This document shows, in pieces, positions 1-64,000 of a stretch of 64,000 bases of DNA. The stretch covers positions 144,749 to 208,748 of the forward strand of contig JAEUHR010000042.1 of NCBI GenBank assembly GCA_016794425.1. The letters are read 5' to 3'. Below the pieces are notes generated by a model. That model had not been told where the DNA came from, searched no databases, and saw only the letters and a list, made by a program, of their open reading frames with translations. The stretch's first letter is position 1. Every line of letters starts with the position of its first letter. Made by a program: the position numbers and the translations under genes. The DNA comes from Planctomycetota bacterium (lineage in GTDB: Bacteria > Planctomycetota > UBA1135 > UBA2386).

Positions 1-2751
<2,751 letters not shown>

Positions 2752-2883
2752 GTCGGGGTGGCCGGCGCCGGGGCGCGCGAGCGGCGCAACAGGATAGGGA
2801 CCTGGCGCGCCGGGTTGAAGAGGTGCGCGGCGCCGGCGGGCCGTGCCGAACCGCACAGCCGCCGCGTTCCGCACCGGCTGCGG

Positions 2884-3987
2884 TCAGGCCCGGGCCGCGT
2901 CGATCGCCGCCAGCACCGCGTCGGCGTCGGTCGCGGCGTTGCCCGGTCCGAACGAGAGCCGCAGCACACCTTGCGGCGTGCCGAGTGCGGCCAGCGCCAT
3001 TGGCGCACAATGGCTGCCGGCGCGCACCGTGATGCCGTGCGCCGCGAAGTGGGCTTCGGCGCGCGCCAGCGGCAGCGCGTCGAGCACGACCGCGACGGTG
3101 CCGGTGTGCGGGCCGTCGCCGCCGAGCACGCGGCAGCCCGGGCGGTCGCGCAGCGCCGCGCGCAGCTGGCGCGCGAGCACCCGTGGCCGTTCGCGCACGG
3201 CGGCCGGCGCGGCGGCGAGCCAGGCGCAGCCGGCGGCGAGGCCGTGCGCGGCCGGCAGGTTCACGGAGCCGACATCGCAGAAGCCCGGATAGGTCGCGAA
3301 CGGCGCCGCCGCGCCGCCGTCGCGGTGCAGCTCGCAGACCGCGGCCGGACACGCGAACGCCACGCTCGGCGCGGCCCAGAAGCCGCCGATGCCGAGCGGC
3401 CCCTGCAGGCCCTTGTGGCCGGCGAACACGGCGAGGTCGACGCCGAGCGCGCGGACCGAGAGCGGCACGGTGCCGGCGAGCTGCGCCGCGTCGAGCAGCA
3501 CCAGTGCGCCGTGGGCGTGGGCCAACGCTGTGATCTCGGCCAGCGGCAGCAGTTCGCCGGTCACGTTCGAGGCGCCGGTGCAGGCGACCAGCCGCACGCG
3601 GCCGCGGCGCAGCGCGGCGGCCAACGCGTCGAGGTCGAACGGCGTGCCCGGTCGGTAGGGGACCGCGACGTGCTGCACGCCGCGTTCGTGCACGAGCTTC
3701 TGCACCGGTCGTGCCAGCGCGTGGTGCTCGAGGCTCGACGTCACGACTGTGTCGCCGGCCTGCCACGGCAGGTCGCCGAGCGCGAGCGCCAGCGCCTGGG
3801 TGCACGACGACGTCAGCAGCAGGCGTTCGGGGGCCGGCAAGTCCAGCGCCGCCGCGATCGCGCCGTGCGCGGCGGCGTAGCAGGCGCCGTGCTGTTCGAT
3901 CGGCAGTTCGAGCGCCGCGCGCACCGCCGCGACCACGGGCGCGGGCTTGGGCCAGCTGGTGCCGGCGTGGTTGGCGTGCAGCGTCAC
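2884..3987 (-). CDS. Class V aminotransferase-fold PLP enzyme, cysteine desulfurase / selenocysteine lyase-like
   Basis: This is the C-terminal part of track ORF 2884..4911(-). GTG 3987..3985 gives VTLHANHAGTSWPKP. It has the PLP-lysine motif FAGHKGLQGP and the active-site Cys motif RAGSHCAP typical of SufS/CsdA-type enzymes. The start overlaps the upstream stop by 4 nt (GTGA). Confidence 0.8.
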   Translation of the reverse strand: MTLHANHAGTSWPKPAPVVAAVRAALELPIEQHGACYAAAHGAIAAALDLPAPERLLLTSSCTQALALALGDLPWQAGDTVVTSSLEHHALARPVQKLVHERGVQHVAVPYRPGTPFDLDALAAALRRGRVRLVACTGASNVTGELLPLAEITALAHAHGALVLLDAAQLAGTVPLSVRALGVDLAVFAGHKGLQGPLGIGGFWAAPSVAFACPAAVCELHRDGGAAAPFATYPGFCDVGSVNLPAAHGLAAGCAWLAAAPAAVRERPRVLARQLRAALRDRPGCRVLGGDGPHTGTVAVVLDALPLARAEAHFAAHGITVRAGSHCAPMALAALGTPQGVLRLSFGPGNAATDADAVLAAIDAARA

Positions 3988-5501
3988 GACAGCGGCGGCA
4001 GCTGGCCCGCGCGCACGTAGGCCTGTTCGTAGAGGAACAGGCCGCCCCACAGCAGCACCGCGCACAGCGCCAGCGACGCCGGCGCCCCGGCGCCGACCGC
4101 GAGCAGCAGCAGCGCCAGCACGGCAGCCGCCGTCGACGTCGCCATGCCGGCATGGAACGCGCCGAGCCGGGTGCCGGGCCACGCCGGCACGCGCGGCAGC
4201 AGCGCCGCGGCCATGCGCGCGTTCGCCGTCTCGTGGTGGCCGAGGTGCTCGAACAGGCCGAGCCCGTGGTGCACGACCGCCATCGCCAGCACGAACAGAG
4301 CGAGGCGCAGGTCCGGCACGAACGGCAGCAGCGCCATGCCGCCGAGCGCGAGCGCCTGCACCATCAGGTGCGGCAGCAACAGCCGCGTGCGCTGCCACAG
4401 GTCGCGGCCCTCGCACTGCGCGAACAGGAACGCCGTGTAGGCCGCGGTCAGCGAGCCGGTCACGAGGTTGGTCCAGCGCAGCCCGTCGGCCAGCGCGTGC
4501 AGACCGAGCAGCCGCGCCGCGACGATCGCGGTCGTGATCGCGCCGAACGCCATCAGCACCCAGGCGCCCTTGACCAGCCAGCTGCGCGTGTTGGGCCGCA
4601 GCACGATCGACAGGAACTTGTGCGGCCGCTTCAGGTCGGCGACCAGCAGCACGTTGGTGACCGCCAGGAACACCAGCGCCAGCAGTTCCGGCAGGTAGTC
4701 GCGCACGGCGCCGTCCGCGCCCATGAACGCGACGAACGGCGCCCACAGCGCGGCGCCGGCGGCGATGCCCTTGGTGACCAGGTAGGCCGACACCTTCCAG
4801 CCCCAGTGCACCTTGTGGTCGACGTCGAGCGCGGTGCGCGCGTCGGGTCGGTAGAAGCGCGCCTCGTCTTCGGGCGACAGCGGCACCTTCGGCAGGCGCC
4901 GGTCGCTCCACAGGTACATGTCGGGCTCCTGCGCCGTGCCCGGCTCCAGCGTCGCCGGGTGGGCGCCGAGGTAGAACACGTTCGGGCCGGTGCCCTGTTC
5001 GACGCGCCGCGCGACGGCGCCGGGCACCTCGGCCAACAGCCGGCTCGCCGGGCTGTTCGGGTCGTGCAGGTCGCCGCTGACGATCGCCGTCTCGGGGCAG
5101 ACCACCTCACAGGCCGGCTTCAGTCCCTGCTCGACGCGGTGGGCGCAGAAGTGGCACTTCTCGGCGCCGCCGGTGTCGTCGTTCAGGTAGAGCGCGTCGT
5201 ACGGGCACCCCTGCATGCAGGCCTTGCAGCCGATGCAGACGTCCTTGTCCAGGTCGACGATGCCATCGGGCCGTTTGTGCAGCGCCGTGACCGGACAGAT
5301 CGTGACGCACGGGGCCGACGTACACTGGTTGCAGCGCAGCACCGCGAAGTGCCGGCGCACGGTCGGGAACGCGCCGACCTCGGTGTACTTGACCCAGGTC
5401 CGGAAGTCGCCGATCGGCACCTCGTTCTCGGACTTGCAGGCGGTGGTGCAGGCGTGGCAGCCGATGCATCGGCGCTGGTCGAGGACGAATCCGTACTGCA
5501 T
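3984..5501 (-). CDS. Fusion of a four-cluster [4Fe-4S] ferredoxin subunit (DmsB/PsrB/NrfC type) with an NrfD/PsrC-type polytopic membrane subunit
   Basis: This is the C-terminal 505 codons of track ORF 3984..6326(-), starting at ATG 5501 (MQYGFVLDQRRCIGCHACTTACK). Four Cys groups are present: CIGCHACTTAC, CNQCTSAPCVTICP, CIGCKACMQGCP and CHFCAHRVEQGLKPACEVVCP. They are followed by about 300 aa of hydrophobic helices. The N-terminal part of the track ORF (Ala/Thr repeats) is antisense of the RRM gene and was rejected. Confidence 0.8.
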   Translation of the reverse strand: MQYGFVLDQRRCIGCHACTTACKSENEVPIGDFRTWVKYTEVGAFPTVRRHFAVLRCNQCTSAPCVTICPVTALHKRPDGIVDLDKDVCIGCKACMQGCPYDALYLNDDTGGAEKCHFCAHRVEQGLKPACEVVCPETAIVSGDLHDPNSPASRLLAEVPGAVARRVEQGTGPNVFYLGAHPATLEPGTAQEPDMYLWSDRRLPKVPLSPEDEARFYRPDARTALDVDHKVHWGWKVSAYLVTKGIAAGAALWAPFVAFMGADGAVRDYLPELLALVFLAVTNVLLVADLKRPHKFLSIVLRPNTRSWLVKGAWVLMAFGAITTAIVAARLLGLHALADGLRWTNLVTGSLTAAYTAFLFAQCEGRDLWQRTRLLLPHLMVQALALGGMALLPFVPDLRLALFVLAMAVVHHGLGLFEHLGHHETANARMAAALLPRVPAWPGTRLGAFHAGMATSTAAAVLALLLLAVGAGAPASLALCAVLLWGGLFLYEQAYVRAGQLPPLS

Positions 5502-5780
5502 GCGGTCCGGCGAGGGGGACGGCGCACCATAGCAACCCGGGTGGGGGGCGCCACCTTCCCCTGGCGCACGAAATTCGCCTCCCGGCTTGCGCAGAAGCGG
5601 TCCGCCAGCGATCGTTCCCGCCACTTGCGACCTCCTCGGGCGCGCTTTGGTTGGTCCGCCTGTTTTCGCAGATCGATCGGGAACCCCTGCAGAGCTCGCT
5701 TTTCCCAGTTCGTTGGCACCAGGGGCTTGGCCCTTTCTCCGCTGGTGCGGCATCAGAGCAAAGGGTGAAGTGATCGTCAG

Positions 5781-6281
<501 letters not shown>

Positions 6282-6336
6282 TCGCTGCGTAGCGCTACCA
6301 CTGCAGTGGCCGGTGTGCTCCCGCACGCCGGCTCGA

Positions 6337-6366
6337 CCGAAGGGCTCGCTACGGCGGGCCCTTCGG
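6337..6366. terminator. Candidate bidirectional stem-loop between convergent genes
   Basis: There is a perfect 9-bp stem, ccgaagggc (6337..6345) with gcccttcgg (6358..6366), and a 12-nt loop. It lies 56 nt after the RRM stop and 63 nt after the ATPase stop. There is no U-tract, so function is uncertain. Confidence 0.3.
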
Positions 6367-6428
6367 CTGTAGGGACCGTGCCTGGCCGAGGGCGGTGGCT
6401 TCGGGGACCGCCGGTGCGCGGCGGGACG

Positions 6429-7082
6429 TCAGTTGCGGGCGCGGTCCGCCGCGGGCGGCGTCACTGCCGCGTGGTCGGTGCCGGGCGCACCGCCGAGGGG
6501 CGCGAAGCCGGCCAGGTCCAGCACGCGTTCGACCAGCCGCACCCGCTCCTGCATCGACAGCGACTCGACCGGGATGTAGGGCACGTCGAACACTTCGAGC
6601 AGCAGCTTGACCATGCCGTCGATGCGCACGACTTCCTCCCATTCGAGGCCGGCGCGCACGCCGTCGGCGATCACCAGTTCGCGGTGCGGGCGCAGGAAGA
6701 ACACCAGGCCCTCGCGCACCCACTTCATGTAGTCGCCAAGGCGCCGGTCGCGGAACACGTCGCCGAGGATCGTCGAGTGGTGCGCCGCGTAGGCCAGGTT
6801 GCAGAACGCGCGGTCGCTGACGAACGGTCCCGCGACCTTGTGCTCGGCCTCGATCTGGCGATGGAACACCTCGCGCTGGTAGCGGTTGACCAGGTCGATG
6901 TCGGTGCGCAGCGTGTCGAGACGCGCTTCCATCTCCGCCAGCACGCCACGCGCGACTTCGGCGATCATCGGCACGCCGTAGTGGTCCCGCACCCAGCGGG
7001 CCAGGGTGGTCTTGCCGGTGGCGTGAGCGCCGACCATGTAGATCCGGGTGGGCGCCGTCGCGAGCGAGCGGTTCGGGAGCAT
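6429..7082 (-). CDS. P-loop NTPase (AAA_28 / NadR C-terminal kinase-like family)
   Basis: Track ORF 6429..7082(-). Walker A GAHATGKTT lies near the N-terminus. Size (217 aa) and overall pattern fit small AAA_28-type ATPases. Confidence 0.7.
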   Translation of the reverse strand: MLPNRSLATAPTRIYMVGAHATGKTTLARWVRDHYGVPMIAEVARGVLAEMEARLDTLRTDIDLVNRYQREVFHRQIEAEHKVAGPFVSDRAFCNLAYAAHHSTILGDVFRDRRLGDYMKWVREGLVFFLRPHRELVIADGVRAGLEWEEVVRIDGMVKLLLEVFDVPYIPVESLSMQERVRLVERVLDLAGFAPLGGAPGTDHAAVTPPAADRARN

Positions 7083-7121
7083 CGGGGCACGGTAGCCGCC
7101 CCGGAGTTCCGGGCAAGCTGC

Positions 7122-7736
7122 CTAGTCGCCGGCCGCCGCCTCGCCGCCGCCGGTGCCGTGCTCGGCGGCCTGCAGCACGAGCCGCGCGCGCCGTGACACC
7201 GAGGGCTCCGCGAAGGCGCGCTCGACCACGGCCTGCGGGGCGCCCAGCGTCTGCAGCAGCAGGTCGGCCAGCAGGCCCGGCGGCGCCGATTCCGGCAGCG
7301 GCAGCGGCTGCTGCAGGCGGGCGCTGGTCGCCTCGCGCAGACGGCGCGTCAGGTCGGCGACTTCGACGTCGTCGGCAGCGATCTCGACGAACGGCGCGCA
7401 GCGCACCTGCCGGTAGAGGCGGTCGCTCGGCACCTCGACGAAGCGCACCCGCGACAGGCCGAGCACCAGGATCTGGTAGCGACCGTCGGCGAGCCGTTCG
7501 TGCCGCAGGATCTCACCGAGCCCGGCCACCGGCAGCAGGTCCGGTTCGCCGTTCGCGTCGCGGCCGCGCGTGCGCTGCGTGCCGATCACGAGCCGCCCGG
7601 GGCCATCGAGCAGGTCGCCGACCATCTGGCGGTACCGCGGCTCGAACACGTGCAGCGGCAGCACCTGATGCGGGAACAGGAACGCCCCCGGCAACGGGAA
7701 GATCGGTACGCAGGAACTCGGCAGCGACACGTCCAC
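7122..7736 (-). CDS. LON substrate-binding (Lon N-terminal, PUA-like) domain protein
   Basis: PIFPLPGAFLFPHQVLPLHVFEPRYRQMV is the hallmark start of Lon N-terminal domain proteins. I chose GTG 7736, because the track start ATG 7847 would overlap the upstream gene by 35 nt. The start is uncertain. Confidence 0.7.
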   Translation of the reverse strand: MDVSLPSSCVPIFPLPGAFLFPHQVLPLHVFEPRYRQMVGDLLDGPGRLVIGTQRTRGRDANGEPDLLPVAGLGEILRHERLADGRYQILVLGLSRVRFVEVPSDRLYRQVRCAPFVEIAADDVEVADLTRRLREATSARLQQPLPLPESAPPGLLADLLLQTLGAPQAVVERAFAEPSVSRRARLVLQAAEHGTGGGEAAAGD

Positions 7737-7812
7737 GCTTGGGCCGCACGATACCCGGCGGCAAGGGTCGTGTGGGCGGCGCGCAGTGCTGAGGCGGCGC
7801 GCCGCGGGCTGC

Positions 7813-9345
7813 TCAGTACTGGTAGATCTCGGTCGCGGTCGGGCCACCGCCGACCACCAGGACCGTGGCGTCGGGCAGGTTCACCGCGACCGGGAACAAC
7901 CGCGGCGCGGCCATGCTGCCGGTCGGCGCGATCGAGTTCGGACCCTGGGCGAAGCGGTCGCAGGTCTCGGTCGGCACGAAGCCGAACGTCGACGTCGGCA
8001 CGTCGATCGTCAGCTGGAAGCCGCCGACGATCAGCGCGCCGCCGCTCGGCAGCGGCGCGACCGCGGCGCCGGCGCGGCCGACCTGCATGCCGTTCACGGT
8101 CGCGAATGTGCCGAAGCCGCCCAGGAACGACGGCGTGAACAGCTGGCAGTCGGTGCGCGTCGTCAGCACGAGGTCGGCGATGTTGCCGGTGGTCAGGAAC
8201 GTCGTGAAGTCGAGGTTCAGACCGCCGACCAGCAGCACCTTGCCGTCGCTGGTGGGCGCGGCCGAGTGCAGGAAGCGGCCGCCGCTGAAGAACGACGGCA
8301 GGCCGAAGCTGTTGGTGTTCGGGTTGAAGCGGTAGGCCGTGGCCGAGACCGTCGGCAGGTTCAGGATCGGCAGCAGGCTGATGCCACCGGCGACCAGCAC
8401 CTGGCCATTGGTCAGCGTGGTCGAGGTGTGCAGCGCGCGTGCCTCGAGCATGTTCGGGCCCGGCGCGAACGTGTTGGTGGCCGGGTCGAAGATCTCGGTC
8501 GAGCCGAGCAGGCCGGTGAACAGCGACAGCGGGTTGGCCAGGTCGAGCGCCGACAGGCCGCCGGTGATCAGCACCTTGCCGTTGCCCATCAGTGACGCGC
8601 CGTGGCCGGCCCGCGGCGACGCCATCGACAGCGTCGTCGTCGTCTGCGCGACCGGATCGTAGACCGCGGCCGCCGCGGTGGTCTGGCCGGTCGTCAGGTC
8701 GAGCCCGCCGGTGAACAGCACGCGGCCGTCCGGCAGGCCGGTGCTCTGCGAGAACAGGCCGACGCCGAACGTCACGCCGGCGGCTTCCCATTCCTCGGTG
8801 CGCGACTTGTAGCGCTGCGCGACCGGCCCTGAGCCGCCGACGAACAACAGCTCCTTGTTCGGCGCGACCGCGGTCGTGCCACCGGCGATCGGCACTGGCG
8901 GCTGGTTCAGCGGCTCCAGCCACGTGCCGGTGTGCTGCGGCGTCACGCGCACGAGGTTCGACGTGCGCCACGGACCGCCGCCGCCGAGCACCTGGAACGA
9001 ATAGGTGAACTGCGCGAAGAACGGATCGTCCGGAATCACCACCGCGGGTGTCGCGGCGCCGGTGCCGTTGGTCGTGCCGACCCAACCCGGGATCGCGAAC
9101 GACAGGTCGACGAGCCGCAGCGGAATGTCCATCGTGACGCCGTACGCCGGCAGCGGCGTCGGTTCTTCCCAGAGGTCGACCGCGAGCGCGTAGAACTCGT
9201 TCGGCTGGCCCAGGATCGGCAGCGTCGTCGGGCCACCGAGCGAGCCGCCGACTTTGTCCAGCGACAGATTCTGTGCCGCGAGCGGCGCAGCGGTGACGGC
9301 GAGGAACAGCGCAGTGAAGGTGTGGTGCGGTCGGGTGGTGGCCAT
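7813..9345 (-). CDS. Secreted Kelch-type (galactose oxidase-like) beta-propeller protein
   Basis: Start ATG 9345 gives the signal peptide MATTRPHHTFTALFLAVTAAPLAAQ. Seven spaced h-h-h-x-GG blade signatures follow: LLFVGG, VLFTGG, VLITGG, VLVAGG, VLLVGG, ALIVGG, VLVVGG. Confidence 0.7.
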   Translation of the reverse strand: MATTRPHHTFTALFLAVTAAPLAAQNLSLDKVGGSLGGPTTLPILGQPNEFYALAVDLWEEPTPLPAYGVTMDIPLRLVDLSFAIPGWVGTTNGTGAATPAVVIPDDPFFAQFTYSFQVLGGGGPWRTSNLVRVTPQHTGTWLEPLNQPPVPIAGGTTAVAPNKELLFVGGSGPVAQRYKSRTEEWEAAGVTFGVGLFSQSTGLPDGRVLFTGGLDLTTGQTTAAAAVYDPVAQTTTTLSMASPRAGHGASLMGNGKVLITGGLSALDLANPLSLFTGLLGSTEIFDPATNTFAPGPNMLEARALHTSTTLTNGQVLVAGGISLLPILNLPTVSATAYRFNPNTNSFGLPSFFSGGRFLHSAAPTSDGKVLLVGGLNLDFTTFLTTGNIADLVLTTRTDCQLFTPSFLGGFGTFATVNGMQVGRAGAAVAPLPSGGALIVGGFQLTIDVPTSTFGFVPTETCDRFAQGPNSIAPTGSMAAPRLFPVAVNLPDATVLVVGGGPTATEIYQY

Positions 9346-9406
9346 GTCCGGCAGTATGACCCGGCCGCGATCGCCGGGCCACGTACGGCTCATCCGCCGC
9401 AGCGCA

Positions 9407-10540
9407 TCAGCGGGCGCGCCACTTCGCCAGCAGCTCGCGTTCGCGTTCGGCCTTCATGCCGGCGCGCCACTCGCGGTCGCCGCGGCCGTCGCGCACCCAG
9501 GCGGCGGTGTCACGGATGGTCTCGGCGATCGGCCGGAACGTGGCGCCGGTGGCGATCGCGCGGGCGTTGGCCGCGTGGCCGTTCTTCGCGGTCGGCGTCC
9601 AGCAGCCCATCTCTTCCCACGGCGAGACACCGTTCTCGACCAGGAAGGCGTCGTCGACCCACGTGAACGTGCAGCCGTGGTTCAGCGTGCCCTTGCCGGT
9701 GTGCAGGAACTCGGCCGTCGAGATGCGGCCGTCGAAACCGACCGCGTTGAACGCGCCGGTGTGGCGGCCTTCGATCAGGCGCACGATCCAGGCGCCGAGG
9801 TCGCGCACGTCGATGAACTGCAGTTCGTTGTCGGCCGCGCCGGGCGCCAGGCACTCGCCGCCGCGCTGCAGCCGCGCCGGCCAGTAGGTGAAGCGGTCGC
9901 TCGGGTCCTCGGGACCGACGATGTAGCCGGGCCGCACCAGCGACGCGCCGTCGGGGAACGCGGCCGCGACCGCGTCTTCGCAGTAGCGCTTCAGGGCGCC
10001 GTAGAACTCGCCGTTCTCGCCCATGTGCTGCACGTACTTGTCGGCGCACTCGCACAGCGGGCTCTGCTCGTCGACCGGCGTCGCGTCCTGCTCGAGCGTC
10101 CGGTAGACCGACAGCGAACTGATGTAGACGTACTGGTCGACGTTGCCGGCCAGCACCTTGCACACGTCCTCGGTCTCGCCGGTGAAGTAGCCGTTGGTGT
10201 CGACGACGGCGTCCCACTTGCGTCCGACCAGCGCCGACAGGTCCTGCGGCGGGTCCTTCGGCCGATCGGCGCGCGGCCGGCGGCGCTGGCCGCGCAGGTG
10301 TTCGACCTCGGGGAACAGGCCGGGGTTGGTGCGACCCCGGTTCCACAGCGTGACCGTGTGGCCGTTCGCCAGCGCCGGGCGCACGACCGCCGGACCGACG
10401 AAGCTGGTGCCGCCGAGCACCAGGATGCGCTTGCCGCGGCGGTGGGGCGGCGGCACCCGCGGGGCGGCGCGCACCCCGGTGACGGCGGCGGCGGCGGCGA
10501 CGGACGACGTGGCGAGGAACGAGCGGCGCGTCTGTGGCAT
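9407..10540 (-). CDS. NAD(P)-binding SDR / epimerase-dehydratase family protein with twin-arginine (Tat) signal
   Basis: ATG 10540 gives MPQTRRSFLATSSVAAAAAVTG (a TRRSFL Tat motif). It is followed by the Rossmann motif ILVLGGTSFVG. This is the C-terminal 377 codons of track ORF 9407..12049(-). Confidence 0.8.
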   Translation of the reverse strand: MPQTRRSFLATSSVAAAAAVTGVRAAPRVPPPHRRGKRILVLGGTSFVGPAVVRPALANGHTVTLWNRGRTNPGLFPEVEHLRGQRRRPRADRPKDPPQDLSALVGRKWDAVVDTNGYFTGETEDVCKVLAGNVDQYVYISSLSVYRTLEQDATPVDEQSPLCECADKYVQHMGENGEFYGALKRYCEDAVAAAFPDGASLVRPGYIVGPEDPSDRFTYWPARLQRGGECLAPGAADNELQFIDVRDLGAWIVRLIEGRHTGAFNAVGFDGRISTAEFLHTGKGTLNHGCTFTWVDDAFLVENGVSPWEEMGCWTPTAKNGHAANARAIATGATFRPIAETIRDTAAWVRDGRGDREWRAGMKAERERELLAKWRAR

Positions 10541-10624
10541 GGCGCCAATACGTGCGGTCGCGGCGCCGCGCGAGCGGCTGCGCGCTTTCCTCCGTGCGCC
10601 GCCGGCGTAGACTCGGCGCCCCCG

Positions 10625-12055
10625 ATGTCCGCCCGCCGTTACCACCTGACCAGCTACGGCTGCCAGATGAACAAGCTCGACAGTGAGCTGGTCGAGAGCC
10701 GGTTGCGCCAGCGCGGCTACGAGGCCGCGGCCGACGAAGCCTCGGCCGACGTCGTGCTGCTGAACACCTGCTCGGTGCGGCAGCACGCCGAGGACCGGGT
10801 CTGGTCGAAGCTCGGCAAGCTGCGGCTGCGCAAGCGCCAGCAGCCCGAACTGGTCGTCGGTGTGCTCGGCTGCATGGCGCAGGAGCACAAGCGTTACCTG
10901 CTGTCGCGCATGCCGCACGTCGACCTCGTGGTCGGACCGTCGGCGTTCGGCGACATCGACGCGACGGTCGAGCGCGCGCTCGAACGCAACCTGCACCTGG
11001 CCGCCGAACGCGAGCCGGCGCGCACCAAACACGAGGTCGGCGGCGCCGGCGTGCTGTCGGTCGACCAGGGCGTCTCCGGCGACACGATCCGCCGCGACGT
11101 GCGCGTGCGGCCGCACCGGTCGCAGGCGTTCGTGTCGGTGATGCGCGGCTGCAACATGCCGTGCAGCTACTGCATCGTGCCGACGACGCGCGGCGACGAG
11201 GTGTCGCGCCCGATCGCCGACATCGTCGACGAGGCGCAGCGGCTGTGCGACGACGGCGTGACCGAGATCACGCTGCTCGGCCAGACCGTCAACGCCTACG
11301 GCCGCGACCTGACCGGTCAGGACGCGACGCTGGCGCGGCTGCTGCGCGCGCTGCACGAAATCCCGTCGCTGCGGCGGCTCGCGTTCATCACTTCGCACCC
11401 GAACTTCCTGTCGCCGGAGCTGATCGCGGCGCTGGCCGAGCTGCCGAAGCTGGCGCGCTACCTGCACCTGCCGGCGCAGTCGGGCAGCAACGCGGTGCTG
11501 AAGGCGATGCGCCGCGGCTACACCGTCGAACGCTACCTCGCGCGCGTCGAGCAGCTGCTGGCGCGGGCGCCCGACTACGAACTGCACAGCGACTTCATCG
11601 TCGGCTACCCCGGTGAGACGGCCGCGGACTTCGACGCCACGGTCGCGTTCCTGCAGCGGGTCGGGTTCGCGCAGAGCTACGTGTTCAAGTACTCGCCGCG
11701 CCCCGGCACCGTCGCGGCCGAACGGTCCGACGACGTGCCCGAGGCCGAGAAGGAGCGCCGCAACGCGGTGCTGCTGGCGGCGCAGGAGGCACTGACGGTG
11801 GCCCGGAACCGCGCGCTGGTCGGCCGCACGGTCGAGGTGCTGGTCGAGGGCGAGAGCAAGGTCGCCGGTCGGCTCAGCGGCCGCACGGTGCACCACCGCC
11901 TCGTGCACTTCGCCGCCAGCGACACGGCGTTGGTCGGCACCTACGTGCCGGTGCGGGTCACCGAAGCGCTGGCGCACTCGGTGGTGGGCGAGCTGCTGCC
12001 CGCCGATGCGGCCGAGGCGTCGGCGCACGATCCGGTCGAGGCACGGCACGCGTGA
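10625..12055 (+). CDS. miaB: tRNA-2-methylthio-N6-dimethylallyladenosine synthase (radical SAM methylthiotransferase)
   Basis: ATG 10625 gives MSARRYHLTSYGCQMNKLDSE. The radical SAM motif CNMPCSYC and a TRAM-like C-terminus are present. This is the inner part of track ORF 9254..12055(+). Confidence 0.92.
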   Translation: MSARRYHLTSYGCQMNKLDSELVESRLRQRGYEAAADEASADVVLLNTCSVRQHAEDRVWSKLGKLRLRKRQQPELVVGVLGCMAQEHKRYLLSRMPHVDLVVGPSAFGDIDATVERALERNLHLAAEREPARTKHEVGGAGVLSVDQGVSGDTIRRDVRVRPHRSQAFVSVMRGCNMPCSYCIVPTTRGDEVSRPIADIVDEAQRLCDDGVTEITLLGQTVNAYGRDLTGQDATLARLLRALHEIPSLRRLAFITSHPNFLSPELIAALAELPKLARYLHLPAQSGSNAVLKAMRRGYTVERYLARVEQLLARAPDYELHSDFIVGYPGETAADFDATVAFLQRVGFAQSYVFKYSPRPGTVAAERSDDVPEAEKERRNAVLLAAQEALTVARNRALVGRTVEVLVEGESKVAGRLSGRTVHHRLVHFAASDTALVGTYVPVRVTEALAHSVVGELLPADAAEASAHDPVEARHA

Positions 12056-13161
12056 ACTACGACGCGCTGATGCGGGAAGCGCTGGCGCTGGCCGAGCGCG
12101 GCCGCGCCGAGGTCGAACCGAACCCGCGCGTCGGCTGCCTGCTGCTGCAGGACGGCGCCGTGGTCGGGCGCGGCTGGCACGAGTACTTCGGTGGCCGCCA
12201 CGCCGAGGCGATGGCCCTCGCCGAGGCCGCGGCGCACGGCCGCCGGCCGGACACCGCCGTCGTGACGCTCGAACCGTGCTCGTCGCCGAAGGGGCAACAC
12301 GGCAAGAAGACCGAGCCGTGTGCGCAGGCGCTGGTCGCGGCGGGCGTGCAGCGCGTCGTGATCGGCGCGATCGACCCCGACGCGCGGCACCGGCGCCAGG
12401 GCATCGCCGCGCTCGAGGCCGCCGGCGTCGAGGTGCTCGACGGCGTGCTGGCGTCGGCCTGCGAATCGACGCTGGCGTCGTTCCGGCGCGCGCTGGCGCT
12501 GGACCGGCCGTGGACGCTGTGCAAGTGGGCGATGACCCTCGACGGCAAGACCGCGGCGCCGACCGGCGAGGCGCGCTGGATCTCCGGTCCCGAAGCGCGG
12601 CGCCGCACGCACGAACTGCGGGCGCGCTGCTGCGGCGTGATGGTGGGGTTCCGCACCGCCCAGATCGACGACCCGGAACTCACCGTGCGGCACGTCGAGG
12701 GCAAGCAGCCGGTCCGCATCGTCGTCGACCCGCTCGGCGAGATCGACGACGACAGCAACCTGGTGCGCACCGCGCGGCAGCAGCCGACGTGGCTGTTGGC
12801 CAGCGAGGACGTCGACGCGCGCCGCAGCGGCCACCTGCAGGACCTCGGCGTGCAGGTCGTGCACGTGCCGACCGCCGAAGGGCCGCGCCGGCTGCACCTC
12901 GGCCGCGCGTTCGCCGAACTGCGCCGGCGCGGGCTGCGGCGCCTCCTGGTCGAAGGCGGCGGCGGGCTGGTGGCGCAGATGCTGGCCTGGAACTGTGTCG
13001 ATCAGGTGCTCGCGTTCGTGGCGCCGAAGATCATCGGCGGCCGGCTCGCGCCGACGCCGGTCGGTGGCGACGGGCGGCCGTTCATGGCTGAAGCCTGGCA
13101 GTTGCGCGACGTGCGGTTCGAACCGTGCGGCGACGACGTCGCGATCTCGGGCTTCGTCTGA
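12052..13161 (+). CDS. ribD: Bifunctional riboflavin biosynthesis protein RibD (pyrimidine deaminase / uracil reductase)
   Basis: The deaminase zinc motif HAEAMAL...VTLEPCSS is followed by the reductase domain (WTLCKWAMTLDGK). GTG 12052 overlaps the miaB stop by 4 nt (GTGA). Confidence 0.9.
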   Translation: MNYDALMREALALAERGRAEVEPNPRVGCLLLQDGAVVGRGWHEYFGGRHAEAMALAEAAAHGRRPDTAVVTLEPCSSPKGQHGKKTEPCAQALVAAGVQRVVIGAIDPDARHRRQGIAALEAAGVEVLDGVLASACESTLASFRRALALDRPWTLCKWAMTLDGKTAAPTGEARWISGPEARRRTHELRARCCGVMVGFRTAQIDDPELTVRHVEGKQPVRIVVDPLGEIDDDSNLVRTARQQPTWLLASEDVDARRSGHLQDLGVQVVHVPTAEGPRRLHLGRAFAELRRRGLRRLLVEGGGGLVAQMLAWNCVDQVLAFVAPKIIGGRLAPTPVGGDGRPFMAEAWQLRDVRFEPCGDDVAISGFV

Positions 13162-13189
13162 GCCTGGCGTCCGAGCCTGGCGGCGGCGC

Positions 13190-13588
13190 CTACGGCTCTT
13201 CCGCGTTGTGGATGCAGAGCACGGCGCCGTTGCGCTGGCCCCAGCTGCCCTGGGAGAATTCGACGCGGCCGACGCCCTTCCAGTGGTAGACGACGCGCAT
13301 CGTGTCGCGGCCGCTGAAGTGGAACGGGTTGAACTGCTTGCCGGTGATGTGCGAGCTGGTCTGCGTCGGCGGGCCCAGCACGGTCTGGGCCTCGCTCTCG
13401 GTCATGCCGAGCGTGATCTTCTGCAGCGGCGAGTCGGCGGGCACGTTCTCGTGCATCTTCGCCTTCATCTCGGCTTCCTGGGCCGCGCGCTTGGCCTCCT
13501 TCTCGGCGCGTTTCTCCTCGGCGGACTTGCAGCCGACGGCGAGGCACAGGAGCAGCAGCGGAACGGTGCGGGACAGGATCTTGGTCAT
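13190..13588 (-). CDS. Small lipoprotein, possible BamE/SmpA-OmlA-like fold
   Basis: The signal peptide with lipobox LLCLAVGC is followed by a charged Lys/Glu linker. The segment ITLGMTESEAQTVLGPP resembles the SmpA/OmlA motif. Confidence 0.65.
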   Translation of the reverse strand: MTKILSRTVPLLLLCLAVGCKSAEEKRAEKEAKRAAQEAEMKAKMHENVPADSPLQKITLGMTESEAQTVLGPPTQTSSHITGKQFNPFHFSGRDTMRVVYHWKGVGRVEFSQGSWGQRNGAVLCIHNAEEP

Positions 13589-13816
13589 GGCGGATGTGCG
13601 GCCGGGCCCGATCGGGGCCCGGGGCAGCCGCGCACTCTAGCAGGCAGGCCGTGGCCGCGGCCACGCGCAGGGGCGGTGCCGAGCTGGCGTTCCGCGGTTG
13701 CGGCCGCTGGGTCCGGCAACTAGCCTTCCCCGCCCGCGCGGCCCGCCGTTGCGTCGCCGCCGTCGTCCCTTCTCCGAGGAGTCCGTACCACGTGCAGATG
13801 AAGTCCAAGAGGATCC

Positions 13817-14355
13817 ATGTCCGGCAGGCCTGATTCGCGGCGTCCCGTCCCGGGCGACCGTGGTCCGCGTATCAACCACCAGATCCGCATCCGTCAGGTC
13901 CGCGTCATCGACGAGGAAGGCAAGCAGCTCGGCGTCATGGAGACGGCCGATGCACTCGCGCTGGCGCTGAAGAAGGAACTCGACCTCGTCGAGATCGCAC
14001 CGAACCAGCGGCCCCCCGTGTGCCGCATCATGGACTTCGGCAAGTACAAGTACGAGGAGAAGAAGAAGGAGCAGGCCAGCCGCCGGAAGCAGCACCAGGT
14101 CCAGGTCAAGGAACTGCGCGTGCGCCCCGCGACCGGTGACCACGACCTGCAGGTCAAGATGAAGCAGGCGCGCCAGTTCCTCGCCGACGGCGACAAGGTG
14201 CTGGTCTGCTGTCTGTTCCGCGGCCGCCAGATGGCCCACAAGGAAGTCGGCGAACAGGTCGTCAACGAAGTCGTGAAGCTGCTGGCCGACGTCGCGAAGG
14301 TCGAATCGGGCCTGCGCATGGAAGGCCGGCGCATGGTGCTGCTGCTGACCAAGAA

Positions 14356-14359
<4 letters not shown>
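13817..14359 (+). CDS. infC: Translation initiation factor IF-3
   Basis: RINHQIRIRQVRVIDEEGKQLGV, DLVEIAPNQRPPVCRIMDFGKYKYE and FRGRQMAHKEVG are conserved IF-3 segments. The ATG is preceded by aagagga. Confidence 0.92.
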
Positions 14360-17942
<3,583 letters not shown>

Positions 17943-17946
<4 letters not shown>

Positions 17947-18248
17947 ACCAGCCGATCGCCGCATCGATGACCCTGTTGCTGACCTCGGTCGCCGGACTCG
18001 CGCTGTGGCGCGACACCGGCACGGCGGCAGCGCCGAACCCGGCCGTGCCCGCCGCGCGCGCGGTCCCGCCGATGGCGCCGGCCGCACCGGCGCCGGCCGC
18101 AGTGCCTGCGCCGGCCGGATGGCTGGCGTGGTTGCGCCAATGCCTGGCCCACGACCTCGCGGTCGAACTGCGCCGCGATGACGCCGGCGTGACGCTGCGG
18201 CTCGAGTGGCGCCGGCCGACTCCGGCAATGCCGCTGGCCGATCGGTGA
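17943..18248 (+). CDS. Hypothetical small membrane-anchored protein (weak call)
   Basis: GTG 17943 overlaps the sucA stop (GTGA). It reads VNQPIAASMTLLLTSVAGLALW (one hydrophobic helix) followed by an Ala/Pro-rich linker. I recognise no homology, so it could be a GC artefact. Confidence 0.35.
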
Positions 18249-18398
18249 CAGCACGGCGCGCTGCGGCGCGCGGTGGTCCGGCGCGGTCCCTGGCTCGGAC
18301 CCGGACCCGGGCAACTTGGCCCCTGGTCAAGTCCGCAGAGGTCTGGTCTGTTGGGTGTTTCCCCGCTCCGGCTCAGCCGAGCCGAGGAGACCCCGACG

Positions 18399-19799
18399 AT
18401 GCGCATCTCGACGTTCCTCTGCACCTTACCGTGGCTCGCTGTACTGGCACCTGCCCAGCACACGATCCTGTTCGTGGCCGGCTCGGCCGATCGCAACACG
18501 CTGGCGCTCGACGCACCCGAAGTCGACCTGATGCGCAGCGACGAGATCTACGAGGTCACGCCGCTGCTCGGCGTGGCCTACCCGGCGCGGCCGTTCCTGC
18601 CGATCAGCCTGCAGTACCACTACACCGGCGACCTCGACGGCGACGCGATCTACGTCGAGGACGACAGCGAAGGTCCCGGCGACACGATCGACGAGGTGTT
18701 CGTCAAGGCCGGCACCACGGGCCCGGTGACGCCGCGCGACGTCTACTGGAGCGTCGCGGCCGTGACCACCGCCAACATCCCGGGGCTGCGCGTCAGTGAC
18801 GTCGCGCGCTTCTCGGGCCAGGGCACGCTCGAGTTCTTCCTGACGCACGCGCAGCTGAACGACGCCTGCGGACTCGCCTCGACGTCGACCACGTGCAACC
18901 TCGACGCGCTGTGCCAGTCGGCGGGCGGCGACCTGTTCTTCTCGCAGGCCGGCACGATCACGATCAACGGTGTCTCCACCGAGGACGGTGACCTGTGGCG
19001 GATCCCGAGCGCGGCGATCACCTACGATGCCAACGGCAACGTCAGCGCGATCACCGTCGGCGCGGCGGTCCGCATCGCCACCGAAGACGACCTGATCGCG
19101 ATGGTCGTCGCCAGCGGGCAGCGCTCGTCGGTCGGCGGCGTCATCAACAGCGTCGCGAACCCGGCCTTCGAGCTGTCCGGCATCGAGATCGATCCGAACG
19201 GCGGCACCTGGACGTCGCCGATCGACGCGCAGAACTACCCGAACATCCTGTTCTGCTGGAACGACTTCAGCAACGACGGCGCGATCCTCAGCACGGCCGC
19301 CGGCGGTTCGATCGCGGTGGTCAACGGCGTGCCGATGGGCTCGACCGTCGCCACGCTCGGCGACCAGATCGGCATCCTGCCGGACAGCACCGGCACGTTC
19401 GGCCCCAACGGCCTCGCGCTGGTGCCGCTGCAGCCGCCGACCTTCACGCTGCAGAACTGGCCGGCCAACCAGTTCCCGGCCAGCGCGGTCTGGGTGCCGT
19501 TCCAGCTGCAGACCAGCGGCGGCACGCCGGCCGGCTTCACGGTGCTGGTCTGGTCGGTCGAGTCCGCGGCCGCCAACGGCACGTTCCCGGCGCTGCCGGC
19601 GTTCGCGCCGTTCGTCGGTGAGTTCGGCGTGCTCTCGCCGAACATCTTCGGCCTCTACGCCAACGACGCACTCGGCAACTGCGTGTCCGAGACCTTCCTG
19701 ATCGAGGCCGCCCTCGTGCACGGCGTCAACCTCGCCTGCCAGGCCCTCGACTTCACGACCTTCCGTCTGTCGACGCCGTCGGCGGCGACGTTCCTGTGA
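18399..19799 (+). CDS. Secreted protein of unknown function, tandem paralog A
   Basis: ATG 18399 is preceded by gaggaga. The signal peptide is MRISTFLCTLPWLAVLAPAQ. The protein aligns over its full length with the next gene. I recognise no known domain. Confidence 0.75.
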   Translation: MRISTFLCTLPWLAVLAPAQHTILFVAGSADRNTLALDAPEVDLMRSDEIYEVTPLLGVAYPARPFLPISLQYHYTGDLDGDAIYVEDDSEGPGDTIDEVFVKAGTTGPVTPRDVYWSVAAVTTANIPGLRVSDVARFSGQGTLEFFLTHAQLNDACGLASTSTTCNLDALCQSAGGDLFFSQAGTITINGVSTEDGDLWRIPSAAITYDANGNVSAITVGAAVRIATEDDLIAMVVASGQRSSVGGVINSVANPAFELSGIEIDPNGGTWTSPIDAQNYPNILFCWNDFSNDGAILSTAAGGSIAVVNGVPMGSTVATLGDQIGILPDSTGTFGPNGLALVPLQPPTFTLQNWPANQFPASAVWVPFQLQTSGGTPAGFTVLVWSVESAAANGTFPALPAFAPFVGEFGVLSPNIFGLYANDALGNCVSETFLIEAALVHGVNLACQALDFTTFRLSTPSAATFL

Positions 19800-19877
19800 G
19801 GTGCGCCGATGACGATTCCACGCTCGGCCGTTCCCTGCCGCCCTGTTCCCGCCTTCGCCACCCCTGGAGCCTTCCGG

Positions 19878-21260
19878 ATGCGCCCCTTCGCCTTCCCCGT
19901 CCTGTTCCCGCTGCTGCTGGCCGCCGTGCCGGCGCAGCATGCGATCCTCGTCACCTCGAGCGTCAGCGCCGGTGAACAGACGCTCGCGCTCGATCTGCCG
20001 GCCGTCGACTTCGTCGACCCCGATGCGATCTACGAAGTCGTGCCGCTGCCCGGTACGCCGTACAGCGCGCGGCCGTTCCTGCCGGTCAGCCTGCAATGGC
20101 ACTACGTCGGCGACCTCGACAACGACGGCCAGTACGTCGAGGGCTCGGTCGACGGACCGATGGGCTCGAGCGCGACGATCGACGAGATCTTCGTCAAGGC
20201 CGGCACCGTGGCGCCGGTCGGCCCGCGCGACGTGTTCTTCAGCATCTCGGCCGCGAATGCGGTGTTCGGCGTGCTCGCGTCGGACGTCGTGCGGTACGCC
20301 GGCCAAGGCGTGCGCGAGGTGTTCCTGACCGAGGCGCAGCTCGAAGTCGCGACCGGCGGCACGACGTTGAACCTCGACGCGCTGTGCCAATCGCCGGCCG
20401 GCGACCTGTTCCTGTCGTTCGCGCTCGGCGAGACCCTGCACTTCGGCAGCGCGCTCGACGGCGACCTGCTGTTCGTGCCGGCCAGCTCGATCACCTACGA
20501 CGGCAGCGGCAACGTGCTGTCGATCGCCGCCAACGCGGCGGTGCGGGTCGCCACCGAGGCCAACTTGGTGGCGATGCGCACCAACAGCGGCTTCCGCGAG
20601 TTCGACGGCACGACGCCGACGACGACGTTCAACCTGTCGGGCCTCGAGATCGACCCGAACGGCGGCACCTGGATCTCGCCGGTCGATGCGCTGGCGTACC
20701 CGAACGTGCTGTTCACCTGGAAGGACTCGTCGAACGACGGCGCGATCCTCAGCACCGCGGCCGGCGGCAGTTTCGCAGTCGTCAACGGCGTCACGCTCGG
20801 GTCGGCGGTGGCGACGACCGGTGCGCAGCTCGGCTGGCAGCCCGGCCTCAGCGGCACCAACGGCCCGAACGGGCTGGCCCTGATCCCGCTGCAGGCGCCG
20901 CAGTTCCAGGTGCTGAACTACCCGCGCAACCTGCACACGCAGGGCGACGGCCAGACGTTCGTGCAGCTGCAGACCAGCGGCGGCGCGCCGAACGGCTTCA
21001 CGATCCTGGCCTGGTCGGTCGAGGCGTCGGTGGCGGGTGGCACGTTCCCGGCGATCCCGGCGTTCGCGCCGTTCGCCGGCGAGTTCGGCATCACGGCGCC
21101 GCTGGTCATCGGTCTGTTCTTCAACGACGCGCTCGGCAACTGCGCGTCGCCGCTGATCGTGCTCGACACGGCGCTGATGTCCGGCGCGCAGGTCGCGGCG
21201 CAGGCCGTCGACTTCCCGTCGTTCCAGCTGTCGACGCCGTCGGCGATGAGCTTCCTGTGA
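19878..21260 (+). CDS. Secreted protein of unknown function, tandem paralog B
   Basis: ATG 19878 gives the signal peptide MRPFAFPVLFPLLLAAVPAQ. Blocks shared with paralog A include ARPFLP(I/V)SLQ, NLDALCQS, EIDPNGGTW, NDGAILSTAAGGS, LQTSGG, GTFPA(L/I)PAFAPF and the C-terminal LSTPSA..FL. Confidence 0.75.
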   Translation: MRPFAFPVLFPLLLAAVPAQHAILVTSSVSAGEQTLALDLPAVDFVDPDAIYEVVPLPGTPYSARPFLPVSLQWHYVGDLDNDGQYVEGSVDGPMGSSATIDEIFVKAGTVAPVGPRDVFFSISAANAVFGVLASDVVRYAGQGVREVFLTEAQLEVATGGTTLNLDALCQSPAGDLFLSFALGETLHFGSALDGDLLFVPASSITYDGSGNVLSIAANAAVRVATEANLVAMRTNSGFREFDGTTPTTTFNLSGLEIDPNGGTWISPVDALAYPNVLFTWKDSSNDGAILSTAAGGSFAVVNGVTLGSAVATTGAQLGWQPGLSGTNGPNGLALIPLQAPQFQVLNYPRNLHTQGDGQTFVQLQTSGGAPNGFTILAWSVEASVAGGTFPAIPAFAPFAGEFGITAPLVIGLFFNDALGNCASPLIVLDTALMSGAQVAAQAVDFPSFQLSTPSAMSFL

Positions 21261-21266
21261 GCGGCG

Positions 21267-21914
21267 TCAGCCGCTGACCGAATGCGCGAACGCGGCGGCC
21301 GCCGCGATCGCCGCCGCGAGGTGGCCGGCGGCCGTGTGGCCGCTGCGCTGGCGCGGCGCCAGCGAGTGGTCGCCGTCGGCGGACCACTCGACGCGGATCG
21401 CCGGCGCGAGCTCGTAGCCGGCGACCTCGGCGCGAGTGCCGAACGGGTCGCGTTCGCCCTGCAGGATCAAGGTCGGCGTGCGCAGCGTGCGCAGGTGCTC
21501 GGTGCGCAACTGTGTCGGGCGGCGCGGCGGGTGGAACGGGTAGCCGAACACGATCACGCCGGCGGCGCCGAGGTCGTCGGCGATCGTCGTCGCGACGCGG
21601 CCGCCCATCGACTTGCCGGCCAGCACGAACGGCGCCGGCGCGTGGGCGCGCACGACCTCGCGCATCGAGTCCTGCAGCACCGGCAGGCGGTCCGGTCCGC
21701 GCCGTCGCCCGCTGCGCGCGGCGTGCTGGTAGGGGAACTCGAAGCGCACGACCGCGAAGCCGGCTTCGGCGAGCCCGGCGGCGACCTGCGCGAGGAACGG
21801 GTGGTCCATGCCGGCCCCGGCGCCGTGCGCCAGCACGATCGTTGCCTGAGTGGAGCGGGGTCCATCTCGCAGAATCGGAGTGCCATCGGTCATGAGCGGA
21901 TCGGACGGGGCCAT
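21267..21914 (-). CDS. Alpha/beta hydrolase family protein (dienelactone hydrolase / KANL3-Tex30-like)
   Basis: VLAHGAGAGMDHPFL, the nucleophile-elbow-like GKSMGGR and LILQGERDPFG are present. The protein is 215 aa. Confidence 0.75.
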   Translation of the reverse strand: MAPSDPLMTDGTPILRDGPRSTQATIVLAHGAGAGMDHPFLAQVAAGLAEAGFAVVRFEFPYQHAARSGRRRGPDRLPVLQDSMREVVRAHAPAPFVLAGKSMGGRVATTIADDLGAAGVIVFGYPFHPPRRPTQLRTEHLRTLRTPTLILQGERDPFGTRAEVAGYELAPAIRVEWSADGDHSLAPRQRSGHTAAGHLAAAIAAAAAFAHSVSG

Positions 21915-22418
21915 GTGCTTCTTGCGGTACCGTCACGCACGACGCTTGCCGCGCGAGTGTTCCCGCGCGAGGGGCCTACTGCGGACAAGATCATCCGGCG
22001 CGGGGCAGCGTCTCAAGGGCGGAATGGTCCGCGAGCCTTGACGCGCAAGCGCAGCCGAACATGGAGTTCGAAGGCGTGGCACCCCTAAGCAGCGGCTGGC
22101 CCCGCTGGACGGCTGGTGGCAGCGACACGGGCCGCTGCTCGACGGGCCGGGGGAGTCGTACGCACTCGACCAGGAAGCCACGCCCAGCTTCAACGACACC
22201 ACAGGGTCGCGAGCGGCCGGCCAAGGCTCCTCGTCCAGCAGCGCGCCGACAGCGACTCGCGCGTCGCCCGGCGTCGCCGGTAATCACGGCTGTGCGGCCG
22301 TACACAGGTCCTGCGGCTCCAATCTGCGGGCTGGCCGATCGCCTGACTGACGGTGTGTGGCGATGAAGGGCTGGTGGCGGCTGAGACCATAGTAGCATAG
22401 CTTCCATGGAGGTTGGTC

Positions 22419-23510
22419 ATGGCGATGCGTAGAACTGGTTGCCTACTTGCAGCGGCGTTGTGTGTTGCGTCAGGCGGAGTGGCTCAGCGGGAGCCTGCTC
22501 GAAGTGGGTTGGTATGCGTAGCGGGTGCGCCGTGGGTCTGGCGCGTCACGGACAGCGGCCGGGTTGAATTGTCAGCAATCAGGGAGCAGGGCGGCGAAAC
22601 GAGATTCGATGACTGGCAGGCTGTTCCGGGCGTGGGGGGCGCCGTGAAGCGAGTTGTGTGGTGTGCGGCTGAAGAGGTTGAGCCTGGACTGCTTTGTGTC
22701 GTGACGCGACTGATGCCGGGGGCGTCGTCCTGCATTCAGGTCGCCGTAGTAGAGGTTGCAGATGGGTTCATCCGTGTCGCAGGGCTAGCCGAGATTGGCG
22801 AAGTCCGCTTCATGCGAGAGGTGGAGTCCGGGGGTGCGCCGGCCGGTCAGGATGGCGTCGTACAAATGGCGACCCAAGATGTCCGCGGAGCTGTGCTCTT
22901 GGATTGGCGGCCGGCCGTACGAGAGGGGCGGTGCTTGATAGAGGTCGGGGGCTTGCATGGGGAGGCGGGAGCGAGCCCGCAGGGAGCGGTGCGTGGGGCG
23001 GTATTGGAGTGCATCGTTGCCTTCGCGGCCGTTCCTCGTGAGGCGGACCGGGCGCCTGTGCCTCTCGAGCGACAGAGTCTGTTTGGAGAGTGGCGGTGGG
23101 CTGGGCGTGATCTGAAGGGCTTGCATGGTTCTGGGGCCGTAGCTGCGGGTGTGCGCGTGGGAGACGGAGTGACCGATGCGGTGTGTGTGTGGCGGCGAGC
23201 GGGCGGGAATGGCTGGATGCCGGCGGGTGGATTTGTTGTGGGTGGCGCCGAGTGGTATGAGATGGAGTCCTTGGGCGAGGATGGTCGTGGTGTCGTGATG
23301 ACGTGCCGTGCCGGTGAGGCTGGCGTTGTCATGTGTCGTTCGTGGGCGTCGGTGAATGGTGAGAGGAAGTGGGAGGTGTGTGATGAGCGGGTCTGGCGTC
23401 CAAGCAGCCAGCACCTGCGACCCACGGGCTATGCGAGCGTGGGCAAGCATGAATGGGTGCTATGGAGCGGGCGTGGGGGCGGCGAACAGGTGACGCGGTA
23501 CCGGCGATGA
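22419..23510 (+). CDS. Orphan secreted Trp/Cys/Gly/Val-rich protein in a compositionally atypical island
   Basis: This is the only long open frame in a region of visibly lower GC. ggagg lies 6 nt before ATG 22419. The signal-peptide-like N-terminus is MAMRRTGCLLAAALCVASGGVAQ. Codon third positions are far less GC-biased than in all neighbours. I recognise no domain. Confidence 0.55.
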   Translation: MAMRRTGCLLAAALCVASGGVAQREPARSGLVCVAGAPWVWRVTDSGRVELSAIREQGGETRFDDWQAVPGVGGAVKRVVWCAAEEVEPGLLCVVTRLMPGASSCIQVAVVEVADGFIRVAGLAEIGEVRFMREVESGGAPAGQDGVVQMATQDVRGAVLLDWRPAVREGRCLIEVGGLHGEAGASPQGAVRGAVLECIVAFAAVPREADRAPVPLERQSLFGEWRWAGRDLKGLHGSGAVAAGVRVGDGVTDAVCVWRRAGGNGWMPAGGFVVGGAEWYEMESLGEDGRGVVMTCRAGEAGVVMCRSWASVNGERKWEVCDERVWRPSSQHLRPTGYASVGKHEWVLWSGRGGGEQVTRYRR

Positions 23511-23771
23511 GGAGATCGCTCGGACTGCGAGTGCGCTCGTCCTCTCGGTGAATGGCCCTGCTCACTCGGAGTGTCTTCGACTGCGGGCAGAACGAGTCGT
23601 TCGGCCCTTTGCTCGGGCGCGAGCCAACAGGTTGCTTGCGCAAAGGGCAGCGATGGGTGGAGGCTCGGCGGATGCAGCGACCGCACGGGGAAGCTGAAGC
23701 CGGGGAATACCCAGGTGATCCGGTGGTCGGGCGGACTTGGTCGCTGTGACGATGGAGTAGTCGCCTGCCGC

Positions 23772-24482
23772 TTACTTGGGGCTCGGCGCGGGCTCTGCCG
23801 CGGCGGTCGGTGGCACAACCAGCTTGCCATCGGCACCGACCGGGCCGACGACGACCAGCGTCTCGGGCCAGAACGTCACGCGCGGCTTGATCACCAGCGA
23901 GTCCGGGAACATGCGGCGCAGCTGGCGCGCGGTCAGCAGGTGCACGTCGCTGAAGTCGTTGCCGGGCATGTAGCGGCCGCGCACGTGGTTGTAGGCCCAC
24001 ATTCTGGTCAGCTTGTGCATCGCCTTCGGCGGCAGCCACGACACGAACGGCATGCGGGCGTGGAACTCGAACGGATACCACTTGTTCGGCGTGGTCAGGA
24101 ACCAGCGCTTGCCGACGCGGCGCACCTCGTCGGCCATGCGCGCCTGGTCGTCGAGGGTGCCGACGTGTTCGATCACCGCGTTGCTGTAGACGAGGTCGAA
24201 CGACTTGTCCTCGAACGGCAGTTTGCGCGCGTCGGCCTGCACGGTCGTGATGCCGGGGTAGGCCTGGCGGATGTTGTCGAGGTGCTCCGGGAACAGGTTG
24301 GCCGCGGTGATGCGGCTCTTGTCCGGGAAGCGCTCGAGGATCTGGCGCGACTGCGCGTCGACCTGGCTGCCGATGTCGAGCACGCGTTCCTTGCCGGTCA
24401 GCGGCAGGTAGCGCTCGAGCAGCTCCATCTTGATCCGGCGCGAGCGCAGCGACAGCCGGTTGAACAGCGCGGTGATGCCCAT
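23772..24482 (-). CDS. Class I SAM-dependent methyltransferase (Methyltransf_11-like)
   Basis: ATG 24482 gives MGITALFNRL. The SAM-binding motif VLDIGSQ and the block FDLVYSNAVIEHV are present. The stop is TAA. Confidence 0.8.
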   Translation of the reverse strand: MGITALFNRLSLRSRRIKMELLERYLPLTGKERVLDIGSQVDAQSRQILERFPDKSRITAANLFPEHLDNIRQAYPGITTVQADARKLPFEDKSFDLVYSNAVIEHVGTLDDQARMADEVRRVGKRWFLTTPNKWYPFEFHARMPFVSWLPPKAMHKLTRMWAYNHVRGRYMPGNDFSDVHLLTARQLRRMFPDSLVIKPRVTFWPETLVVVGPVGADGKLVVPPTAAAEPAPSPK

Positions 24483-24495
24483 CGTGGCGCGCGAA

Positions 24496-24897
24496 CTATA
24501 GCCGCCGATCGCGCAGCAGGAACGAGAACGTGCCCTTGGCGACGAGGCGTGTGCCCTGTTCGACCGTGCTCTCGCAGACCGCGATCGTGCGGCCGATGCG
24601 CAGCGGCACCGCGGTGGCACGGAGCGGTGGCCCGGCCGGGTCGGCCGCGGCGAGGAACTGCATCGCGCAGCCGGTGCCGGTCATCGTGCGGGCCGGTCCC
24701 AGATCGGGCCACAGCACGTAGACCGCGGCGGTGTCGGCGAGCGCGGTCAGGATGCCGCCCTGCACGACGCCGGCCTCCTGCGCGAACGCGGCGCGCACCG
24801 GCAGTTCGAGTTCGACGCGCTCGGCGCTGCGCCGCAGCAGCCGGAAGCCGAAGAAGCCGTTGCAGGGAGCGGCCGCGAGCAGGTCGACGGGGTCCAC
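24496..24897 (-). CDS. PaaI-family hotdog-fold thioesterase
   Basis: NGFFGFRLL...ELELPV...QEAGVVQGGILTALADTA is the typical PaaI/DUF4442-type pattern. The protein is 133 aa with a GTG start. Confidence 0.8.
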   Translation of the reverse strand: MDPVDLLAAAPCNGFFGFRLLRRSAERVELELPVRAAFAQEAGVVQGGILTALADTAAVYVLWPDLGPARTMTGTGCAMQFLAAADPAGPPLRATAVPLRIGRTIAVCESTVEQGTRLVAKGTFSFLLRDRRL

Positions 24898-24912
24898 GCG
24901 GCGAGGGTAGCG

Positions 24913-25950
24913 CTACGGCCGCCGGCAGTGCACGCGCAGCTGGTTGAAGTCCAGGTGCTCGGAATGCACCGCGAAGCGCCGCACCGACAACCAGGTGAAG
25001 CCGGCGCGTTCGACGGCCTGCCGCAGGTGGGCTTCGGTCCAAAAGCGCATCGTCCAGGTGTCGTCGCCGGGTGGATCCACCGGGGCGCCTGGCACCGCCT
25101 CGGGCATCTGGAACACGAAATCGCCGCCGGGGCGCAACACGCGGAAGCTCTCGCGGAAGTAGGCGTGGGTGACGTGGCGCGGGGCGTGTTGCAGCACGAT
25201 GTGCGTGAACACGAGCCCTGTGTCCTGGTCCGGCAGCGGCAGCGAGACGCCGTCGCATTCGAGGAAGCGCACGTTCGGCAGATGGCGCAGCCGCGCGGTG
25301 GCACGCGCGACCATCTCGCCGCTGACGTCGACGCCGGTCAGCGCCGCGACGCGCGGCGCGACGAACTCGTCCATGCGGCCGATGCCGCAGCCGATGTCGA
25401 CCACGGTCTGTCGCGGGTGCAGCAGGTGCTCGAGGTCGCTGAAGAACGCCTGCACGTCGCGCTGGCCGGAGGCGCGGAAGGCCTCGCTGCCGGCGTCCGG
25501 CGGGGCCGAGGCGATGTAGAACTCGGCGTTCTCGCGCGCCCGACGGTTCCAGTCGCCCTTCATGTCGAGCCGTCCGCCGGCGAGTGCTTGCGACACGATC
25601 GCGTGTTCGGCGACGACCTCGCCGCCGATCAGGTGGCGCTGCACGATCTGCTCGAGCACCGGCGGGTCGCAGTTCGCGTACCAGGTGCCCTCGGGGTAGA
25701 CGACCGCGATCGGCCCGCCCTTGCAGATGCGCAGGCACGGGCTCTTGCTGCGCTGCACGCCGCCGCACTCGGACAGGCCGAGTTCCTTCAGCCGGGCCTT
25801 CAGCCAGTTCCACGCTGCCAGGCTGCGGTCGCGGTCGCAGCACTTCGGCTCGGCCTGGTCGCAGCACAGGAAGATGTGCCGGCGCGCCACCGGCAGGCCG
25901 AGTTTCTGGGCGATCGCGCGCAGGTCGGTGCGGGCCTCGGTGTCGTCCAT
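24913..25950 (-). CDS. Fusion protein: thioredoxin-like [2Fe-2S] ferredoxin domain plus class I SAM methyltransferase domain
   Basis: ATG 25950. The N-terminal [14 protein letters not shown]...[20 protein letters not shown] matches the thioredoxin-like 2Fe-2S ferredoxin pattern. The C-terminal [10 protein letters not shown] ... [10 protein letters not shown] is a methyltransferase fold. Confidence 0.75.
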
Positions 25951-26060
25951 CGCCGCAGCATCGCACGCCGGGCCGGCCAATGCCAAACGGCAGCGCCGCA
26001 GTGGGTGCCGGGCGCCGTATTCCGCCGCCGTCGGCGAGCCACTATGGTCCCGCGCCCCGC

Positions 26061-27407
26061 ATGGATGCGAACTCCTCCCGGGCCCGGTCGCGCGACCGGG
26101 CCGAAGTGCAGCGCGCCACGCTGCTGGCCGAACTGCGCGCGGCGCGCGCCCGGACCGACGATCTGTTCGCGCGGTTGCGTCCCGACGGCTACTTCGTGCG
26201 CGCGATCGCCGAGCGGCACCGGTTGATCTTCTACCTGGGCCACCTCGAGGCGTTCGACTGGAACCTGCTCGGCCGCGAGGTGCGGCAGCGGCCGCCGCGC
26301 AACGCGGCGTGGGAGCGCCTGTTCGCGTTCGGCATCGACCCGGTCGACGGCCAGCTGCCGAGCGACACGCCGGCCGACTGGCCCGACCTCGGCGCCGTGC
26401 GCGGATTCGCGGCCGACCTGCGCGCCGCCGTCGACGCCGAACTGGCGACCGCGCCGTTCACCGGCTGGCTCGAGAACGGCTGGGCGCTGCGCATGGCGAT
26501 CGAACACCGCGCGATGCACGCCGAGACGCTGGCCTACCTGCTGCAGCGCGTGCCGCTCGAGCTGAAGCTGCCGGGCCCGCTGCCGCACGGACTCGAGTCG
26601 CCGCCGCCGCCGCGCGAGATGGTCGCGATCCCGGCCGGTCGCGCACGGCTCGGCAAGAGCCGCGCCGCGGCGCCGCACGACGGCTGGGACAACGAGTACG
26701 AGGCGCACGAGGTCGCGGTGCCGGCGTTCCGGATCGCGCGGCACGCGGTCACCAACGCCGAGTGGCTCGAGTTCGTCACCGCCGGCGGCTACGCCGACGA
26801 CGCGTGGTGGACGCCGGCCGACGCGGCCTGGCGGCGGCAACACGGCGTCACGCTGCCGGCGTTCTGGCGCCGCACCGACGCCGGCTACTGCTGGCAGGCG
26901 ATGTTCGGCAGTGTGCCCCTGCCGCTCGCCTGGCCGGTCTGGGTCAGCCTCGCCGAGGCGCGCGCGTTCGCGCGCTGGCGCGGCCAGCGGTTGCCGACCG
27001 AAGCCGAGTGGCACCGCGCAGCGCTCGGCACCCCGGCCGGCGGTGACCGCCTGCAGCCGTGGGGCGACGCCGCGCCGGTGCCCGGCGTGCACGGCAACTT
27101 CGGCTTCGCGGCGTTCGACCCGGCGCCGGTCGACGCGCACCCGCGCGGCCAGAGCGCGTTCGGCGTGCACGGTCTGGTCGGCAACGGCTGGCAGTGGACC
27201 GACACGGTGTTCGCGCCGTTCGCCGGCTTCACACCGCTGCCGTTCTACCGCGGCTACTCGGCGAACTTCTTCGACGGGAAGCACTTCGTGATGAAGGGCG
27301 CCAGCCCGGTCACCGAGCCGTGCTTCCTGCGGCCGTCGTTCCGCAACTGGTTCCAGCCGCACTACCCGTACGTGTTCGCGGGCTTCCGCTGCGTCGCCCC
27401 GGCCTAG
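26061..27407 (+). CDS. EgtB/OvoA-like non-haem iron enzyme (DinB_2 domain plus FGE-sulfatase/SUMF1 domain)
   Basis: ATG 26061. The N-terminal DinB-like segment has YLGHLEAF and EHRAMHAE (His ligand pattern). The C-terminal has [19 protein letters not shown] and the terminal FAGFRCV typical of the FGE-sulfatase fold. Confidence 0.75.
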
Positions 27408-27414
27408 GCGTGCG

Positions 27415-29067
27415 TCAGAGTTCGCCCGAGCGGCGGATCGCACGCAGCAGGCGCCAGCCGAGCCAGCCGGCCAGTGCGAACAGCAGCAGTCCGAGCAGCG
27501 GCACGCCGGCCAGCCGCGGCGGTGCGTTGTTGGCCCACAACGCCGCGCCGCCGAGCACCAGCGCCGCGACCAGGATGCCGAGCGTCACGCGGTTCAGCAC
27601 CGCGTCGAGGTGCGTGTGTTCGAGCCGCATGCGCAGGCTGCCTTCGCGCAGGCGGCCGAGCACGTCGCGCGCGTCGCGCGGCAGGGTGTCGAGCAGCCGG
27701 TCCCAGTCGCGCAGGTTGCGCCGCACGCGCCGCGCCAGCGCCCGCGGCGACAGCCGCCGCCGCACGGCCTGCCGGTAGAACGGTTCGATCAGTTCGGCGA
27801 GGCTGAAGTCGCGGTCGAGCGCGCGCGAGGTGCCGTCGAGCACCAGCAGCGTGCGCAGCAGCAGCGACAGCGGCGCCGGCAGCACGATGTGGTAGCGCCG
27901 CACCAGGTCGAACAGGTTCTGCAGCGCGGCCGAGACGTCGAGGTCGTGCAGCGTGTGGCCCACGTAGTCGGCGAGGAACTCGTCGATCTCGCCGCACAGC
28001 GCGGTGCGGTCGGTGTCGATCGGCGCCTTGCCGAGCCGCAGCACGATCTCGGCCAGTTCTGCGGCGTCCTGCTCGACCGCCGCGAACAGCATCGCTTCGA
28101 CCTGCTGGCGCAGGCCCTGGTCGATGCGGCCGACCATGCCGCAATCGAGCACGCCGACGACGCCGCCGGGCAGCAGCAGCAGGTTGCCCGGGTGCGGATC
28201 GGCGTGGTAGACGCTGTCGCGGAACAGCATCGCCAGGTAGAGCGCCGCACCGTGCCGCGCGAACGCGCCGAGGTCCTCACCGGACGCGCGCAGTGCCGCC
28301 GTGTCGGCGGCGCCGATGCCGCGCAGCCGTTCCATCGTCAGCACCGAGCGCGTCGACAGCGCCGGTACCGACCGCGGGAAGCGCACGGTCGGATCGCCGG
28401 CGAAACGCTGCGCGAACGCCTCGAGGTTGCGCCGTTCGTAGGTGAAGTCGAGTTCGCGGCGCAGCGTGCGGCGGAACTGCCGCGCCACCGCGACCGGCTG
28501 GTAGGGGCGCAGCAGCGCCGAATGGCGCTCGGCCAGCCGCGCCAGCGCCTCGAGGATCTCGAGATCGGCCTCGGCGCGTTCGCGCACCGACTGCCGCTGC
28601 ACCTTGACGACGACCTCGGTGCCGTCGAACAGCCGTGCCCCGTGCACCTGCGCGATCGAGGCCGACGCGAACGCGGCCGGCTCGAACGCCGCGAACAGCC
28701 GTTCGGGCGGCTGGCCGAGCTCGGCCTCGACGGTGGCGCGCGCGACCTCGGGCGGGTCCGGCGTGGTGGCGGCCTGCAGCAGCGCCAGTTCGCCCGCCAG
28801 CTCGGCGCCGACCAGGTCGGGCCGTGTGCTCAGCACCTGGCCGAGTTTGATGAACGTGGTGCCGAGGTCGGTCAGCGCGAGCCGGATCCGCACCGGCAGC
28901 GGCTGGTCGTGCAGCCGCTGGCCGTCGGCCGAGCGCAGCCGGTTCTGGATCCAGTCGACGTCGAGCCAGCGCAGCAGGTCGGCGAGGCCGTACTTGGCCA
29001 GCACCGCGGCGACCTCGGCGGCGCGCTTGCCGTTCTTCTGCAGGCGGTCGAGGGCGTCGAACGGCAT
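27415..29067 (-). CDS. ABC1/UbiB-family atypical kinase with C-terminal membrane anchor
   Basis: TFIKLGQVLSTRPDLV, ASIAQVHGA and YHADPHPGNLLL motifs are present. Two hydrophobic helices lie at the C-terminus. Confidence 0.88.
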   Translation of the reverse strand: MPFDALDRLQKNGKRAAEVAAVLAKYGLADLLRWLDVDWIQNRLRSADGQRLHDQPLPVRIRLALTDLGTTFIKLGQVLSTRPDLVGAELAGELALLQAATTPDPPEVARATVEAELGQPPERLFAAFEPAAFASASIAQVHGARLFDGTEVVVKVQRQSVRERAEADLEILEALARLAERHSALLRPYQPVAVARQFRRTLRRELDFTYERRNLEAFAQRFAGDPTVRFPRSVPALSTRSVLTMERLRGIGAADTAALRASGEDLGAFARHGAALYLAMLFRDSVYHADPHPGNLLLLPGGVVGVLDCGMVGRIDQGLRQQVEAMLFAAVEQDAAELAEIVLRLGKAPIDTDRTALCGEIDEFLADYVGHTLHDLDVSAALQNLFDLVRRYHIVLPAPLSLLLRTLLVLDGTSRALDRDFSLAELIEPFYRQAVRRRLSPRALARRVRRNLRDWDRLLDTLPRDARDVLGRLREGSLRMRLEHTHLDAVLNRVTLGILVAALVLGGAALWANNAPPRLAGVPLLGLLLFALAGWLGWRLLRAIRRSGEL

Positions 29068-29150
29068 GCCGCGACGGTAGGCGGCGCCGCGGCAGCCGGC
29101 AATACGCGGTCGGGCTTGCGTGCGGCACCAGGACCGCGTTCGCTGGCGCC

Positions 29151-30056
29151 ATGCCGCACAAGCTCTTCCACGGTGTGCTGACCGCGGTGACGACGCCGTT
29201 CGACGACGCGTTGGCGGTCGACGTGTCGACGCTGGCGCAGCACGTGCGCTGGCAGCTCGAACAGGGCTGCCACGGCGTGATCCCGCTCGGCTCGCTCGGC
29301 GAGGGCCAGGTGCTCGAGGAACCGGAGAAGCGCGCGGTGCTGCGCACCTGCGTCGATGTCGCCGGCACCAAGCCCGTGGTCGCCGGCATCGGCGCCCTGA
29401 GCACGCGGGCGGCCGTGCGGCTGGCCGAGGCCGCCGCCGAAGTCGGCTGCCGGGGCCTGATGGTGCTGCCGCCCTACGCGCACCGCGGGCCGCTGCGCGA
29501 GGCGGTCGCGCACGTGGCGGCCGTCTTCGCGGCCGTGCCGCTGCCGTGCATGCTCTACAACAACCCGCCGGCGTACGGCGCCGATTTCACGCCGGACGTG
29601 GTGGCCGAGCTGGCGGCGCAGCACGCGAACCTGGTCGCGCTGAAGGAGTCCAGCGGCGACGCGCGGCGCGTCACCGCGGTGCGCGCGCTGTGCGGCGACC
29701 GGCTGGCCGTGCTGGTCGGACTCGACGACATGCTGCTCGAGGGCGTCGCCGCCGGCGCGGTCGGCTGGGTCGCCGGGCTCGTCAACGCGTTCCCGCGCGA
29801 GTCGGCGCAGCTGTTCGCGCTGGCGCGCGCCGGACGGACGGATGCAGCGCGTGCGCTCTACGACTGGTTCCTGCCGTTGCTGCGGCTCGACACGCTGCCG
29901 GACTTCGTGCAGCGCATCAAGCTGGTGCAGGAGGCGGTCGGCCATGGCCACCATCGCGTGCGGCCGCCGCGGCTGCCACTCGACGACGCGTCGCGGCGCG
30001 CGACGTTCGTCGTGCTCGAACGCGCGCTGGCGACGCGGCCCGAGGTGGGGGCGTGA
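29151..30056 (+). CDS. Dihydrodipicolinate synthase/N-acetylneuraminate lyase family (DapA-like) class I aldolase or dehydratase
   Basis: GVLTAVTTPF, GSLGEG and NLVALKESSGD (Schiff-base Lys context) are present. It is paired with a KGSADH-like aldehyde dehydrogenase, as in keto-deoxy-sugar-acid and hydroxyproline catabolism. Confidence 0.85.
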   Translation: MPHKLFHGVLTAVTTPFDDALAVDVSTLAQHVRWQLEQGCHGVIPLGSLGEGQVLEEPEKRAVLRTCVDVAGTKPVVAGIGALSTRAAVRLAEAAAEVGCRGLMVLPPYAHRGPLREAVAHVAAVFAAVPLPCMLYNNPPAYGADFTPDVVAELAAQHANLVALKESSGDARRVTAVRALCGDRLAVLVGLDDMLLEGVAAGAVGWVAGLVNAFPRESAQLFALARAGRTDAARALYDWFLPLLRLDTLPDFVQRIKLVQEAVGHGHHRVRPPRLPLDDASRRATFVVLERALATRPEVGA

Positions 30057-31627
30057 CGCCGACCGGCCGCCACTTCGTCGCCGGCGCGGCCGAGACCGGC
30101 GGCGGTGCGCCGTTCCACGCCGTCGAACCGACCGGCGGCGCTCCGCTGGTGCCGGCCTACCACGAAGCCACCGCCGCGCAGATCGAACGCGCTGCCGCCG
30201 CGGCCGGTGCGGCGGCCGGGCCGTTCGCCGCCGTGCCGTCGGCCACCCGGGCGGCGCTGCTGCGCGCGATCGCCGACGGCCTCGAAGCGCTCGGCGAGGC
30301 GCTGAGCCAGCGCGTGGTGGCCGAGACGGCGCTGCCGGCCGAACGTGTCGCGGCCGAGCGCGCGCGCACCTGCGGCCAGCTGCGCCAGTTCGCGGCGCTG
30401 CTCGACGAGGGCTCGTGGGTCGACGCGCGCATCGACCGCGGCGATCCGGCGCGCCGGCCGGTGCCGAAGCCCGACCTGCGCCGCATGCGCATGGCGCTGG
30501 GGCCGGTCGCAGTGTTCGGCGCGTCGAACTTTCCGCTGGCCTACTCGGTCGCCGGCGGCGACACCGCGTCGGCGCTGGCCGCCGGTTGCCCGGTCGTGGT
30601 CAAGGGCCACCCGGCGCACCCCGGCACCAGCGAACTCGTCGGCGGCGTGGTCGCGGCGGCGGTGCAACGGCTCGGCCTGCCGGCGGGCACGTTCTCGCTG
30701 CTGCACGGCCGCCTGCCGGCGACCGGCGCAGCGCTGGTGCAGCAGCCGGCGATCGCGGCGGTCGGCTTCACCGGCTCGTACGCCGGCGGGCGCGCGCTGT
30801 TCGACCTCGCGGCCGCCCGGCCGCAGCCGATCCCGGTGTTCGCCGAGATGGGTTCGGCGAATCCGGTGCTGGTGCTGCCGCGCGCGCTGGCGGCCCGCGG
30901 CGAACGGATCGCCGAGCAGATCGCCGCGTCGGCGGTGCTGGCGAGCGGCCAGTTCTGCACCTGTCCGGGTCTGGCGGCGTGGTGCGACGGGCCCGGTGCC
31001 GCCGCGTTCGCCGCGGCGCTGAACGCGCGCTTCGCGGCAGCCGCCGTCGGACCGGCCGTGCACGCGACGATCCGCAGCGGCTACGAACGCGCGCTCGACG
31101 AACTGCGCGCGCTGCCGGTCGCGGTCGCGGCCACGGGCGCAGGTGACCTCGCGCCGGCGACCGGCGTGCGGCCGACCCTGCTGACCACCACGCCGGCGGC
31201 CATGCTGCAGCACGCGCGGCTGTTGCACGAGGTGTTCGGCCCGTCGCTGCTGACCGTGCCGTGCACCGAACCGGCGCAACTGCTCGCGCTGGTCGCGGCG
31301 ATGCCCGGCTACCTGACCGCGACCGTGCACGGCGACGGCGACGACTTCGCCGAGCACGCCGAGCTGCTCGCGGCGCTGCGCCGCAAGGTCGGCCGACTGA
31401 TCGCCAACGGCGTGCCGACCGGCGTCGAGGTCTGTTCGGCGATGGTGCACGGCGGCCCGTGGCCGGCCGCGACCGACGCGCGCTTCTCGGCCGTCGGCGT
31501 CACCGCGATCGAACGCTGGGTGCGACCGGTCTGCTGGCAGGACTGGCCGCAGGCGCTGTTGCCAGAGGAACTGCGCGACGACAACCCGCGCCGCATCCGG
31601 CGCACGGTGGACGGGGTGGTGGAGTAG
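30053..31627 (+). CDS. Aldehyde dehydrogenase (NADP+), alpha-ketoglutarate semialdehyde dehydrogenase-like
   Basis: GTG 30053 overlaps the upstream stop (GTGA). It has FGASNFPLAYSVAGGDTASALAAGCPVVVKGHPAHPGTS, EMGSANP and the catalytic Cys context GQFCTCPG. Confidence 0.85.
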   Translation: MTPTGRHFVAGAAETGGGAPFHAVEPTGGAPLVPAYHEATAAQIERAAAAAGAAAGPFAAVPSATRAALLRAIADGLEALGEALSQRVVAETALPAERVAAERARTCGQLRQFAALLDEGSWVDARIDRGDPARRPVPKPDLRRMRMALGPVAVFGASNFPLAYSVAGGDTASALAAGCPVVVKGHPAHPGTSELVGGVVAAAVQRLGLPAGTFSLLHGRLPATGAALVQQPAIAAVGFTGSYAGGRALFDLAAARPQPIPVFAEMGSANPVLVLPRALAARGERIAEQIAASAVLASGQFCTCPGLAAWCDGPGAAAFAAALNARFAAAAVGPAVHATIRSGYERALDELRALPVAVAATGAGDLAPATGVRPTLLTTTPAAMLQHARLLHEVFGPSLLTVPCTEPAQLLALVAAMPGYLTATVHGDGDDFAEHAELLAALRRKVGRLIANGVPTGVEVCSAMVHGGPWPAATDARFSAVGVTAIERWVRPVCWQDWPQALLPEELRDDNPRRIRRTVDGVVE

Positions 31628-31744
31628 GCCCGCCGGGCAGCTGCATCGCACGACCTGCAGCCCGTCCGGGAACGGCCGTTGCCGGGAGAGTCCTGCAGCT
31701 GGCGAACGCCCAGGAGTGTCGCAGCAGCACGCGCCCTGTGGCAG

Positions 31745-32173
31745 CTAGGCGATCGTGGCGACGGGCAGGCCAAGGTCGGCCGCGGCGCGGTTCTGGTTCG
31801 CGTCGAGACTCAAGAAGGCAGTCAACTCGTGCTGTTCGTGGAACCAGAGCGCCGTGCGCAGGTGGATCAGGTCCAACGTGCGCGGCGTCGTGATCGTGGG
31901 CATGACATGGCTGGCGCAGAGCTCGAGCGTGGTCGGCGCGAGCGCGAAGGTGCTGCTGTCGTCGTCGACCTGCTGCATCAGTCGCACGTAGCTCGGCATC
32001 GACAGGCTGCCTTCGCGCGACAGTCGGACCAGCGTGCGCTTCGTTTCCGCAACCAGAAGCACGCTGGAGAACACGGCGGCTCTGTCGACGGCCTTGCGTA
32101 CCGCGCCGGCGCGAGCCTCGTTGATCAGCGACGCGAGGTAGGCGGAGGTGTCGAGGTAGACGCGGCGCTTCAT
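31745..32173 (-). CDS. vapC: PIN-domain ribonuclease toxin
   Basis: The start VYLDTSAYL carries the conserved Asp. The protein is 142 aa. Its ATG overlaps the antitoxin stop by 4 nt (ATGA). Confidence 0.85.
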   Translation of the reverse strand: MKRRVYLDTSAYLASLINEARAGAVRKAVDRAAVFSSVLLVAETKRTLVRLSREGSLSMPSYVRLMQQVDDDSSTFALAPTTLELCASHVMPTITTPRTLDLIHLRTALWFHEQHELTAFLSLDANQNRAAADLGLPVATIA

Positions 32174-32433
32174 GACCCCTTCGGATCGTCGAAGCGGTCG
32201 CGGCGGTCTTCCTGGAGGTGGCGCAGGGCTGCCTCGCCGACCCTCTCCCGCACGACCTGCGACAGGCGCGTCTTGCCGAATCGGGGGCCGATGACCACCT
32301 GGGGCTGTCGGAACGCCGCGATGCGCACGACCGGCCGGCCGTGGCGCGTCACGACGAGTGCTTCCCCGGCCTCGGCGCGCGCCAGGTATGCGGACAGGTT
32401 GCGTTTCAGCTCTTGGATCGAGACGTCGGCCAT
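32170..32433 (-). CDS. Phd/YefM-type antitoxin
   Basis: ATG 32433 gives MADVSIQELKRNLSAYLARAEAGEALVVTRHGRPVVRI, the typical Phd/YefM N-terminal fold. The protein is 87 aa. Confidence 0.8.
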   Translation of the reverse strand: MADVSIQELKRNLSAYLARAEAGEALVVTRHGRPVVRIAAFRQPQVVIGPRFGKTRLSQVVRERVGEAALRHLQEDRRDRFDDPKGS

Positions 32434-32475
32434 GAGAGGTTCCACACCTGGGGTGGACAGAGGGTAGCGGGAAAG

Positions 32476-32491
32476 GGCCAGAATTCTGGCC
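32476..32491. promoter_or_regulatory. Perfect 16-bp palindrome GGCCAGAATTCTGGCC, candidate TA operator or nrdJ terminator hairpin
   Basis: Read directly from the sequence. It lies 43 nt upstream of the antitoxin ATG and downstream of the nrdJ 3' repeats. The AATT core is unusual in this GC-rich context. Confidence 0.3.
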
Positions 32492-32518
32492 TGAGGGTGC
32501 GACAGCGTTCGGCCGGCC

Positions 32519-32733
32519 CGCGGGTCGTCGGCCGCCCGTTGCGTGGGTCCCCGCGGCGTCCGGAACGGCCCGACCCGCGGCGGGAGGCGACGTCGTGTTG
32601 CTCCGTCAGGAGCCACCCGACCCACAAGTCCGCGGGTCGTCGGCCGCCCGCTGCGTGCTTCCCCGCGGCGTCAGGAACGGCCCGACCCGCGGAGGGAGGC
32701 GACGTCGTGTTGCTCCGTCAGGAGCAACCCGAC
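32519..32733. repeat. Two tandem copies (period 112 bp) of the nrdJ 3' terminus plus downstream sequence
   Basis: Copy A (32519..32621) and copy B (32631..32733) align over 103 bp with 6 mismatches by my count. Copy B contains the true nrdJ stop and last five codons. Copy A carries a pseudo-end (SGGS-stop versus SGCS-stop). Confidence 0.85.
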
Positions 32734-35700
32734 GTCGCACCGCAGGACACGCACTTCAGGCACGTCCCGTTGCGCACCAGCGTGAACGCGCCGCAGCCGC
32801 CGCACGGATCGCCTTCGTAGCCCTTCAGCTTCGCTTCGGCGATCTTCAGCCGCGTCTGGCGCGACTCGAGCGACACGGTCACGGTCGACGTCTCGGCGCG
32901 CAGCAGCACGGCGTTCTTCGCGTCGACGGCCGGCGCGCTGCCGCCGTTGTCGCCGGGGCCCTGGTAGCCGCGCGAGATGCCGCGGCTGTGCGGGTGCAGG
33001 TGCACGTTCTCGTGCACGGCCGGCGGCGGCTCCTCACCTTCGTAGACGGTCTCGCTGACGACCTCCTCGTCGGTGAACTCGGGGTTCTTCTGGCCCATCG
33101 TCGTGTTGCGCAGGTCTTCGCTCTGCACCTGCGCCAGCTCCTCGCGGCCGAGGTAGCTGATCGCGAGCTCGCGGAACACGTAGTCGATCACCGACGTGAC
33201 CATCTTGATCTGGTCGTGGCCCTGCACGATGCCGTTCGGCTCGAAGCGCGTGAACACGAACGCGTCGGCGAACTCGTCGAGCGGCACGCCGTGCTGCAGG
33301 CCCAGCGACACCGCGATCGCGAAGCAGTTCATCAGGCTGCGGAACGCGGCGCCTTCCTTGTGCATGTCGAGGAAGATCTCGCCGAGCGAACCGTCCTCGT
33401 ACTCGCCGGTGCGCAGGTAGATCTTGTGGCCGCCGACGACGGCCTTCTGCGTGTAGCCGGCGCGGCGGTTCGGCAGGCGGCGGCGCTTGGCAATGTAGCG
33501 GTGCACGACGCGCTCGGTGATGCGGGCCGCGAGTGCGCGCACTTCCGGCGTCGGCGCCGTGATGCCGGCCGAGGCGTCGTCCTCGACGGTCGCGCTGAGC
33601 GGCTGGCTCAGCTTGCTGCCGTCGCGGTAGAGCGCGACCGCCTTCAGCATCGTCTTCCAGCCGAGCCGGTATGCCTCCTTGACGTCGTCGATCGACGCCT
33701 CGTTCGGCATGTTGATGGTCTTGCTGATCGCGCCGCTGATGAACGGCTGCACCGCGGCCATCATGTGGATGTGCGCCTGGTAGGGGATGAAGCGCTTGCC
33801 CTTGCGGCCGCAGCGATTGGCGCAGTCGAACACCGGCAGGTGCGCTTCCTTCAGGTGCGGCGCGCCCTCGACGGTCATCGTGCCGCAGACGAAGTCGTTG
33901 GCGGCCTGAATGTCGGCCTTCGAGAAGCCGAGGTGCTTCAGCAGGTCGAAGCTCCAGTCGTTCAGCTCGTCGTCCGAGACGCCGAGCTTCTCCTTCAGGA
34001 AGTCGGCGCCGAGGATGCCCTTGTTGAACGCGAACGCGATGTCGAACGCGCCCTCGAGCGCCTTCTCGAGCTTCTGCAGCGTGGCGTCGTCGAAGCCTCG
34101 CGCGGCCAGCGTCTCGTGGTTGATCGCCGGCGCCTTCGCCAGCGTGCGGCGACCGACCACGTAGGCCAGGATGTCGTCGATCTGCGCGCTCGCGTAGCCG
34201 AGCTTCTTCAGCGCCGGCGCGATGCTCTGGTTGGCGATCTTGAAGTAGCCGCCGCCGGCGAGCTTCTTGAACTTCACCAGCGCGAAGTCGGGCTCGACAC
34301 CGGTGGTGTCGCAGTCCATCAACAGGCCGATCGTGCCGGTCGGCGCGATGCAGGTGACCTGCGCGTTGCGGTAGCCGTGCTTCTCGCCGAGCTGCAGCGC
34401 GCGGTCCCAGCAGGCGCGGGCCGCCTCGAGCAACGGCGCCGGGCACAACTTCGGGTCGATGCCGACGGGCGTCACCGACAGGCCCTCGTACTCCGACGGC
34501 GTCGCGTGGTAGGCGGCGCGCCGGTGGTTGCGGATCACGCGCAGCATCGGCTCGCGGTTCCGGTCGTAGCCGGGGAACGTGCCGAGCTCCTTGGCCATCT
34601 CGGCCGAGGTCGCGTAGGCCTCGCCGGTCAGGATCGCGGACAGGCCGCCGGCGATCGCGTAGGCCTTCGCCGACGCGTACGGGATGCCCATGCGCATCAG
34701 GATCGTGCCGAGGTTCGCGTAGCCGAGGCCCAGCGTGCGGAACTCGTAGCTCTTCTCGGCGATCGACTGGCTCGGGAAGCTCGCCATCAGCACGCTGACC
34801 TCGAGCACGACGGTCCACAGCCGGCAGGCGTGCTTGAAGCCTTCGATGTCGAAGCCGGCGGCCTGCTTCTCGTCGCCTTCGCGCACGAACTTCGCCAGGT
34901 TGATCGACGCCAGGTTGCAGGCCGTGTCGTCGAGGAACATGTACTCGGAGCACGGATTGCTCGCGTTGATGCGGCCGTCCGCCGGGCACGTGTGCCACTC
35001 GTTGATCGTCGTGTCGTACTGCACGCCCGGATCGGCGCAGGCCCAGGCCGCGTAGGCGACCTTGTCCCAGAGATTGCGGGCGTCGACCTCGCGCGCGACG
35101 CCGCGGTCGGTGCGGCGGATCAGGCGCCACTTGCCGCCTTCGTCGACGGCGCGGAAGAACTCGTTCGGCACGCGCACCGAGTTGTTCGAGTTCTGGCCCG
35201 AGACCGTGTTGTAGGCCTCGCCGTCCCAGTCGGTGGTGTACTCGGGCACCTCGACCGCGCGCAGGCCCTGCGCGCCGAGCTGGATCGCGCGCTGCAGGTA
35301 GGCCTCGGGGATGCAGGCCGAGCGCGCCTCGTGCAGCGCCGCGCGCAGCGCGTCGTTCTCGCGCGGTTGGGGGACGATCGCCGGGTTGCCGTCGTGATCG
35401 ACCGTGTGGCAGGCGTTGACGACCGCGTTGAGGTGCCGGCGCGTGATCCGGCTGCCGGTCACCAGCGCGGCCACCTTCTGCTCCTCGTGCACCTTCCACG
35501 ACACGAAGGTCTCGATGTCGGGGTGGTCGAGGTCGAGGCAGACCATCTTGGCGGCGCGGCGCGTGGTGCCGCCCGACTTGATCGCGCCGGCGGCGCGATC
35601 GCCGATGCGCAGGAAGCTCATCAGGCCCGAGCTCTTGCCGCCGCCCGACAGCGGCTCGTTCTCGCCGCGCAGCTGCGAGAAGTTGCTGCCGGTGCCGGAG

Positions 35701-36350
35701 CCGTACTTGAACAGACGCGCCTCGCGCGTCCACAGGTCCATGATGCCGCCTTCGTTGACCAGGTCGTCGCTGACCGCCTGGATGAAGCAGGCGTGCGGCT
35801 GCGGCCGTTCGTAGGCGTTCTGGCTCTTCTGCAGCGAGCCGGGTTTGCCGGCTTCGGCCGGCGGCTGCACGAACCAGTGGCCCTGGGCCGGACCGGTGAT
35901 GCCGTAGGCGTAGTGCAGGCCGGTGTTGAACCACTGCGGCGAGTTCGGCGCGGCGTGCTGGGCGGCCAGCATGTGGCACAGCTCGTCCTCGAACGCCTGC
36001 GCGTCGTCCTTGCCGTCGAAGTAGCCGTACTCCTCACCCCAGTGGCGCCAGCAGCCGGCGAGCCGCTGGAACACCTGGCGCGCGTCCTTCTCGCCGCCGA
36101 GCACGGGGTTGCCCGCGTCGTCGGTCAGCAGCTTGCCGTCGGCCGAACGCTGCGGCACGCCCGCCTTGCGGAAGTACTTCTGCGCCAGGATGTCGACGGC
36201 GACCTGGCTCCAGGCCGCCGGCACCTCGATGTCGCGCGCCTCGAACACCAGCGATCCGTTCGTGTTGCGGATCTCGGAGTGGCGTTTCTGGAACGGGATG
36301 CCTTCGTACGGCGACTTGCCCTTGACCGTGAACCGACGAGTGACCTTCAC
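32718..36350 (-). CDS. nrdJ: Class II (adenosylcobalamin-dependent) ribonucleotide reductase
   Basis: The 1210-aa protein starts [23 protein letters not shown] and has [10 protein letters not shown]-like active-site context ([10 protein letters not shown]). The C-terminal Cys-rich tail is [33 protein letters not shown] 36350 is preceded by gaggaggaag. Confidence 0.95.
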
Positions 36351-36698
36351 GCTGCTTCCTCCTCACACCGGGTGGCTCACCACCCGCCAGTGTTGCTACC
36401 TGACCATGGTCGAGGCCGGACCCCGCGGCCGAGGATCGGGGTGACCAAACCCCGAAGAAGGCGCCTCGGCTACAGGTCGATGCCTCGCTGACTGCCTTGC
36501 GGAACCTCTGCTGACGGAGCGGCCGTCTGTCTGCCTCGGCCCACCGGGCACCCTCGCCGGCGCCGCGCTGCGGTGCTGCGAAGGGGGCGGTGGAACCAAG
36601 CGTGTCGCGGGCAGCCGACCGAATGCCCGCGACCCCCGACGCGCCCCCAGCTGCCGACGAACAGGCCATGGGAACGAGTGGACGGCGCGACGAGGGGG

Positions 36699-36713
36699 CC
36701 ACTATCTATTGGG
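36699..36713. promoter_or_regulatory. AT-rich patch resembling an NrdR box in the nrdJ upstream region (weak)
   Basis: The + strand reads ccACTATCTATTGgg. The core matches the NrdR-box consensus, as I recall it (acaCwAtATaTwGtgt), at 9 of 10 central positions. I found only one copy, about 350 nt upstream of the start codon. Confidence 0.25.
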
Positions 36714-36821
36714 TCTGAGGTGGCTTCGCAACCCAGGGGTAGCGAAAACCACCACGGATCGGGCCACCGGCTCGACGTGCCGGGCGGCGCAGCGATTCGC
36801 AAAATCGACCCGGCTGGGCGG

Positions 36822-38747
36822 CTACGGCGTCGTGCGGTTGGTGAAGATCCCGGCCGGCGTGGTGCGGTGGTCGAGCCAGGCCAGCAGCAGGCGGGCGCCG
36901 TCGGTCCGCAGCAGCGGCTGCTCCTGGGCGCTGCTGCCGTCGCCGAAGCCGGTCGGCGACGTGAACTGCAGCGGCGGGTCGCCGGGCTGCGGGTTCACGG
37001 CGAGGCCGGTCGACACCGCGGTCAGGATGCGCGCCGCACCGCCGGCGACGGCGCCCGAGCGCCAGGCAGCGAACACGTAGTTGCCCTGCATCGCGATCGT
37101 CGGTTCGCCGGCGGGGCCGGTGACCGAACTGACGGTCTCGTGCAGCGGCGTCGCGCCGATGCCGCCGACGCGCGAGACGGCCACGGCGGTGCCGGCCAGC
37201 AGGTAGATCGCGTGCAGCCGGTCGCCTTCACAGCACAGCGCCGGTTCGCTGACGGCGCCGCCGTCGCTGCGCAGCACGAACGCGACCGTCGGCCACGACA
37301 CGCCGGCGTCGCCGGAGGCGACGTACTCCAGCGCGTTGGCGCGCAGCCAGGCGAGCCAGACCGTGTTGCCGTCGGCGCACAGCCGCGGCGTGTCGGCGGC
37401 CGCGCCGGCGAGGCTGCGCCGTTCCGCCGACTGCCACGTGATGCCGCTGTTGGCGGTGCGGGCGGTGTAGATGCCGGTGGCGGTCAGGCCGTCGCGCTCG
37501 TCGACGAACGCGAGCCATGCGCTGGCGCCGTTGCAGGCCAGTTCGTGGGCGCGCTGGTTGGCGCCGCCCAGCGCATCGACCACGGTCGCGGTGCGCCACG
37601 TGTCGCCGGCGTCGGTCGATGCGGTGGCGACGATGCGGGCCGTGCCGAGGCCGGTGCTGCCGCGCATCCAGGCCGCGTAGCGGCGCGCGCCGCTGCCGAC
37701 CAGGCGGGGGCGTTGCACCGGTGTGCCGGTGTCCAGCGTCACCGCCGCGTCGAAGCCGGCGCCGCCGTCGTGTGACGTGCGCGCCAGCACGCTGTTGCCG
37801 CTGCCGATCCACGCGACCACGACGTCCTGGCCGGCGACGAACACCTGCGGTTCGGTGACGGCCTCGCCGCCGCTGAGGGTCTGCGCGGCGCTCCAGGTCG
37901 CGCCGCCGTTCGCCGACGCCGCGTGCGCCAGCGTCGTGCCTTCGACCCAGACCGCGTGCACGGCGGCGCCGTCGCGCGCCAGCTGCGGTGCCGAGCCGGC
38001 GCCGGCGTCGAGCCGCGTGTCGGTGGCGGCCAGCGCCGGCGGGAACGCGAACGCCGTGAACGCGCTGCCGGGCAGCGCCGAGTTGCCGAACGCGTGCGCC
38101 ACCGCGACCGTGGTCGCGCCGACCGTCAGGCCCGCCGGCGTGCTGCAGGTCAGGCTGGTGTCGGCCACCGCCGTCAGGTCGGTGGCGGCGATGCCGTCGA
38201 AGCTCGCCGTCGGCGCGACGCTGCCGCCGAGCGTGAAGGCGCTGCCGGTGATCGTGACCACCTGCGGTCGGCCGGCGAACGCGCTGTCGGGTTCGACGCC
38301 GGTGACGGTCGGCGCGCCGGTGCGCACGATGCGCACGTCGACCGCCGCCGCGGCACCGCGCGGGTCCTCGACCAGCAACACCAGCGTCACCGCGGCCGGG
38401 GCCGCGACCGTGGTCACGTCGAGCGTGAACTCAGGACCGATCACCGGGGTCGAGAACGACAGGCCGGCGGCGGTCGCGCTGCCGTTCGTCGCCTGCGCGG
38501 TCCACTGCAGCGGGTCGCCATCGGCGTCGGTCGCCGCGAACACCAGATTGCGCGTGTCGCCGGTGGCCAGCAGCAGCGTGCGGCTGGCGCCGGTGCCGGA
38601 CAGCCCGCTGGGCGGGGTCAGCGTCGGCGTCGTATTGGCCGGCGGGGGCGGGGTGCCACCGCCGCCGCCGCCGCCGCCGCAGGCGGTGGCGAGGCCGAGG
38701 GCGAGCAGGACCGGGAGTTGGCGGAGCGAGAGCATGCGGGCGCGCAT
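36822..38747 (-). CDS. Lipoprotein with IPT/TIG-like domain(s) and BNR/Asp-box (sialidase-like) beta-propeller repeats
   Basis: ATG 38747 gives MRARMLSLRQLPVLLALGLATAC (lipobox). It is followed by eight Gly and a Pro/Thr linker. Asp-box-like repeats are SANGGATWS, SHDGGAGF, STDAGDTWR, TANSGITWQ and SGDAGVSWP. Confidence 0.7.
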   Translation of the reverse strand: MRARMLSLRQLPVLLALGLATACGGGGGGGGTPPPPANTTPTLTPPSGLSGTGASRTLLLATGDTRNLVFAATDADGDPLQWTAQATNGSATAAGLSFSTPVIGPEFTLDVTTVAAPAAVTLVLLVEDPRGAAAAVDVRIVRTGAPTVTGVEPDSAFAGRPQVVTITGSAFTLGGSVAPTASFDGIAATDLTAVADTSLTCSTPAGLTVGATTVAVAHAFGNSALPGSAFTAFAFPPALAATDTRLDAGAGSAPQLARDGAAVHAVWVEGTTLAHAASANGGATWSAAQTLSGGEAVTEPQVFVAGQDVVVAWIGSGNSVLARTSHDGGAGFDAAVTLDTGTPVQRPRLVGSGARRYAAWMRGSTGLGTARIVATASTDAGDTWRTATVVDALGGANQRAHELACNGASAWLAFVDERDGLTATGIYTARTANSGITWQSAERRSLAGAAADTPRLCADGNTVWLAWLRANALEYVASGDAGVSWPTVAFVLRSDGGAVSEPALCCEGDRLHAIYLLAGTAVAVSRVGGIGATPLHETVSSVTGPAGEPTIAMQGNYVFAAWRSGAVAGGAARILTAVSTGLAVNPQPGDPPLQFTSPTGFGDGSSAQEQPLLRTDGARLLLAWLDHRTTPAGIFTNRTTP

Positions 38748-38825
38748 CGGGGGACTGTGCAGCCTAGCAGGGCCACGGGTGGCCGTTGCAGGAGGGGGCG
38801 CGAATCCGGGGGCACCGCCCATGCC

Positions 38826-39359
38826 ATGGCACTAGCATGCCGCCCCGCGATGCACGACACCGACCCGCGCCCGCCCCTGCTGCCACCGCGCCTGCTGGCC
38901 GCCGTGAAGGTCCTGTTCGGCGCTTTCGCCGCCGCGCTGGCCGTGATCGGCGGCGTGCTGACCTTCGGCCTCGCCGGCTGCGAGCTGTGGCACGCGGTCG
39001 AACACCTGTTCGGCCTCGGCGCGGCGGTCGTCAGCGACCTCGACCAGGCGATGGTCTACATCGTCAAGTCGATCGACGCCGTGCTGCTGGCCTTGGTGCA
39101 GTTCCTGCTCGCGGCCTACCTGTGGCAGATCCTCGACCCGAAGGAGTCGCTGCTCGACGAGGAGAACATCGAGCGGCTCGAGGAGGCCAAGCAGATCCTG
39201 TGCAAGGTGCTGCTCGTGATCATCGCCGTGCGCATGCTCAGCGCGCTGATCGAGCCGGGCGACCTCAAGTGGCACGACCTGATGGTGTTCCCGGCCGCGA
39301 TCCTGGCGCTGTCGTTCGGCAACACGGCGCTGCGGCGCGACAGCCGCGCGTCCTCGTGA
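38826..39359 (+). CDS. Small integral membrane protein (YqhA/PsiE-like, uncertain)
   Basis: There are about four hydrophobic helices. The start is ATG 38826 or ATG 38850 (MHDTDPRPP). This is the inner part of track ORF 37923..39359(+). Confidence 0.55.
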   Translation: MALACRPAMHDTDPRPPLLPPRLLAAVKVLFGAFAAALAVIGGVLTFGLAGCELWHAVEHLFGLGAAVVSDLDQAMVYIVKSIDAVLLALVQFLLAAYLWQILDPKESLLDEENIERLEEAKQILCKVLLVIIAVRMLSALIEPGDLKWHDLMVFPAAILALSFGNTALRRDSRASS

Positions 39360-39375
39360 GGACGCCGCGCGGCGG

Positions 39376-41718
39376 TCACTTCGCCGACGTGCGCGGCGTC
39401 TCCGGGAACGGGATCTTCAGCACTTTGCGGTAGGCGGCGACCTCGCGGATGTCGCGGCCGTCCTGCTGCAGCAGCGTGCGCACGGCCTCCTGCAGCTGCG
39501 CGTCCTCCTGCGGATCGCCGAGCGCCCGCTGGCCCGGATACACGGCGCCGCGCAGGTCGCTGACCTGGTCGCGCACCTCGTAGCGGATCCAGCGGCGCAC
39601 GTCGTCCTTGGTCAGCTGCGTGTCGAGGCTGGCGTAGAACGCGTCGAACTCGGGGTAGCGCGACGGATCACCGTCGTCGCCCTCGGCCAGTTCGCGGAAC
39701 AGCGGCTCGTGGGCACCGATGTGCTTCTTGACGTACTCGCGGAACGCGCCCTTGCGCAGCAGCGCGAACAGCGCCGCGTTCTTCCACGCGTCTTCGGGCT
39801 TGTTCTCGAGCAGGTCGATGACCTTGTCCGGCATCACGCCCCAGTTCGGGTCGACGATGCGGCCGTCCTTGTCGAACTCGCGGTGCGGGCAGCGCCCGCT
39901 CGGCAGGTGGTACTTGGCCACCGTCAGCTTGATGTGTGCGCCGACATCGTAGGCGCCGTTGTGGTTGCGGTCCGTGTACGGTTCACCCTCCTGCCAGTTG
40001 CCGTCGTCGTTGAGGTCCTCCCACGGCTCCGGCGGGTCGGTGCGCAGCGCGAACAGGTTCTGCACGCTGCCCTTGCCGAACGAACGCTCGCCGACGATCA
40101 CGGCGCGGCCGTGGTCCTGCAGCGCGCCGGCGGTGATCTCGGACGCGGAGGCCGAGAAGTGGTTGGTCAGCACCGCCATCGGCAGCTTGCACACCGGGCG
40201 GTCGCGGTCCTCGGTGTAGTAGTCGCGGCGCGGCTCGGCCGGGCCTTCGGTGTAGACGACCAGCCGCTTGCCGTCGAGGAACTGCTCGACGACGTCGGTC
40301 GCCTGCGTCAGGAAGCCGCCGGTGTTGTTGCGCAGGTCCAGCACGATGCCGCGGGCGCCCTTCTGCGTCAGGTCGACCAGCGCCGTGCGCAGTTCCTCGG
40401 CGAGGTTGCTGCTGAAGCTGATCAGCTCGACGTAGCCGACGTCGCCGGGGACCATGGTCCAGTTGACCGCCGGCACCGCGATCTGGCGCCGCAGGATCGT
40501 CAGGGTCTGCGGCTCCTGGAAACCGACGCGGAACACCTTCAGCACGACCGGGGTCTCGGGCCGGCCCTTGAGCCGCGTGACGATCTCGTCGGACGTGTGG
40601 CCGGTGGTCTCCCAGCCGTCGACCTCGAGGATCTTGTCGCCGCTGCGCAGGCCGATCTCGTAGGCGGGGCCCGAGTAGATCGGGCGCACGATCGAGAAGT
40701 CGCCGTCCTGGTCGAAGTTGACGAACGCGCCGATGCCGCCGTACTCGCGGTTCAGGTCGAAGAAGAAGCGCTTGTACTCGTCCGACGTGAAGAACGTGCT
40801 GTAGGGATCGAGCCCTTCGAGCATGCCCTTGGCGGCGAACTCGATCAGTTCCTGCTCGGTCACGCTGTTGCCGCGGATGTGCTGCGCGCGGATGCGCTGG
40901 CGCAGCTCGGTCAGCACACGGTACTCGTCGCTGCTGTCGGCGGCGGTGGTGCCACCGTCGCGGCCGACGATGCGCGCCAGCATCTGTTCGAACTCGCGGC
41001 GCTGCTCTTCGCGCTGCAGGAACAGGCGCGCCCGCCGGCCGGCGTCGGTCGGCTCGTCGCGGATCTCGCGCAGCACCGTCCAGGCCGGCCCGCCTTCGAT
41101 GTTCAGTTCGGCCAGCGCCAGCGCGCCGCGCTGCCGCAGGTCGCGGTCGCCGGACTGCAGGAACTGCTCCAGCGTCTGCTTGGCGGTCGCGCGATCGTCG
41201 TTGGTGCCGACTTGCCACAGCGCCAGCGCCGCCTCGATGCGCACCAGCGGCGGCACCAGCTCGTCCTTGCAGTTCTCGAGCACGAGCTTGCGCACGTCGG
41301 GCAGGATCCGGGTGTTGTAGAGCCGGTCCTCGCCGAGCAGCGACAGCGCGATCGAACGGGCGCCGTCGTCGGTGCTCTTGGCGACCGGCGACACCAGCGC
41401 CAGCACGTCGTTGCCGTAGGTCGTGTCGCTCTTCAGCGACCGCAGCGTCAGCGCCGCGCACAGCCGGGCCTTGTCGCCGTCGGTCTGCTTGGCCGCGCGC
41501 ACCAGCCGGTCGCGGAACGCATCGACATTGTTCTCCGGTGCCTGGTCGGCCAGCTGCTCGGCCAGCTCGAACACCTGCGCCAGCGGCGCCGCGGCGGCCT
41601 GCTGCAGCACGGTGCCGAGTTCGGGGTCCTGGGCCCGCAGCGGGGCCGTCGCGGCCGCGGCCCACAGGATCGACGCAAACACACCGTAGGAGAGGGGGCG
41701 GACGCGGGCTCGGGTCAT
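39376..41718 (-). CDS. S41-family C-terminal processing peptidase with N-terminal helical-repeat region and PDZ domain
   Basis: ATG 41718 gives the signal peptide MTRARVRPLSYGVFASILWAAAATAPLRAQ. GGIGAF, the PDZ-like GDKILEVDG, the catalytic Ser context NHFSASASEI and the Lys context SFGKGSVQ are present. Confidence 0.88.
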   Translation of the reverse strand: MTRARVRPLSYGVFASILWAAAATAPLRAQDPELGTVLQQAAAAPLAQVFELAEQLADQAPENNVDAFRDRLVRAAKQTDGDKARLCAALTLRSLKSDTTYGNDVLALVSPVAKSTDDGARSIALSLLGEDRLYNTRILPDVRKLVLENCKDELVPPLVRIEAALALWQVGTNDDRATAKQTLEQFLQSGDRDLRQRGALALAELNIEGGPAWTVLREIRDEPTDAGRRARLFLQREEQRREFEQMLARIVGRDGGTTAADSSDEYRVLTELRQRIRAQHIRGNSVTEQELIEFAAKGMLEGLDPYSTFFTSDEYKRFFFDLNREYGGIGAFVNFDQDGDFSIVRPIYSGPAYEIGLRSGDKILEVDGWETTGHTSDEIVTRLKGRPETPVVLKVFRVGFQEPQTLTILRRQIAVPAVNWTMVPGDVGYVELISFSSNLAEELRTALVDLTQKGARGIVLDLRNNTGGFLTQATDVVEQFLDGKRLVVYTEGPAEPRRDYYTEDRDRPVCKLPMAVLTNHFSASASEITAGALQDHGRAVIVGERSFGKGSVQNLFALRTDPPEPWEDLNDDGNWQEGEPYTDRNHNGAYDVGAHIKLTVAKYHLPSGRCPHREFDKDGRIVDPNWGVMPDKVIDLLENKPEDAWKNAALFALLRKGAFREYVKKHIGAHEPLFRELAEGDDGDPSRYPEFDAFYASLDTQLTKDDVRRWIRYEVRDQVSDLRGAVYPGQRALGDPQEDAQLQEAVRTLLQQDGRDIREVAAYRKVLKIPFPETPRTSAK

Positions 41719-41965
41719 GTGGTTGCCTGGAGGGTCGCGCGGTGCACCGACGGTGCCGCCGTGAGGCCGTCGGCAGGTGATCGGCCTTCGCGACCGATCG
41801 GATGCAAGGAAACCTGCCGGCGACGGACTCTGCTGCGGTCGATCGGTGCGATGGATCTGTCCGTGGCGCCGCCGGTTGGCAGGCAGCACCAACGTCGCAT
41901 GCTATACGTCGGCGGCCGCGAGTTGCCGAACAGGATTTCGCCGGTCGGGCAGTAGGCTGTGCCAT

Positions 41966-42490
41966 GTGACTGCGCCCCGCGAACCCACCGATCCGACACC
42001 AACCGGTCTGACCCACCTCGACGCGCACGGCCGGGCGAACATGGTCGACGTCGCCGGCAAGGCGCCGACGGCGCGGCGGGCGGTCGCCGAGGCGACCCTG
42101 CGGCTCGATGCGTCGGTGCGCGACCTCGTGCTGCGCGGGGCACTGCCGAAGGGCGAAGCGCTGGCCGTCGCGCGGCTGGCCGGCATCCAGGCGGCGAAGG
42201 ACACCGCGCGGCTGATCCCGCTGTGCCACACGCTGCCGCTGGCGCACGTCGGCATCGAGTTCGCGGCCGTGGGGGACGACGCGATCCACGTCACCGCCGA
42301 GGCCAGCACGGTCGCCGCGACCGGCGTCGAGATGGAGGCGCTGGTGGCCGCCAGCGTCGCCGCACTGGCGCTCTACGACATGGTCAAGGGGCGCTGCCGC
42401 GGCGCCGAGATCCAGGCCGTGCGGCTGCTGGCGAAGTCGGGCGGCCGGTCCGGCGAGTGGCGCCGCAGCGCCGCCGGAGGCTCGGCATGA
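41966..42490 (+). CDS. moaC: Cyclic pyranopterin monophosphate synthase
   Basis: GTG 41966. LTHLDAHGRANMVDVAGK, IPLCHTLPL and EMEALVAASVAALALYDMVK are conserved MoaC segments. Confidence 0.9.
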   Translation: MTAPREPTDPTPTGLTHLDAHGRANMVDVAGKAPTARRAVAEATLRLDASVRDLVLRGALPKGEALAVARLAGIQAAKDTARLIPLCHTLPLAHVGIEFAAVGDDAIHVTAEASTVAATGVEMEALVAASVAALALYDMVKGRCRGAEIQAVRLLAKSGGRSGEWRRSAAGGSA

Positions 42491-43482
42491 GCGGGCGCAC
42501 GGTGGCGATCGTCGGCGCCTCGGGCGCGGTCGGGCAGGACTTCCTCACCGTGCTGGCGGCGCGCGCGCTGCCGGTCCGGCGCCTGCGCCTGTTCGCGTCG
42601 CCGCGTTCGGCCGGCCAGCGGCTGACGTTCCGCGGCGAATCGCTGCCGATCGAACCGCTCGGCGCCGACTCGTTCGCCGGGGTCGAACTCGCGCTGTTCT
42701 CGGCCGGCGCCGCGGTCTCGCGCGAGCACGCGCCGCGCGCGGTGGCCGCCGGTGCGGTCGTCGTCGACAACAGCTCGGCGTTCCGCATGGACCCGGCGGT
42801 GCCGCTGGTGGTGCCCGAGGTCAACCCCGAGGCGCTGCGCGGCCACCGCGGCATCGTCGCCAACCCGAACTGCTCGACGATCCTGCTGGTGCTGGCGCTG
42901 TGGCCGCTGCACCGCGCCGCGGGACTGCGTGCGGTCGTGGTCTCGACCTACCAGGCGGCGTCCGGCGCCGGCCAGCAGGCGATGCTCGAGCTGCGCGAGG
43001 CGACCGCCGCGGCGTTGCGCGGCGAACGGCTGCCGCCGCGCGTGCTGCCGCAGACGCTGGCGTTCAACTTGTTCCCGCAGGTCGACGTGTTCCAGCCCGA
43101 CGGCTACACGCGCGAGGAGGACAAGCTGCAGTTCGAGACCCGCAAGATCCTCGGTCTGCCGGCGTTGCCGGTCGACGCGACCTGCGTGCGCGTGCCGGTC
43201 GAGCGCTGCCACAGCGAGGCGGTGGCGGTGCAGCTCGAACGGCCGCTGGATGCGGCTGCGGCGCGCGCGCTGCTGGCCGCGGCGCCCGGCCTCGAACTGG
43301 TCGATGACCCGGCCGCGAAGCGCTATCCGATGCCGCTCGAGATGGCGGGCCGCGACCCGGTCGCCGTCGGCCGCATCCGCAGCGGCCGCGTGTTCGCGCC
43401 CGGGCTCACGTTCTGGCTGGCCGGCGACCAGCTGCGCAAGGGTGCCGCGCTGAACGCGGTGCAGATCGCCGAGCTGCTCTGA
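42487..43482 (+). CDS. asd: Aspartate-semialdehyde dehydrogenase
   Basis: VAIVGASGAVGQ, the active-site context IVANPNCSTI and STYQAASGAG are present. The ATG overlaps the moaC stop (ATGA). Confidence 0.92.
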   Translation: MSGRTVAIVGASGAVGQDFLTVLAARALPVRRLRLFASPRSAGQRLTFRGESLPIEPLGADSFAGVELALFSAGAAVSREHAPRAVAAGAVVVDNSSAFRMDPAVPLVVPEVNPEALRGHRGIVANPNCSTILLVLALWPLHRAAGLRAVVVSTYQAASGAGQQAMLELREATAAALRGERLPPRVLPQTLAFNLFPQVDVFQPDGYTREEDKLQFETRKILGLPALPVDATCVRVPVERCHSEAVAVQLERPLDAAAARALLAAAPGLELVDDPAAKRYPMPLEMAGRDPVAVGRIRSGRVFAPGLTFWLAGDQLRKGAALNAVQIAELL

Positions 43483-43598
43483 GTGTGCCGGCACGGGCAG
43501 CTGGCGCTCGCCGGCCGTAGCGCGCACTGGATTCCGGCCCGACGACCCCCTTCACTTCCGCTGCCCCGGAGGCGGCGTCGCCTCCACCGAGACATCCG

Positions 43599-44150
43599 AT
43601 GGCAGGCAAGCGAGCGAACAAGCACAAGCAGTCCTCCCCCCTGACGAAGGTGGCCGCGAAGTCGAAGGGCGGCGGCGACCGGCTCGACCAGCTCGAACGG
43701 CTGATCGAACTGATGGTCGCGCGCGACGTCGTCGAGGTCGAACTGGAGGAGCAGGGGGCGCGCTGGCGCGTGCGCCGCACCGAGCCGCACACGGTCGCCT
43801 ACGCCGCGCCGACCGCCATGGCGCCGATGCCGGTGCCGATCGCGGCGCCGCCGGCGGGCGGCGTGCCGGCCGCCGCGGCCGCCGGTCCTGCTGCCGCGGC
43901 GCCCGCGGCCCCGGCGGGGGAGGTGTTCAAGTCGCCGATGCTGGGCACGTTCTACCGCGCCGCATCGCCGGAGGCCGAGCCGTTCTGCAAGGTCGGCGAC
44001 CGCGTGTCGGCCGACCGCACGCTCTGCATCATCGAGGCGATGAAGGTGATGAACGAGATCAAGGCGGAGCGCGAATTCGAGGTCGTCGACATCCTGGTCA
44101 AGAACGGCGAGCCCGTCGAGTTCGGCCAGCCCCTGTTCCTGATCCGCTGA
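43599..44150 (+). CDS. accB: Acetyl-CoA carboxylase biotin carboxyl carrier protein
   Basis: An Ala/Pro linker is followed by SPMLGTFY and the biotinylation motif [11 protein letters not shown]. Confidence 0.92.
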
Positions 44151-44159
44151 TCCCTGCCG

Positions 44160-45506
44160 ATGTTCCATCGCATCCTGATCGCCAACCGCGGCGAGATCGC
44201 GCTGCGCATCCTGCGGGCGTGCAAGGACCTCGGCATCGAGGCCGTGGCCGTCTACAGCGAGGCCGACAAGGACTCGCTGCACCTGCGCTACGCCGACGAG
44301 ACCATCTGCATCGGGCCGGCGCCGAGCAGCGAGAGCTACCTGAACATCCCGGCGCTGATCGCGGCGGCCGAGATCGCCGACGTCGAGGCGATCCACCCGG
44401 GCTACGGCTTCCTCAGCGAGAACGAGCATTTCGCCGAGGTCTGCCAGAGCTGCAACATCAAGTTCATCGGCCCGAGCCCCAGTGCGATCGCGCAGTGCGG
44501 CGACAAGGTCGCCGCCAAGAAGCTCGCGCGCGAGGCCGGCGTGCCGTGTGTGCCGGGCAGCGACGGGCCGGTCGAGAACGAACAGGACGCGCTGGCGATC
44601 GCGCGCAAGATCGGCTTCCCGGTGCTGGTCAAGGCGGCAGCCGGTGGTGGCGGCCGCGGCATGCGCGTCGCGCACAACGAGCCGAGCCTCGTGACCGGCT
44701 ACCACTCCGCGCGCACCGAAGCCGAGAAGGCGTTCAAGGACTCGACGGTCTACCTCGAGAAGTACATCGAGAAGCCGCGCCACGTCGAGATCCAGATCAT
44801 GGCCGACCAGCACGGCAACGTGGTCTACCTGGGCGAACGCGACTGCTCGCTGCAGCGGCGCCACCAGAAGCTGCTCGAGGAGAGCCCGTGCCCGGTGCTC
44901 GACGAGAAGACGCGCCAGGCGATGGGTGAGGCGGCCGTGCGGCTCGCGAAGGCGGCCAACTACCACTCGGCCGGCACGGTCGAGTTCCTGCTCGACAAGG
45001 ACAAGAACTTCTACTTCATCGAGATCAACTCGCGCATCCAGGTCGAGCACCCGGTCACCGAGATGGTGACCGACACCGACCTGATCCGCGAGATGATCCT
45101 GATCGCCGCCGGCGAGCGGCTGTCGTTCCGCCAGGACCAGATCCGGATGCGCGGCCACGCGATGGAGTTCCGCATCAACGCCGAGGACCCGGACCACAAC
45201 TTCAAGCCGAGCCCCGGCACGATCCGCACGTTCGTGGCGCCGGCCGGGCCGGGCGTGCGGTGGGACAGCCACATCTACCAGGGTTACACGGTGCCGCCGC
45301 ACTACGACTCGATGGTCGGCAAGCTGATCATCCACCGGCACACGCGCAAGCAGACGATCGAGGTCGCGCGGCGCGCGCTGCAGGAGCTGACGCTCGAAGG
45401 CATCACCACGACCGCGGGCCTGTTCCTGCGCATCCTCGACCATTCGGACTTCTGCGCCGGTGAGGTCGACACCGGCTTCATCGACCGCTACTTCACGCCG
45501 CGGTGA
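44160..45506 (+). CDS. accC: Acetyl-CoA carboxylase biotin carboxylase subunit
   Basis: It starts [35 protein letters not shown] and [14 protein letters not shown]-like ([14 protein letters not shown]) motifs are present. The protein is 448 aa. Confidence 0.95.
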
Positions 45507-46189
45507 TGGGCGCCACGCGGCACCGCGTCGCCGGCCGACTGCTGCTCGTGACGAACCTCGTCGTCGCGAACCTCGCGGCGGCCGTCTACGTGGTGCTGTT
45601 CGTGCAGCCGGGCGCGCTCGGCGGCGTCGATCCGGCGCCGATCGCCGCCATGTTCGGCAGCGCGCGGCTGGCGATCGTGCCGCTGCACACGGCGCTGGCG
45701 TGGCTGTTGATGCTCGGTGGCGTGGTGTTGCTGGTCGCGAACTTCGCCTGGCTGGTGCGGCGCCGCGAGCAGCCGATGCCGAGCAACTGGGTGCTCAGTG
45801 CGACGCCGTCGGGGCCGGTGCGGATCTCGCGTGAGGCGCTCGAGTCGGGCCTGCAGAAGGCCGGCGAAGCGCTGCCGGAGATCACGCGGCTGCGCACAGC
45901 GGTGGTCACCGCACCCAAACGCGTGCAGGTGACGGCGTTCTTCCAGTGTGCCGAGGGGGCCGGCAACCTCGCCGCCAGCCAGCGGCTGCGCCAGGTCCTG
46001 ACCGAACGCTTCGGTGCGATGGTGCAGCTCGCCGATGGGGCCCGCGTGGAGTTCGAGTTCGAGTTCCAGGGCTTCGCCGGCAAGCTCGGCAAGAAGGGCG
46101 TCGACCTGACGCCGCCGCCGGAGGCACCGGAGCCGCCGTTCACCGGACCGCGCTACCCGATCGACGACGACGGCGGGGGGACCTCGTGA
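45503..46189 (+). CDS. Hypothetical membrane protein (2-3 predicted helices)
   Basis: The start (GTG 45503 or ATG 45506) overlaps the accC stop. The hydrophobic N-terminal half is followed by a soluble C-terminal half. I cannot assert a confident family. Confidence 0.55.
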
Positions 46190-47238
46190 CGCTGCGTGTC
46201 GGCGTGATGACCGGCGGCGGCGACGCCCCCGGACTCAACGCGGCGATCTGTGGTCTCGGCCGCCGGCTGATCGCGGCCGGCGCCGAGCTGATCGGCTTCG
46301 AGGACGGCTGGCGCGGCCTGATCCAGGACCGCACGCGGTCGCTGCAGGACGCGAACCTGCAGCACCTCTTGGTCTACGGCGGCACGCTGCTCGGCAGCAG
46401 CGGCGACAACCCGTACCGCAAGCCGGCCGAGATGGTGCCGAAGGTGCTGGCGACCGTGGCGCGGCACCGGCTCGACGCGCTGGTCGCGATCGGCGGCGAA
46501 GGCACGCTCGGCGCCGCCGACCGGTTGTTCCGCGAGCACGCGCTGCCGGTCGTCGGCGTGCCGAAGACGATCGACAACGATCTGGCCGGCACCGACTTCA
46601 CGTTCGGCTTCTTCTCGGCGGTCGAGGTCGCGACGCGGGCGATGGACGACCTGCGCAGCACTGCCGAGTCGCACGGCCGCGTCATGGTGGTGGAGTGCAT
46701 GGGCCGCCACGCCGGCTGGATCACGGCCTACGCGGGCGTCGCGGCCGGCGCCGAAGGCATCCTGGTGCCGGAACGGCCGGCCCACGTCGAAGAACTGTGC
46801 GACCGGCTGGTCCGCCTGCGCCAGAGCGGCGCCAAGTCCGCGATCGTCGCCGCTGCCGAGGGCGCCCGCGTGTTCGAGGGCGGCACCTGCCTGTCGTCGA
46901 GCGAACGCGACGAGTTCGGCGAGTACAAGACCGGCGGCACCGCGGCGCTGCTGGCGCAGCGGATCCAGGCGCGGATCGGCTGGGAGGCGCGGCACCTGGT
47001 GCTGGGGCACCTGCAGCGGGCCGGCCGGCCGATCGCGTTCGATCGCATCTTCGCGCTGCGGCTCGGTGCGCGCACCGCCCGACTGGTGCTCGAACGCCGC
47101 TTCGGGTACATGGCGGCGATGCGCGCGGGTGAGATCATCGAAGTGCCGCTGCAGGAGGCCGTCGCCGAGCGCAAGGTGCTGTCGGCGCAGTTCCTCGACC
47201 GCTACGAGTCGTTCTTCCTGCCGATCGGAGGCCTGTGA
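46186..47238 (+). CDS. pfkA: 6-phosphofructokinase (ATP-type signature)
   Basis: GTG 46186 overlaps the upstream stop (GTGA). [33 protein letters not shown] and MGRHAGW are present. Confidence 0.9.
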
Positions 47239-48383
47239 ACGACGGTCGGCGCTGCTGCGGAGCCGTCGCGCGCACCGCGTTGGCCGTGCTGGTCGCCGCC
47301 GCTGCGGGCGCGGCGCAGCAGGGCAGCGGCGATCCAGCGCGACCGCAGCCGCCCGAACGCACCGGCCGGCCGGACCCGTTCCTGCAGCCCAACCAGCCGC
47401 AGCAGCCGCGCGACCCGCTGGACCCGGTCTGGGGCACGCTGCCGCGGCCGTCGTTCGACGGCTTCCCGGTGTTCCCGTCGCGCCTGTCGGGCTACGGCGG
47501 CTACCCGCAGCCGGCGCGCCCGCTGCAACCGGGGCAGTTGCCGACCGTGCAGTTCCCGCCGGGCCTGATGCCGCTGCTGCCGGTCGCGGCGCCGGAGCCG
47601 CCGGGCTGGCCGGCGTGGGTCCGGCTGGCCGAGCGGGAGCCGCTGCCGTTCGCACCGGACCGCGCGCTGCTGGTGCAGAACTCGGATCGCGTCTGGTGGC
47701 GCGGCACCACCGACGAGCCGTTCGTACCGCTGTTCTTCCACGACAAGCTGCGCGCGCTCGAACCTGGCGCCGAGGTCGAAGTGCGCCAGAGCGGCGAGTT
47801 CGAACTGCTGCTGCACACGAGCAGCCGGGTCGTCGCGACCGGTCCGACCGAGCTGCGGCTCGTCGCGATGGACGCGGGCCACGTCGAACTGGACCTGCGG
47901 TCGTTCACGCGGCTGCGCGTGCAGGCCCGCGACCGCGACCACGTGCTGCGGCTGCCCGATGGCTCGCGGCTCGAAGCCGCGGCGCCGGCGCCGGACGAGG
48001 CCGCGCCCGGCCCGGTGCTGCTGCTGTTGCAGCGCGCCGACGAACCGAGCCGTTACGGCGGCCGCGCGACGATCTTCAACATCGGCGCACGGCCCGTGCG
48101 CTGGGTGCACGCGTTCGGTACCACCACGCTCGAACCCGACCACCGCGTCACGATGTTCCTGCGGCCGCCCGCCATCGCGGTGGGCGCCGGTCTCGCCGAA
48201 CTCGGCGGCCGCGCCGAGCCGACCAGCGGCGGGCGCGCGCTCGACTTCCGCGGCGCCGACGACGCCGAACTTTCCTGGTGCGGCGCGCGGTTCCAGGTCG
48301 GCGCCGGCAGCGTGCTGCGGCTCGACGCCGGCCAGGGTGCGCCCTTCGCACCGATCCCTCTCACCTCGAACGACACCCCATGA
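47235..48383 (+). CDS. Hypothetical secreted Pro-rich protein
   Basis: GTG 47235 overlaps the pfkA stop (GTGA). The signal-peptide-like N-terminus is [29 protein letters not shown] Pro/Gln-rich linker is followed by a probable beta-rich C-terminal domain. I recognise no domain. Confidence 0.55.
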
Positions 48384-49333
48384 AGGAAAAGCCTCGTGCA
48401 CTCGTGACCGGCGGCGCCGGTTTCATCGGTTCCCATCTCTGCGAACGCCTGCTGGCCGACGGCTGCCAGGTGATCGCGATGGACAACCTGATCACCGGCG
48501 CGCTGTCGAACATCGAGCACCTGTTCGGCAACCCGGACTTCGTGTTCCACCACCAGGACGTCACGAACTTCATCCACGTCTCGGGCCGGCTCGACTACAT
48601 CCTGCACTTCGCGTCGCCGGCGAGCCCGATCGACTACCTGGAGCTGCCGATCCAGACGCTGAAGGTCGGCGCGCTGGGCACGCACAAGGCGCTCGGTCTC
48701 GCGAAGGCCAAGGGCGCACGGTTGCTGCTGGCCAGCACCAGCGAGGTCTACGGCGATCCGCTCGTGCACCCGCAGCGCGAGGACTACTGGGGCAACGTCA
48801 ACCCGGTCGGGCCACGCGGCGTCTACGACGAGGCCAAGCGCTTCGCCGAGGCGATGACGATGGCCTACCAGCGCACGCACGGCGTCGAGACCCGGATCGT
48901 GCGCATCTTCAACACCTACGGACCGCGCATGCGGCTCAACGACGGCCGCGTGCTGCCGGCGTTCATGAGCCAGGCGCTGGCCGGGCGGCCGCTGACCGTG
49001 TTCGGCGACGGCTCGCAGACGCGCAGCTTCTGCTACGTCGACGACCTGGTCGAAGGCATCCTGCGGCTGTTGCGCAGCGACGAGAAGGAACCGGTCAACA
49101 TCGGCAACCCGCGCGAGATGACGATCCTGCAGTTCGGGGAAGCCGTGCAGAAGGCGACCGGCTCGAAGGTGCCGATCGAGTTCCGGCCGCTGCCGGTCGA
49201 CGACCCGAAGGTGCGGCGCCCCGACATCGGCAAGGCGCAGCGCGTGCTCGGCGGCTGGGAGCCGAAGGTCGCGCTCGAAGAGGGCCTGCGGCGCACGACC
49301 GAGTACTTCCGCAAGAAGCTCGCGAAGGGCTGA
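48380..49333 (+). CDS. UDP-glucuronate decarboxylase (UDP-xylose synthase)-type extended SDR
   Basis: [21 protein letters not shown] and YDEAKR are present. Similarity to the UXS/ArnA C-terminal domain type is strong overall. The ATG overlaps the upstream stop (ATGA). Confidence 0.88.
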
Positions 49334-49339
49334 GCGCCG

Positions 49340-50302
49340 GTGCGCGCCGCCGACACCGCCGCCGCGGTCGGGGCCGCTGCCGCGCGTCTGCGCGACCGGG
49401 TGGTCCGCACGCCGCTGGTGCCGAGCCCGTGGCTGTCCGCCGCGACCGGCGCCGAGGTGCGCTGCAAGCTCGAGAACGTGCAGCGGACCGGTTCGTTCAA
49501 GCTGCGTGGGGCGCTGCACGCGCTGCTGCAGCTCGAACCGGTCGCCCGCGCGCACGGCGTCGTCGCCGCGTCGTCGGGCAACCACGGCCTGGGCCTCGCG
49601 ACCGCCGCCGCGGAGCTCGGCGTGCCGGCGCACGTCTGCGTGCCGAACGCGACCGCCGCGGCCAAGGTGGCCGCGATCGAACGCGCCGGCGCGCGCGTCG
49701 AGCGCCACGGCGACGACTGCGTCGACACCGAACGCCACGCGCGCGCGCTGGCTGCGGCCACCGGTCGCGCCTACGTGTCGCCGTACAACGACCCGAACGT
49801 GGTCGCCGGCCAGGGCACCGTCGCGGTCGAGCTGCTCGAGCAGTGGCCGGCGGTCGAGGTGGTCTACGTCGCGGTCGGCGGCGGCGGTCTGATCGGCGGC
49901 ATGGCGGCGTGGGCGAAGTCGGTGCGGCCCGGCCTCGAGTTCGTCGGCTGTTCGCCGCTGGCGTCGCCGGCGATGGTGCAGTGCGTGCGGCGCGGCGCGA
50001 TCGTCGACGTGCCGTGCACCGACACGCTGTCCGACAGCACGGCCGGCGGCGTCGAACCCGGGGCGATCACGTTCGCCTTGTGCCGCGACCTGGTCGACCG
50101 CTGGCTCGACGTCGACGAGCCGGCGATCGGCCGCGCGCTGGTCGACACGCTCGAGCACCAGCACCTGCTGGTCGAAGGCGCCGCCGCGGTCGCGGTTGCG
50201 GCGTGCCGCCAGGACGCGGCGCTGCGCGGGCGCCGCGCGGCGATCGTGCTCTGCGGCGGCAACCTGCCGCTGGCCGTGCTGCGCCGGCTGCTGTGCGGCT
50301 GA
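49340..50302 (+). CDS. Fold-type II PLP enzyme, serine/threonine dehydratase (or racemase)-like
   Basis: The PLP-lysine motif GSFKLRGA, SSGNHG and the Gly loop GGGGLIGG are present. The protein is 320 aa with a GTG start. Confidence 0.85.
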   Translation: MRAADTAAAVGAAAARLRDRVVRTPLVPSPWLSAATGAEVRCKLENVQRTGSFKLRGALHALLQLEPVARAHGVVAASSGNHGLGLATAAAELGVPAHVCVPNATAAAKVAAIERAGARVERHGDDCVDTERHARALAAATGRAYVSPYNDPNVVAGQGTVAVELLEQWPAVEVVYVAVGGGGLIGGMAAWAKSVRPGLEFVGCSPLASPAMVQCVRRGAIVDVPCTDTLSDSTAGGVEPGAITFALCRDLVDRWLDVDEPAIGRALVDTLEHQHLLVEGAAAVAVAACRQDAALRGRRAAIVLCGGNLPLAVLRRLLCG

Positions 50303-50375
50303 GCCCGTTCAAGTCGCCGCGGCGCCGCCACCGATAGGCCGATGGCAACGGTCCCTCGTGGGGCCGGGCGTCGGC

Positions 50376-51656
50376 ATGGCATCGGATCGACTGCACGAAG
50401 GGGACTCGGGGTTCACGGCGATGGTGCTCGCCGGCGGACTCGGCACGCGGCTGCGGCCGGCGCTCGGCGATCGGCCGAAGGCGCTGGCGCCGGTCGACGG
50501 CGAGCCGTTCTTGCTGCACGTGCTCGACCAGCTCGCCGCCGCGGGTTGCCGGCGCGCGATCCTGTGCACCGGCCACCTGGCCGAGGCGATCGAACGCGAG
50601 TTCGGCGGTGACCACGACGGCATGGAACTCGTGCACTCGCGCGAGCCGCGTCCGCTCGGCACCGCCGGCGCGCTGCGCCGGGCGCTGCCGCGGCTCGGCG
50701 AGCCCGGCGTGCTGGTCGTGAACGGCGACTCGTACGTCGACCTCGATCTGCGGCAGTTCGTCGCCTGGGCGCGCACGCAGCCGAACGTGCCGGCGCTGGT
50801 CGCGGTCACGGTGCCCGACGCCGGTCGCTACGGCGCCGTGCAGTGCGATGCCGACGACCGCGTGACCGCGTTCGGCGAGAAGTCGGCGCGCGGGCCCGGC
50901 GCGATCAACGCCGGCGTCTACTGGCTGCCGGCGCGCGTGCTGGCGCTGCTGCCGCCGGACACGCCGTGCTCGCTCGAGCGCGAAGTGCTGCCGGTGCTGG
51001 TCGGCAGCGGCCTGCGCGCGTTCCGCTGCGAGGCGCCGTTCCTGGACATCGGCGTGCCCGAGGCCTGGGCCGCGGCCGGCGCGTTCTTCGCCGCCTGTGC
51101 GCGGCGCCGCACGCGGGCGCCCTCCGCCGGGTTGCTGGTCGTCGACCGCGACGGCACGTTGATCGACGAACGGCACTACCTGGCCGATCCGGCCGGCGTG
51201 CAGCTGCTGCCCGGCGTCGTCGACGGGCTGCGTGCGTTCGCGGCCAACGGCTACCGGATCGCAGTGGTCACGAACCAGTCCGGCATCGGCCGCGGTTACT
51301 TCGACGAGGCGGCCCTGCAGGCGGTGCACGCCGAGCTGTGCCGCCAGCTCGCGGCGCACGGCGTCGTGCTCGACGGCATCTGGCACTGCCCGCACCGGCC
51401 CGACGAGGGCTGTCGCTGTCGCAAGCCGAACCCGCAGCTGCTCGAGCACGCGCTCGGCGAACTCGGGGTGCCGCGCGAACGGTGCCTCGTGGTCGGCGAC
51501 AAGGCCTGCGACATCGACCTCGGCACGCGGCTCGGCGTGCGCACCGCGCTGGTGCGCACCGGCTACGGCACCGGCACCGAGCGCGACGGACTGTGTGCGC
51601 CCGACGTGGTCGTCGACTCCCTGTTCGAACTGGCGCAGCGGGAGGTGCTCGCGTGA
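50376..51656 (+). CDS. Fusion: sugar-1-phosphate nucleotidyltransferase (HddC-like) plus D,D-heptose 1,7-bisphosphate phosphatase (GmhB, HAD-IIIA)
   Basis: The N-terminal VLAGGLGTRLRP matches the NTP_transferase signature. The C-terminal has VVDRDGTLI, TNQSGIGRGYF, CPHRPDEGCRCRKPNP (the GmhB zinc/Cys motif) and VVGDKACD. Confidence 0.8.
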   Translation: MASDRLHEGDSGFTAMVLAGGLGTRLRPALGDRPKALAPVDGEPFLLHVLDQLAAAGCRRAILCTGHLAEAIEREFGGDHDGMELVHSREPRPLGTAGALRRALPRLGEPGVLVVNGDSYVDLDLRQFVAWARTQPNVPALVAVTVPDAGRYGAVQCDADDRVTAFGEKSARGPGAINAGVYWLPARVLALLPPDTPCSLEREVLPVLVGSGLRAFRCEAPFLDIGVPEAWAAAGAFFAACARRRTRAPSAGLLVVDRDGTLIDERHYLADPAGVQLLPGVVDGLRAFAANGYRIAVVTNQSGIGRGYFDEAALQAVHAELCRQLAAHGVVLDGIWHCPHRPDEGCRCRKPNPQLLEHALGELGVPRERCLVVGDKACDIDLGTRLGVRTALVRTGYGTGTERDGLCAPDVVVDSLFELAQREVLA

Positions 51657-52777
51657 TCGTCAGCCGTACCCCGTTCCGGATCTCGTTCTTCGGCGGCGGC
51701 ACCGACTACCCCGAGTGGTACCTGACGCACGGCGGCGCGGTGCTGTCGACGACGATCGACAAGTACTGCTACCTGAGCTGCCGCTACCTGCCGCCGTTCT
51801 TCGACTATCGCTATCGGGTCGTCTGGTCGAAGGTCGAGAACTGCCGCACGCTGGCCGAGATCGAGCACCCGGTCGTGCGCGTGCTGCTGGGCCACCTCGG
51901 CATCGAACGCGGCCTCGAAGTGCACCACGTCGGTGACCTGCCGGCGCGCAGCGGCATGGGCTCCAGTTCGGCCTTCACGGTCGGGCTGCTGCACGCGCTG
52001 TACGCGCTGCAGGGCCGCATGGTCGGCAAGCAGGAGCTGATGCGCGAGGCGATCCACGCCGAGCAGGTGCTGCTGCGCGAGACCGTCGGGTCGCAGGACC
52101 AGGTGGCGGCCGCGTTCGGCGGCTTCAACCGGATCGGCTTCGCGCCGGGCGGCCAGATCACCGTGACGCCGGTCGTGCTGCGGCCGGGCCGCGTCGAAGA
52201 GCTCGACCGGCACCTGATGCTGTTCTACACCGGCATCGTGCGCACCGCGTCGAAGGTCGCGGCCGGCTACGTGACCGACCTCGTGCACAAGCGGCGCCAG
52301 CTGCGCATCCTGCGCGACCTCGTCGACGAGAGCATCGAACTGCTGGCCAGCGACCGCTCGATCGCGGGCTTCGGCGACCTGCTCGACGAGGCGTGGGCGC
52401 AGAAGCGCAGCATCGCGCGCGGCATCAGCACCGACGAGGTCGACGACGTCTACGCGCGTGCGCGCGGAGCCGGCGCGCTCGGCGGCAAGATCACCGGCGC
52501 CGGCGGCGGCGGCTTCCTGCTGCTGTTCGTGCCGCCCGAACGCCAGGCCGCGGTCGCGGCCGCGCTGCCCGAACTGGTGCACGTGCCGTTCCGGTTCGAA
52601 TCGTCGGGCAGCCAGATCATCTTCTACGACCGCGAGGAGGACTTCTCGTCGGTCGAGGCCGCGCAGCGCGGTCGCCCGATCGCCGCGTTCCGTGAGGCGG
52701 ACGCGCCGGGCGCAGTGCTGCCGTGGCCGATCCCGTACCCGCGTACCCCCGAACCGGCCGCCCCGGGCCAGCCCTGA
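51653..52777 (+). CDS. GHMP-family sugar kinase, D-glycero-alpha-D-manno-heptose-7-phosphate kinase (HddA)-like
   Basis: GTG 51653 overlaps the upstream stop (GTGA). It starts SRTPFRISFFGGGTDYPEW and has the GHMP motif PARSGMGSSSAF and KITGAGGGGF. Confidence 0.8.
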   Translation: MIVSRTPFRISFFGGGTDYPEWYLTHGGAVLSTTIDKYCYLSCRYLPPFFDYRYRVVWSKVENCRTLAEIEHPVVRVLLGHLGIERGLEVHHVGDLPARSGMGSSSAFTVGLLHALYALQGRMVGKQELMREAIHAEQVLLRETVGSQDQVAAAFGGFNRIGFAPGGQITVTPVVLRPGRVEELDRHLMLFYTGIVRTASKVAAGYVTDLVHKRRQLRILRDLVDESIELLASDRSIAGFGDLLDEAWAQKRSIARGISTDEVDDVYARARGAGALGGKITGAGGGGFLLLFVPPERQAAVAAALPELVHVPFRFESSGSQIIFYDREEDFSSVEAAQRGRPIAAFREADAPGAVLPWPIPYPRTPEPAAPGQP

Positions 52778-52779
52778 CC

Positions 52780-53727
52780 ATGACCCGAACCACGACCATC
52801 GACCGCGCCGACGTCACGTGGCTGCTGCGCCGCATGCGCCTGATCCGTCAGGCCAGCGAACGCATCGCCAGGCTCTACCCGACCGACGTGATGGAGACGC
52901 CGGTGCACCTGTGCATCGGCCAGGAAGCCGTCCCGGTCGGCCTGTGCCGGCACCTGCGCGACGACGACAAGCTGTTCCTGGGCCACCGCACGCACGGCCC
53001 CGCGCTCGCGAAGGGTCTGCCGCTGCCGAAGCTGATGGCGGAGCTGTACGGCCGCACGACCGGCTGCTCGCACGGCTACGGCGGCTCGATGCACGTGATC
53101 GACCTCGAACACGGGCTGCCCGGCAGTTCGGCGATCGTCGGCGGCAGCATCGCGCTCGGCGTCGGGGCCGGCCTCGCCGCGAAGCTGACCGGCGCCAGCT
53201 GGATCGGTGTGTCGTACTTCGGCGACGCGGCGACCAACGCCGGCGTGTTCTACGAGAGCCTGAACTTCGCCGCGCTGCGCCGGCTGCCGGTGCTGTTCCT
53301 GTGCGAGGACAACGGCTGGTCGAACGTGATGCCGAAGAGCGCACACTCGGCGCACGACATCACCGGCGTGGCGGAGCAGATGATGCCGGTGCTGCAGGCC
53401 GACGGCACCGACGCGCTGTCGGTCTACGAGCACGCCGGCCACGCCGTCGAACGCATCCGCGGCGGCGGCGGCCCGATGCTGCTGCACTGCCGCACCAAGC
53501 GCTGGATGAAGCACCAGGGGCCGGAGCGCTGCGACCTGGCCGCGAACCACATCGACCCCGAGCGCGACTGCCCGATCGTCAGGCTCGAAACGTGGGCACA
53601 GCGCAGCGGCATGCTGGGCGCCGACGAGTGCACCGCGATCACGGCCGAGATCGAACGCGAGATCGACGCGGCGATCGCGTTCGCCGAGGCGTCGCCGTTT
53701 CCGCAGCCCGAACTGGTGGAGGTCTGA
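52780..53727 (+). CDS. Thiamine-diphosphate-dependent 2-oxoacid dehydrogenase E1 component, alpha subunit-like
   Basis: The TPP-binding motif is GDAATNAGVFYESLNFAALRRLPVLFLCEDNGW. The start is ATG 52780, 2 nt after the upstream stop. Confidence 0.85.
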   Translation: MTRTTTIDRADVTWLLRRMRLIRQASERIARLYPTDVMETPVHLCIGQEAVPVGLCRHLRDDDKLFLGHRTHGPALAKGLPLPKLMAELYGRTTGCSHGYGGSMHVIDLEHGLPGSSAIVGGSIALGVGAGLAAKLTGASWIGVSYFGDAATNAGVFYESLNFAALRRLPVLFLCEDNGWSNVMPKSAHSAHDITGVAEQMMPVLQADGTDALSVYEHAGHAVERIRGGGGPMLLHCRTKRWMKHQGPERCDLAANHIDPERDCPIVRLETWAQRSGMLGADECTAITAEIEREIDAAIAFAEASPFPQPELVEV

Positions 53728-53729
53728 CC

Positions 53730-54761
53730 ATGCCCTGGAGCAAATTCCGTCAGGACTACGCGGCGCCGACCGGCGGCCGCCCGCTCAGCTACTGCGCCGC
53801 GATCCGCGAAGCGATCGACCAGGCGATGCGGCACGACCCGCGCGTGTTCGCGATCGGCCTCGACGCCGACGACAAGTTCGGTGTGTTCGGTTCGATGGCG
53901 AACCTGACGCACCCCGAGCGCGTGCTCGGCACGCCGATCGCCGAGAACGCGATGACCGGCGTCGCGCTCGGCGCGGCGCTCAGCGGCTTGCGGCCGATCC
54001 ACGTGCACCTGCGCAACGACTTCCTGCTGGTGGCGATGGACCAGATCGTCAACTACGTCGCGAAGTGGCAGGACATGTTCGACCACCAGGTGCGCGTGCC
54101 GCTGGTGATCCGTTCGATCATCGGCCGCGGCTGGGGCTGCGGTGCGCAGCACTCGCAGTCGCTGCACGGCCTGTTCGCGCAGGTGCCGGGCCTCAAGGTC
54201 GTGATGCCGTCGACGCCGTACGACGTGAAGGGCCTGTTCCTGGCCGCGGTCGCCGACGATTCGCCGGTGTTGTTCCTCGAACACCGCTGGCTCTACAAGA
54301 ACACCGGCGACGTGCCGGAAGCGCTGTACACGCTGCCGTTCGGCCGCTGCGCGCGCCTGCACGAAGGCGAGAGCCTGACCGTCGTCGCGGCGTCGCTGGC
54401 GGCGGTGCACGCGCGGCTGGCCTGTGAGACGCACGGGCTCGACGTCGATCTGCTCGATCCGCGCACGATCAAGCCGCTCGACATCGACGGCATCGTCGCC
54501 TCGGTGCAGCGCACCGGGCGCCTGCTGGTGGTGGACCACGACTTCCCGTTCGGCGGCTTCGCGGCCGAGATCGTCGCGCAGGTCGCCGAACGCGCGCACG
54601 GCGCGCTGCGGCAGCCGCCGCAGCGGATCTGCTTCCCGGACCGCGGCATGCCGGCCAGCGGCGTGCTCGAACGCGCCTACTACCCGACGCCGGACCGGCT
54701 CGCGGCGGCGATGCAGGCGATGCTGGCCGGCGAACTCGTGGGAGGCGGCCATGGCTTCTGA
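53730..54761 (+). CDS. 2-oxoacid dehydrogenase E1 component, beta subunit-like (transketolase pyrimidine-binding and C-terminal domains)
   Basis: RVLGTPIAENAMTGVALGAALSG, GAQHSQS and PRTIKPLD are present. The start is ATG 53730, 2 nt after the alpha-subunit stop. Confidence 0.85.
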   Translation: MPWSKFRQDYAAPTGGRPLSYCAAIREAIDQAMRHDPRVFAIGLDADDKFGVFGSMANLTHPERVLGTPIAENAMTGVALGAALSGLRPIHVHLRNDFLLVAMDQIVNYVAKWQDMFDHQVRVPLVIRSIIGRGWGCGAQHSQSLHGLFAQVPGLKVVMPSTPYDVKGLFLAAVADDSPVLFLEHRWLYKNTGDVPEALYTLPFGRCARLHEGESLTVVAASLAAVHARLACETHGLDVDLLDPRTIKPLDIDGIVASVQRTGRLLVVDHDFPFGGFAAEIVAQVAERAHGALRQPPQRICFPDRGMPASGVLERAYYPTPDRLAAAMQAMLAGELVGGGHGF

Positions 54762-56295
54762 GGCCGGCGTCGACCTGCTGCTGGTGAACCCCGGCGGCCG
54801 CGGGCGGATCTACCAGAACCTCGGCACCGAACTGGCGGCCAAGGAGCCGCCGATCTGGGCCGGCCTGCTGGCGACGCACGCGCGGCGGCGGGGCCGGTCG
54901 GTCGCGATCCTCGACGCGAACGCGCTCGACCTGGCGCCGGCCGACGTCGCCCGCGAAGTCGAAGCACTGCGGCCGCGGCTCGTCGTCGTGACCGTCTACG
55001 GTCACAACCCGAACGCGTCGACGTTCGCGATGCCCGGCGCGACCGACATCTGCGACGCGCTGGCGACGGCCGTGCCCGAGGTGCCGGTGATGCTGCTCGG
55101 CGGCCATGTCGCGGCGCTGCCGGAACGCACGCTGCGCGAGGAGAACGTCGACTTCGTCTGCGGCGGCGAGGGCCCGATCACGATCGACGAACTGCTCGGC
55201 GCGCTGGCGGCCTCGCCGCAGCGCCCCGAGCTGCAGAAGGTTCGCGGCCTCTGGTGGTGGGACGGCGACACCGTCGTGCAGAACCCGCCGGCGCCGATCG
55301 TGCGCGACCTCGCCGGCGAGATGCCGGGCATGGCCTGGGACCTGCTGCCGATGGACCGCTACCGCGCGCACAACTGGCACTGCTTCGGCCGGCCGGACCG
55401 GGCGCCGTACGCGGCGCTCTACACGACGCTCGGCTGTCCGTTCACCTGCACGTTCTGCTGCATCCAGGCGCCGTTCAAGTCCGGCGAAGCCGCGGCCGGG
55501 CTCGACCCGACCAAGAACAGCTACCGGCGCTTCGATCCGCAGCACGTGGTCGCACAGATCGCGCGGCTGCACGCCGACCACGGCGTGCAGAACGTCAAGA
55601 TCGCCGACGAGCTGTTCCTGCTGCACAAGGACCACGTCGGTGCGATCTGCGACGGGCTGATCGAGCTCGGCGCGGACCTGAACCTGTGGGCCTATGCGCG
55701 CGTCGACACGTGCCGCGACGCGGCGCTGCTGGCCCGCATGCGGCAGGCCGGTGTGCGTTGGCTCGCGATCGGCATCGAGTCGGCCAGCGAGACCGTGCGT
55801 GCCGGCGTCGACAAGGGCTACCGCCCCGAAGCGATCGCGAAGGCGATCGGGCTCGTGCGCGAGGCCGGCATCCACGTGATGGGCAACTACATCTTCGGCC
55901 TGCCCGACGACGACCACGCGTCGATGCGGCTGACGCTCGACTTCGCGAAGGAGCTCAACACCGAGTTCGCGAACTTCTTCTCGGCGATGGCCTACCCGGG
56001 CTCGCAGCTGTACCGCGACGCGATCCGGCGCGGCTGGCCGCTGCCGGCCAGCTGGGCCGGCTACTCGCAGCACGCCCGCGACAGCCTGCCGCTGCCGACG
56101 CGCCACCTGACCGGCGCCGAGGTGCTGTCGTTCCGCGACGCGGCGTTCGTCGAGTACTTCGACCGCCCCGAGTACCGTGCGATGGTGCAGCGTACGTTCG
56201 GCCCGGCGACCGCGGCCGAGGTCGCGCGCATGGTCGCGCAGCCGCTGCCGCGCGTGCACACAGCGCCGCGGCCCGAGCCGGTCGGGGCGCGATGA
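54751..56295 (+). CDS. B12-binding-domain radical SAM protein (class B radical SAM)
   Basis: ATG 54751 overlaps the E1 beta gene by 11 nt. The N-terminal Rossmann-like B12-binding region (DLLLVNP...SVAILDAN) is followed by the radical SAM motif GCPFTCTFC. Confidence 0.85.
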   Translation: MASEAGVDLLLVNPGGRGRIYQNLGTELAAKEPPIWAGLLATHARRRGRSVAILDANALDLAPADVAREVEALRPRLVVVTVYGHNPNASTFAMPGATDICDALATAVPEVPVMLLGGHVAALPERTLREENVDFVCGGEGPITIDELLGALAASPQRPELQKVRGLWWWDGDTVVQNPPAPIVRDLAGEMPGMAWDLLPMDRYRAHNWHCFGRPDRAPYAALYTTLGCPFTCTFCCIQAPFKSGEAAAGLDPTKNSYRRFDPQHVVAQIARLHADHGVQNVKIADELFLLHKDHVGAICDGLIELGADLNLWAYARVDTCRDAALLARMRQAGVRWLAIGIESASETVRAGVDKGYRPEAIAKAIGLVREAGIHVMGNYIFGLPDDDHASMRLTLDFAKELNTEFANFFSAMAYPGSQLYRDAIRRGWPLPASWAGYSQHARDSLPLPTRHLTGAEVLSFRDAAFVEYFDRPEYRAMVQRTFGPATAAEVARMVAQPLPRVHTAPRPEPVGAR

Positions 56296-58823
56296 GCGAA
56301 CCCCTGCTGACCGCGATGGTCTCGACCTACGCCAGCGAGCGCTACCTCGCCGGCTGCCTCGACGACCTGCTGCAGCAGACGATCGCCGCGCGGATCGAGA
56401 TCGTCGTCGTCGACGCGGCATCGCCCGAGCGCGAGGGCGAGCTGGTGCGGGCCTACCAGCGGCACGCGCCGAACCTGCGCTACGTGCGCGCCGAGACCCG
56501 CGAGGGCACTTCGGCGGCGTTCCGCCGTGCGACCGCGCTGGCGCGCGGGCGCTACCTGACCACGGCGAACACCGACGACCGGCACCATCCGGAGTTCGCG
56601 GCGCGTATGGTCGAGGCGCTCGAACGGCACCCGGAGTTCGGGCTCTGCTATGCCGACTCGCTGATCACGCAGCGCGACAACGAGACCTGGCAGGTGCACA
56701 CGGCGCACAAGCGCTACGCGTGGCCGGACTACACGCCGGCGACCGCGCTGTCGTGCTGCCTGTTCGGCGCGCAGGCGGTCTGGCGGCGGTCCGTGCACAC
56801 GACGGTCGGCGACTGGGACGACGCGCATCCGTTCGCGAACGACCAGGACATGTTCCTGCGCATCGCGCGGCGGTTCGGGGCCGTGCACCTGCGGGCGCCG
56901 CTGGGCCTGTTCCTGCAGCGGCCGGACAGCCAGAGCGGCAGCGGCAACCGCCGCGCGACCCTGGCCGACGTGCTGGCCGTGCTGCGCAAGCACCGCTCGA
57001 GCTGGTCGCTCGACGAGGTGTTCCCGGCGCTGCAGCGCGACGACACGCCGGCCGCGCGCGCGGCAGCCTGGTTCGAACTCGGCAACCTGTGCGCACTGGG
57101 GCCGTACACGGACGCCGAGCTGGCGCTGCAGTGCTACGAGCGCGGTCTGCGCGAGCCGACCGACGGCGCCGCCGCCGCGCAGATCCGCGCGGCGTTCGCG
57201 AACAACACCGGCTGCGTGCTGGCGTGTGCCGGCGCGGCGCTGCCGGCGCAGCGCGCATTCGGGCTGTGCGACGACGTCGAACTGGTGGCCGACAACCGCG
57301 AGCGGCTGCAGCGGCGGCGGCAACGAGGGGGACTGCCGCGGCTCGACGAGCTGCGGTTCGCGCAACCGGAACACGCCGTCGTGCACGCGGCGCGCCGCGC
57401 CCGCGCGCTCGTGCTCGGCGACGACGGCGGCATGCGCTGGTCGGCGAGCCGCGCGCAGGTGCCGTGGAGCGCGTTCCCGGGCGCCGACGGCGTGCCGATC
57501 GCCCAGCCGGCCGAGCCCGCGCGGCGAGCGGCCGTGGTGGTGCCGCGGCCGGGGCCGCACGTGATGCTGGTCATGTACGGCTGGGCCGACAGCGGCGGTG
57601 GCACGATCCTGCCGCGCGCCGTGGCGCGGCAACTGGCTGCCGCGGGCCATCGCGTGTCGGTGGTGAGCGCGGCGGCGCGGCCGGACCCGGCGCTGCCGCC
57701 GTACGCGGTGCGGCGCGAACACGAGGACGGCGTCGACCTGTTCGCGATCGTCAACCGGCCGAGCGATTTCCTCGACCCGCAACACCCCGAGCGCGAGATC
57801 GACGATCCGGCGGTGCGGACGGCGTTCGCGGCGCTGCTCGACGAGCGGCGGCCGGATGTCGTGCACTTCTGGAACCTGCACAACCTCGGCCTCTCCCTGC
57901 CCGGCGAGTGCCGGCAGCGCGGTATCCCGACCGTGCTGTCGTCGAACAACTACTGGGCGCTGTGCCCACGCGCCTACCTGTTCGACGCGGCGCTGCGCCG
58001 CTGCGAGGGCGGCAGCGACGACGGCAAGAAGTGCGCACGCTGCGTCGGCACGCCGGCGGCCGCACCGGCGCACGCGGCACGCCGGCGCGCGGCGGTCCGC
58101 ATGCTGCGCGGTGACATCGACGTGCACCTGGCGGTGTCGCAGCGCGTGCGCGAGCTCTACGTGCAGAACGGCGACGAGCCGGGCCACGTGCGCGTGCTGC
58201 GGCAGGAGCCGCCCGAGGTCGCCGCGATCTGGCAGCGCACCGGCAGCCGGCGCGCGATCACCGCCGAACTGCGGCGGCCGCTGCGGGTCGGCTTCTTCGG
58301 CTCGGTGCTGCCGCACAAGGGCCTGCACGTGCTGGTGCAGGCGCTGCAGCTGCTGCCCGAGGTGCCGCTGGTCGCGGTCGCGCTCGGCGATGCCGACCCC
58401 GGCTACGCGGCGCGGCTCGCCGAACTGGACCGGTTGCGGCGGCTGCACCTGCATGGCCCGTATCCGCCGGCCGCGCTGCCGGAGCTGCTGGCGACCGTCG
58501 ACGTCGTCGTGGTGCCATCGGTGTGGGACGACTGCGCGCCGTACGTGGTCGCCGAGGCGCTCGCAGCGCGCTGTCCGGTGGTGGGCAGCGCGGCCGGCGG
58601 CATCCCGGACTTCGTACGGGCCGGGCACAACGGACTGCTGTTCCCGCCCGGCGACGCGGCGGCGCTGGCGGCGTGCCTGCGGTCGTTCGTGCAGGACCCG
58701 CGGCAGCTCGGCCGCATGCAGGCGGCGATCGAACCGCCGCGCGGCCTGCCGGCGTTCACGGCCGAACTGCTGGCCGTCTACCGCGAACTCGAACCGGCGG
58801 CCGGGCGCCTGCAGCCGGCCTGA
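56292..58823 (+). CDS. Two-domain glycosyltransferase: N-terminal GT2 (GT-A) plus C-terminal GT4/GT1-type (GT-B)
   Basis: The ATG overlaps the upstream stop (ATGA). The N-terminal is MVSTYASERYLAGCLDDLLQQT...VVVDAASPE...TANTDD. The C-terminal is VVVPSVWDDCAPYVVAEALAARCPVVGSAAGGIPDFV...GLLFPPGD. Confidence 0.8.
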   Translation: MSEPLLTAMVSTYASERYLAGCLDDLLQQTIAARIEIVVVDAASPEREGELVRAYQRHAPNLRYVRAETREGTSAAFRRATALARGRYLTTANTDDRHHPEFAARMVEALERHPEFGLCYADSLITQRDNETWQVHTAHKRYAWPDYTPATALSCCLFGAQAVWRRSVHTTVGDWDDAHPFANDQDMFLRIARRFGAVHLRAPLGLFLQRPDSQSGSGNRRATLADVLAVLRKHRSSWSLDEVFPALQRDDTPAARAAAWFELGNLCALGPYTDAELALQCYERGLREPTDGAAAAQIRAAFANNTGCVLACAGAALPAQRAFGLCDDVELVADNRERLQRRRQRGGLPRLDELRFAQPEHAVVHAARRARALVLGDDGGMRWSASRAQVPWSAFPGADGVPIAQPAEPARRAAVVVPRPGPHVMLVMYGWADSGGGTILPRAVARQLAAAGHRVSVVSAAARPDPALPPYAVRREHEDGVDLFAIVNRPSDFLDPQHPEREIDDPAVRTAFAALLDERRPDVVHFWNLHNLGLSLPGECRQRGIPTVLSSNNYWALCPRAYLFDAALRRCEGGSDDGKKCARCVGTPAAAPAHAARRRAAVRMLRGDIDVHLAVSQRVRELYVQNGDEPGHVRVLRQEPPEVAAIWQRTGSRRAITAELRRPLRVGFFGSVLPHKGLHVLVQALQLLPEVPLVAVALGDADPGYAARLAELDRLRRLHLHGPYPPAALPELLATVDVVVVPSVWDDCAPYVVAEALAARCPVVGSAAGGIPDFVRAGHNGLLFPPGDAAALAACLRSFVQDPRQLGRMQAAIEPPRGLPAFTAELLAVYRELEPAAGRLQPA

Positions 58824-59966
58824 TCAGAGGCAGCGCTGCAGGATCTCGAGGTCGCGGTCGTACGAATCGGCCGCCAGCGGGCCGAACGAGAACCGCGCCA
58901 GACCGCCGAGCGGGCCGCGGTCGCCGCGCCGCGCCATGTCGCACAGGCGGCCCGGCAGGATCGCCGCGTCGTGCCGCATCAGCCGTTCGTTGAGGCCGTC
59001 ACCGGTCAGGCCCTTCGGCAGCTGCAGCCAGTGGTAGAAGCCGCCGTCGCCGGTGAACAGCTCGAGGCCGAGGCGGCGCAGGCCTTCGCCGTAGCGGCGG
59101 CGCTGCGCGGTGTAGAACGCGGCGATCGCCTGGCGCGCCTGTGCGACGCGGTCGCGCTGCAGCAGCTGCGTCACGTAGAGCTGCGAGGCGCGCGACACGC
59201 CGCCCATCGCGAACGAGCTGTAGTTGCGGAACACGTCGATGTGGCGCTTGCTGGCGACGACCCAGCCGACGCGCATGCCCGGCACCTGCAGTCCCTTGGT
59301 CGCGGCGCCGACGACGAACAGGTTGGTGGCGTCGATGTCCTGCACGTAGCGCAGCGCGCTGACGGGCTCCGGCTCGCAGAAGAACTCGTAGGCCTCGTCG
59401 ATCAGCGCGCCGCGGTCGGGGCGGCTGTACGCGGCCACCAGCGCGCGCAGGGCATCGCCGTGCGTCGTGACGCCGGTGGGGTTGCACGGGTTGCTCTTGA
59501 CCAGGAACAGCTTGTCGCGGCGCGGGTGGTCGTCGAGGGTGGGCCGGAAGCGGTTGCCCGGATGGCTCGGGATCAGCGCGCTGGGCCGGCGCAGCACCTG
59601 CAGCAGGTCGTAGTACGGCGTGTACTCGGTCTCCTCGATCGCGACCGTGACGTCCTCGAGCAGGAAGGCCAGGATCGCGAAGATCGCCGGCCTGCCGCCC
59701 GCGAACACCGCGACGTGGTCGGCCGTGATCTTCGCGCCGTAGAAGTGCCGGTAGTACTCCGCGATCGCCTCGCGCAGCGGCGGCTGGCCGTCCGCCTTCG
59801 GGTACATGCGATCGGTGGCGCCGATCGCGATCGAGTCCGGCAGCGGCGGGCCGCCGGGCACCTGCGTCGTCAGCGGGAAACCCTGGGCCCACGGGTGCGT
59901 GCCCGGGTCGCCCATGTACTTGTGCGTGACCTCGGCGAAGCGGAACAGGGTCTCGTAGACCCCCAT
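58824..59966 (-). CDS. Class I/II PLP-dependent aminotransferase
   Basis: KSNPCNPTG and the Lys context GAATKGLQVPGMRVGW are present. I chose ATG 59966 (MGVYETLFRF); upstream GTG alternatives exist. Its stop abuts the GT stop with zero spacing (tgatca). Confidence 0.8.
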   Translation of the reverse strand: MGVYETLFRFAEVTHKYMGDPGTHPWAQGFPLTTQVPGGPPLPDSIAIGATDRMYPKADGQPPLREAIAEYYRHFYGAKITADHVAVFAGGRPAIFAILAFLLEDVTVAIEETEYTPYYDLLQVLRRPSALIPSHPGNRFRPTLDDHPRRDKLFLVKSNPCNPTGVTTHGDALRALVAAYSRPDRGALIDEAYEFFCEPEPVSALRYVQDIDATNLFVVGAATKGLQVPGMRVGWVVASKRHIDVFRNYSSFAMGGVSRASQLYVTQLLQRDRVAQARQAIAAFYTAQRRRYGEGLRRLGLELFTGDGGFYHWLQLPKGLTGDGLNERLMRHDAAILPGRLCDMARRGDRGPLGGLARFSFGPLAADSYDRDLEILQRCL

Positions 59967-60115
59967 CGGCGGGAACTGGCGCAGGAACACGGGCACGGAC
60001 CATACCCGGGGCCGCGGCCCGGCGTCACGTTCGCCCGGCCGGCCGGTTGCGTGCAGCAGCGAAGTCGGCGCGGCGGCCGGCGCGGGGGACCCGGCGATCT
60101 GGTAGCGTCGCACCG

Positions 60116-60343
60116 ATGACGAAGATCACCGTGCACGACCACGGCCCGCTGCGGATCGAGGGCGACGTGACTCTCTGTGATGCCACCGGCAAGCAGTTCG
60201 GCCTCGGTGGCCGCCAGGTGGTGTCGCTGTGCCGCTGCGGCCTGTCCGCGAACAAGCCGTTCTGCGACGGGCAGCACGCCCGCCAGGGTTTCCAGTCGAG
60301 TTGCCCGGCGCGCGACCTGCCGCCGCCGAAGCCGAAGGCCTGA
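60116..60343 (+). CDS. CDGSH-type iron-sulfur domain protein
   Basis: SLCRCGLSANKPFCDGQH is the CDGSH [2Fe-2S] signature. The protein is 75 aa. Confidence 0.8.
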   Translation: MTKITVHDHGPLRIEGDVTLCDATGKQFGLGGRQVVSLCRCGLSANKPFCDGQHARQGFQSSCPARDLPPPKPKA

Positions 60344-60393
60344 CGTTCTGCGCCCTCAAGCCGACGGCGCCGAGCCGCCGATAGGAAGGGCGG

Positions 60394-60915
60394 ATGCGCG
60401 TCTTCGAGACCGAACTGCAGGGCGTGCGGCGGATCGAGCCCGAGGTCTTCACCGACCACCGCGGCAGCTATGTCGAACTGTTCGACAGCGAGAAGTACCG
60501 CGCCGCGTGTGGTGGGGTCACGTTCGTGCAGGACGACATCTCGGTGTCGCACACGAACGTGCTGCGTGGCCTGCACGGCGACTGGCAGACCACGAAGCTG
60601 GTGTCGGTGCTCGCCGGCGAGGGCTACGCGCTGCTGGCCGACAACCGGCCCGATTCGCCGACCTACCGCCGCTGGCAGGCGTTCGTGCTGGACGGCACCA
60701 GCCGGCACCAGCTGCTGATTCCGCCCGGCATCGGCAACTCGGTCTACGTCGTGCAGGGGCCGCTGGTCTACTGGTACAAGCAGAACCAGCACTGGGCGCC
60801 CGGACGGCAGTTCACGATCCGCTGGGACGACCCGAGCTGGGGCTTCGAATGGCCGACGCGCGACCCGATCCTCTCGGCGCGCGACGCGAAGGGGGACTAT
60901 GTCACGGCGCCCTAG
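60394..60915 (+). CDS. RmlC-type cupin: nucleotide-4-keto-6-deoxy-sugar 3,5- (or 3-) epimerase
   Basis: FTDHRGSYVELF, VLRGLHG and LLIPPGIGNSVYV match the dTDP-4-dehydrorhamnose 3,5-epimerase family. Confidence 0.85.
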   Translation: MRVFETELQGVRRIEPEVFTDHRGSYVELFDSEKYRAACGGVTFVQDDISVSHTNVLRGLHGDWQTTKLVSVLAGEGYALLADNRPDSPTYRRWQAFVLDGTSRHQLLIPPGIGNSVYVVQGPLVYWYKQNQHWAPGRQFTIRWDDPSWGFEWPTRDPILSARDAKGDYVTAP

Positions 60916-61915
60916 TTGCCTGATCACGGGTTTCACGGGCATGGTGGGCAGCCACCTGGCCGACCACCTGCTCGAGCACACCGACTGGCAGCTCCACGGG
61001 CTGCTGCGCTGGAACGACGATCTCTCGAACGTCGACCACCTGCTGCCGCGCGTCAACAGCAAGGACCGCATCGGGCTCGTCTACGGCGACCTCAACGACC
61101 ACCCGTCGCTCGAGCGCGCGGTTGCTGCGACGCGGCCGGACTACGTGTTCCATCTGGCGGCGCAGAGCTACCCGCAGACCAGCTTCACGGCGCCGATCGA
61201 GACGCTGCAGACGAACATCCTCGGCACGGCGGGCCTGCTCGAGGCGATCCACCGTTCGGGTCTGCAGCCGGTCGTGCACGTCTGCGCGTCGTCGGAGGTG
61301 TTCGGCCGCGTGCCGAAGCGCTACCTGCCGATCGGCGAGGAGACGCCGTTCCATCCGGCCTCGCCGTACGCGATCAGCAAGGTCGGCACCGACCTGGTCG
61401 GGCGCTTCTACGCCGAGGCCTACGGGCTCTGCGTGATGACGACGCGCATGTTCACGCACACCGGACCGCGGCGCGGCGACGTGTTCGCCGAGTCGACGTT
61501 CGCGAAGCAGATCGCGCTGATCGAAGAGGGCCGCATCGAACCGGTGCTGCGCACCGGCAACCTCGACTCGATGCGCACCTGGTCCGACGTGCGCGACGCC
61601 GTGCGCGCCTACCACCTGCTGGTCACCGTGAACCCGGTGCCGGGCGCCTACTACAACATCGGCGGCGCCTACTCGTGCACGGTCGGCGACATGCTGCGGC
61701 ACCTGCTGTCGCTGTCGACCCGCGACGACATCGAGGTCGTGACCGACCCTGAGCGCCTGCGGCCGATCGACGCCGACCTGCAGGTTCCCGACACCACGAA
61801 GTTCCGCGCCCACACCGGCTGGGAGCCGCGGATCCCGTTCGAGCAGACGATGCAGGACCTGCTCGACTGGTGGCGCGACCGCGTGCGCAGCGGCCGCAAC
61901 TTCCTGGTGCGTTGA
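60899..61915 (+). CDS. GDP-mannose 4,6-dehydratase / Rmd-type extended SDR
   Basis: ITGFTGMVGSHL, ASSEVFG and SPYAISK (YxxxK) are present. It overlaps the epimerase gene by 17 nt. Confidence 0.8.
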   Translation: MSRRPSCLITGFTGMVGSHLADHLLEHTDWQLHGLLRWNDDLSNVDHLLPRVNSKDRIGLVYGDLNDHPSLERAVAATRPDYVFHLAAQSYPQTSFTAPIETLQTNILGTAGLLEAIHRSGLQPVVHVCASSEVFGRVPKRYLPIGEETPFHPASPYAISKVGTDLVGRFYAEAYGLCVMTTRMFTHTGPRRGDVFAESTFAKQIALIEEGRIEPVLRTGNLDSMRTWSDVRDAVRAYHLLVTVNPVPGAYYNIGGAYSCTVGDMLRHLLSLSTRDDIEVVTDPERLRPIDADLQVPDTTKFRAHTGWEPRIPFEQTMQDLLDWWRDRVRSGRNFLVR

Positions 61916-62053
61916 GCGCCGGCGCCGGGCTGGCTCAGAGCTGCGGCACCACGATCGTCTGCAGCCACGGCACCGCGCCGGTCACCCGATCGGTGACGGC
62001 CACGTCGCACGGGTGTCCCGATCGGCCGTGCTGTTGGGCGAGGGCCACGACCC

Positions 62054-63610
62054 TCACAACGTGCACAGCGCGCGGCCCAAGTCCGGCGGCGAGCGGTAGC
62101 CGCGGTACCAGTAGTTCGGCGGCCGCCAGAGCGCGCGCGGATCGACGGGCTCCGTGCCCGGCGGCAGCTGGTCGTCGCGCACGAAGAACGCGTTGACGCC
62201 GGCCTGCGTGCAGTAGACCAGCGTGTAGCCCTTGCGCCGGCCGAGCTCGGCCAGCGCCAACAGGCTGGCGCCGTAGAAGTCGCTGCCGTCCCAACGGTGC
62301 GCCGGGTCGTACGGCATCGTCAGCGCGCGGTCGAACGGCAGGTTCGCGTTGTACTCGCAGACGACGACCCGCGGCCGGCGCCGGATCGCGCGCCAGATCC
62401 ACCAGTCGTTGCCGTCGACGTCGATCGACAGCAGATCGGGTTCGTCGGGCACGCCGTGCTGGTCGAGCAGCTCGTTGATGTTCTCGGCGGTGATCCAGGC
62501 GGCGTGGATCACCGCGTCGGCGGCGGCCGGCGCGGCCATGCCGTCCATCAACAGACCGTGCCAGCCGGAGCGCCGCAGCTGCGTCGTGTTGCACTGCAGA
62601 CCGTCGCCGCAGCCGAACTCGACGTAGCAGCGGTTCGTCGTGCCGAGGCGCGCGAACAGTTCGGCCAGCACGCCGTCCTCGCCACCTTGGCTCGTGACCT
62701 GCCGTTCGGCGCGTTCGAGGTCGAAGAACGACCGCGGCGGCTGCTGCAGCGGCTGCCGCGCCGAGTCGATCGCGAGCGCCTCGATGCCGTGTGGCCACGC
62801 GGCGCGCGGGCCGGCCGCGAGTGCGACCACGAACGCGTCGTCGGCGTCGTGCTGCACGCGGCCGGCTCGGACCGGCTGCCATGCCGACCCCACGAAGCTG
62901 CGGCGCAGTCGTTCGATCGCCGAGCCGCGGCCGCGCACGACGCAGCGGGCGCCGGTCGGCAGCGCGTGGTGCACCGCGGCGAGCACGGCCGCAGCGGTCG
63001 CCGGGTCGAGGTCGTCGAGCCAGCCGTGCGCGTAGACGCCGTCGCAGTCGCCGGCCAGCGCGGGCAGCTGCGCGAGGCCGCCGGCGACGACGTCGTGGCC
63101 GCGCGCGCGGGCCGCCGCGGCCAGGCCGGGCGTGGCCTCGATCCCGGCTGTGGCGACGCCGCGCAGCCGCAGCGCGTCGAGGAACGCACCGCCGCCGGCG
63201 CCGAGTTCGACGACGCGGCGGCAGCCGGTGAACAGGTCCGCGTACGGACCGACGCGCACCATCGGCGGCGGCGCCGGCAGGTCGGCGCCGGGCTTGCGCC
63301 ACAGCAGGCCGTCGGCCGTCGCGACAGTGGGGCCGGGCAGCCCGGCCGGCGTGGCGCCGCGCAGCAGCAGCCGGCCGCCGGGCAGCAGCGCTTCGTCCAG
63401 CGCGGGCCAGAGCACCTGCGCGCTGGCGCCGGCCAGCCGGTCGAGATCGACGACGATGCCGTCGAACCGGTGCCGGAAGTGGTGCAGCCGCCGGCAATCG
63501 GCCGCCGAGCCCGCCGCCAGCGTGACGGTCGGCACACCGATCGCACGCAGCTCCGCGGCGCCGGCGTCGGCAACGGCGAGCACCATGCGGCAGTCGCGCA
63601 GCGCGTTCAC
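62054..63610 (-). CDS. Multi-domain methyltransferase (class I SAM-binding domain plus FkbM-like domain)
   Basis: VVELGAGGGAF lies in the middle. The C-terminal YVEFGCGDGLQCNT ... LLSIDVDGNDWWIW resembles FkbM-type methyltransferases. GTG 63610 overlaps the upstream stop (GTGA). Confidence 0.65.
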   Translation of the reverse strand: MNALRDCRMVLAVADAGAAELRAIGVPTVTLAAGSAADCRRLHHFRHRFDGIVVDLDRLAGASAQVLWPALDEALLPGGRLLLRGATPAGLPGPTVATADGLLWRKPGADLPAPPPMVRVGPYADLFTGCRRVVELGAGGGAFLDALRLRGVATAGIEATPGLAAAARARGHDVVAGGLAQLPALAGDCDGVYAHGWLDDLDPATAAAVLAAVHHALPTGARCVVRGRGSAIERLRRSFVGSAWQPVRAGRVQHDADDAFVVALAAGPRAAWPHGIEALAIDSARQPLQQPPRSFFDLERAERQVTSQGGEDGVLAELFARLGTTNRCYVEFGCGDGLQCNTTQLRRSGWHGLLMDGMAAPAAADAVIHAAWITAENINELLDQHGVPDEPDLLSIDVDGNDWWIWRAIRRRPRVVVCEYNANLPFDRALTMPYDPAHRWDGSDFYGASLLALAELGRRKGYTLVYCTQAGVNAFFVRDDQLPPGTEPVDPRALWRPPNYWYRGYRSPPDLGRALCTL

Positions 63611-64000
63611 GGCGTCGGGCCGGTGGTCGTCTCGGCGGAGAAGTACTCACCGGGCACGAAGCTCGCGCGCCGCCGGCCGAGGCCGCGGTAGCGGTTCTGC
63701 TGGCCGCGGAAGTCCGCCGCGGGCAGCACGCGGGCGTCGAACGTGACCCGCGTCAGGTCGGTGCGGTTCGCCGGTCCGGCGTGCAGGCAGCGCGGGTCGA
63801 ACACGACGACGTCGCCGACACCGACCTCGAGCGGCCGGCAGATGCGTTCGCAGCGCGCGATCAGCCCGGGGTCCTGCTGTGTGTCGCGGCCGAAGCGCGC
63901 GAAGTCGTGGTCGTAGGGCCGCAGCAGGTCGAGGCTCTCGTCGAGGTCGGCCAGCAGCAGCGAACGCGTCGCCTCGCACTGCACCAGCGGCACGAACACG
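63607..64000 (-). CDS. Phytanoyl-CoA dioxygenase (PhyH)-family Fe(II)/2-oxoglutarate oxygenase; N-terminus beyond the right edge
   Basis: GDVVVFDPRCLHAGPANRT is the typical PhyH C-terminal His motif context. The reading frame is open at the window edge. Confidence 0.6.
   Translation of the reverse strand, partial: VFVPLVQCEATRSLLLADLDESLDLLRPYDHDFARFGRDTQQDPGLIARCERICRPLEVGVGDVVVFDPRCLHAGPANRTDLTRVTFDARVLPAADFRGQQNRYRGLGRRRASFVPGEYFSAETTTGPTP

Follow-up and report, generated by a model that had tools for sequence, protein, structure and literature searches.

Two adjacent genes in the window, by which we mean the whole 64,000-nucleotide stretch of DNA of a Planctomycetota MAG analyzed here, encode long and mutually similar proteins that resemble no recognized domain. 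The locus raises the question of what these proteins are, how the pair arose and what the two copies might do. Planctomycetota possess very large sets of exported proteins annotated only as "hypothetical", and the biology of their envelope is poorly understood. The initial annotation of this locus proposed a lineage-specific exported protein family maintained as a duplicated pair, whose conserved C-terminal peptide could be a sorting or anchoring signal. The analysis presented here agrees with the exported, Planctomycetota-only and paired character of the proteins but not with the role suggested for the peptide. It offers a confident hypothesis of the family's structure, dates the in-place duplication and singles out residues for mutagenesis; it has no bearing on any long-standing open question.

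The gene pair and its family

Gene A (18399..19799) extends from the ATG at 18399 to the stop codon at 19797–19799 and encodes 466 aa; gene B (19878..21260) extends from the ATG at 19878 to the stop codon at 21258–21260 and encodes 460 aa. Both genes and all features described below are on the plus strand. These are the two open reading frames of about 460 codons that had been described previously, and BLASTP aligns their products from the first to the last residue with 261 of 470 positions identical (56%, E 1e-169), in agreement with the earlier estimate by eye of about one half. The shared sequence blocks, the APAQH and VPAQH cleavage contexts and the LSTPSA(A/M)(T/S)FL ends that were reported are all found in A and B.

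Both are real genes with codon usage typical for a genome of 72% GC: GC3 is 0.93–0.94 compared to a GC2 of about 0.51 in both reading frames. The possibility of an artefactual ORF pair was rejected on the grounds of codon bias, conservation and purifying selection. Protein A is 100% identical to the family member P0001, and protein B is identical to JNL08_14225 (P0034), an NCBI-annotated protein of a Planctomycetes MAG. Identity of A to its orthologues in the A clade is 65–79%, except for the most divergent two (P0016 and P0017, 58–62%). A Shine-Dalgarno-like GAGGAG read from the sequence (18384..18389) lies 9 nt upstream of the start of A, and GGAG is found 9–10 nt before the start of A in four orthologous loci as well.

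The spacer between the annotated genes (19800..19877, 78 nt) includes GGAG at 19866–19869 ahead of the ATG at 19878, and it also offers an alternative in-frame start for B. This ATG, at 19809, is located 9 nt past the stop codon of A and is preceded by GAGGTG (19798–19803), which overlaps that stop codon. It is kept in all five genomes examined, where the two candidate start codons of B are separated by 51, 57, 69, 72 and 84 nt, in each case a distance divisible by three with no intervening stop codon. Because of the in-frame ATG, the GAGGTG upstream of it and its conservation in five genomes, the true start of B may be at 19809, which would give a protein of 483 aa. The reported gap of 78 nt is accurate for the annotated reading frames but would be reduced to 9 nt with the alternative start. 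No terminator-like hairpin was found in the spacer and each gene has its own Shine-Dalgarno-like site, for which reasons A and B are probably co-transcribed. A promoter scan detected no sigma-70-like site, which says little for a planctomycete with 72% GC, and an Rfam scan of the window yielded no match.

Both proteins are predicted to be exported by the Sec pathway. The signal peptide of A (18399..18455, residues 1–19, MRISTFLCTLPWLAVLAPA, with cleavage before Q20) shows an n/h/c layout as read from the sequence, and in A and B alike the Sec-type signal consists of MR, a 15-residue hydrophobic core and A-P-A ahead of the cleavage site and Q, with small residues at −3 and −1. This layout is conserved across the family, in which at least 90% of members have A19 and Q20, and in the AlphaFold2 model of A residues 2–15 form a helix with low pLDDT. 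The hydropathy profiles of A and B contain no further hydrophobic helix. A Tat signal was dismissed for want of a twin arginine, and a lipoprotein signal for want of a conserved lipobox Cys. The earlier reading of A and B as exported is therefore upheld by the short signal peptide with its conserved cleavage site, the lack of another hydrophobic helix and the lack of a lipobox. Both proteins are acidic (pI 4.05, only 1–2 Lys) with a mass of about 46 kDa.

Phylogenetic analysis places A and B in separate orthologous clades, with bootstrap values of 100 for A, 100 for B and 100 for the core clade. The mutual branching of A, B and a single-copy clade (S) received 54% bootstrap for A+B and 30% for S+B. 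The A/B pair occurs in the window and in four other genomes (L002, L005, L007, L008), and the same syntenic locus is single-copy in sister genomes (L035, L036). The gene order at this locus is conserved and includes infC, sucA, other genes, a hydrolase, the family gene and, further downstream, a 4HBT thioesterase. Trees and synteny together show that a tandem duplication gave rise to the pair in place, at a conserved locus of the chromosome. The ratio dN/dS was taken solely from the closest pair of orthologues, L007 versus L008, and amounts to 0.083 for A and 0.092 for B. Comparisons of A with B, which the initial annotation had proposed, and of more distant orthologues are uninformative because synonymous sites are compressed at a GC3 of about 0.94, where NG86 dS plateaus near 0.4–0.5 and YN00 fails. 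Both copies are shown to have been retained by purifying selection in each of the descendant genomes sampled. The claim that the genes are maintained as a duplicated pair is accordingly borne out by two clades with 100% bootstrap, pairs in five genomes and low dN/dS in both copies.

The searches define one family among the many hypothetical ones, with 80 clusters at 90% identity, 338 cluster representatives at 50% identity and a fixed architecture: nearly all members are 450–530 aa long and are matched over their full length. No prior domain model covers it. Twenty-five genome loci were collected, of which 23 are titled as Planctomycetota MAGs and 2 only as "MAG: bacterium". Every named source of a family member is an uncultured Planctomycetota MAG, all members are labeled "hypothetical", and the cluster names of 10 distant members are either absent or "hypothetical protein". 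Pfam and NCBIfam gave nothing meaningful for A or B even at E<=10, PADLOC and PHROGs had no match to the pair, and the family profile found no PDB sequence at E<=10. Pfam scans of 100 distant members taken singly produced noise only, and a second family-profile search with 100 distant members returned known members only, none with a Pfam domain. The absence of a recognizable domain and the restriction to one lineage are thus as initially described. As far as the named sources tell, the searches show A and B to be members of a family that has no name and occurs solely in uncultured Planctomycetota.

Predicted architecture

AlphaFold2 supplied with the family alignment produced a model of A with pLDDT 93.4 and pTM 0.92, compared to a pLDDT of 32 from the single sequence. 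Following the signal peptide, the model has two domains, and the domain layout of B is the same as that of A. The N-terminal domain (18456..19427, residues 20–343) comprises four beta repeats of about 80 residues according to the model, hhalign and coevolution. Each repeat contains at least four strands followed by a short helix in the secondary structure of the model. When the family profile is compared with itself by hhalign, it matches at a shift of about 85 residues with 95.7% probability (E 9e-9). Pairs of repeats are matched at 85% and 91% probability; three of the repeats are significantly related, and the fourth appears in the expected register but not significantly (2–11% probability).

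The arrangement of the repeats was analyzed by our own mean-field coevolution analysis, a noisy one based on 246 sequences (Neff 209). The analysis recovers the hairpins within blades and places those innermost strands that are adjacent around the ring in contact (p 0.002–0.034), whereas diagonal pairs are not significant. The contacts expected from ring closure, 23–339 and 26–338, are likewise detected (p 0.006). From the secondary structure, the internal repeats and coevolution we infer that the N-terminal domain closes into a four-bladed ring resembling a propeller. Its innermost strands (97–101, 167–173, 259–264 and 337–343 in the secondary structure of the model) would open with a motif of D or N, A or G and a hydrophobic residue and would be in mutual contact about a central axis. 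The strand at 21–26, the first after the signal peptide, would complete the last repeat in a "velcro" closure. In blades I and II, the opening Asp/Asn is represented by D98 (84% of members) and D169 (78%) and the next residue by A99 (75%) and A170 (88%). Blade III starts with D258 (54%, with E in 26% and N in 13%) and has its Gly/Ala, G261, three residues past D258; blade IV starts with N337 (34%, with G in 18% and D in 9%), directly followed by G338 (74%). Foldseek found no full-length match to the model in the PDB, no good propeller match, and no real match among viral structures. The structural search that the initial annotation recommended thus leaves the full-length protein without a PDB counterpart and matches the C-terminal domain to Ig-like folds.

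The C-terminal domain (19428..19796, residues 344–466) has seven strands in the model, and coevolution ladders are seen within it. Foldseek matches it to the neocarzinostatin-family apoproteins (neocarzinostatin, macromomycin and C-1027) with a probability of 0.99–1.0 and a target-normalized TM of 0.49–0.58; other matches include MG domains of complement C3 (probability 0.91–0.97) and PDE6D. In the model, the domain is an Ig-like seven-stranded sandwich, which would pack against repeats I and II to make a compact two-domain unit.

The N-terminal domain carries a single calcium-type loop (18627..18659) of the form G77-D78-x-D80-x-D82-(G)-x-Y-x-E87, which reads GDLDGDAIYVE in A. Among 246 members, G77 is conserved in 98%, D78 in 99%, D80 in 83% (N in a further 11%), D82 in 90% (N in a further 7%), G83 in 68% and an acidic E/D87 in 75%. 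We take residues 78–87 to be a DxDxDG calcium-binding motif with a downstream acidic ligand, and the predicted loop probably binds calcium. Two other candidate features were considered and rejected. A conserved disulphide was discarded since the Cys columns are not consistently paired, and a relation of "IDPNGGTW" to the Asp-box/BNR motif was discarded since the sequence has one extra residue, occurs once and has no BNR match.

Function and competing explanations

The best explanation of these data, which we consider about equally likely to be right or wrong, is that A and B are exported two-domain paralogues in which a four-repeat ring and an Ig-like sandwich, stabilized by calcium, serve in non-catalytic binding. 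The function is its weakest step: our best guess is a calcium-stabilized non-enzymatic protein that acts in binding or as a scaffold, either in the periplasm or at the cell surface. Binding might be lectin-, adhesin- or carrier-like, and the two paralogues would offer two specificities or form a hetero-oligomer. The non-enzymatic reading is motivated by the composition of the conserved positions and by the neighborhood. Near-invariant residues in 134 diverse members are Gly, Pro, Asp, Thr and Gln only, with no conserved His, Cys, Ser, Lys, Arg or Glu among them, and no neighboring gene is conserved across the family loci except a paralogue.

An unlikely but not negligible alternative would make A and B secreted enzymes, perhaps of the glycoside hydrolase, lyase or esterase type, in which acidic residues of the propeller-like domain catalyze the reaction and the Ig-like domain aids substrate binding. 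Many carbohydrate-active enzymes with a propeller fold use Asp or Glu; the near-invariant D196 and D265 could be catalytic, E263 is conserved too, and some distant members adjoin a sulfatase, PhoX, a beta-lactamase-fold protein or peptidases. However, those hydrolases are not conserved across loci, the near-invariant Asp residues sit at equivalent positions of the repeats and look structural, conserved His, Ser, Cys, Lys or Arg are lacking as described above, and no enzyme family in Pfam or NCBIfam matches the pair or 100 diverse members.

It is rather doubtful that A and B form an obligate heterodimer in which two four-fold rings clamp a ligand, as the two homologous domains of hemopexin do with haem. 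Such a complex would explain why tandem pairs are retained repeatedly: loci of at least seven kinds carry adjacent or nearly adjacent pairs (the lineage of the window, L012/L030, L015, L019, L024, L028 and L032), and the placement of their members in a neighbor-joining tree implies several separate duplications. The purifying selection on both copies and their probable co-transcription would also fit. On the other hand, most loci examined are single-copy, therefore a single protein is functional alone, and gene conversion within a tandem pair could give the appearance of repeated duplication. The two clades have the same residue at 114 positions with conservation of 90% or more, and a single clade-specific signature position distinguishes A from B, contrary to what a specialized heteromeric interface would predict.

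We also regard as improbable the more far-reaching proposal that the N-terminal domain founds an undescribed superfamily of four-bladed propellers with a ligand-capturing heterodimer of two rings, a hemopexin-like carrier that evolved independently in Planctomycetota. This proposal assumes no descent from hemopexin and refers to the blades of about 80 residues, the strand-swap ("velcro") closure and the single calcium loop. Four-bladed propellers are rare, and to our knowledge hemopexin-type domains are essentially their sole established class. If true, a second, sequence-unrelated class with long blades and strand-swap closure would be of structural interest and would merit a new Pfam entry.

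The C-terminal peptide of A, LSTPSAATFL (19767..19796, residues 457–466), forms the last strand of the sandwich. Its residues 461–465 are modeled at a pLDDT of about 95, and coevolution couples the peptide to its neighbors in the sandwich (447–461, 447–463, 383–461 and 430–462) and, through two single top-ranked couplings (459–226 and 460–305), to the N-terminal domain. The model and the couplings suggest that the conserved peptide is most likely a structural strand rather than a sorting tag, with a probable position near the N-terminal domain as well. When 3,896 ORFs from the window and 36 related loci were scanned, the terminal motif ended family members only, apart from 6 spurious short ORFs, and the 64-kb window contains no other copy; in these sequences, the check for LSTPSA..FL on other proteins proposed earlier thus yields nothing outside the family but those short ORFs. 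In distant members the final residues drift from ..SFL to ..EIRP or ..QFK, whereas Q448 and P460, which are structural, are retained. The idea of a sorting signal is not supported, because the peptide is the last strand of the sandwich and the motif is confined to the family in the sequences covered.

A role of the peptide or of the whole domain in sorting or anchoring, by analogy with T9SS C-terminal domains, PEP-CTERM or LPXTG, would agree with the facts that all members end within a few residues of the same strand, that Q448 and P460 are more than 90% conserved, that T9SS C-terminal domains are likewise small Ig-like sandwiches, and that the C-domain profile weakly matches the C-termini of four secreted proteins of related genomes that are unrelated in other respects (E 4e-6 to 4e-4), one of them a DUF1028 + Invasin_D3 protein. 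We consider it highly improbable, given that the peptide co-varies with its neighbors in the sandwich, that no transmembrane, hydrophobic or basic tail follows it, that the C-domain-like region is N-terminal in one protein and about 45 residues from the end in another, that a 149-aa protein consists of little beyond a signal peptide and such a domain, that a profile search of 5.8 billion proteins with the C-domain gave no match, and that NCBIfam at E<=10 returned nothing for A and only an irrelevant sub-threshold RutR for B.

Comparison with known systems

Proteins with a T9SS C-terminal domain (TIGR04183), PEP-CTERM or LPXTG resemble the family in having a conserved extreme C-terminus on an exported protein. 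In contrast to the family motif, which is confined to its own members in the window and 36 loci, the tags of sorting systems recur on unrelated exported proteins, and none of the T9SS, PEP-CTERM, LPXTG and MYXO-CTERM models matches A or B.

A second likeness is to integrin alpha, with its FG-GAP propeller and Ig-like "thigh", and to bacterial secreted FG-GAP_2 + TIG proteins, which share with the family the order of domains predicted for it, propeller-type and then Ig-like, and a calcium loop of the DxDxDG type. Integrin alpha-V is the top Foldseek match to the model in the PDB (E 4.9e-4), yet at a TM of only 0.18. Integrin-type propellers are built from seven blades, each with about 60 residues, in which FG-GAP motifs recur, compared to four predicted repeats of about 80 residues and a single calcium loop in the family. 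FG-GAP models of Pfam match neither A nor B, and of 100 members they match just 2, with E values of 0.024 or weaker. FG-GAP_2 + TIG proteins are encoded near a distant family member in locus L003.

The hemopexin fold consists of four beta-sheet units around a pseudo four-fold axis, linked by short helices, and its innermost strands start with Asp or Asn followed by Ala or Gly and a hydrophobic residue (PMC6934871). In sequence, PF00045 matches neither the pair nor 100 members, a PDB search with the family profile yields no hemopexin at E<=10, and the hhalign probability against the PEX domain of MMP-1 is below 2%. Hemopexin-fold entries are absent from the best 50 Foldseek PDB matches listed for the full-length model. 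Hemopexin repeats have about 45–50 residues compared to about 80 in the family, and the family ring is predicted to be closed by its N-terminal strand, unlike that of hemopexin. Animal hemopexin domains close the ring by a disulphide. The family is predicted to share with hemopexin-like domains (PF00045; MMP PEX, vitronectin and plant PA2-type albumins) the four units, the linking helices and the motif at the start of the strands. The best local hhalign alignment with MMP-1, which is not significant, places "TIDEVFVKAG" of the family on "KVDAVFMKDG" in the same structural register. Hemopexin domains act as binding modules rather than enzymes, in common with the role we propose for A and B.

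The gene pair and its protein family

Gene A (18399-19799, + strand) and gene B (19878-21260, + strand) encode proteins of 466 and 460 aa, with starts that are backed by homologues and that leave a gap of 78 nt between the genes. The initial annotation had described two adjacent genes here whose products align end to end, and this is borne out for two same-strand ORFs by BLASTP, which aligns A with B from the first residue to the last (261/470 identities, 56%, E 1e-169); every shared block that had been listed is found in both proteins. The G+C content of the ORFs is 0.93-0.94 at third codon positions (GC3) compared to 0.51-0.52 at second positions (GC2), and because high third-position G+C is typical of this genome we regard both as genuine coding sequences. 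The G+C content of the window is ~72% throughout.

Between the genes (19797-19880), an ATG is located 9-11 nt past the A stop codon in all five genomes with the A/B pair. In each of them GAGG(T/A) overlaps the A stop ahead of this early ATG, and the reading frame of B stays open back to it; the spacer varies in length, with ATG-to-ATG distances of 51, 57, 69, 72, and 84 nt, each a multiple of three. Based on the in-frame ATG, the GAGG(T/A), and the multiples of three in five genomes, the start of B may lie at 19809, which would make the protein 483 aa long and couple its translation to that of A, or B may use two starts. Among the orthologues of B (the B clade), at least eight proteins (472-490 aa) were annotated in the long form by gene callers.

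Both N-termini consist of MR, a hydrophobic core of ~15 residues, A/V-P-A, and then Q-H, with A19 and Q20 conserved at 90% or more (residue numbers refer to protein A). Neither protein has a second hydrophobic segment, a conserved lipobox cysteine, or a twin arginine. Each mature protein is ~46 kDa and acidic (pI 4.05), and lysine is rare (1-2 residues). Sec export with cleavage by signal peptidase I after APA is the probable route.

Pfam and NCBIfam contain nothing meaningful for A or B at E ≤ 10, PADLOC and PHROGs yield no match, and the family profile matches no PDB sequence at E ≤ 10. P0034, a 'hypothetical protein' in NCBI (JNL08_14225) from a Planctomycetes MAG, has the same sequence as protein B. 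Querying 5.8 billion proteins retrieved 80 clusters, all unnamed or 'hypothetical' and all lacking a Pfam domain, whose named sources are exclusively Planctomycetes/Planctomycetota MAGs. A profile run against 1.84 billion representatives picked up 338 proteins at E ≤ 1e-3, of which 146 reach E ≤ 1e-30; almost all of them are 450-530 aa long and align over their full length. With one genome sampled per species, 25 loci were detected, all in MAGs, 23 of them labelled Planctomycetota and 2 just 'bacterium'. Comparison of 100 diverse members with Pfam, one by one, gave noise alone (E ≥ 0.02), with a faint bias to propeller repeats (Reg_prop, FG-GAP, and DUF5122). The family is real, conserved, and so far uncharacterised, and has neither a model nor a name; its evolutionary history is well supported, an unusual fold is plausible, and it has no link to a major open question.

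Genomic setting and history of the pair

The window is ordinary chromosome, with genes for glycine dehydrogenase, IF-3, class II ribonucleotide reductase, biotin carboxylase, and the like, and also encodes a fused E2-E1 2-oxoglutarate dehydrogenase. In the latter gene (14356-17946) a 2-oxoacid acyltransferase (E2 catalytic) domain is fused to the N-terminus of E1, an arrangement kept at the related MAG loci L002, L035, and L036; fusions of this kind are known from actinobacterial Kgd/OdhA. Upstream of the pair are sucA and, directly after it, a 101-aa ORF (17943-18248) without a Pfam match, whose position is occupied by a DUF3500 gene in L035 and L036 and by a 105-aa gene in L002. Downstream, on the opposite strand, are an Abhydrolase_11 gene, methyltransferases, and a 4HBT thioesterase. 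A stretch of ~1.85 kb from the Abhydrolase_11 gene to a methyltransferase gene (21933-23771) has a G+C content of 0.67 compared to ~0.72 and a strong G-over-C skew (+0.23), and contains a 363-aa ORF (22419-23510, + strand) with a signal/lipoprotein-like start (MAMRRTGCLLAAALCVASGG), no Pfam match, and none of the genome's GC3 bias. The stretch is missing at the equivalent place in L002 and may be an insertion of foreign DNA. Two more exported propeller-type proteins in the window, a Kelch-repeat protein and a TIG + BNR_2 protein (7813-9453 and 36822-38831, both on the - strand), match neither the N- nor the C-domain profile of the family.

L002 (MAG GCA_019636245) shares both this neighbourhood and the A/B pair, and the pair likewise occurs in L005, L007, and L008, so that A and B are seen side by side in the window and in four further genomes; the data suggest about five more genomes with both. 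Two sister genomes (L035 and L036) have one family gene at the same syntenic locus (infC, sucA, hydrolase, family gene, thioesterase, DHDPS, aldehyde dehydrogenase). Distant members occur in unrelated contexts, beside sulfatase and FG-GAP_2+TIG proteins, PhoX, proline racemase, a kinase, or a beta-lactamase-fold protein, and the sole recurrent neighbour across loci is another family member.

In a bootstrapped NJ tree of 72 family members, the A clade, the B clade, and the core clade that unites them with the single-copy clade S each have 100% bootstrap support; within the core, A+B are grouped in 54% and S+B in 30% of replicates. On the simplest interpretation, the gene was duplicated in tandem at this locus once, in the ancestor of the lineage to which the window belongs, and neither copy has been lost since. 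The dN/dS ratio, taken from the closest orthologue pairs (L007 vs L008), is 0.083 for A and 0.092 for B, more distant comparisons being uninformative because synonymous sites are compositionally compressed. Positions conserved at 90% or more and common to A and B number 114; a consistent difference between the two occurs at a single position, 183. Adjacent or near-adjacent pairs are also found in other branches (L012/L030, L015, L019, L024, L028, and L032), and two of these, L019 and L032, are separate pairs in one MAG (GCA_028281765.1). The tree positions of the paired members imply either repeated independent tandem duplication in distant branches or concerted evolution of an older pair.

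Predicted architecture

The AlphaFold2 model, built with a 73-sequence alignment, has a pLDDT of 93.4 and a pTM of 0.92, and Foldseek finds no full-length match to it in the PDB (best match integrin alpha-V, E 4.9e-4, TM 0.18). Self-alignment of the profile reveals an internal repeat in the N-domain (residues 20-343) at a shift of ~85 residues (95.7% probability, E 9e-9, 134 columns), with repeats 45-129, 130-195, and 196-292, neighbours being related at 85% and 91% probability. A fourth unit (293-345 plus the N-terminal strand) has the same register as the other three, at a non-significant 2-11% probability.

Mean-field direct-coupling analysis of 246 sequences (Neff 209) recovers the expected within-unit hairpins (171-179, 170-182, 201-224, 202-222, 261-286, 117-136, and 296-313). 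The 'first' strands of blades I-IV (97-101, 167-173, 259-264, and 337-343) contact each other between ring neighbours only (p 0.002 for I-II, 0.034 for II-III, 0.004 for III-IV, and 0.017 for IV-I; diagonal pairs p 0.26 and 0.18). Strand 21-26, the first of the mature protein, pairs with 337-343 (23-339, 26-338; p 0.006) and also with 50-53 (22-54, 24-50; p 0.0004), and in the model a helix follows each unit (69-76, 150-156, 229-239, and 322-324). These contacts, together with the helices, describe the N-domain as a predicted closed four-bladed propeller-like ring with strand-swap closure. The first strands open with D/N-A/G-hydrophobic (D98 84%, D169 78%, D258 54%, and N/G/D337). Between the helix of blade IV and blade I is the loop G77-D78-x-D80-x-D82-G-x-Y-x-E87, conserved at 83-99%, which we take to be a putative calcium-binding motif of the DxDxDG type.

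Residues ~344-466, the C-domain, match Ig-like sandwiches with high probability in Foldseek, including the neocarzinostatin family (TM 0.49-0.58 on target), C3 MG domains, and PDE6D. Its couplings with strands of blades I and II (172-417, 148-417, and 215-349) indicate that the protein probably forms a compact two-domain body. The rest of the window contains no other copy of either domain. Run as a profile, the whole C-domain has weak but significant matches (E 4e-6 to 4e-4) to a small number of other exported proteins from related Planctomycetota, located in L005 (1307-2050), L013 (3735-5312, - strand), L010 (2-748), L020 (11340-13736), L027 (11287-12669, - strand), and L031 (5025-6062); four matches are at C-terminal ends, one is at an N-terminal end, and one takes up most of a 149-aa protein that has little besides this domain and a signal peptide. 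One of the matched proteins is a DUF1028 + Invasin_D3 protein. From these matches in otherwise unrelated exported proteins, the C-domain seems to represent an Ig-like module that is reusable and as yet unnamed.

The conserved LSTPSA..FL end of A and B had been read in the initial annotation as a possible sorting or anchoring signal, a reading that the evidence does not favour. The peptide is the last strand of the model (461-465, pLDDT ~95) and co-varies with sandwich strands (447-461, 447-463, 383-461, and 430-462; window tests p 0.007 for C7-C6 and 0.013 for C7-C5); couplings to the N-domain (459 with 226, 460 with 305) are not significant as windows (p 0.054 and 0.15). No hydrophobic or basic tail follows it, sorting-signal models do not match it, and among 3,896 ORFs (the window and 36 loci) the motif is confined to family members, apart from 6 spurious short ORFs. 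The last residues vary in distant members while Q448 (97%) and P460 (92%) stay. Conservation of the peptide is best explained as structural in origin, and a sorting role at the level of the whole C-domain retains some small probability.

Function and comparison with known families

Across 134 diverse members, the invariant positions are repeat-equivalent or in loops and are occupied by Gly, Pro, Asp, Thr, and Gln, none of them typical catalytic residues, and no conserved enzymatic or transport partner is present at the loci examined. The nearest architectural analogues would be binding modules, namely hemopexin-type domains and integrin-type propeller + Ig domains. Because the invariant residues are of non-catalytic type, a conserved partner is lacking, and the analogues are binding modules, we favour a role of A and B as non-catalytic, calcium-stabilised binding or scaffold proteins. 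An enzymatic role through D196 and D265 is unlikely, and a heterodimeric A-B complex is somewhat less likely still.

The hemopexin-type propeller consists of four four-stranded blades with helices between blades and an Asp opening the innermost strands (PMC6934871). It is the closest resemblance to the family, whose predicted ring would share its blade number, strand number, and inter-blade helices along with the Asp starts; the predicted blades are nearly twice as long. Membership is not indicated by Pfam (no PF00045 match for A, B, or the 100 members), by the family profile against PDB sequences, by hhalign against the MMP-1 PEX domain (<2%), or by the top 50 Foldseek matches, which include no hemopexin entry. 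By the Pfam test, the family does not belong to the FG-GAP propellers. Given this resemblance to the hemopexin type, the negative membership searches, and the FG-GAP result, A and B are provisionally classed as exported propeller-plus-Ig binding-type proteins of a family that has neither model nor name.

Follow-up and report, generated by a model that had tools for sequence, protein, structure and literature searches.

Single-gene islets and horizontally acquired ORFans are accessory genes of atypical GC3, codon usage and tetranucleotide content that are found in one lineage only, have almost no homologues, and lie without mobility genes between conserved neighbours at junctions whose cargo varies. 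The open reading frame (ORF) described here, at positions 22419..23510 (plus strand) of a window of 64,000 nucleotides from a Planctomycetota genome, resembles them in all of these respects; yet no integrase, tRNA or direct-repeat scar accompanies it, and its GC skew of 0.36 over 1.1 kb is far above what is usual for transferred chromosomal genes. Strong skew is known from replicons such as that of Borrelia, in its leading-strand genes, and vertebrate mtDNA, with its G+T-rich heavy strand, and DNA that spends time single-stranded, as in ssDNA phages or the mtDNA heavy strand, is expected to gain a G+T bias. As in the ORF, the keto excess of one strand in Borrelia and mtDNA reaches all codon positions and shifts the amino acids, but there it is replicon-wide and here it is confined to one gene of 1.16 kb. 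The closest protein, P0002 of GCA_028281765.1, matches the ORF product in length class, hydrophobic leader, collinear motifs and lack of any curated family match, but has an ordinary composition and ordinary Trp and Cys contents, and its neighbours are without counterpart in the window.

Our reading, which we hold to be reasonably probable, is that the ORF is a single functional accessory gene with an exported product, recently acquired by horizontal transfer into a variable junction, and that its composition is a donor signature. Recent acquisition is the most likely origin, and such acquisition is a common type of event, the extreme G+T-rich coding strand notwithstanding.

The gene and its spacers

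The ORF occupies a gap of 1857 bp (21915..23771). On the left lies the gene of an alpha/beta hydrolase (Abhydrolase_11; 21267..21914, minus strand; Pfam PF20408, E 1.7e-72; GC3 0.92), and on the right MT1, encoding a class I SAM methyltransferase of 236 aa (23772..24482, minus strand; Pfam Methyltransf_11, E 1.1e-14; GC3 0.90), which is also called as a gene in Logan contigs; the borders at 21914 and 23772 proposed in a preliminary description of this DNA thus rest on Pfam-backed gene calls. The hydrolase gene, with orthologues of 71-79% identity in Planctomycetota MAGs, is a native flanking gene, and a Pfam scan of the neighbours from 9.2 to 32.5 kb returned housekeeping and metabolic genes only (MiaB-like, RibD, IF-3, 2-oxoglutarate dehydrogenase, hydrolase, methyltransferases, 4HBT, EgtB-like, ABC1 and aldehyde dehydrogenase). 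The same junctions are carried in three independent assemblies, which rules out an assembly chimera; two independent Logan assemblies carry them at 99.87% identity.

The ORF is a real gene, of 363 aa plus stop. Its stop-free run of 369 codons was reached in 0 of 5000 Markov simulations (maximum 336), the other forward frames across it hold 13 and 16 stops, and its codon periodicity (chi2 29, p 6e-5) exceeds that of all 1000 stop-free random controls. The good GGAGG spacing ascribed earlier to this single long frame was confirmed: the motif lies at 22408-22412, 6 nt before the ATG at 22419, and is the only full GGAGG among the ~20 gene starts inspected. Transferred DNA in decay, or a chance opening in G+T-rich DNA, would agree with the weak contrast between codon positions (GC 0.73/0.56/0.66), which fades over the last ~100 codons, with an amino-acid content near random for the base composition, with the very low AlphaFold confidence, and with the lack of a family annotation, a consensus promoter and a consensus terminator. 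We nevertheless judge a non-functional frame improbable, because the 13-16 in-frame stops to be expected are missing and no simulated frame was as long, because the periodicity stands above every stop-free control, because the Shine-Dalgarno sequence is at optimal spacing, and because a collinear full-length homologue has the same leader and size. The coding sequence is, moreover, identical in two other assemblies, with no variation inside the ORF; all four strain SNPs lie outside it, within 297 nt comprising the hydrolase 5' end and the left spacer, two of them in the spacer itself.

The left spacer (21915..22351, 437 nt) is non-coding, with a native-like GC of ~0.69-0.70 and no strand skew; the hydrolase gene and the ORF presumably have their divergent promoters in it. 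Segment scoring places the start of the G>C and T>A asymmetry in a leader (22352..22418, plus strand) that carries both the GGAGG and the AT-rich CATAGTAGCATAGC (22388-22401). An AT-rich motif had been noted about 30 nt upstream of the start; CATAGTAGCATAGC is indeed present, 18-31 nt upstream of the ATG, and unique in the window, yet it is statistically unremarkable. It is a possible -10-like element, and no consensus sigma-70 promoter was found. The right spacer (23511..23771, 261 nt), which separates the stop codons of the convergent ORF and MT1, has a weak G>C skew (G 0.387, C 0.272). Within it GCCCTTTGC (23604-23612) and GCAAAGGGC (23640-23648) form a perfect inverted repeat of 9 bp, which is a candidate terminator hairpin but is not followed by a T-run; no consensus terminator occurs in this spacer. 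A patch of ~130 nt in the left spacer (22072-22200, GC3 ~0.9) was considered as a pseudogene relic and set aside: it lacks a start codon, none of 83 loci has a homologue of it, and it is not statistically compelling.

The long flanks had been described as free of any convincing ORF, and so they are: between 21861 and 23801 native-type GC3 appears in any codon phase only as short blips, and Pfam found nothing in the alternative frames of the gap. We see hardly any chance that function resides in a non-coding RNA or structured regulatory element, located in the spacers or on the strand opposite the ORF, and that the long frame is incidental. The spacers are long for so compact a window (437-498 nt and 261 nt), and the right one folds marginally better than its shuffles (z = -1.85), as such an element would have it; against it, the left side (21915-22420) folds worse than shuffles (z = +1.19), Rfam 15 gave no relevant match at E <= 1 over 21500-24200 (one spurious snoRNA lies outside the gap) and no match at gathering thresholds anywhere in the window, and spacer conservation is absent in all relatives. 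The reverse-strand ORFs (221 and 192 aa) are below the chance mean of 241 codons and without Pfam matches, which also led us to reject an antisense or alternative-frame gene.

The junction in relatives and the search for a donor

The genes flanking the gap occur without the ORF in 15 related Planctomycetota loci. In seven of these sampled loci (L003, L007-L009, L013, L014 and L016) the thioesterase and hydrolase genes are 20-45 nt apart; L006 has MT1, ~200 nt, and then the hydrolase; and in L004 and L005 the slot is filled by an unrelated secreted-protein pair. The junction is therefore variable and accepts different cargo in sister lineages. MT1, found only in the window, L004 and L006, is by synteny an older accessory insertion at the same place. 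A tblastn search with the ORF matched only the same-strain contigs L001 and L002, and there was no match in the locus or proteome of any sampled relative, so that the synteny comparison suggested at the outset found the junction closed or otherwise occupied, never with the ORF; like a genomic island, it is missing from the same position in close relatives. Searched for insertion endpoints (word size 7), the spacers have no similarity to the relatives' intergenic DNA, and tblastx returned composition-driven noise only.

The preliminary description had reported no integrase, tRNA or flanking direct repeat, and dedicated searches agree. A Pfam scan found no integrase, recombinase or transposase within ~10 kb of the ORF; there is no tRNA or tmRNA near it (the sole ARAGORN call, at 46335-46428, is dubious, and Rfam gave no tRNA); flanking direct repeats are no longer than 21 nt and 76-81% identical, as expected by chance; and neither terminal repeats nor an att-like duplication were found at the ORF. 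No donor link emerged from 50,697 phage records and 72,556 plasmids, searched by tblastn and blastn, or from IMG/VR and metagenome contigs.

These searches bear on the idea that 22352-23771 is a piece of a replicon that passes through a single-stranded DNA stage (for example a filamentous phage or micro-phage, or a plasmid or transposon of the rolling-circle type), whose packaged or displaced strand gained the keto excess, the ORF then encoding a secreted protein of structural or adsorption type. A G+T-rich coding strand is the bias direction expected of such DNA, the asymmetry is greater than in chromosomal DNA, and the protein is Gly-rich with a putative signal peptide. Even so, we rate this origin as very unlikely: beyond the absence of any phage, plasmid or IMG/VR match, no PHROG match is better than E 0.05 (the best, at E 0.049 over 11 residues, is not significant), the neighbours include no Rep, Zot or coat-like genes, terminal repeats and att-like duplications are lacking, and P0002 sits among ordinary chromosomal genes with a normal composition.

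What favours horizontal transfer, as we infer it, is the conjunction of a real gene, foreign synonymous sites, absence in relatives and the exclusion of an assembly chimera; the earlier suggestion of a horizontally acquired or rapidly evolving accessory gene is supported to that extent by a real gene that is unlike its host in composition and missing in relatives. We propose that a recent transfer would have brought the gene into the variable junction of a conserved cluster, MT2 - 4HBT thioesterase - [MT1] - hydrolase, of a high-GC Planctomycetota genome, where it would be monocistronic, translated from signals of its own (GGAGG, ATG) and probably transcribed from a promoter of its own in the AT-richer leader. 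The locus would then be a cleanly bounded case in which an uncultured Planctomycetota lineage gained a single gene within a core part of its chromosome.

The encoded protein and its homologue

The signal-peptide-like start noted earlier is apparent in the translation, where MAMRRTGCLLAAALCVASGGVAQ (22419..22487, plus strand) has the layout of a basic n-region, a hydrophobic core and a small-residue c-region, dividing by inspection as MAMRR / TGCLLAAALCVA / SGGVAQ. No lipobox ([LVI][ASTVI][GAS]C) matches at the signal peptide end, R-T-G preceding Cys8 and A-A-L preceding Cys15. From this layout we suggest that the product is exported, and that the N-terminal signal peptide would direct it through the Sec pathway to act outside the cytoplasm. 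A low-confidence AlphaFold model places residues 2-19 in a helix, with beta strands after it, and on that model the protein is probably mainly beta-stranded; at a pLDDT of 36.5 from the single sequence and 37.6 from a two-sequence alignment, confidence is so low that fold searches are meaningless.

Neither the ORF product (P0001) nor P0002 has a match in Pfam, NCBIfam or PADLOC, and the best profile match among PDB sequences (E 0.067) is not significant. Kinship with the neighbouring secreted paralogue pair (secA/secB) was considered and rejected (BLASTP E >= 1). Word-indexed searches with the ORF, P0002 and a two-sequence profile, together with an exhaustive HMMER search, covered ~15 billion proteins and recovered only the ORF and P0002; a profile scan of viral and metagenome contigs gave no matches. 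The protein had been called an orphan, which holds save for this one distant homologue, and the sequence and profile comparisons and the structure prediction called for at that stage yielded P0002 and no known family or function.

P0002 is a hypothetical secreted protein of 357 aa (contig JANQJF010000029.1) that matches the ORF at E 2.6e-6 across a library of 1.84 billion representatives. The alignment is collinear (BLASTP 2e-13), with 27-29% identity over residues ~45-267 and a Smith-Waterman score of 156 against 39 +/- 6 for shuffles (z 18.8); GG(L/I)H, V(L/I)EC and GEW..AG.D are common to both proteins, and the hydrophobic N-terminal leaders align. By these similarities the two constitute an uncharacterised two-member family of putative exported proteins without known fold or function. 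The composition of P0002 is normal for its 65% GC genome (GC3 0.78, skew 0), and so are its Trp (2.2%) and Cys (1.1%). Its gene lies 27 nt downstream of that of an 826-aa secreted protein without assigned role, with Kelch and FG-GAP repeat proteins around it and no paralogue in its own locus.

The ORF product contains 15 Trp and 12 Cys, against the earlier counts of about 16 and about a dozen. These contents are high, as had been said, but they are no special feature of the protein: 4.1% Trp and 3.3% Cys compare with 4.1% and 3.9% expected from nucleotide composition alone, and over all amino acids the composition correlates with the base-frequency expectation at r = 0.89, with enrichment in Val, Gly, Trp and Cys and depletion in Thr, His, Asn, Ile and Pro. 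The Trp/Cys richness is thus a by-product of nucleotide bias that needs no protein-level explanation, and it cannot be read as a sign of a disulfide-rich or Trp-cage fold; the case cautions that so striking a richness may be an arithmetic consequence of base composition.

Composition and strand asymmetry

A local loss of the extreme GC bias and a frequent use of A/T-ending codons had been seen by eye, and both are borne out by measurement. The GC of the ORF is 0.65 against 0.72 for the window, its GC3 is 0.66 against 0.87-0.97 for ~30 native genes, and A or T occupies 37% of its four-fold sites against 3.9% in native genes (A 15.8, C 23.2, G 39.5 and T 21.5% versus A 1.6, C 48.8, G 47.3 and T 2.3%). 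Codon choice diverges accordingly from the native (Gly GGC 35% versus 86%, Arg CGC 11% versus 73%, Leu TTG 43% versus 2%), and its strand-symmetrised tetranucleotide frequencies correlate with those of the window at 0.70 versus 0.95 +/- 0.035. Each of the measures proposed earlier (GC, GC3, skew and tetranucleotides) sets the ORF apart from its neighbours, and in GC3, four-fold A/T and tetranucleotides it has the atypical composition of a genomic island.

The ORF also holds the window's strongest G>C and T>A asymmetry, with a GC skew of 0.356 and a G+T of 0.648, on a window background of only ~0.02-0.05 in GC skew. Both values lie above the maxima (0.207 and 0.588) of 4490 windows of 1.1 kb from 1.3 Mb of DNA at 81 diverse loci, and with a skew beyond that range an ordinary chromosomal donor fails to explain the asymmetry. 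Segment scoring reaches its maximum at 22352-23399 for G+T and at 22352-23514 for G>C (score 46.7 versus 14.4 for the runner-up); the asymmetry spans the ORF and ~65 nt of leader, stops at the stop codon and fades across the 3' spacer. It thus has the extent of the transcription unit, not of the entire 1857-bp gap, so that the earlier picture of a G+T-rich gap applies to 22352-23514 and fails for the left 437 nt, which are unskewed and resemble native spacers. A replication origin or terminus was dismissed as the cause, the cumulative skew of the window showing no switch, as was a sequence context of deaminase type, the loss of C-ending codons being enough to explain why AC and TC dinucleotides are depleted.

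A skew that matches a transcription unit is also what a local process would predict. The ORF could be a very fast-evolving resident, or an older acquisition, in which strand-specific mutation toward G+T (through transcription-associated asymmetry of damage or repair, or repeated single-stranded exposure of the non-template strand) built up the bias with no donor signature required. This agrees with bounds like those of a transcript, from ~65 nt before the ATG to the stop codon; with the involvement of all three codon positions and four-fold sites; with an amino-acid make-up equal to the nucleotide expectation; with an asymmetry outside anything in the 1.3 Mb of comparison DNA; and with the net changes relative to P0002, where C>G (82 vs 38), C>T (39 vs 14) and A>G (42 vs 29) are in excess. 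We still regard it as unlikely, if the most serious of the alternatives to transfer. The rise of A at four-fold sites is tenfold (1.6% to 15.8%), for which loss of C from the coding strand is insufficient and which points to a general drop of GC3 on both strands, as expected of foreign DNA; the main net change, C>G, is no deamination product; the frame is intact where many stop codons would be expected; relatives have no homologue from which a resident gene could have diverged; and the change in codon endings suffices for the dinucleotide shifts.

In a stronger form, the keto skew would be the footprint of ongoing, locus-specific, strand-biased mutation under which a secreted protein rapidly diversifies, its reading frame being kept open by selection. 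Such hypermutation may act on the whole gene without a retroelement, through transcription-coupled or single-strand-specific damage of the non-template strand; we think it quite improbable. As to a diversity-generating retroelement, no part of the island is repeated in the window, internal repeats do not exceed a 12-nt duplicate, and there is no neighbouring reverse transcriptase.

The data favour an inherited donor signature as the source of the G+T excess. Under horizontal transfer, the donor replicon would be lower in GC and strongly strand-asymmetric; the low GC3, codon usage and keto excess of the ORF would reflect its nucleotide history there, not yet reshaped toward host composition, and the abundance of Trp, Cys, Gly, Val and Arg would follow from the same bias. 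The one unusual aspect of the locus is the size of this gene-confined excess, which would matter more widely if a local mutational mechanism were its cause. A second G+T-rich segment of the window (6043-6251), examined as a sister case, proved to be the RGG/Gly tail of an RRM protein.

Coding evidence and composition of the ORF

The 363-aa ORF at 22419..23510 (plus strand) has good support as a gene. It is the single long frame of the 1857-bp gap between an alpha/beta hydrolase gene (21267..21914, minus strand; Abhydrolase_11, E 1.7e-72) and the gene for the SAM methyltransferase MT1 (23772..24482, minus strand), which forms the right border, and Logan's gene caller makes the identical call. 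No stop interrupts the frame ahead of its terminal stop codon, compared with 16 and 13 stops in the other two forward frames, and its stop-free run of 369 codons was not reached in any of 5000 first-order Markov simulations (maximum 336). Base usage by codon position (chi2 29, p 6e-5) exceeds that of 1000/1000 random stop-free controls, and comparable periodicity is absent from the spacers. It is thus unlikely that the ORF is non-functional; that a hidden ncRNA is the functional unit is likewise unlikely, and a search for Rfam families, consensus promoters and consensus terminators found none. Two reverse-strand ORFs (221 and 192 aa) were rejected as genes, being shorter than the chance mean and without matches.

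The well-spaced ribosome-binding site noted in the preliminary description is present as GGAGG at 22408-22412, 6 nt 5' of the ATG. A full GGAGG is unusual for the window, occurring at 0 of about 20 other inspected starts, whose positions are approximate. The AT-rich motif CATAGTAGCATAGC at 22388-22401, also singled out there, is indeed unique in the window but statistically not notable. In our working model, the ORF would be transcribed from its own promoter and translated from its own Shine-Dalgarno sequence.

The window is a chromosome segment of 72% GC, whose nearest relatives by flanking orthologues are uncultured Planctomycetota MAGs (hydrolase identity 71-79%). Its native genes have a GC3 of 0.87-0.97, with A and T nearly missing from four-fold degenerate sites (A 1.6, C 48.8, G 47.3, T 2.3 %). 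The reported loss of this bias and the frequent third-position A/T of the ORF are both borne out by computation: GC is 0.65 (GC1/2/3 = 0.73/0.56/0.66), and four-fold sites hold A 15.8, C 23.2, G 39.5, T 21.5 %. Codon usage departs sharply from that of the host, as seen for Gly GGC (35% vs 86%), Arg CGC (11% vs 73%), Leu TTG (43% vs 2%) and Asp GAT (69% vs 9%). Strand-symmetrised tetranucleotide usage correlates with that of the window at 0.70, against 0.95 +/- 0.035 for other 1.1-kb windows, and the lowest correlations anywhere in the window are those of the ORF itself.

G+T content peaks at 23101 with 0.723, which exceeds the mean by over 6 sd. By maximal-segment analysis, the G>C segment runs from 22352 to 23514 (score 44-47 vs 10-14 for the next best, which encodes an RRM protein's RGG/Gly tail); the asymmetry therefore has the same extent as the ORF together with about 65 nt of leader. 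The description of the whole gap as G+T-rich thus holds for the ORF and leader but not for the left 437 nt (21915-22351), which show no skew and a GC of about 0.70 (other native spacers 0.65-0.70); in the right 261 nt the skew is weak. Measured against 4490 windows (1.3 Mb) from 81 diverse bacterial loci, the GC skew of 0.356 and the G+T excess over 0.5 of 0.148 lie beyond the respective maxima of 0.207 and 0.088.

The Trp/Cys richness remarked on earlier amounts to 15 Trp and 12 Cys. Amino-acid frequencies follow the mononucleotide-based expectation (r = 0.89) more closely than the native proteome (0.75), with Trp at 4.1% (expected 4.1%) and Cys at 3.3% (expected 3.9%); the Trp/Cys bias is therefore a consequence of base bias and carries no independent structural signal. 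The G>C and T>A excess extends to four-fold synonymous sites, which places its primary cause at the level of the DNA.

A distant homologue and the encoded product

When 1.84 billion cluster representatives were searched exhaustively with HMMER, a single relative emerged, P0002 (357 aa; E 2.6e-6, 27% identity across residues 45-267), which is collinear, of the same size and, like the ORF product, begins with a hydrophobic leader. Composition-adjusted BLASTP (2e-13) and a Smith-Waterman score of 156, where 1000 shufflings of the query with its biased composition give 39 +/- 6 (z 18.8), show that composition does not account for the similarity. The P0002 gene is found on a 131-kb NCBI contig of GCA_028281765.1 (JANQJF010000029.1; about 65% GC), where its composition is ordinary (GC3 0.78, skew 0.00). 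In contrast to the ORF, it contains only 2.2% Trp and 1.1% Cys. GC2 is high in both (0.55 in P0002), and this intrinsic property of the family explains why GC1 and GC2 of the ORF resemble those of a high-GC gene while GC3 does not.

Neither protein has a Pfam, NCBIfam, PHROGs, PADLOC or PDB-sequence match. The N-terminus, MAMRR-TGCLLAAALCVA-SGGVAQ, lacks a lipobox and is compatible with a signal peptidase I leader, in keeping with the signal-peptide-like start first proposed. AlphaFold models from a single sequence and from a two-sequence alignment (pLDDT 36-38) agree only in placing a helix at residues 2-19 followed by beta strands. P0002 is preceded, 27 nt upstream, by an uncharacterised secreted protein of 826 aa, and Kelch and FG-GAP repeat proteins are encoded close by; none of these neighbours has a counterpart in the window. 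This neighbourhood points to an extracytoplasmic role, and our working model is that the product would be an exported, beta-rich periplasmic or surface protein.

The hydrolase junction and the origin of the ORF

With the hydrolase set on the plus strand, the conserved order in relatives is methyltransferase MT2, 4HBT thioesterase, hydrolase. The thioesterase/hydrolase junction is closed (20-45 nt) in L003, L007, L008, L009, L013, L014 and L016; L006 has MT1 and a spacer of about 200 nt before the hydrolase; in L004 and L005 the slot holds a pair of unrelated secreted paralogues, secA/secB, encoded on the other strand, in L004 together with MT1; and the window has MT1 and the ORF there, with secA/secB on the hydrolase's other side. 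The ORF is missing from this junction in relatives' loci, and neither those loci nor protein searches gave a match from relatives. The junction is therefore recurrently remodelled, and the ORF is lineage-specific cargo. An assembly chimera is excluded, since two independent Logan assemblies (SRR28640823 and SRR28640826) have the same hydrolase-ORF-MT1-thioesterase order at 99.87% identity. All four differences from both contigs (21790 G/A, 21801 G/A, 21952 C/T, 22086 T/G) fall within 297 nt (21790-22086) spanning the hydrolase 5' end and left spacer, with none in the ORF or elsewhere in the other 2855 aligned nt; the cluster may mark the edge of a recombination tract.

Foreign composition and lineage restriction support the initial view of a horizontally acquired or rapidly evolving accessory gene devoid of island hallmarks: no tRNA, flanking repeat or integrase was found around the ORF, and its wider neighbourhood, core metabolism and translation, has no mobility genes. 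The leading explanation is horizontal acquisition, which would have been recent and from a donor of lower GC. Ordinary transfer leaves the magnitude of the strand asymmetry unexplained. The main rival, a local strand-biased mutational process, would account for the transcript-like skew boundaries, but four-fold-site A is up tenfold, the dominant net difference from P0002 is C>G rather than C>T, the reading frame is intact and relatives lack an ancestral copy. DNA from a donor that passes through a single-stranded stage would be biased in the right direction, yet this reading has no support, with no phage, plasmid or virome match. The ORF is a fresh case of a familiar phenomenon, an islet of one gene with foreign composition whose product is a near-orphan, probably exported protein; the remaining curiosity is the exceptional keto excess, confined to this gene.

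Other features of the window

The secA/secB products (about 480-510 aa, 53-55% mutual identity, no Pfam match) are encoded in the window as a tandem pair at 18273-21260, flanked by the genes for 2-oxoglutarate dehydrogenase and the hydrolase, but in L004 (6951-9769) and L005 (6966-9836) between the hydrolase and MT1/thioesterase; they are missing from the L006 locus. The hydrolase has thus in effect changed sides, suggesting that the DNA around it has been rearranged repeatedly. MT1 (23772-24482, minus strand), which L004 and L006 alone among the relatives share with the window, is itself accessory; its GC3 is native (0.90) but GC1/GC2 are low (0.63/0.51), and a weak PADLOC match to mad2 (E 5.8e-10) probably reflects no more than the generic methyltransferase fold.

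In the left spacer, 22072-22200 (plus frame; translation PKQRLAPLDGWWQRHGPLLDGPGESYALDQEATPSFND) has native-like codon periodicity and a GC3 of about 0.9. This patch lacks a start codon, and 83 loci contained no homologue of it; it may have been left by a native gene that was disrupted, or be due to chance. The RRM-type RNA-binding protein at 5781-6281 (plus strand) has a long RGG/Gly-rich C-terminal tail, encoded at 6043-6251, a segment that ranks second in the window for G+T richness, and follows a GC-poor spacer (5499-5854, 0.65). At 46335-46428 (minus strand) ARAGORN calls a 94-nt 'tRNA-???' whose anticodon has four bases (gccg); the call is probably a false positive, since Rfam models at gathering thresholds yield neither a tRNA nor any other family across the window. 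MT2 (SAM methyltransferase; 24913..25986, minus strand), whose N-terminal extension matched no Pfam family, lies head-to-head with an EgtB/OvoA-like DinB_2 + FGE-sulfatase gene (region 24913-27407); the pairing is kept in relatives and suggests a thiol-histidine-type biosynthetic module adjoining the thioesterase and hydrolase.

Follow-up and report, generated by a model that had tools for sequence, protein, structure and literature searches.

A planctomycete version of a widespread gene cassette proposed to make a GDP-activated, carbon-modified heptose

The stretch of DNA analyzed here (the window, 64,000 nucleotides from a Planctomycetota bacterium) appears to carry the planctomycete version of a widespread cassette that would make a GDP-activated, carbon-modified heptose, a reading to which we assign a probability of roughly 55%. 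The core unit, at positions 50358-56295, consists of an HddC::GmhB fusion, an HddA-like kinase, the α and β subunits of a thiamine-dependent E1 enzyme and a radical SAM enzyme with a B12-type domain, i.e., a six-function cassette with a very wide distribution. The analysis found neither a characterized homologue of this cassette nor a characterized locus with such a gene combination, in line with the initial annotation, whose author knew of none.

Genes were called in this GC-rich sequence (72%) by GC3 frame plot, and their products were checked against Pfam and NCBIfam profiles. All 14 domains listed in the initial annotation were located where it had placed them. Its description of every gene as encoding a sugar-nucleotide or tailoring enzyme goes too far; the Thr/Ser dehydratase, the class I/II aminotransferase and the CDGSH protein do not belong to sugar-nucleotide families. 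The cluster was also said to begin at 48380, but the run of forward-strand genes begins already at about 41777, with moaC, asd, accB, accC, a gene of unknown function, pfk and another unknown gene coming first, and the start codon at 48380 overlaps the stop of the gene upstream (ATGA). The region is divided into four transcription blocks of alternating orientation (+, -, +, -), with the aminotransferase, methyltransferase and PhyH genes on the reverse strand and the other genes from 48380 onward on the forward strand. Start/stop overlaps tie the kinase, E1, radical SAM and glycosyltransferase genes together.

Homologues of the radical SAM protein that are 53-86% identical to it are found in species-representative genomes from more than 12 phyla, some 580 or more of them in all, with cultured carriers such as Solidesulfovibrio magneticus (plasmid pDMC1) and Azospirillum. 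Partners were counted in 53 loci whose upstream flank spans 7 kb or more. At 49 loci the kinase gene is a neighbor of the radical SAM gene; E1α/β is present in 45, and a split transketolase fills the E1 slot in seven of the eight loci that lack it, so that a two-subunit thiamine enzyme is a nearly obligatory partner (52/53). An NTP-transferase is encoded in 41 loci, a Cj1427-like or DmhA-like SDR forming a 4-keto group (dehydrogenase or dehydratase) in 46 and a DegT enzyme in 39. The core order, in which the E1 pair constantly occupies the position between kinase and radical SAM genes, is kept in loci of many phyla, and thus the clustering is not due to chance. Against our main reading, the six core functions occur in one lineage (L003/L004/L023) with no 4-keto-forming SDR found within 10 kb, and the Azospirillum plasmid retains only the radical SAM gene, the kinase, a NUDIX gene and an Fcl-like gene; since the thiamine enzyme is missing there, the kinase is the tightest partner of the radical SAM enzyme.

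The fusion protein (50358-51656) combines an HddC-like sugar-1-phosphate guanylyltransferase (residues ~20-240) with a GmhB-like HAD-IIIA phosphatase (residues ~255-430), functions that are encoded by two separate genes in relatives such as L003. Its best matches in the PDB are Yersinia pseudotuberculosis HddC (5xhw) and GmhB (4pnh), and it scores 153 bits with the NCBIfam GmhB model NF006506 (cutoff 178) and 112 bits with the HddC model NF049965 (cutoff 300). The GHMP sugar-phosphate kinase (51653-52777), whose start overlaps the stop of the fusion gene (GTGA), is closest among solved structures to WcbL (4usk), 3k85 and Campylobacter jejuni 4n3o; it is 55-86% identical throughout the cassette family yet divergent from HddA (127 bits with the NCBIfam model, cutoff 600). 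Because the nearest solved relatives of the kinase, NTP-transferase and HAD domains are heptose enzymes, these proteins likely form a GDP-heptose module, as had been proposed. None of the three activation enzymes reaches the curated NCBIfam cutoff, so that the sugar may instead be a modified form of heptose or a different ω-phosphorylated sugar.

Two further enzymes point to the same sugar, again as initially suggested. The "GMD-type" SDR (60899-61915) matches PDB entry 7us5 with 363 bits (E 1e-107), as against ~150 bits for GDP-mannose dehydratases, and contains the SSE and YxxxK catalytic motifs; judged by these matches, it is an orthologue (DmhA) of the Campylobacter GDP-heptose 4,6-dehydratase and would supply GDP-6-deoxy-4-keto-heptose. 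The cupin (60394-60915) is predicted to be an epimerase of the RmlC type that acts at C3/C5 of a 4-keto sugar nucleotide, its top PDB matches being the C. jejuni GDP-4-keto-heptose 3,5-epimerases 7m14 and 8db5 (~120 bits, with dTDP RmlC enzymes reaching at most ~106 bits). The roles of the Campylobacter heptose enzymes have been described (PMC10680097). The two genes lie 1.6 kb downstream, past an oppositely oriented gene, and only a common substrate and synteny at the level of the clade tie them to the core: in L001, L006-L010, L012, L013 and L017 the epimerase gene is kept at a distance of 5-10 kb downstream, with the dehydratase conserved alongside it. The GT2::GT4 fusion gene (56292-58823) shares an ATGA start/stop overlap with the radical SAM gene, to which it is translationally coupled, and follows it in L001, L005-L013, L017, L085 and L087. 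The glycosyltransferase fusion and the epimerase are thus clade-level partners of the core cassette.

Both subunits of the thiamine enzyme retain their catalytic residues. E1α (52780-53727) matches Pfam E1_dh with 168 bits and the pyruvate dehydrogenase (PDH) E1α model with 252 bits (cutoff 394), and its cofactor motif GDA-X26-N is intact. E1β (53730-54761) scores 247 bits with the NCBIfam PDH model (cutoff 321) and, in an alignment to 1w85_B, still has the Glu that activates the cofactor as well as the counterpart of His128 in Geobacillus E1β. No E2 or E3 partner is encoded in the operon or nearby; the sole E2 domain of the window lies at a distance of 35 kb, in a separate fusion of the OdhA type. 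Given its conserved position, the lack of E2/E3 and the scores below the PDH cutoffs, the pair does not appear to be a conventional PDH or BCKDH E1; that it might prove to be one was named in the initial annotation as a way in which its reading could fail. Acyl branching of 4-keto sugar nucleotides by thiamine-dependent enzymes has precedents (PMC4753412, PMC9306805). We liken the pair to AviB1/AviB2 and Pau11/Pau12, for which acyl addition to a sugar carbonyl is proposed; the functions of these enzymes are themselves proposals (PMC4753412).

The gene content suggests the following order of steps, which we offer as a proposal. By homology, the HddA-like kinase would phosphorylate C1 of a heptose 7-phosphate, the GmhB domain would remove the distal phosphate and the fused HddC domain would form GDP-heptose, which the DmhA orthologue would convert to GDP-6-deoxy-4-keto-heptose and the RmlC-type enzyme would epimerize at C3 and/or C5. 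A gmhA gene is carried by relatives of the cassette and was found nowhere within the 64-kb window, and so, for a pathway starting from heptose 7-phosphate, it must lie elsewhere in the genome. E1α/β would then decarboxylate a 2-oxo acid, which would be pyruvate or, should the neighboring Thr/Ser dehydratase supply the pair, 2-oxobutyrate. The thiamine-bound acyl anion may then be added to one of the carbonyls of the sugar, the 4-keto group being the simplest candidate. Addition at this position would account for the absence of a C4 reductase, none being encoded in the window or in its clade of related loci. As a transketolase-type enzyme can replace E1, donors other than 2-oxo acids may be used, and the acceptor might be an aldehyde instead of a 4-ketone. 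The radical SAM enzyme, the gene of which overlaps that of E1β by 11 nt and is translationally coupled to it, would work in an adjacent step, either on the new branch, by C-methylation or radical ring closure, or in making the acceptor carbonyl by a diol dehydration of the AprD4 type. The product would be transferred by the GT2::GT4 fusion.

The same enzymes could also be arranged in a different order. In the synthesis of the GDP-octose of lincomycin, LmbR/N build a sugar phosphate, which LmbP/K/O then activate. Following this logic, the thiamine and radical SAM enzymes may first assemble or alter an uncommon sugar phosphate, starting from central metabolism, for activation by the divergent HddA-like kinase, GmhB and HddC, with the dehydratase and epimerase acting afterwards or on ordinary GDP-heptose. 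We hold this to be rather unlikely. It fits the constancy of the kinase next to the radical SAM gene (49/53) and the persistence of this pair without the thiamine enzyme in Azospirillum, and a kinase that is so far from the HddA cutoff (127 versus 600 bits) while highly conserved in the family suggests a specialized substrate. Moreover, the transketolase-type enzymes that can replace E1 have sugar phosphates as natural substrates, and the SDR-less six-gene cassette (L003/L023) would suffice by itself. However, an SDR forming a 4-keto group at the nucleotide level accompanies the cassette in 46 of the 53 loci and DegT, a family working on nucleotide-linked keto sugars, in 39, and the thiamine genes lie among tailoring genes rather than beside gmhA. 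Addition of pyruvate to an aldose phosphate by an E1-type decarboxylase would, in addition, give a 1-deoxy-ketose, which an anomeric kinase and a GmhA-type isomerase presumably could not process as usual.

The radical SAM protein (54751-56295) has an N-terminal B12-binding-type Rossmann domain (58 bits with Pfam B12-binding) and the cluster motif CPFTCTFC at residue 229. The NCBIfam models BchE (144 bits) and HpnJ (141 bits) align across its full length, both far under cutoff. In its AlphaFold model (pLDDT 79), the nearest fold neighbor is AprD4 (TM 0.67/0.75), followed by TsrM, MgmA, CysS and OxsB; a sequence comparison with solved proteins likewise puts AprD4 first (69 bits). AprD4 is a sugar diol dehydratase without bound cobalamin (PMC12931638), and the chemistry of the enzyme in the window may be other than the label "B12-radical SAM" suggests. 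A variant of our main reading would have the radical SAM enzyme act first, as an AprD4-like cobalamin-independent 1,2-diol dehydratase on GDP-heptose, e.g., on the C6-C7 diol, after which the thiamine pair would attack the new carbonyl to give a tail-extended rather than a C4-branched sugar. The variant would explain both the pairing with a thiamine enzyme in 52 of 53 loci and the SDR-less cassette. We nevertheless find it quite improbable: the likeness to AprD4 is confined to the radical SAM core (residues ~197-441, 22% identity), whereas the N-terminal domain matches Pfam B12-binding and the whole protein aligns with BchE and HpnJ, and most loci already encode a ketone-making SDR.

The initial annotation had gone further and assigned all fourteen genes between 48380 and 64000 to one heptose-derived sugar that is branched or extended in its chain, and also aminated, methylated and possibly hydroxylated. 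Every domain is present, and the near-identical arrangement of L001 retains the aminotransferase, CDGSH, methyltransferase and PhyH genes; we nonetheless regard a single product of all these genes as very unlikely, for several are confined to the closest relatives. The first SDR (48380-49333), with 378 bits to human UXS1 in the PDB search, is an ordinary UDP-glucuronate decarboxylase (UDP-xylose synthase), found at 8 of the 53 loci and missing from L001. It probably stands outside heptose tailoring and may supply one of the glycosyltransferase domains. The PLP Thr/Ser dehydratase (49340-50302; NF005292, 377 bits, cutoff 371), restricted to relatives with a radical SAM protein at least ~74% identical and separated from the core by a gap of 56-165 nt, is a lineage-specific neighbor, possibly an accessory source of 2-oxobutyrate or pyruvate for the E1 pair. 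The aminotransferase (58824-59966, or to 60113 with an alternative start), convergent with and abutting the glycosyltransferase gene, encodes a PLP enzyme of class I/II and not a sugar aminotransferase of the DegT type (best NCBIfam match GntC, 122 bits, cutoff 415); its homologues occur solely in L001, L010 and L014. The small CDGSH iron-sulfur protein (60116-60343; zf-CDGSH, 63.5 bits) recurs solely in L001, there after the dehydratase. The 518-residue methyltransferase (62054-63610) has homologues in L001 and L008. Of the two domains ascribed to it, Pfam supports the class I SAM domain at the N-terminus, and the C-terminal half gives no more than a sub-threshold FkbM-like signal (14.6 bits). 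L085 and L087 have unrelated large FkbM-type methyltransferases after the dehydratase. The PhyH-type 2-oxoglutarate/Fe(II) oxygenase (63607 to beyond 64000; 24.8 bits, cutoff 22), cut by the window end to its C-terminal part (TIGR04324, 30.7 bits, cutoff 150), has a homologue only in L001, full-length at 305 residues. In other members of the clade, variable genes for an MFS transporter, GAPDH and a sulfotransferase stand at these places. Together with the first SDR, the aminotransferase, CDGSH, methyltransferase and PhyH genes are best seen as lineage-specific additions outside the core pathway. Overall, the initial gene list is confirmed and its interpretation partly supported.

It is, finally, hardly credible that the E1 pair and radical SAM enzyme are unconnected with the sugar genes, with the former serving a conventional dehydrogenase for 2-oxo acids or acetoin that is encoded beside an ordinary 6-deoxyheptose cluster: the E1 subunits do retain all catalytic residues, including β His128, and match PDH E1 subunits best, but both score below the PDH cutoffs, E2 and E3 are missing from the operon and its surroundings (the OdhA-type fusion being 35 kb away), and dozens of loci from different phyla repeat the arrangement of kinase, E1 and radical SAM genes. 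An uncharacterized core gene set thus recurs in hundreds of bacterial species, and the window provides its planctomycete version.

At the 72% GC content of the window, shadow frames clutter any mechanical ORF list; gene calls were therefore based on a frame plot of GC at the third codon position and on start codons close by. From about position 41777 to the end of the GT2::GT4 gene (56292-58823, +), all genes are located on the forward strand and many are translationally coupled. The run begins with moaC, asd, accB, accC, a membrane protein gene, pfk, and a proline-rich protein gene, followed by the genes considered here. Pfam and NCBIfam searches recovered all the domains that the initial annotation had listed for the region from 48380 to the right edge, with the same order and positions. 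The 228-aa membrane protein (45503-46189, +) and the 382-aa proline-rich protein with a hydrophobic N-terminus (47235-48383, +), which are encoded between accC, pfk, and uxs, have no Pfam or NCBIfam match. They are kept at the same positions in loci L001, L005, L007, L012, and L013 (this numbering refers to related loci found around homologues of the radical SAM gene). Rfam, tRNA, promoter, and terminator scans of the window returned nothing useful; an ARAGORN 'tRNA-???' with a four-base anticodon (46335-46428, -) lies inside the pfk coding sequence and is almost certainly a false positive.

Several features elsewhere in the window deserve mention. The stretch 22400-23500 is strand-asymmetric, with a G/T-rich forward strand (GC 0.67 vs 0.72 elsewhere, GC skew +0.23); neither a tandem repeat, nor an Rfam match, nor a convincing ORF was found in it. 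The gene at 14356-17946 (+) encodes an OdhA/Kgd-type protein in which an E2 catalytic domain is fused to 2-oxoglutarate dehydrogenase E1, here in a planctomycete MAG; this architecture is best known from actinobacteria. A protein combining DinB_2 and FGE-sulfatase domains (25584-27407, +), which we take to be the architecture of EgtB-type sulfoxide synthases, is encoded near a class I methyltransferase (23772-24620, -). A 1210-aa ribonucleotide reductase of class II (B12-dependent), with matches to a TSCPD domain and, over two stretches, to a barrel domain (32718-36350, -), shows that the organism uses cobalamin.

The region is a sugar-nucleotide tailoring cluster with a distinctive core that is widespread and, as far as the searched libraries and literature show, uncharacterised. 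At least 581 stretches with a relative of the radical SAM enzyme were found in a scan of one genome per species. The best 80 of them belong to Planctomycetota, Nitrospirota, Cyanobacteria, Omnitrophota, Myxococcota, Chloroflexota, Acidobacteriota, Verrucomicrobiota, Binatia, Poribacteria, and Elusimicrobiota, and include one Methanoperedens MAG. With the exception of three, all of the 8000 scored candidates (each representing one 90%-identity cluster) have E <= 1e-60, and the identity is 58-86% among the best 120 homologues and 53-60% between phyla. Nearly the whole arrangement of the window is present, without the first SDR gene, in L001 (83% identity; context obtained via an exact protein match), and just six genes, coding for the nucleotidyltransferase, HAD phosphatase, GHMP kinase, E1 alpha, E1 beta, and radical SAM enzyme, are present in L003 and L004 (58% identity).

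Partners of the radical SAM gene were counted by tblastn in the 53 loci with at least 7 kb of upstream sequence, the proteins of the window and of a cyanobacterial locus (L047) serving as queries. Near the radical SAM gene, 49 of the 53 loci have an HddA-like kinase, 45 have E1 alpha/beta, 41 a nucleotidyltransferase, 39 a Cj1427-like SDR, 39 a DegT enzyme, 27 an Fcl-like SDR, 23 a HAD phosphatase, 10 a DmhA-like SDR, and 10 GmhA, which is also carried by pDMC1 of Solidesulfovibrio magneticus RS-1. In seven of the eight loci without E1 alpha/beta, exactly the E1 slot, with the SDR gene on one side and the DegT/radical SAM genes on the other, is occupied by a split transketolase, TktN + TktC (L053, L055, L061, L064, L066, L080, and L081; e.g., L081:6827-8742 and L061:8005-9979); in L042, both enzymes are present. 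Thus, a two-subunit thiamine enzyme is found beside the radical SAM enzyme in 52 of the 53 loci, which means that the unit of selection is the cassette and not the 16-kb block.

The view of the initial annotation that all genes from 48380 onwards cooperate is not supported. The first SDR (48380-49333, +) matches human UXS1 (4gll, 2b69) with 378 bits over residues 2-314, the next class, epimerases, being at 161 bits; judging by these scores it is a genuine UDP-xylose synthase (UXS), and it is absent in L001. The Thr/Ser dehydratase (49340-50302, +) passes its NCBIfam cutoff, occurs only in the closest relatives, and is set apart by the one sizeable gap of the operon. The class I/II aminotransferase (58824-59966, -; Aminotran_1_2 is its only Pfam match), the CDGSH protein (60116-60343, +), the methyltransferase (62054-63610, -), and PhyH (63607-64000, -) are sporadic and, by this comparison, outside the core; their places are taken in the rest of the clade by genes for an MFS transporter, GAPDH, a sulfotransferase, or different methyltransferases. 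No DegT homologue, of the kind present in most related loci, is encoded in the window.

The cassette is also present in cultured bacteria: Solidesulfovibrio magneticus RS-1 (pDMC1), Azospirillum species, Magnetospirillum moscoviense, and Floridaenema fluviatile. On pDMC1 (L089 and L090; positions 22514-39663 of the record), it is part of a 17-gene same-strand run with IS66 elements on either side, which also contains GT2, GT-C (PMT-like), lhgO, and SIS genes; its cassette genes carry only generic NCBI annotation. A reduced form consisting of the Fcl-like SDR, radical SAM, kinase, and NUDIX genes only is found on plasmid AZO_p6 of Azospirillum lipoferum 4B (L088, 12678-17370). There is no thiamine enzyme or nucleotidyltransferase homologue within 14 kb of this locus, and a neighbouring 1127-aa Azospirillum 'hypothetical protein' considered as a hidden thiamine enzyme was rejected as it has no Pfam domain. 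In a Nitrospira locus, a second B12-domain radical SAM gene (L061:11693-13582, 629 aa, ~25% identity) lies directly downstream of that of the cassette. No paper on this gene combination was found in literature searches, and no characterised locus containing it was found in the libraries and literature searched, in agreement with the initial annotation.

The proposal that the core includes a GDP-heptose module is made likely by the closest solved relatives of its enzymes, which are heptose enzymes; the equivalog cutoffs are missed and gmhA is absent from the window. The kinase (51653-52777, +) is most similar to the heptose kinases WcbL (4usk), 3k85, and C. jejuni HddA (4n3o), at 110-130 bits (PDB), and scores 127 bits with the NCBIfam HddA equivalog, the cutoff of which is 600. 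In the HddC::GmhB fusion (50358-51656, +), the HAD half reaches 153 bits with the GmhB model (NCBIfam, cutoff 178) and 108 bits with GmhB 4pnh (PDB). The NTP-transferase half has 112 bits with the NCBIfam HddC model (cutoff 300) and a higher score, 153 bits, with the mannose-1-phosphate guanylyltransferase model; by PDB, the score of Y. pseudotuberculosis HddC (5xhw, 122 bits) exceeds that of GMPPB (106 bits). Hence none of the three activation enzymes reaches its NCBIfam equivalog cutoff, and no GmhA/SIS homologue is found anywhere in the 64-kb window.

The enzymes that are expected to act on the activated sugar also have heptose enzymes as their best matches. The GMD-type SDR (60899-61915, +) matches 7us5 with 363 bits, compared to at most 150 bits for GDP-mannose dehydratases (PDB), and has the catalytic Ser/Thr-x-Glu and YxxxK motifs in the form of SSE (residues 131-133) and YAISK (residue 157); its sequence identifies it as an orthologue of 7us5, a GDP-heptose 4,6-dehydratase of the DmhA type. 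The best matches of the RmlC-type cupin (60394-60915, +) are the C. jejuni 4-keto-heptose 3,5-epimerases 7m14 and 8db5 (~120 bits), with dTDP-type RmlC close at 96-106 bits. The first SDR of the more common cassette form is highly conserved and matches 6vo6, which we take to be Cj1427, with 374 bits; by sequence it is a Cj1427 orthologue. Cj1427 is an alpha-ketoglutarate-dependent C4 dehydrogenase with a ping-pong mechanism (PMC10680097). An L-2-hydroxyglutarate oxidase-like gene present in 11 loci (pDMC1 L089/L090, L022, L028, L031, L042, L063, L066, L067, L068, L070, and L075) fits the recycling of L-2-hydroxyglutarate made by such a dehydrogenase. No C4 reductase was found in the window or in any clade member examined, and the first SDR, considered for this role, was ruled out as a true UXS. 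A clade that has a 4-keto-6-deoxyheptose dehydratase and an epimerase and lacks a C4 reductase is what would be expected if the ketone is consumed by the formation of a carbon-carbon bond.

The thiamine enzyme is a candidate for this reaction. The E1 alpha (52780-53727, +) and E1 beta (53730-54761, +) genes lie mid-operon between the kinase gene and the radical SAM gene, which E1 beta overlaps by 11 nt, and this neighbourhood is kept across phyla, pDMC1 included; for this reason, the concern that E2 and E3 of a conventional complex might follow just past 64000 does not apply. With E2 and E3 absent from the operon and from the related loci, and with scores below the PDH cutoffs (E1 alpha 252 vs 394 bits, E1 beta 247 vs 321 bits, NCBIfam), the pair is not a conventional PDH-type E1. 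Both subunits are predicted to be catalytically intact: the thiamine-diphosphate motif GDA-X26-N of E1 alpha is preserved, and Glu in 'PIAEN' and His in 'AQHSQS' of E1 beta align with Glu59 and His128 of Geobacillus E1 beta. Loss of the lipoyl-directed His in E1 beta was considered as an argument against PDH; this His is conserved and thus uninformative. As far as context goes, the setting is that of sugar acyl-branching, the E1 pair sharing a cluster with the dehydratase orthologue of the window and a 4-keto-forming SDR being present in 46 of the 53 loci. For the E1-type pairs AviB1/AviB2 and Pau11/Pau12 of other sugar clusters, the proposed function is the acetyl branching of a 4-keto sugar (PMC4753412); only with the unrelated YerE/ErwE type has the branching reaction been proven (PMC4753412, PMC9306805).

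The radical SAM enzyme (54751-56295, +) has the sequence CPFTCTFC (CxxxCxxC) at residue 229 and a Pfam B12-binding match of 58 bits (cutoff 32), i.e., a class B (cobalamin-type) motif and a B12-binding Rossmann domain, which makes it a putative cobalamin user. Its best curated families are BchE (144 vs 481 bits) and HpnJ (141 vs 578), with a further one at 68 vs 500. The nearest solved protein by both sequence and predicted fold is AprD4, followed by TsrM, MgmA, CysS methylases, and the ring-contracting OxsB. AprD4 is a sugar 1,2-diol dehydratase with a related N-terminal domain and no cobalamin bound (PMC12931638). The same two-domain architecture with CxxxCxxC is found in BchE (ring formation), HpnJ (cyclitol formation), AprD4, and the methylases TsrM, CysS, TokK, MgmA, GenK, and Fom3 (PMC12931638, PMC9092360), but the window enzyme is far below every family cutoff. 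Candidate reactions are C-methylation, radical ring formation, and diol dehydration, the last of which would create the acceptor carbonyl.

We favor a scheme in which GDP-heptose synthesis would be followed by the introduction of a keto group, thiamine-dependent carbon-carbon bond formation, a radical step, and glycosyl transfer. The thiamine and radical steps are placed after GDP activation because of the SDR and DegT partners, which act at the nucleotide level, and the missing reductase. The existence of a six-gene cassette without an SDR, the composition of the reduced Azospirillum locus, and the replacement of E1 by transketolase argue against this order and for a less likely alternative, in which an unusual sugar phosphate would be built first and then activated. 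Within the favored scheme, a more specific and quite improbable outcome is that a two-carbon unit would be added to GDP-heptose by the thiamine enzyme and a carbon ring then closed by the radical SAM enzyme, yielding a kind of sugar without a known pathway. The ring closure is suggested by the best family matches, BchE and HpnJ, both of which form rings. If C4 received an acetyl branch and a radical C7-C8 bond were then made, the result would be a 4,8-cyclo-9-deoxy-nonose, which would be the skeleton of caryose, a sugar whose biosynthesis is stated as unknown (PMC9092360). The C4 dehydrogenase of the commoner cassette form would keep the 6-hydroxyl, and in that form an RfbH/ColD-like enzyme could explain the 3-deoxy position; the window version, with the 4,6-dehydratase instead, would make a 6-deoxy analogue. 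Trinickia/Burkholderia caryophylli, the source of caryose, is absent from the plasmid matches and the best 120 proteobacterial homologues, which says nothing either way.

To our knowledge, Campylobacter and a few pathogens are the only bacteria for which GDP-heptose tailoring has been elucidated, and there it is carried out by dehydrogenases, dehydratases, epimerases, and reductases. In the lincomycin GDP-octose pathway (LmbR, LmbN, LmbP, LmbK, LmbO), a GHMP kinase/HAD phosphatase/guanylyltransferase trio activates a higher-carbon sugar assembled first as a phosphate ester, its octose skeleton being built by a transaldolase; the thiamine E1 pair and radical SAM enzyme of the window have no known counterpart there. 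The C. jejuni capsule toolkit, comprising GmhA, HddA, GmhB, HddC, a C4,6-dehydratase, Cj1427, C3/C5 epimerases, a PLP C3-dehydratase, and C4-reductases, employs the activation chemistry predicted for the window, by a GHMP kinase, a HAD phosphatase, and a guanylyltransferase (PMC10680097). The likeness extends to the 7us5-type dehydratase and an epimerase resembling the Cj1430 type in the window and, in the commoner form, to the Cj1427 orthologue, the Fcl-like reductase, the DegT enzyme, and, often, the L-2-hydroxyglutarate oxidase-like gene. However, gmhA, a C4 reductase, and Cj1427 are missing from the window, the scores of its activation enzymes lie below the equivalog cutoffs, and the C. 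jejuni heptose pathways involve neither a thiamine enzyme nor a radical SAM enzyme.

Thiamine enzymes inside sugar-nucleotide clusters, beside enzymes making 6-deoxy-4-keto sugars, are likewise known from avilamycin (AviB1/AviB2), paulomycin (Pau11/Pau12), and yersiniose and erwiniose (YerE/ErwE) biosynthesis (PMC4753412, PMC9306805). As ErwI/ErwJ do for the donor of ErwE, an adjacent gene may furnish the 2-oxo acid here, the Thr/Ser dehydratase possibly supplying 2-oxobutyrate. Those systems act on dTDP- or CDP-hexoses of antibiotics and O-antigens, whereas the window enzymes would act on GDP-heptose, and they show no coupling to a radical SAM enzyme in any case. Unlike the E1 pair of the window, YerE and ErwE each consist of one chain of the acetolactate-synthase type; the functions of the AviB and Pau proteins are proposals, and AviB1/AviB2 are likened to the window pair by context, not by sequence. 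Erwiniose, considered as a matching heptose-derived branched octose, was ruled out: this sugar is a 3,6-dideoxyhexose whose branch at C4 is introduced by a YerE-type single-chain enzyme (PMC9306805).

To the GDP-heptose toolkit, the cassette would add radical SAM chemistry and the thiamine-dependent formation of carbon-carbon bonds. It is very common in environmental bacteria, and its cultured carriers make our reading directly testable. Solving it would put E1-type sugar branching to a biochemical test for the first time, assign a reaction to a large unstudied branch of B12-domain radical SAM enzymes, and define a new modified higher sugar of the cell surface in planctomycetes, nitrospirae, cyanobacteria, myxobacteria, and others.

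What the first reader, a model, noticed from the sequence alone, without database searches (positions are those of the whole stretch)
49340..54761. Orphan 2-oxoacid dehydrogenase E1 alpha/beta pair without E2/E3, with a PLP Ser/Thr dehydratase-like gene upstream
Seen: E1 alpha (TPP motif GDAATN...EDNGW) and E1 beta lie 2 nt apart. The beta gene overlaps the radical SAM gene by 11 nt. No lipoyl-bearing E2 or E3 gene lies anywhere in the cluster. A fold-type II PLP enzyme (GSFKLRGA) lies three genes upstream.

Established: Ser/Thr dehydratases produce pyruvate or 2-oxobutyrate. E1 enzymes decarboxylate 2-oxoacids to a TPP-bound acyl-anion equivalent.

Inference: the dehydratase could supply the 2-oxoacid locally. 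The E1 pair could then transfer a hydroxyethyl or hydroxypropyl (acyl) unit onto a 4-keto sugar made by the GMD-like dehydratase, rather than onto lipoamide.
Basis: inference. Interest (0 to 1): 0.65.

Follow-up and report, generated by a model that had tools for sequence, protein, structure and literature searches.

The report
Sugar-branching thiamine enzyme pair, heptose operon
The two "pyruvate dehydrogenase E1" genes most likely do not serve energy metabolism: they sit in a Planctomycete operon for a modified seven-carbon surface sugar, and probably add a short carbon branch to it, a known but rare chemistry found here in a new setting.

Summary
**Observation: confirmed.**
- E1 alpha is at 52780-53727 and E1 beta at 53730-54761, 2 nt apart.
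- E1 beta overlaps a B12-radical-SAM gene by 11 nt.
- There is no lipoyl E2 or E3 in the cluster.
- A Thr/Ser dehydratase gene (49340-50302) is the third gene upstream.

**Host.** A Planctomycete MAG, not an actinomycete.

**The pair is not a canonical dehydrogenase E1.**
- Both subunits score below the curated PDH cut-offs.
- They group with E1 pairs found in sugar clusters, apart from all E2-linked pairs (98-100/100 bootstraps).
- The acidic beta residue that salt-bridges to E2 is Arg here.
- An active-site Phe next to the catalytic His is an invariant Arg.

**Neighbours.** They are best matched by solved GDP-heptose enzymes: the kinase, the 4,6-dehydratase (363 bits) and the 3,5-epimerase. 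The core module (kinase, nucleotidyltransferase, E1 alpha/beta, B12-rSAM) recurs across many phyla. One carrier is a plasmid of the cultured Solidesulfovibrio magneticus RS-1.

**Best reading.** An E2-independent thiamine carboligase of the AviB1/AviB2 ("alphaKADH2") kind branches a 4-keto-6-deoxyheptose.

**Dehydratase link: not supported.** That gene belongs to a conserved housekeeping block, which also occurs without the sugar cassette.

**Verdict.** A new variant of a known kind, of moderate interest.

The parts
50358..51656 (+). Fusion of a sugar-1-phosphate nucleotidyltransferase (HddC-like) and a HAD-IIIA phosphatase (GmhB-like). First gene of the conserved cassette.
   Evidence: Pfam NTP_transferase + HAD. 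NCBIfam hits to the heptose 1,7-bisphosphate phosphatase and to HddC. Conserved directly upstream of the kinase in L001, L006, L086-L089.
51653..52777 (+). GHMP kinase of the heptose-7-phosphate kinase type (HddA/WcbL-like).
   Evidence: Pfam GHMP_kinases_N/C. Best NCBIfam match is HddA. Best PDB matches are WcbL 4USK and the heptose kinases 3K85/4N3O, about 130 bits. It is 48-62% identical to kinases next to E1 alpha/beta in other phyla.
52780..53727 (+). E1 alpha-like ThDP subunit, 315 aa. ThDP/Mg motif GDAATN...EDNGW at aa 148-180. The catalytic His is kept (His245, in KRWMKHQ). The phosphorylation-loop motif of canonical E1 alpha is absent.
   Evidence: PF00676. It scores 252 bits against a TIGR03182 cut-off of 394. 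Alignment to human E1 alpha. Signature '(T/S/C)PxH' (T40, P41) of the sugar-context class. More than 120 Planctomycete homologues at 61-100% identity.
53730..54761 (+). E1 beta-like subunit, 343 aa. Keeps the ThDP-activating Glu (AENA, aa 71-74) and the catalytic His (AQHS, aa 139-142). Arg294 replaces the acidic E2-docking residue. His93/Arg95 replace Ile80/Phe82 of the G. stearothermophilus enzyme.
   Evidence: PF02779+PF02780. It scores 247 bits against a cut-off of 321. Alignment to 1W85/3DUF beta. Class-specific columns. It scores 416 bits on the sugar-context HMM and 338 on the E2-linked HMM. Residue roles from PMC2663715 and PMC5554223.
54751..56295 (+). B12-binding-domain radical SAM enzyme, with CxxxCxxC at aa 229-236. 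Its role is unknown: C-methylation or another radical modification of the sugar.
   Evidence: PF02310+PF04055. Only sub-threshold NCBIfam hits, to BchE and HpnJ at about 140 bits. Best PDB hit is AprD4 (6FD2), 69 bits. Homologues at 42-62% identity accompany the kinase and E1 alpha/beta in other phyla.
56292..58823 (+). Fused GT2 + GT4 glycosyltransferase, 843 aa. Last gene of the co-directional cassette.
   Evidence: Pfam. Conserved after the radical SAM gene in L001, L006, L086, L087, L089. Present as GT4 alone in L003-5 and GT2 alone in L088.
58824..60113 (-). Class I/II aminotransferase. Membership in the pathway is uncertain. It could transaminate a branch ketone or be unrelated.
   Evidence: PF00155. 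A 77%-identical homologue lies near the cassette in L088. Absent from the other relatives' flanks.
60385..60915 (+). RmlC-like cupin, a probable GDP-6-deoxy-4-keto-heptose 3,5- or 3-epimerase.
   Evidence: PF00908. Best PDB matches are C. jejuni GDP-4-keto-heptose epimerases 7M14, 8DB5 and 8DCO, about 120 bits. Found near the cassette in L003-5, L086, L087 and L089. Absent from the cassette-free loci L090-92.
60899..61915 (+). GDP-D-glycero-D-manno-heptose 4,6-dehydratase homologue (SSE aa 131-133, YxxxK aa 157-161). It would make the 4-keto acceptor.
   Evidence: PDB 7US5 at E 1e-107, 363 bits, against about 150 bits to GDP-mannose dehydratases. Paired with the cupin in L086, L087 and L089.
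62054..63610 (-). 518-aa class I SAM methyltransferase-domain protein associated with the cassette.
   Evidence: Pfam. Homologues at 53-65% identity lie next to the cassette in L001 and L003-5.
49340..50302 (+). Thr/Ser dehydratase (fold-type II PLP). It was part of the finding, but is judged NOT to belong to the cassette. It is the last gene of the conserved housekeeping block.
   Evidence: NCBIfam NF005292, 377 bits against a cut-off of 371. Orthologues in L090-L092 end the same block with no cassette downstream. Absent next to the cassette in L001, L003-5 and L089.
48380..49333 (+). UDP-xylose-synthase/RmlB-like SDR. A lineage-specific insertion between the unknown gene and the PLP gene. 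A pathway role is not shown.
   Evidence: Pfam/NCBIfam. Present at 93% identity in L006 only. Absent from L086-L088, where PLP directly follows the unknown gene.

Best explanation
The E1 alpha/beta pair is an E2-independent thiamine-diphosphate carboligase that belongs to a surface-glycan operon, not to a 2-oxoacid dehydrogenase complex.

**Proposed pathway, with each step marked as shown or inferred:**
1. D-glycero-D-manno-heptose 7-phosphate is phosphorylated by the GHMP kinase, dephosphorylated at C7 by the HAD domain, and nucleotidylated by the fused transferase to give GDP-heptose. This is inferred from homology to solved enzymes. The isomerase GmhA must be encoded elsewhere.
2. The 7US5-like dehydratase makes GDP-6-deoxy-4-keto-heptose, and the cupin epimerises it. 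This is inferred from strong homology.
3. E1 alpha/beta decarboxylates a 2-oxoacid, most likely pyruvate, to hydroxyethylidene-ThDP. It then adds this unit to the C4 ketone, giving a 4-C-acetyl tertiary alcohol. This is inferred from clade membership, gene context, and analogy with AviB1/B2, Pau11/12 and KbDH.
4. The B12-radical-SAM enzyme further modifies the sugar or its branch. Its function is unknown; C-methylation is the default guess.
5. The GT2-GT4 fusion transfers the product into a glycan.

The branch could instead be added after glycosyl transfer, as has been proposed for avilamycin and paulomycin.
For: **(1) Not a canonical E1.**
- Alpha scores 252 bits against a cut-off of 394, and beta 247 against 321.
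- There is no E2 or E3 in the cluster.

**(2) Clade.**
- NJ trees on L-INS-i alignments place the window and its Planctomycete relatives with sugar-context E1 pairs.
- That clade excludes every E2-linked pair in 98/100 (alpha), 100/100 (beta) and 100/100 (concatenated) bootstraps.
- Class HMMs agree: beta 416 vs 338 bits, alpha 343 vs 321 bits.

**(3) Residues.**
- The beta Asp/Glu of the 'LDAP' motif corresponds to human beta-D319 in precursor numbering (D289 by my own count of the mature chain) and to G. stearothermophilus position 285. PMC5554223 identifies it as the salt-bridge residue for the E2 peripheral-subunit-binding domain.
- It is Asp in 18 of 20 E2-linked sequences, with a Glu and a Lys in the other two. 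It is Arg294 in the window and never acidic in the sugar-context class, where Lys/Arg/Gln are commonest.
- Beta Phe82 is part of the hydrophobic nest around the catalytic His128 (PMC2663715). It is an invariant Arg in the sugar class, 18/18.
- The catalytic Glu, both catalytic His residues and the Mg/ThDP motif are retained.

**(4) Context.**
- Of 34 alpha genes carrying the signature, none has an E2 or E3 within 8 kb. Instead 20 have an SDR, 15 an RfbH/ColD-like 3-dehydratase, 13 the heptose kinase and 13 a radical SAM gene.
- Of 41 alpha genes without the signature, 22 have an E2.

**(5) A heptose 4-keto acceptor is available.**
- The dehydratase matches 7US5 at 363 bits.
- The epimerase matches 7M14/8DB5 and the kinase matches WcbL/HddA.
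- The dehydratase-epimerase pair is present only where the cassette is present (against 66-68).

**(6) Precedent.**
- E1 alpha/beta-type enzymes that branch deoxy-keto sugars with pyruvate are established. There is genetic evidence (AviB1/B2, Pau11/12) and in vitro evidence (KbDH-alpha/beta) (PMC12247030, PMC4425429, PMC4753412).
Against: - There is no biochemical evidence, and no product is known from any Planctomycete.
- AviB1, Pau11 and KbDH sequences could not be retrieved. Membership of their subfamily therefore rests on context and signature, not on a joint tree.
- The trees are distance-based, and the comparison set was chosen by motif-matching to the query.
- The Planctomycete cassette has no obvious branch ketoreductase, no C4 reductase and no GmhA.
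- In L003-5, L001 and L088 no 4,6-dehydratase was found in the flank held on the downstream side.
- The Planctomycete alpha subunit is the most divergent member around the active-site loop (KRWMKHQG against YRWREHVG).
- The radical SAM enzyme co-varies with the heptose kinase, and its role is unexplained. The true chemistry may therefore differ from a simple C2 branch.
Confidence: 0.6

Rival explanations
1. The pair acts earlier, on a sugar phosphate. Like DXP synthase or transketolase, it would condense a C2 unit with an aldose phosphate. The resulting unusual higher-carbon sugar phosphate would then be activated by the GHMP kinase, phosphatase and nucleotidyltransferase, as in the octose pathway of lincomycin (from my own knowledge).
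For: - E1 beta has weak similarity to DXS and transketolase.
- In Planctomycetes the pair is translationally coupled to the kinase.
- GmhA is missing from the window, so the source of the sugar phosphate is not defined locally.
Against: - Across phyla, the most frequent partners of this E1 class after a generic epimerase/dehydratase-family SDR are RfbH/ColD-like 3-dehydratases. By homology, these act on NDP-4-keto-6-deoxy sugars.
- Several loci have those partners but no kinase called within 8 kb, for example L016, L020, L027 and L077.
- GmhA is present in some distant loci and on pDMC1, which points to ordinary heptose 7-phosphate as the input.
- The dehydratase and epimerase match GDP-heptose enzymes closely.
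Confidence: 0.12
2. The adjacent Thr/Ser dehydratase makes 2-oxobutyrate or pyruvate specifically for the E1 pair, giving a hydroxypropyl/propionyl or hydroxyethyl branch.
For: - The PLP gene is co-directional and lies 55 nt upstream of the cassette's first gene.
- This arrangement is kept in L006, L007 and L086-L088.
- The enzyme is a bona fide Thr/Ser dehydratase by NCBIfam.
Against: - PLP orthologues at 66-73% identity end the same housekeeping block in L090-L092, with no cassette after them.
- The cassette occurs without PLP in L001, L003-5 and L089, and in most of the distant loci. The exception is a 35%-identical PALP homologue, on the opposite strand, about 8 kb from E1 alpha/beta in L043.
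- According to the 2025 review, the known enzymes of the class give C2 branches, and the one tested in vitro used only pyruvate (PMC12247030).
Confidence: 0.1
3. It is an ordinary catabolic E1 (pyruvate, acetoin or branched-chain 2-oxoacid) that uses an E2 and E3 encoded elsewhere. It would lie next to sugar genes by chance.
For: - The fold, the ThDP motif and the catalytic Glu/His residues are all canonical.
- Public annotations call the homologues pyruvate or acetoin dehydrogenase.
- The genome must hold a lipoylated E2 somewhere, because the window encodes an OdhA-like fusion that lacks a lipoyl domain (the dependence on another E2 is from my own knowledge).
Against: - Both subunits score below the curated cut-offs.
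- The pair is separated from all E2-linked pairs in 98-100% of bootstraps.
- The E2-docking acid is replaced by Arg, and the active site is remodelled.
- The pair is translationally coupled within a sugar operon.
- The same five-gene module is conserved across phyla.
Confidence: 0.05
4. The pair is a plain 2-oxoacid decarboxylase or acyloin-cleaving enzyme. It would supply an aldehyde or acyl unit for a non-carbohydrate substituent of the glycan, without forming a C-C bond to the sugar ring.
For: - An E1 detached from E2 can act as a decarboxylase, as in the Carassius E1-derived pyruvate decarboxylase (PMC5554223).
- No branch ketoreductase lies in the Planctomycete cassette.
Against: - No aldehyde-using partner (dehydrogenase, acetal-forming or acyl-transfer enzyme) is consistently linked.
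- The consistent partners are enzymes that create keto-sugar acceptors.
- The invariant cationic substitutions in the acceptor channel suggest a large polar or anionic second substrate. This is an inference.
Confidence: 0.08

Closest known systems
AviB1/AviB2, Pau11/Pau12, aldgamycin/kosinostatin enzymes and KbDH-alpha/beta: the 'alphaKADH2' sugar-branching ThDP enzymes of actinomycete antibiotic pathways (PMC12247030, PMC4425429, PMC4753412)
   Same: - A split E1 alpha/beta pair of about 315-345 aa per subunit.
- Encoded without E2 or E3, inside a deoxy-sugar pathway that makes a keto-sugar acceptor.
- Proposed chemistry: decarboxylation of pyruvate and addition of the C2 unit to a ring ketone, giving a tertiary alcohol.
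- A Streptomyces plasmid homologue in a BGC-like setting carries the same sequence signature.
   Different: - The host is a Planctomycete, and the same module occurs in many mostly uncultured phyla.
- The sugar is a GDP-activated heptose rather than the TDP-hexose route described for paulomycose.
- The setting looks like a surface-glycan operon (GT2-GT4 fusion), not an antibiotic cluster.
- A B12-radical-SAM enzyme is tightly coupled to the pair.
- No direct sequence comparison with the named enzymes was possible here.
YerE / ErwE / MMAR_2332: decarboxylase-type ThDP enzymes that branch CDP-3,6-dideoxy-4-keto-glucose (PMC9306805)
   Same: - The same logic: a keto-sugar acceptor, a 2-oxoacid donor, then a reductase.
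- In the distant relatives of this module, an RfbH/ColD-like 3-dehydratase and SDRs sit next to the ThDP enzyme, as in the yersiniose pathway.
   Different: - A different ThDP superfamily: single-chain and acetolactate-synthase-like, against the split E1 alpha/beta here.
- The Planctomycete cassette lacks the 3-dehydratase.
GDP-6-deoxy-heptose pathways of Campylobacter jejuni, Burkholderia pseudomallei and Yersinia pseudotuberculosis capsules and O-antigens (HddA/WcbL, GmhB, HddC, DmhA, epimerases; PDB 7US5, 7M14, 8DB5, 4USK)
   Same: The kinase, phosphatase, nucleotidyltransferase, 4,6-dehydratase and 3,5-epimerase homologues are all present, and each is the best PDB match for its window gene.
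   Different: - Those pathways, as I know them, end with a C4 reductase.
- Here no such reductase is evident. An E1 alpha/beta pair and a B12-radical-SAM enzyme take its place in the operon.
Canonical heterotetrameric E1 of pyruvate, branched-chain or acetoin dehydrogenase complexes (e.g. PDB 1W85, 1NI4, 1DTW)
   Same: - Fold, ThDP/Mg motif, beta-Glu59, beta-His128 and alpha-His271 equivalents.
- About 38-46% identity.
   Different: - No E2 or E3 partner.
- Both subunits score below the equivalog cut-offs.
- The E2-docking acid is Arg.
- Beta Phe82 is Arg and Ile80 is His.
- The beta GEDV motif is lost.
- The alpha phosphorylation-loop motif is lost.

Membership tests
Heterotetrameric ThDP-dependent E1 (alpha: PF00676; beta: PF02779+PF02780) | Domain architecture of both subunits | tested here: met
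   Alpha matches PF00676 at E 2e-49. Beta matches PF02779 at 2e-32 and PF02780 at 6e-25.
Heterotetrameric ThDP-dependent E1 (alpha: PF00676; beta: PF02779+PF02780) | ThDP/Mg motif, cofactor-activating Glu and the two catalytic His residues | tested here: met
   GDA...EDN at alpha 148-178. Beta Glu72 (AENA). Beta His141 (AQHS) corresponds to G. stearothermophilus H128. Alpha His245 corresponds to human H263. His245 is invariant in 23 family members.
Canonical 2-oxoacid dehydrogenase complex E1 (PDH / BCKDH / acetoin) | Score above the curated equivalog or subfamily cut-offs | tested here: not met
   TIGR03182: 252 bits against 394. NF006667: 247 bits against 321.
Canonical 2-oxoacid dehydrogenase complex E1 (PDH / BCKDH / acetoin) | Genetic linkage to a lipoyl-bearing E2 and/or E3 | tested here: not met
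   None in the cluster. E2 is adjacent to 0 of 34 signature-positive alpha genes and to 22 of 41 signature-negative ones. E2 and E3 elsewhere in the genome could not be examined.
Canonical 2-oxoacid dehydrogenase complex E1 (PDH / BCKDH / acetoin) | Acidic beta residue that salt-bridges to the E2 peripheral-subunit-binding domain (human beta-D319, precursor numbering) | tested here: not met
   The window has Arg294. Asp is present in 18 of 20 E2-linked sequences. The residue is never acidic in the sugar-context class, where Lys/Arg/Gln are commonest. Residue role from PMC5554223.
Canonical 2-oxoacid dehydrogenase complex E1 (PDH / BCKDH / acetoin) | Phylogenetic placement among E2-linked E1 pairs | tested here: not met
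   The clade of window plus sugar-context pairs excludes all E2-linked pairs in 98-100 of 100 NJ bootstraps.
alphaKADH2-type sugar C-branching enzymes (AviB1/B2, Pau11/12, KbDH) | E1 alpha/beta pair encoded in a sugar pathway, together with an enzyme that generates a keto-sugar acceptor | tested here: met
   Same operon as the heptose activation genes. A 7US5-like 4,6-dehydratase and a 4-keto-heptose epimerase lie 4 kb downstream and co-occur with the cassette.
alphaKADH2-type sugar C-branching enzymes (AviB1/B2, Pau11/12, KbDH) | Sequence clustering with the characterised members | not testable with these tools
   The sequences of AviB1 (AAK83190), AviB2, Pau11/12 and KbDH could not be fetched. 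The Treede 2005 paper is not held. Indirect support only: a Streptomyces albogriseolus plasmid homologue in a BGC-like context shares the signature.
alphaKADH2-type sugar C-branching enzymes (AviB1/B2, Pau11/12, KbDH) | Carboligation of pyruvate with a ketone, giving a tertiary alpha-hydroxy ketone | not testable with these tools
   Needs an enzyme assay.
GDP-D-glycero-alpha-D-manno-heptose / 6-deoxyheptose pathway | HddA-type kinase, GmhB-type phosphatase and HddC-type transferase | tested here: met
GDP-D-glycero-alpha-D-manno-heptose / 6-deoxyheptose pathway | GmhA (sedoheptulose-7-phosphate isomerase) in the locus | tested here: not met
   No homologue in the 64-kb window by tblastn at 1e-4. 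It is present in the distant loci L012, L023 and L042 and on pDMC1. It may lie elsewhere in the genome.
GDP-D-glycero-alpha-D-manno-heptose / 6-deoxyheptose pathway | Heptose-specific 4,6-dehydratase and 3,5-epimerase | tested here: met
   7US5 at 363 bits. 7M14/8DB5 at about 120 bits.
GDP-D-glycero-alpha-D-manno-heptose / 6-deoxyheptose pathway | C4 ketoreductase that completes the 6-deoxyheptose | tested here: inconclusive
   The only other SDR (48380-49333) is UXS/RmlB-like, and it is absent from most relatives' cassettes.

The most novel reading that the evidence does not exclude
The window holds the Planctomycete version of a large, cross-phylum and so far undescribed pathway. In it, an E2-independent E1 alpha/beta carboligase and a cobalamin-type radical SAM enzyme together convert GDP-6-deoxy-4-keto-heptose into a C-branched, and possibly C-methylated, nine- or ten-carbon sugar not yet reported from any glycan. 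In the other phyla the substrate would be the 3,6-dideoxy form. The E1 class would be recognisable by a simple signature: alpha '(T/S/C)PxH', beta 'HxR', and loss of the E2-docking acid.
Probability: 0.4. Interest if true: 0.65.

Novelty: new variant of a known kind. Interest (0 to 1): 0.5.

Why it matters
**Annotation.** Public annotation calls these genes pyruvate or acetoin dehydrogenase subunits. That would mislead metabolic reconstructions of Planctomycetes and of many uncultured phyla.

**Scope of the enzyme class.** If the reading is right, it extends E1-type sugar branching in three ways:
- from actinomycete antibiotics to cell-surface glycans of many bacterial phyla;
- from hexoses to heptoses;
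- by adding a cobalamin-type radical SAM partner.

**A practical signature.** The work gives a short residue signature that separates E2-dependent from E2-independent E1 pairs.

**A testable system.** It points to culturable carriers in which the product could be identified: Solidesulfovibrio magneticus RS-1 plasmid pDMC1 and Azospirillum lipoferum 4B plasmid AZO_p6.

**Biocatalysis.** ThDP enzymes that accept ketones are also sought as catalysts for making chiral tertiary alcohols (PMC12247030).

Tried and rejected
- **Actinomycete antibiotic cluster, assumed from 72% GC.** Rejected. The exact protein and its relatives are from Planctomycete MAGs, and the rest of the window is housekeeping.
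- **Fetching the source contig by exact protein match.** This failed for E1 beta and for P0001. Context came from relatives instead.
- **My idea that the product could be erwiniose.** I had pictured it as a heptose plus a radical-SAM methyl plus a C2 branch. Dropped, because the literature derives erwiniose and caryophyllose from a 3,6-dideoxyhexose and a long 2-oxoacid through YerE-type enzymes (PMC9306805).
- **A first NJ tree** (MAFFT auto, BLOSUM distance, midpoint root). It put the long Planctomycete branch beside the E2-linked group. L-INS-i alignments, corrected distances, rooting on an E2-linked member and bootstraps reversed this clearly, and the class HMMs agree.
- **PLP coupling.** Tested by synteny and rejected.
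- **ColD/RfbH-like 3-dehydratase and GmhA in the window.** Searched for and not found.
- **Rfam and tRNA scans of the window.** Nothing real was found. The one 'tRNA-???' lies inside the PFK gene.
- **Named relatives.** AviB1, Pau11 and KbDH sequences could not be obtained, and the Treede 2005 paper is not held.
- **Literature on a heptose + ThDP + radical SAM pathway in Planctomycetes.** The one that ran (Planctomycetes, heptose, glycan, gene cluster, radical SAM) found nothing relevant.

Full report
**1. What is in the sequence**

The window is 70-75% G+C. I therefore called genes by third-position GC and named them with Pfam and NCBIfam.

From 43.6 to 58.8 kb, all genes lie on the + strand. 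Most are separated by a few bases or overlap:

| Coordinates | Gene |
|---|---|
| 43599-44150 | AccB |
| 44160-45506 | AccC |
| 45503-46189 | unknown |
| 46186-47238 | PFK |
| 47235-48383 | unknown, Pro-rich |
| 48380-49333 | UXS-like SDR |
| 49340-50302 | Thr/Ser dehydratase |
| 50358-51656 | nucleotidyltransferase-HAD fusion |
| 51653-52777 | GHMP kinase |
| 52780-53727 | E1 alpha |
| 53730-54761 | E1 beta |
| 54751-56295 | B12-binding radical SAM |
| 56292-58823 | GT2-GT4 fusion |

Downstream lie a class I/II aminotransferase (58824-60113, -), an RmlC-like cupin (60385-60915), an SDR dehydratase (60899-61915) and a methyltransferase (62054-63610, -).

- The E1 alpha/beta junction is TGA-CC-ATG.
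- The E1 beta/radical SAM overlap is 11 nt.
- GDAATN...EDNGW and GSFKLRGA are both present.

No lipoyl E2 or E3 lies in the cluster. The only E2-like sequence in the window is the acyltransferase domain of an OdhA/Kgd-like fusion at 14140-17946.

**2. Whose DNA it is**

E1 alpha is identical to a protein of a Planctomycete MAG. It has more than 120 homologues at 61-100% identity, and those that carry a source name are from Planctomycete MAGs or are annotated as pyruvate/acetoin dehydrogenase alpha subunits. The remainder of the window is housekeeping: GcvP, a MiaB-like protein, RibD, class II ribonucleotide reductase, a DHDPS-family protein and others. This is not an actinomycete antibiotic cluster.

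**3. What is conserved around the pair**

In Planctomycete relatives the order is kept: nucleotidyltransferase(-HAD), GHMP kinase, E1 alpha, E1 beta, B12-radical SAM, glycosyltransferase. This holds in L001, L003-5, L006 and L086-L089. The cupin + dehydratase pair and a methyltransferase usually lie nearby.

A scan of one genome per species gave only five loci at 69% identity or more, all labelled Planctomycetota. A second tier at 37-46% identity came from many phyla.

In that tier, several of the window's genes lie together again. Identities to the window proteins are 48-62% for the kinase and 42-57% for the radical SAM enzyme. The carriers include Myxococcales, two 'Deltaproteobacteria' MAGs, Omnitrophota, Nitrospirota, Dehalococcoidia, three Alphaproteobacteria and another Planctomycete. 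Not every locus holds every gene: two of them lack the radical SAM gene in the flank held, and two lack the transferase.

These loci add further genes:
- an RfbH/ColD-like DegT protein with His-His in place of the PLP lysine, which is a 3-dehydratase signature;
- GmhA;
- one or two SDRs, and a heptose-type 4,6-dehydratase.

Other loci link the pair to HldE, GmhA, GmhB and UDP-glucose dehydrogenase.

Two cultured bacteria carry the module on plasmids:
- Solidesulfovibrio magneticus RS-1 pDMC1 has GT2, GT2, radical SAM, NUDIX, kinase, E1 alpha, E1 beta, an Fcl-like SDR, DegT, an SDR, a transferase, a PMT-like glycosyltransferase and SIS/GmhA.
- Azospirillum lipoferum 4B AZO_p6 is the second carrier.

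**4. Is it a dehydrogenase-complex E1?**

The fold and the catalytic apparatus are intact. The ThDP/Mg motif, the beta-Glu59 and beta-His128 equivalents and the alpha catalytic His are all present. Four other lines of evidence argue against a complex-bound E1:

- **Scores.** Both subunits fall well below the curated PDH cut-offs.
- **Linkage.** Among the fetched loci, 22 have an E2 next to the pair, and several also an E3. These never coincide with the sugar genes. With a simple alpha-subunit signature, E2 adjacency is 0 of 34 against 22 of 41.
- **Trees.** A first quick tree was ambiguous. With better alignments and bootstraps, the clade of window + Planctomycete + sugar-context pairs excludes every E2-linked pair in 98/100 (alpha), 100/100 (beta) and 100/100 (concatenated) replicates. 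Class HMMs agree, strongly for beta at 416 against 338 bits.
- **Residues that differ between the classes**.
  - The beta 'LDAP' acid is Asp in 18 of 20 E2-linked sequences. It is Arg294 in the window and is never acidic in the sugar class. This is the residue whose loss (human beta-D319N) weakens E1-E2 binding more than 100-fold, and which a fish E1 lost when it became a free pyruvate decarboxylase (PMC5554223).
  - Beta Phe82 is part of the hydrophobic nest around the catalytic His128 in the G. stearothermophilus enzyme (PMC2663715). It is an invariant Arg in the sugar class, and Ile80 is His there.
  - The beta GEDV motif and the alpha phosphorylation-loop motif are also lost.

Among the 150 best representatives at 50% clustering, 53 carry the HxR motif. 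Only 2 of those also have LDAP, whereas 31 of the other 97 do. A Streptomyces albogriseolus plasmid homologue, lying among P450, DrrAB-like transporter and adenylation-enzyme genes, has the same signature.

**5. What the neighbours make**

| Window gene | Best solved relatives |
|---|---|
| Kinase | heptose-7-phosphate kinases WcbL/HddA |
| Fusion protein | HddC and GmhB (NCBIfam) |
| Dehydratase 60899-61915 | GDP-D-glycero-D-manno-heptose 4,6-dehydratase 7US5, 363 bits, against about 150 bits for GDP-mannose dehydratases |
| Cupin | C. jejuni GDP-4-keto-heptose epimerases |

Together these would yield GDP-6-deoxy-4-keto-heptose. The distant loci would yield its 3,6-dideoxy form. That is the same kind of acceptor that ThDP enzymes branch in the yersiniose, avilamycin, paulomycin and kibdelomycin pathways (PMC9306805, PMC4425429, PMC4753412, PMC12247030).

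The dehydratase-epimerase pair is present where the cassette is present. It is absent from the cassette-free relatives (against 66-68).

**6. The dehydratase idea**

The PLP gene is a genuine Thr/Ser dehydratase. Its orthologues (66-73% identity) in L090, L091 and L092 close the same block: S41 peptidase(-), MoaC, Asd, AccB, AccC, unknown, PFK, unknown, PLP. In those loci, however, they are followed by MFS, GAPDH or peptidase genes, with no sugar cassette.

Conversely, the cassette occurs after unrelated genes, without PLP, in L001, L003-5 and L089. The cassette was therefore inserted next to a housekeeping block, and the adjacency carries little functional weight.

**7. Conclusion and limits**

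The most likely function is an E2-independent ThDP carboligase of the AviB1/B2 ('alphaKADH2') kind. It would add a C2 unit from pyruvate to C4 of a 6-deoxy-4-keto-heptose. A B12-type radical SAM step of unknown nature and glycosyl transfer would follow.

What is shown:
- the gene content;
- the separation from E2-linked E1 pairs;
- the signature substitutions;
- the cross-phylum module.

What is inferred:
- the acceptor, the donor, and the order of steps;
- whether branching occurs on the nucleotide sugar or after transfer.

What I could not do:
- compare directly with AviB1, Pau11 or KbDH sequences;
- use maximum-likelihood phylogeny;
- inspect the rest of the genome.

This is a new variant of a known kind, of moderate interest. 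Its main value lies in correcting a widespread annotation and in pointing to a testable, widely distributed heptose-branching pathway.

Noticed in passing
window 14140-17946 (+): A 1268-aa OdhA/Kgd-like fusion. An E2-type acyltransferase catalytic domain without a lipoyl domain is followed by a 2-oxoglutarate dehydrogenase E1. As far as I know this architecture is typical of Actinobacteria, yet here it is in a Planctomycete MAG. It implies a lipoylated E2 elsewhere in the genome.
   Followed up: partly
window 52775-52782 and 53725-53732: The kinase/E1 alpha and E1 alpha/E1 beta junctions are the same octamer, TGACCATG. Together with the 4-nt and 11-nt overlaps around them, this suggests tight translational coupling of the whole cassette.
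   Followed up: no
window 48380-49333 (+): A UXS/RmlB-like SDR is inserted between the unknown gene and the PLP gene, only in the window and in L006 (93% identical). It is absent from L086-L088. A 60%-identical homologue sits next to a UDP-glucose dehydrogenase and an E1 alpha gene in L019.
   Followed up: partly
window 21930-23770: A stretch of about 1.8 kb with lower G+C (0.67) and a strong GC skew (+0.23), without a high-GC3 gene. The only long ORF (22413-23510, +) encodes a Gly/Val/Ala-rich protein with a signal-peptide-like start. Rfam found no match.
   Followed up: no
window 23772-27407: Two class I methyltransferases (-) lie next to a DinB_2 + FGE-sulfatase protein (26001-27407, +). 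From my own knowledge, that is the domain pair of EgtB/OvoA-type sulfoxide synthases, so these may be ergothioneine- or ovothiol-like genes.
   Followed up: no
window 32718-36350 (-): A class II (B12-dependent) ribonucleotide reductase with a TSCPD domain. The organism evidently uses cobalamin, which is consistent with a functional B12-type radical SAM enzyme in the cassette.
   Followed up: no
L094 (Solidesulfovibrio magneticus RS-1 plasmid pDMC1), about 6100-23300: The full module lies on a 58.7-kb plasmid and is flanked on both sides by IS66-family transposase genes. It contains the radical SAM gene, kinase, E1 alpha/beta, SDRs, DegT, transferase, a PMT-like glycosyltransferase and GmhA. 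It may therefore be mobile.
   Followed up: partly
L055 (Reyranellaceae MAG) 7006-12044: Two different E1 alpha/beta pairs lie in tandem, separated by a short-chain dehydrogenase. They sit inside a cluster with the heptose kinase, a 66%-identical heptose 4,6-dehydratase and a cupin. This could mean two successive branching steps or two donor specificities.
   Followed up: no
Protein-representative hits P0247-P0376: About a quarter of the 150 closest E1 beta representatives are 560-860 aa, with the beta-like part in the C-terminal half, so they look like alpha-beta fusions. Fifteen of these 39 carry the HxR signature of the sugar-context class.
   Followed up: partly
L011, L049, L078 (and other loci of HldE cluster 18): In these loci the E1 pair is linked to HldE, the bifunctional kinase/adenylyltransferase of the ADP-heptose route. 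GmhA, GmhB and UDP-glucose dehydrogenase are often present too, and the GHMP/GDP route is absent. The association with heptose therefore holds across two different activation routes.
   Followed up: partly
window 47235-48383 (+) and orthologues in L086-L092: A Pro-rich protein of 380-455 aa with no Pfam match is always found between PFK and the PLP gene in this Planctomycete lineage. In L090, which has no PFK gene, it still directly precedes PLP. Its function is unknown.
   Followed up: no
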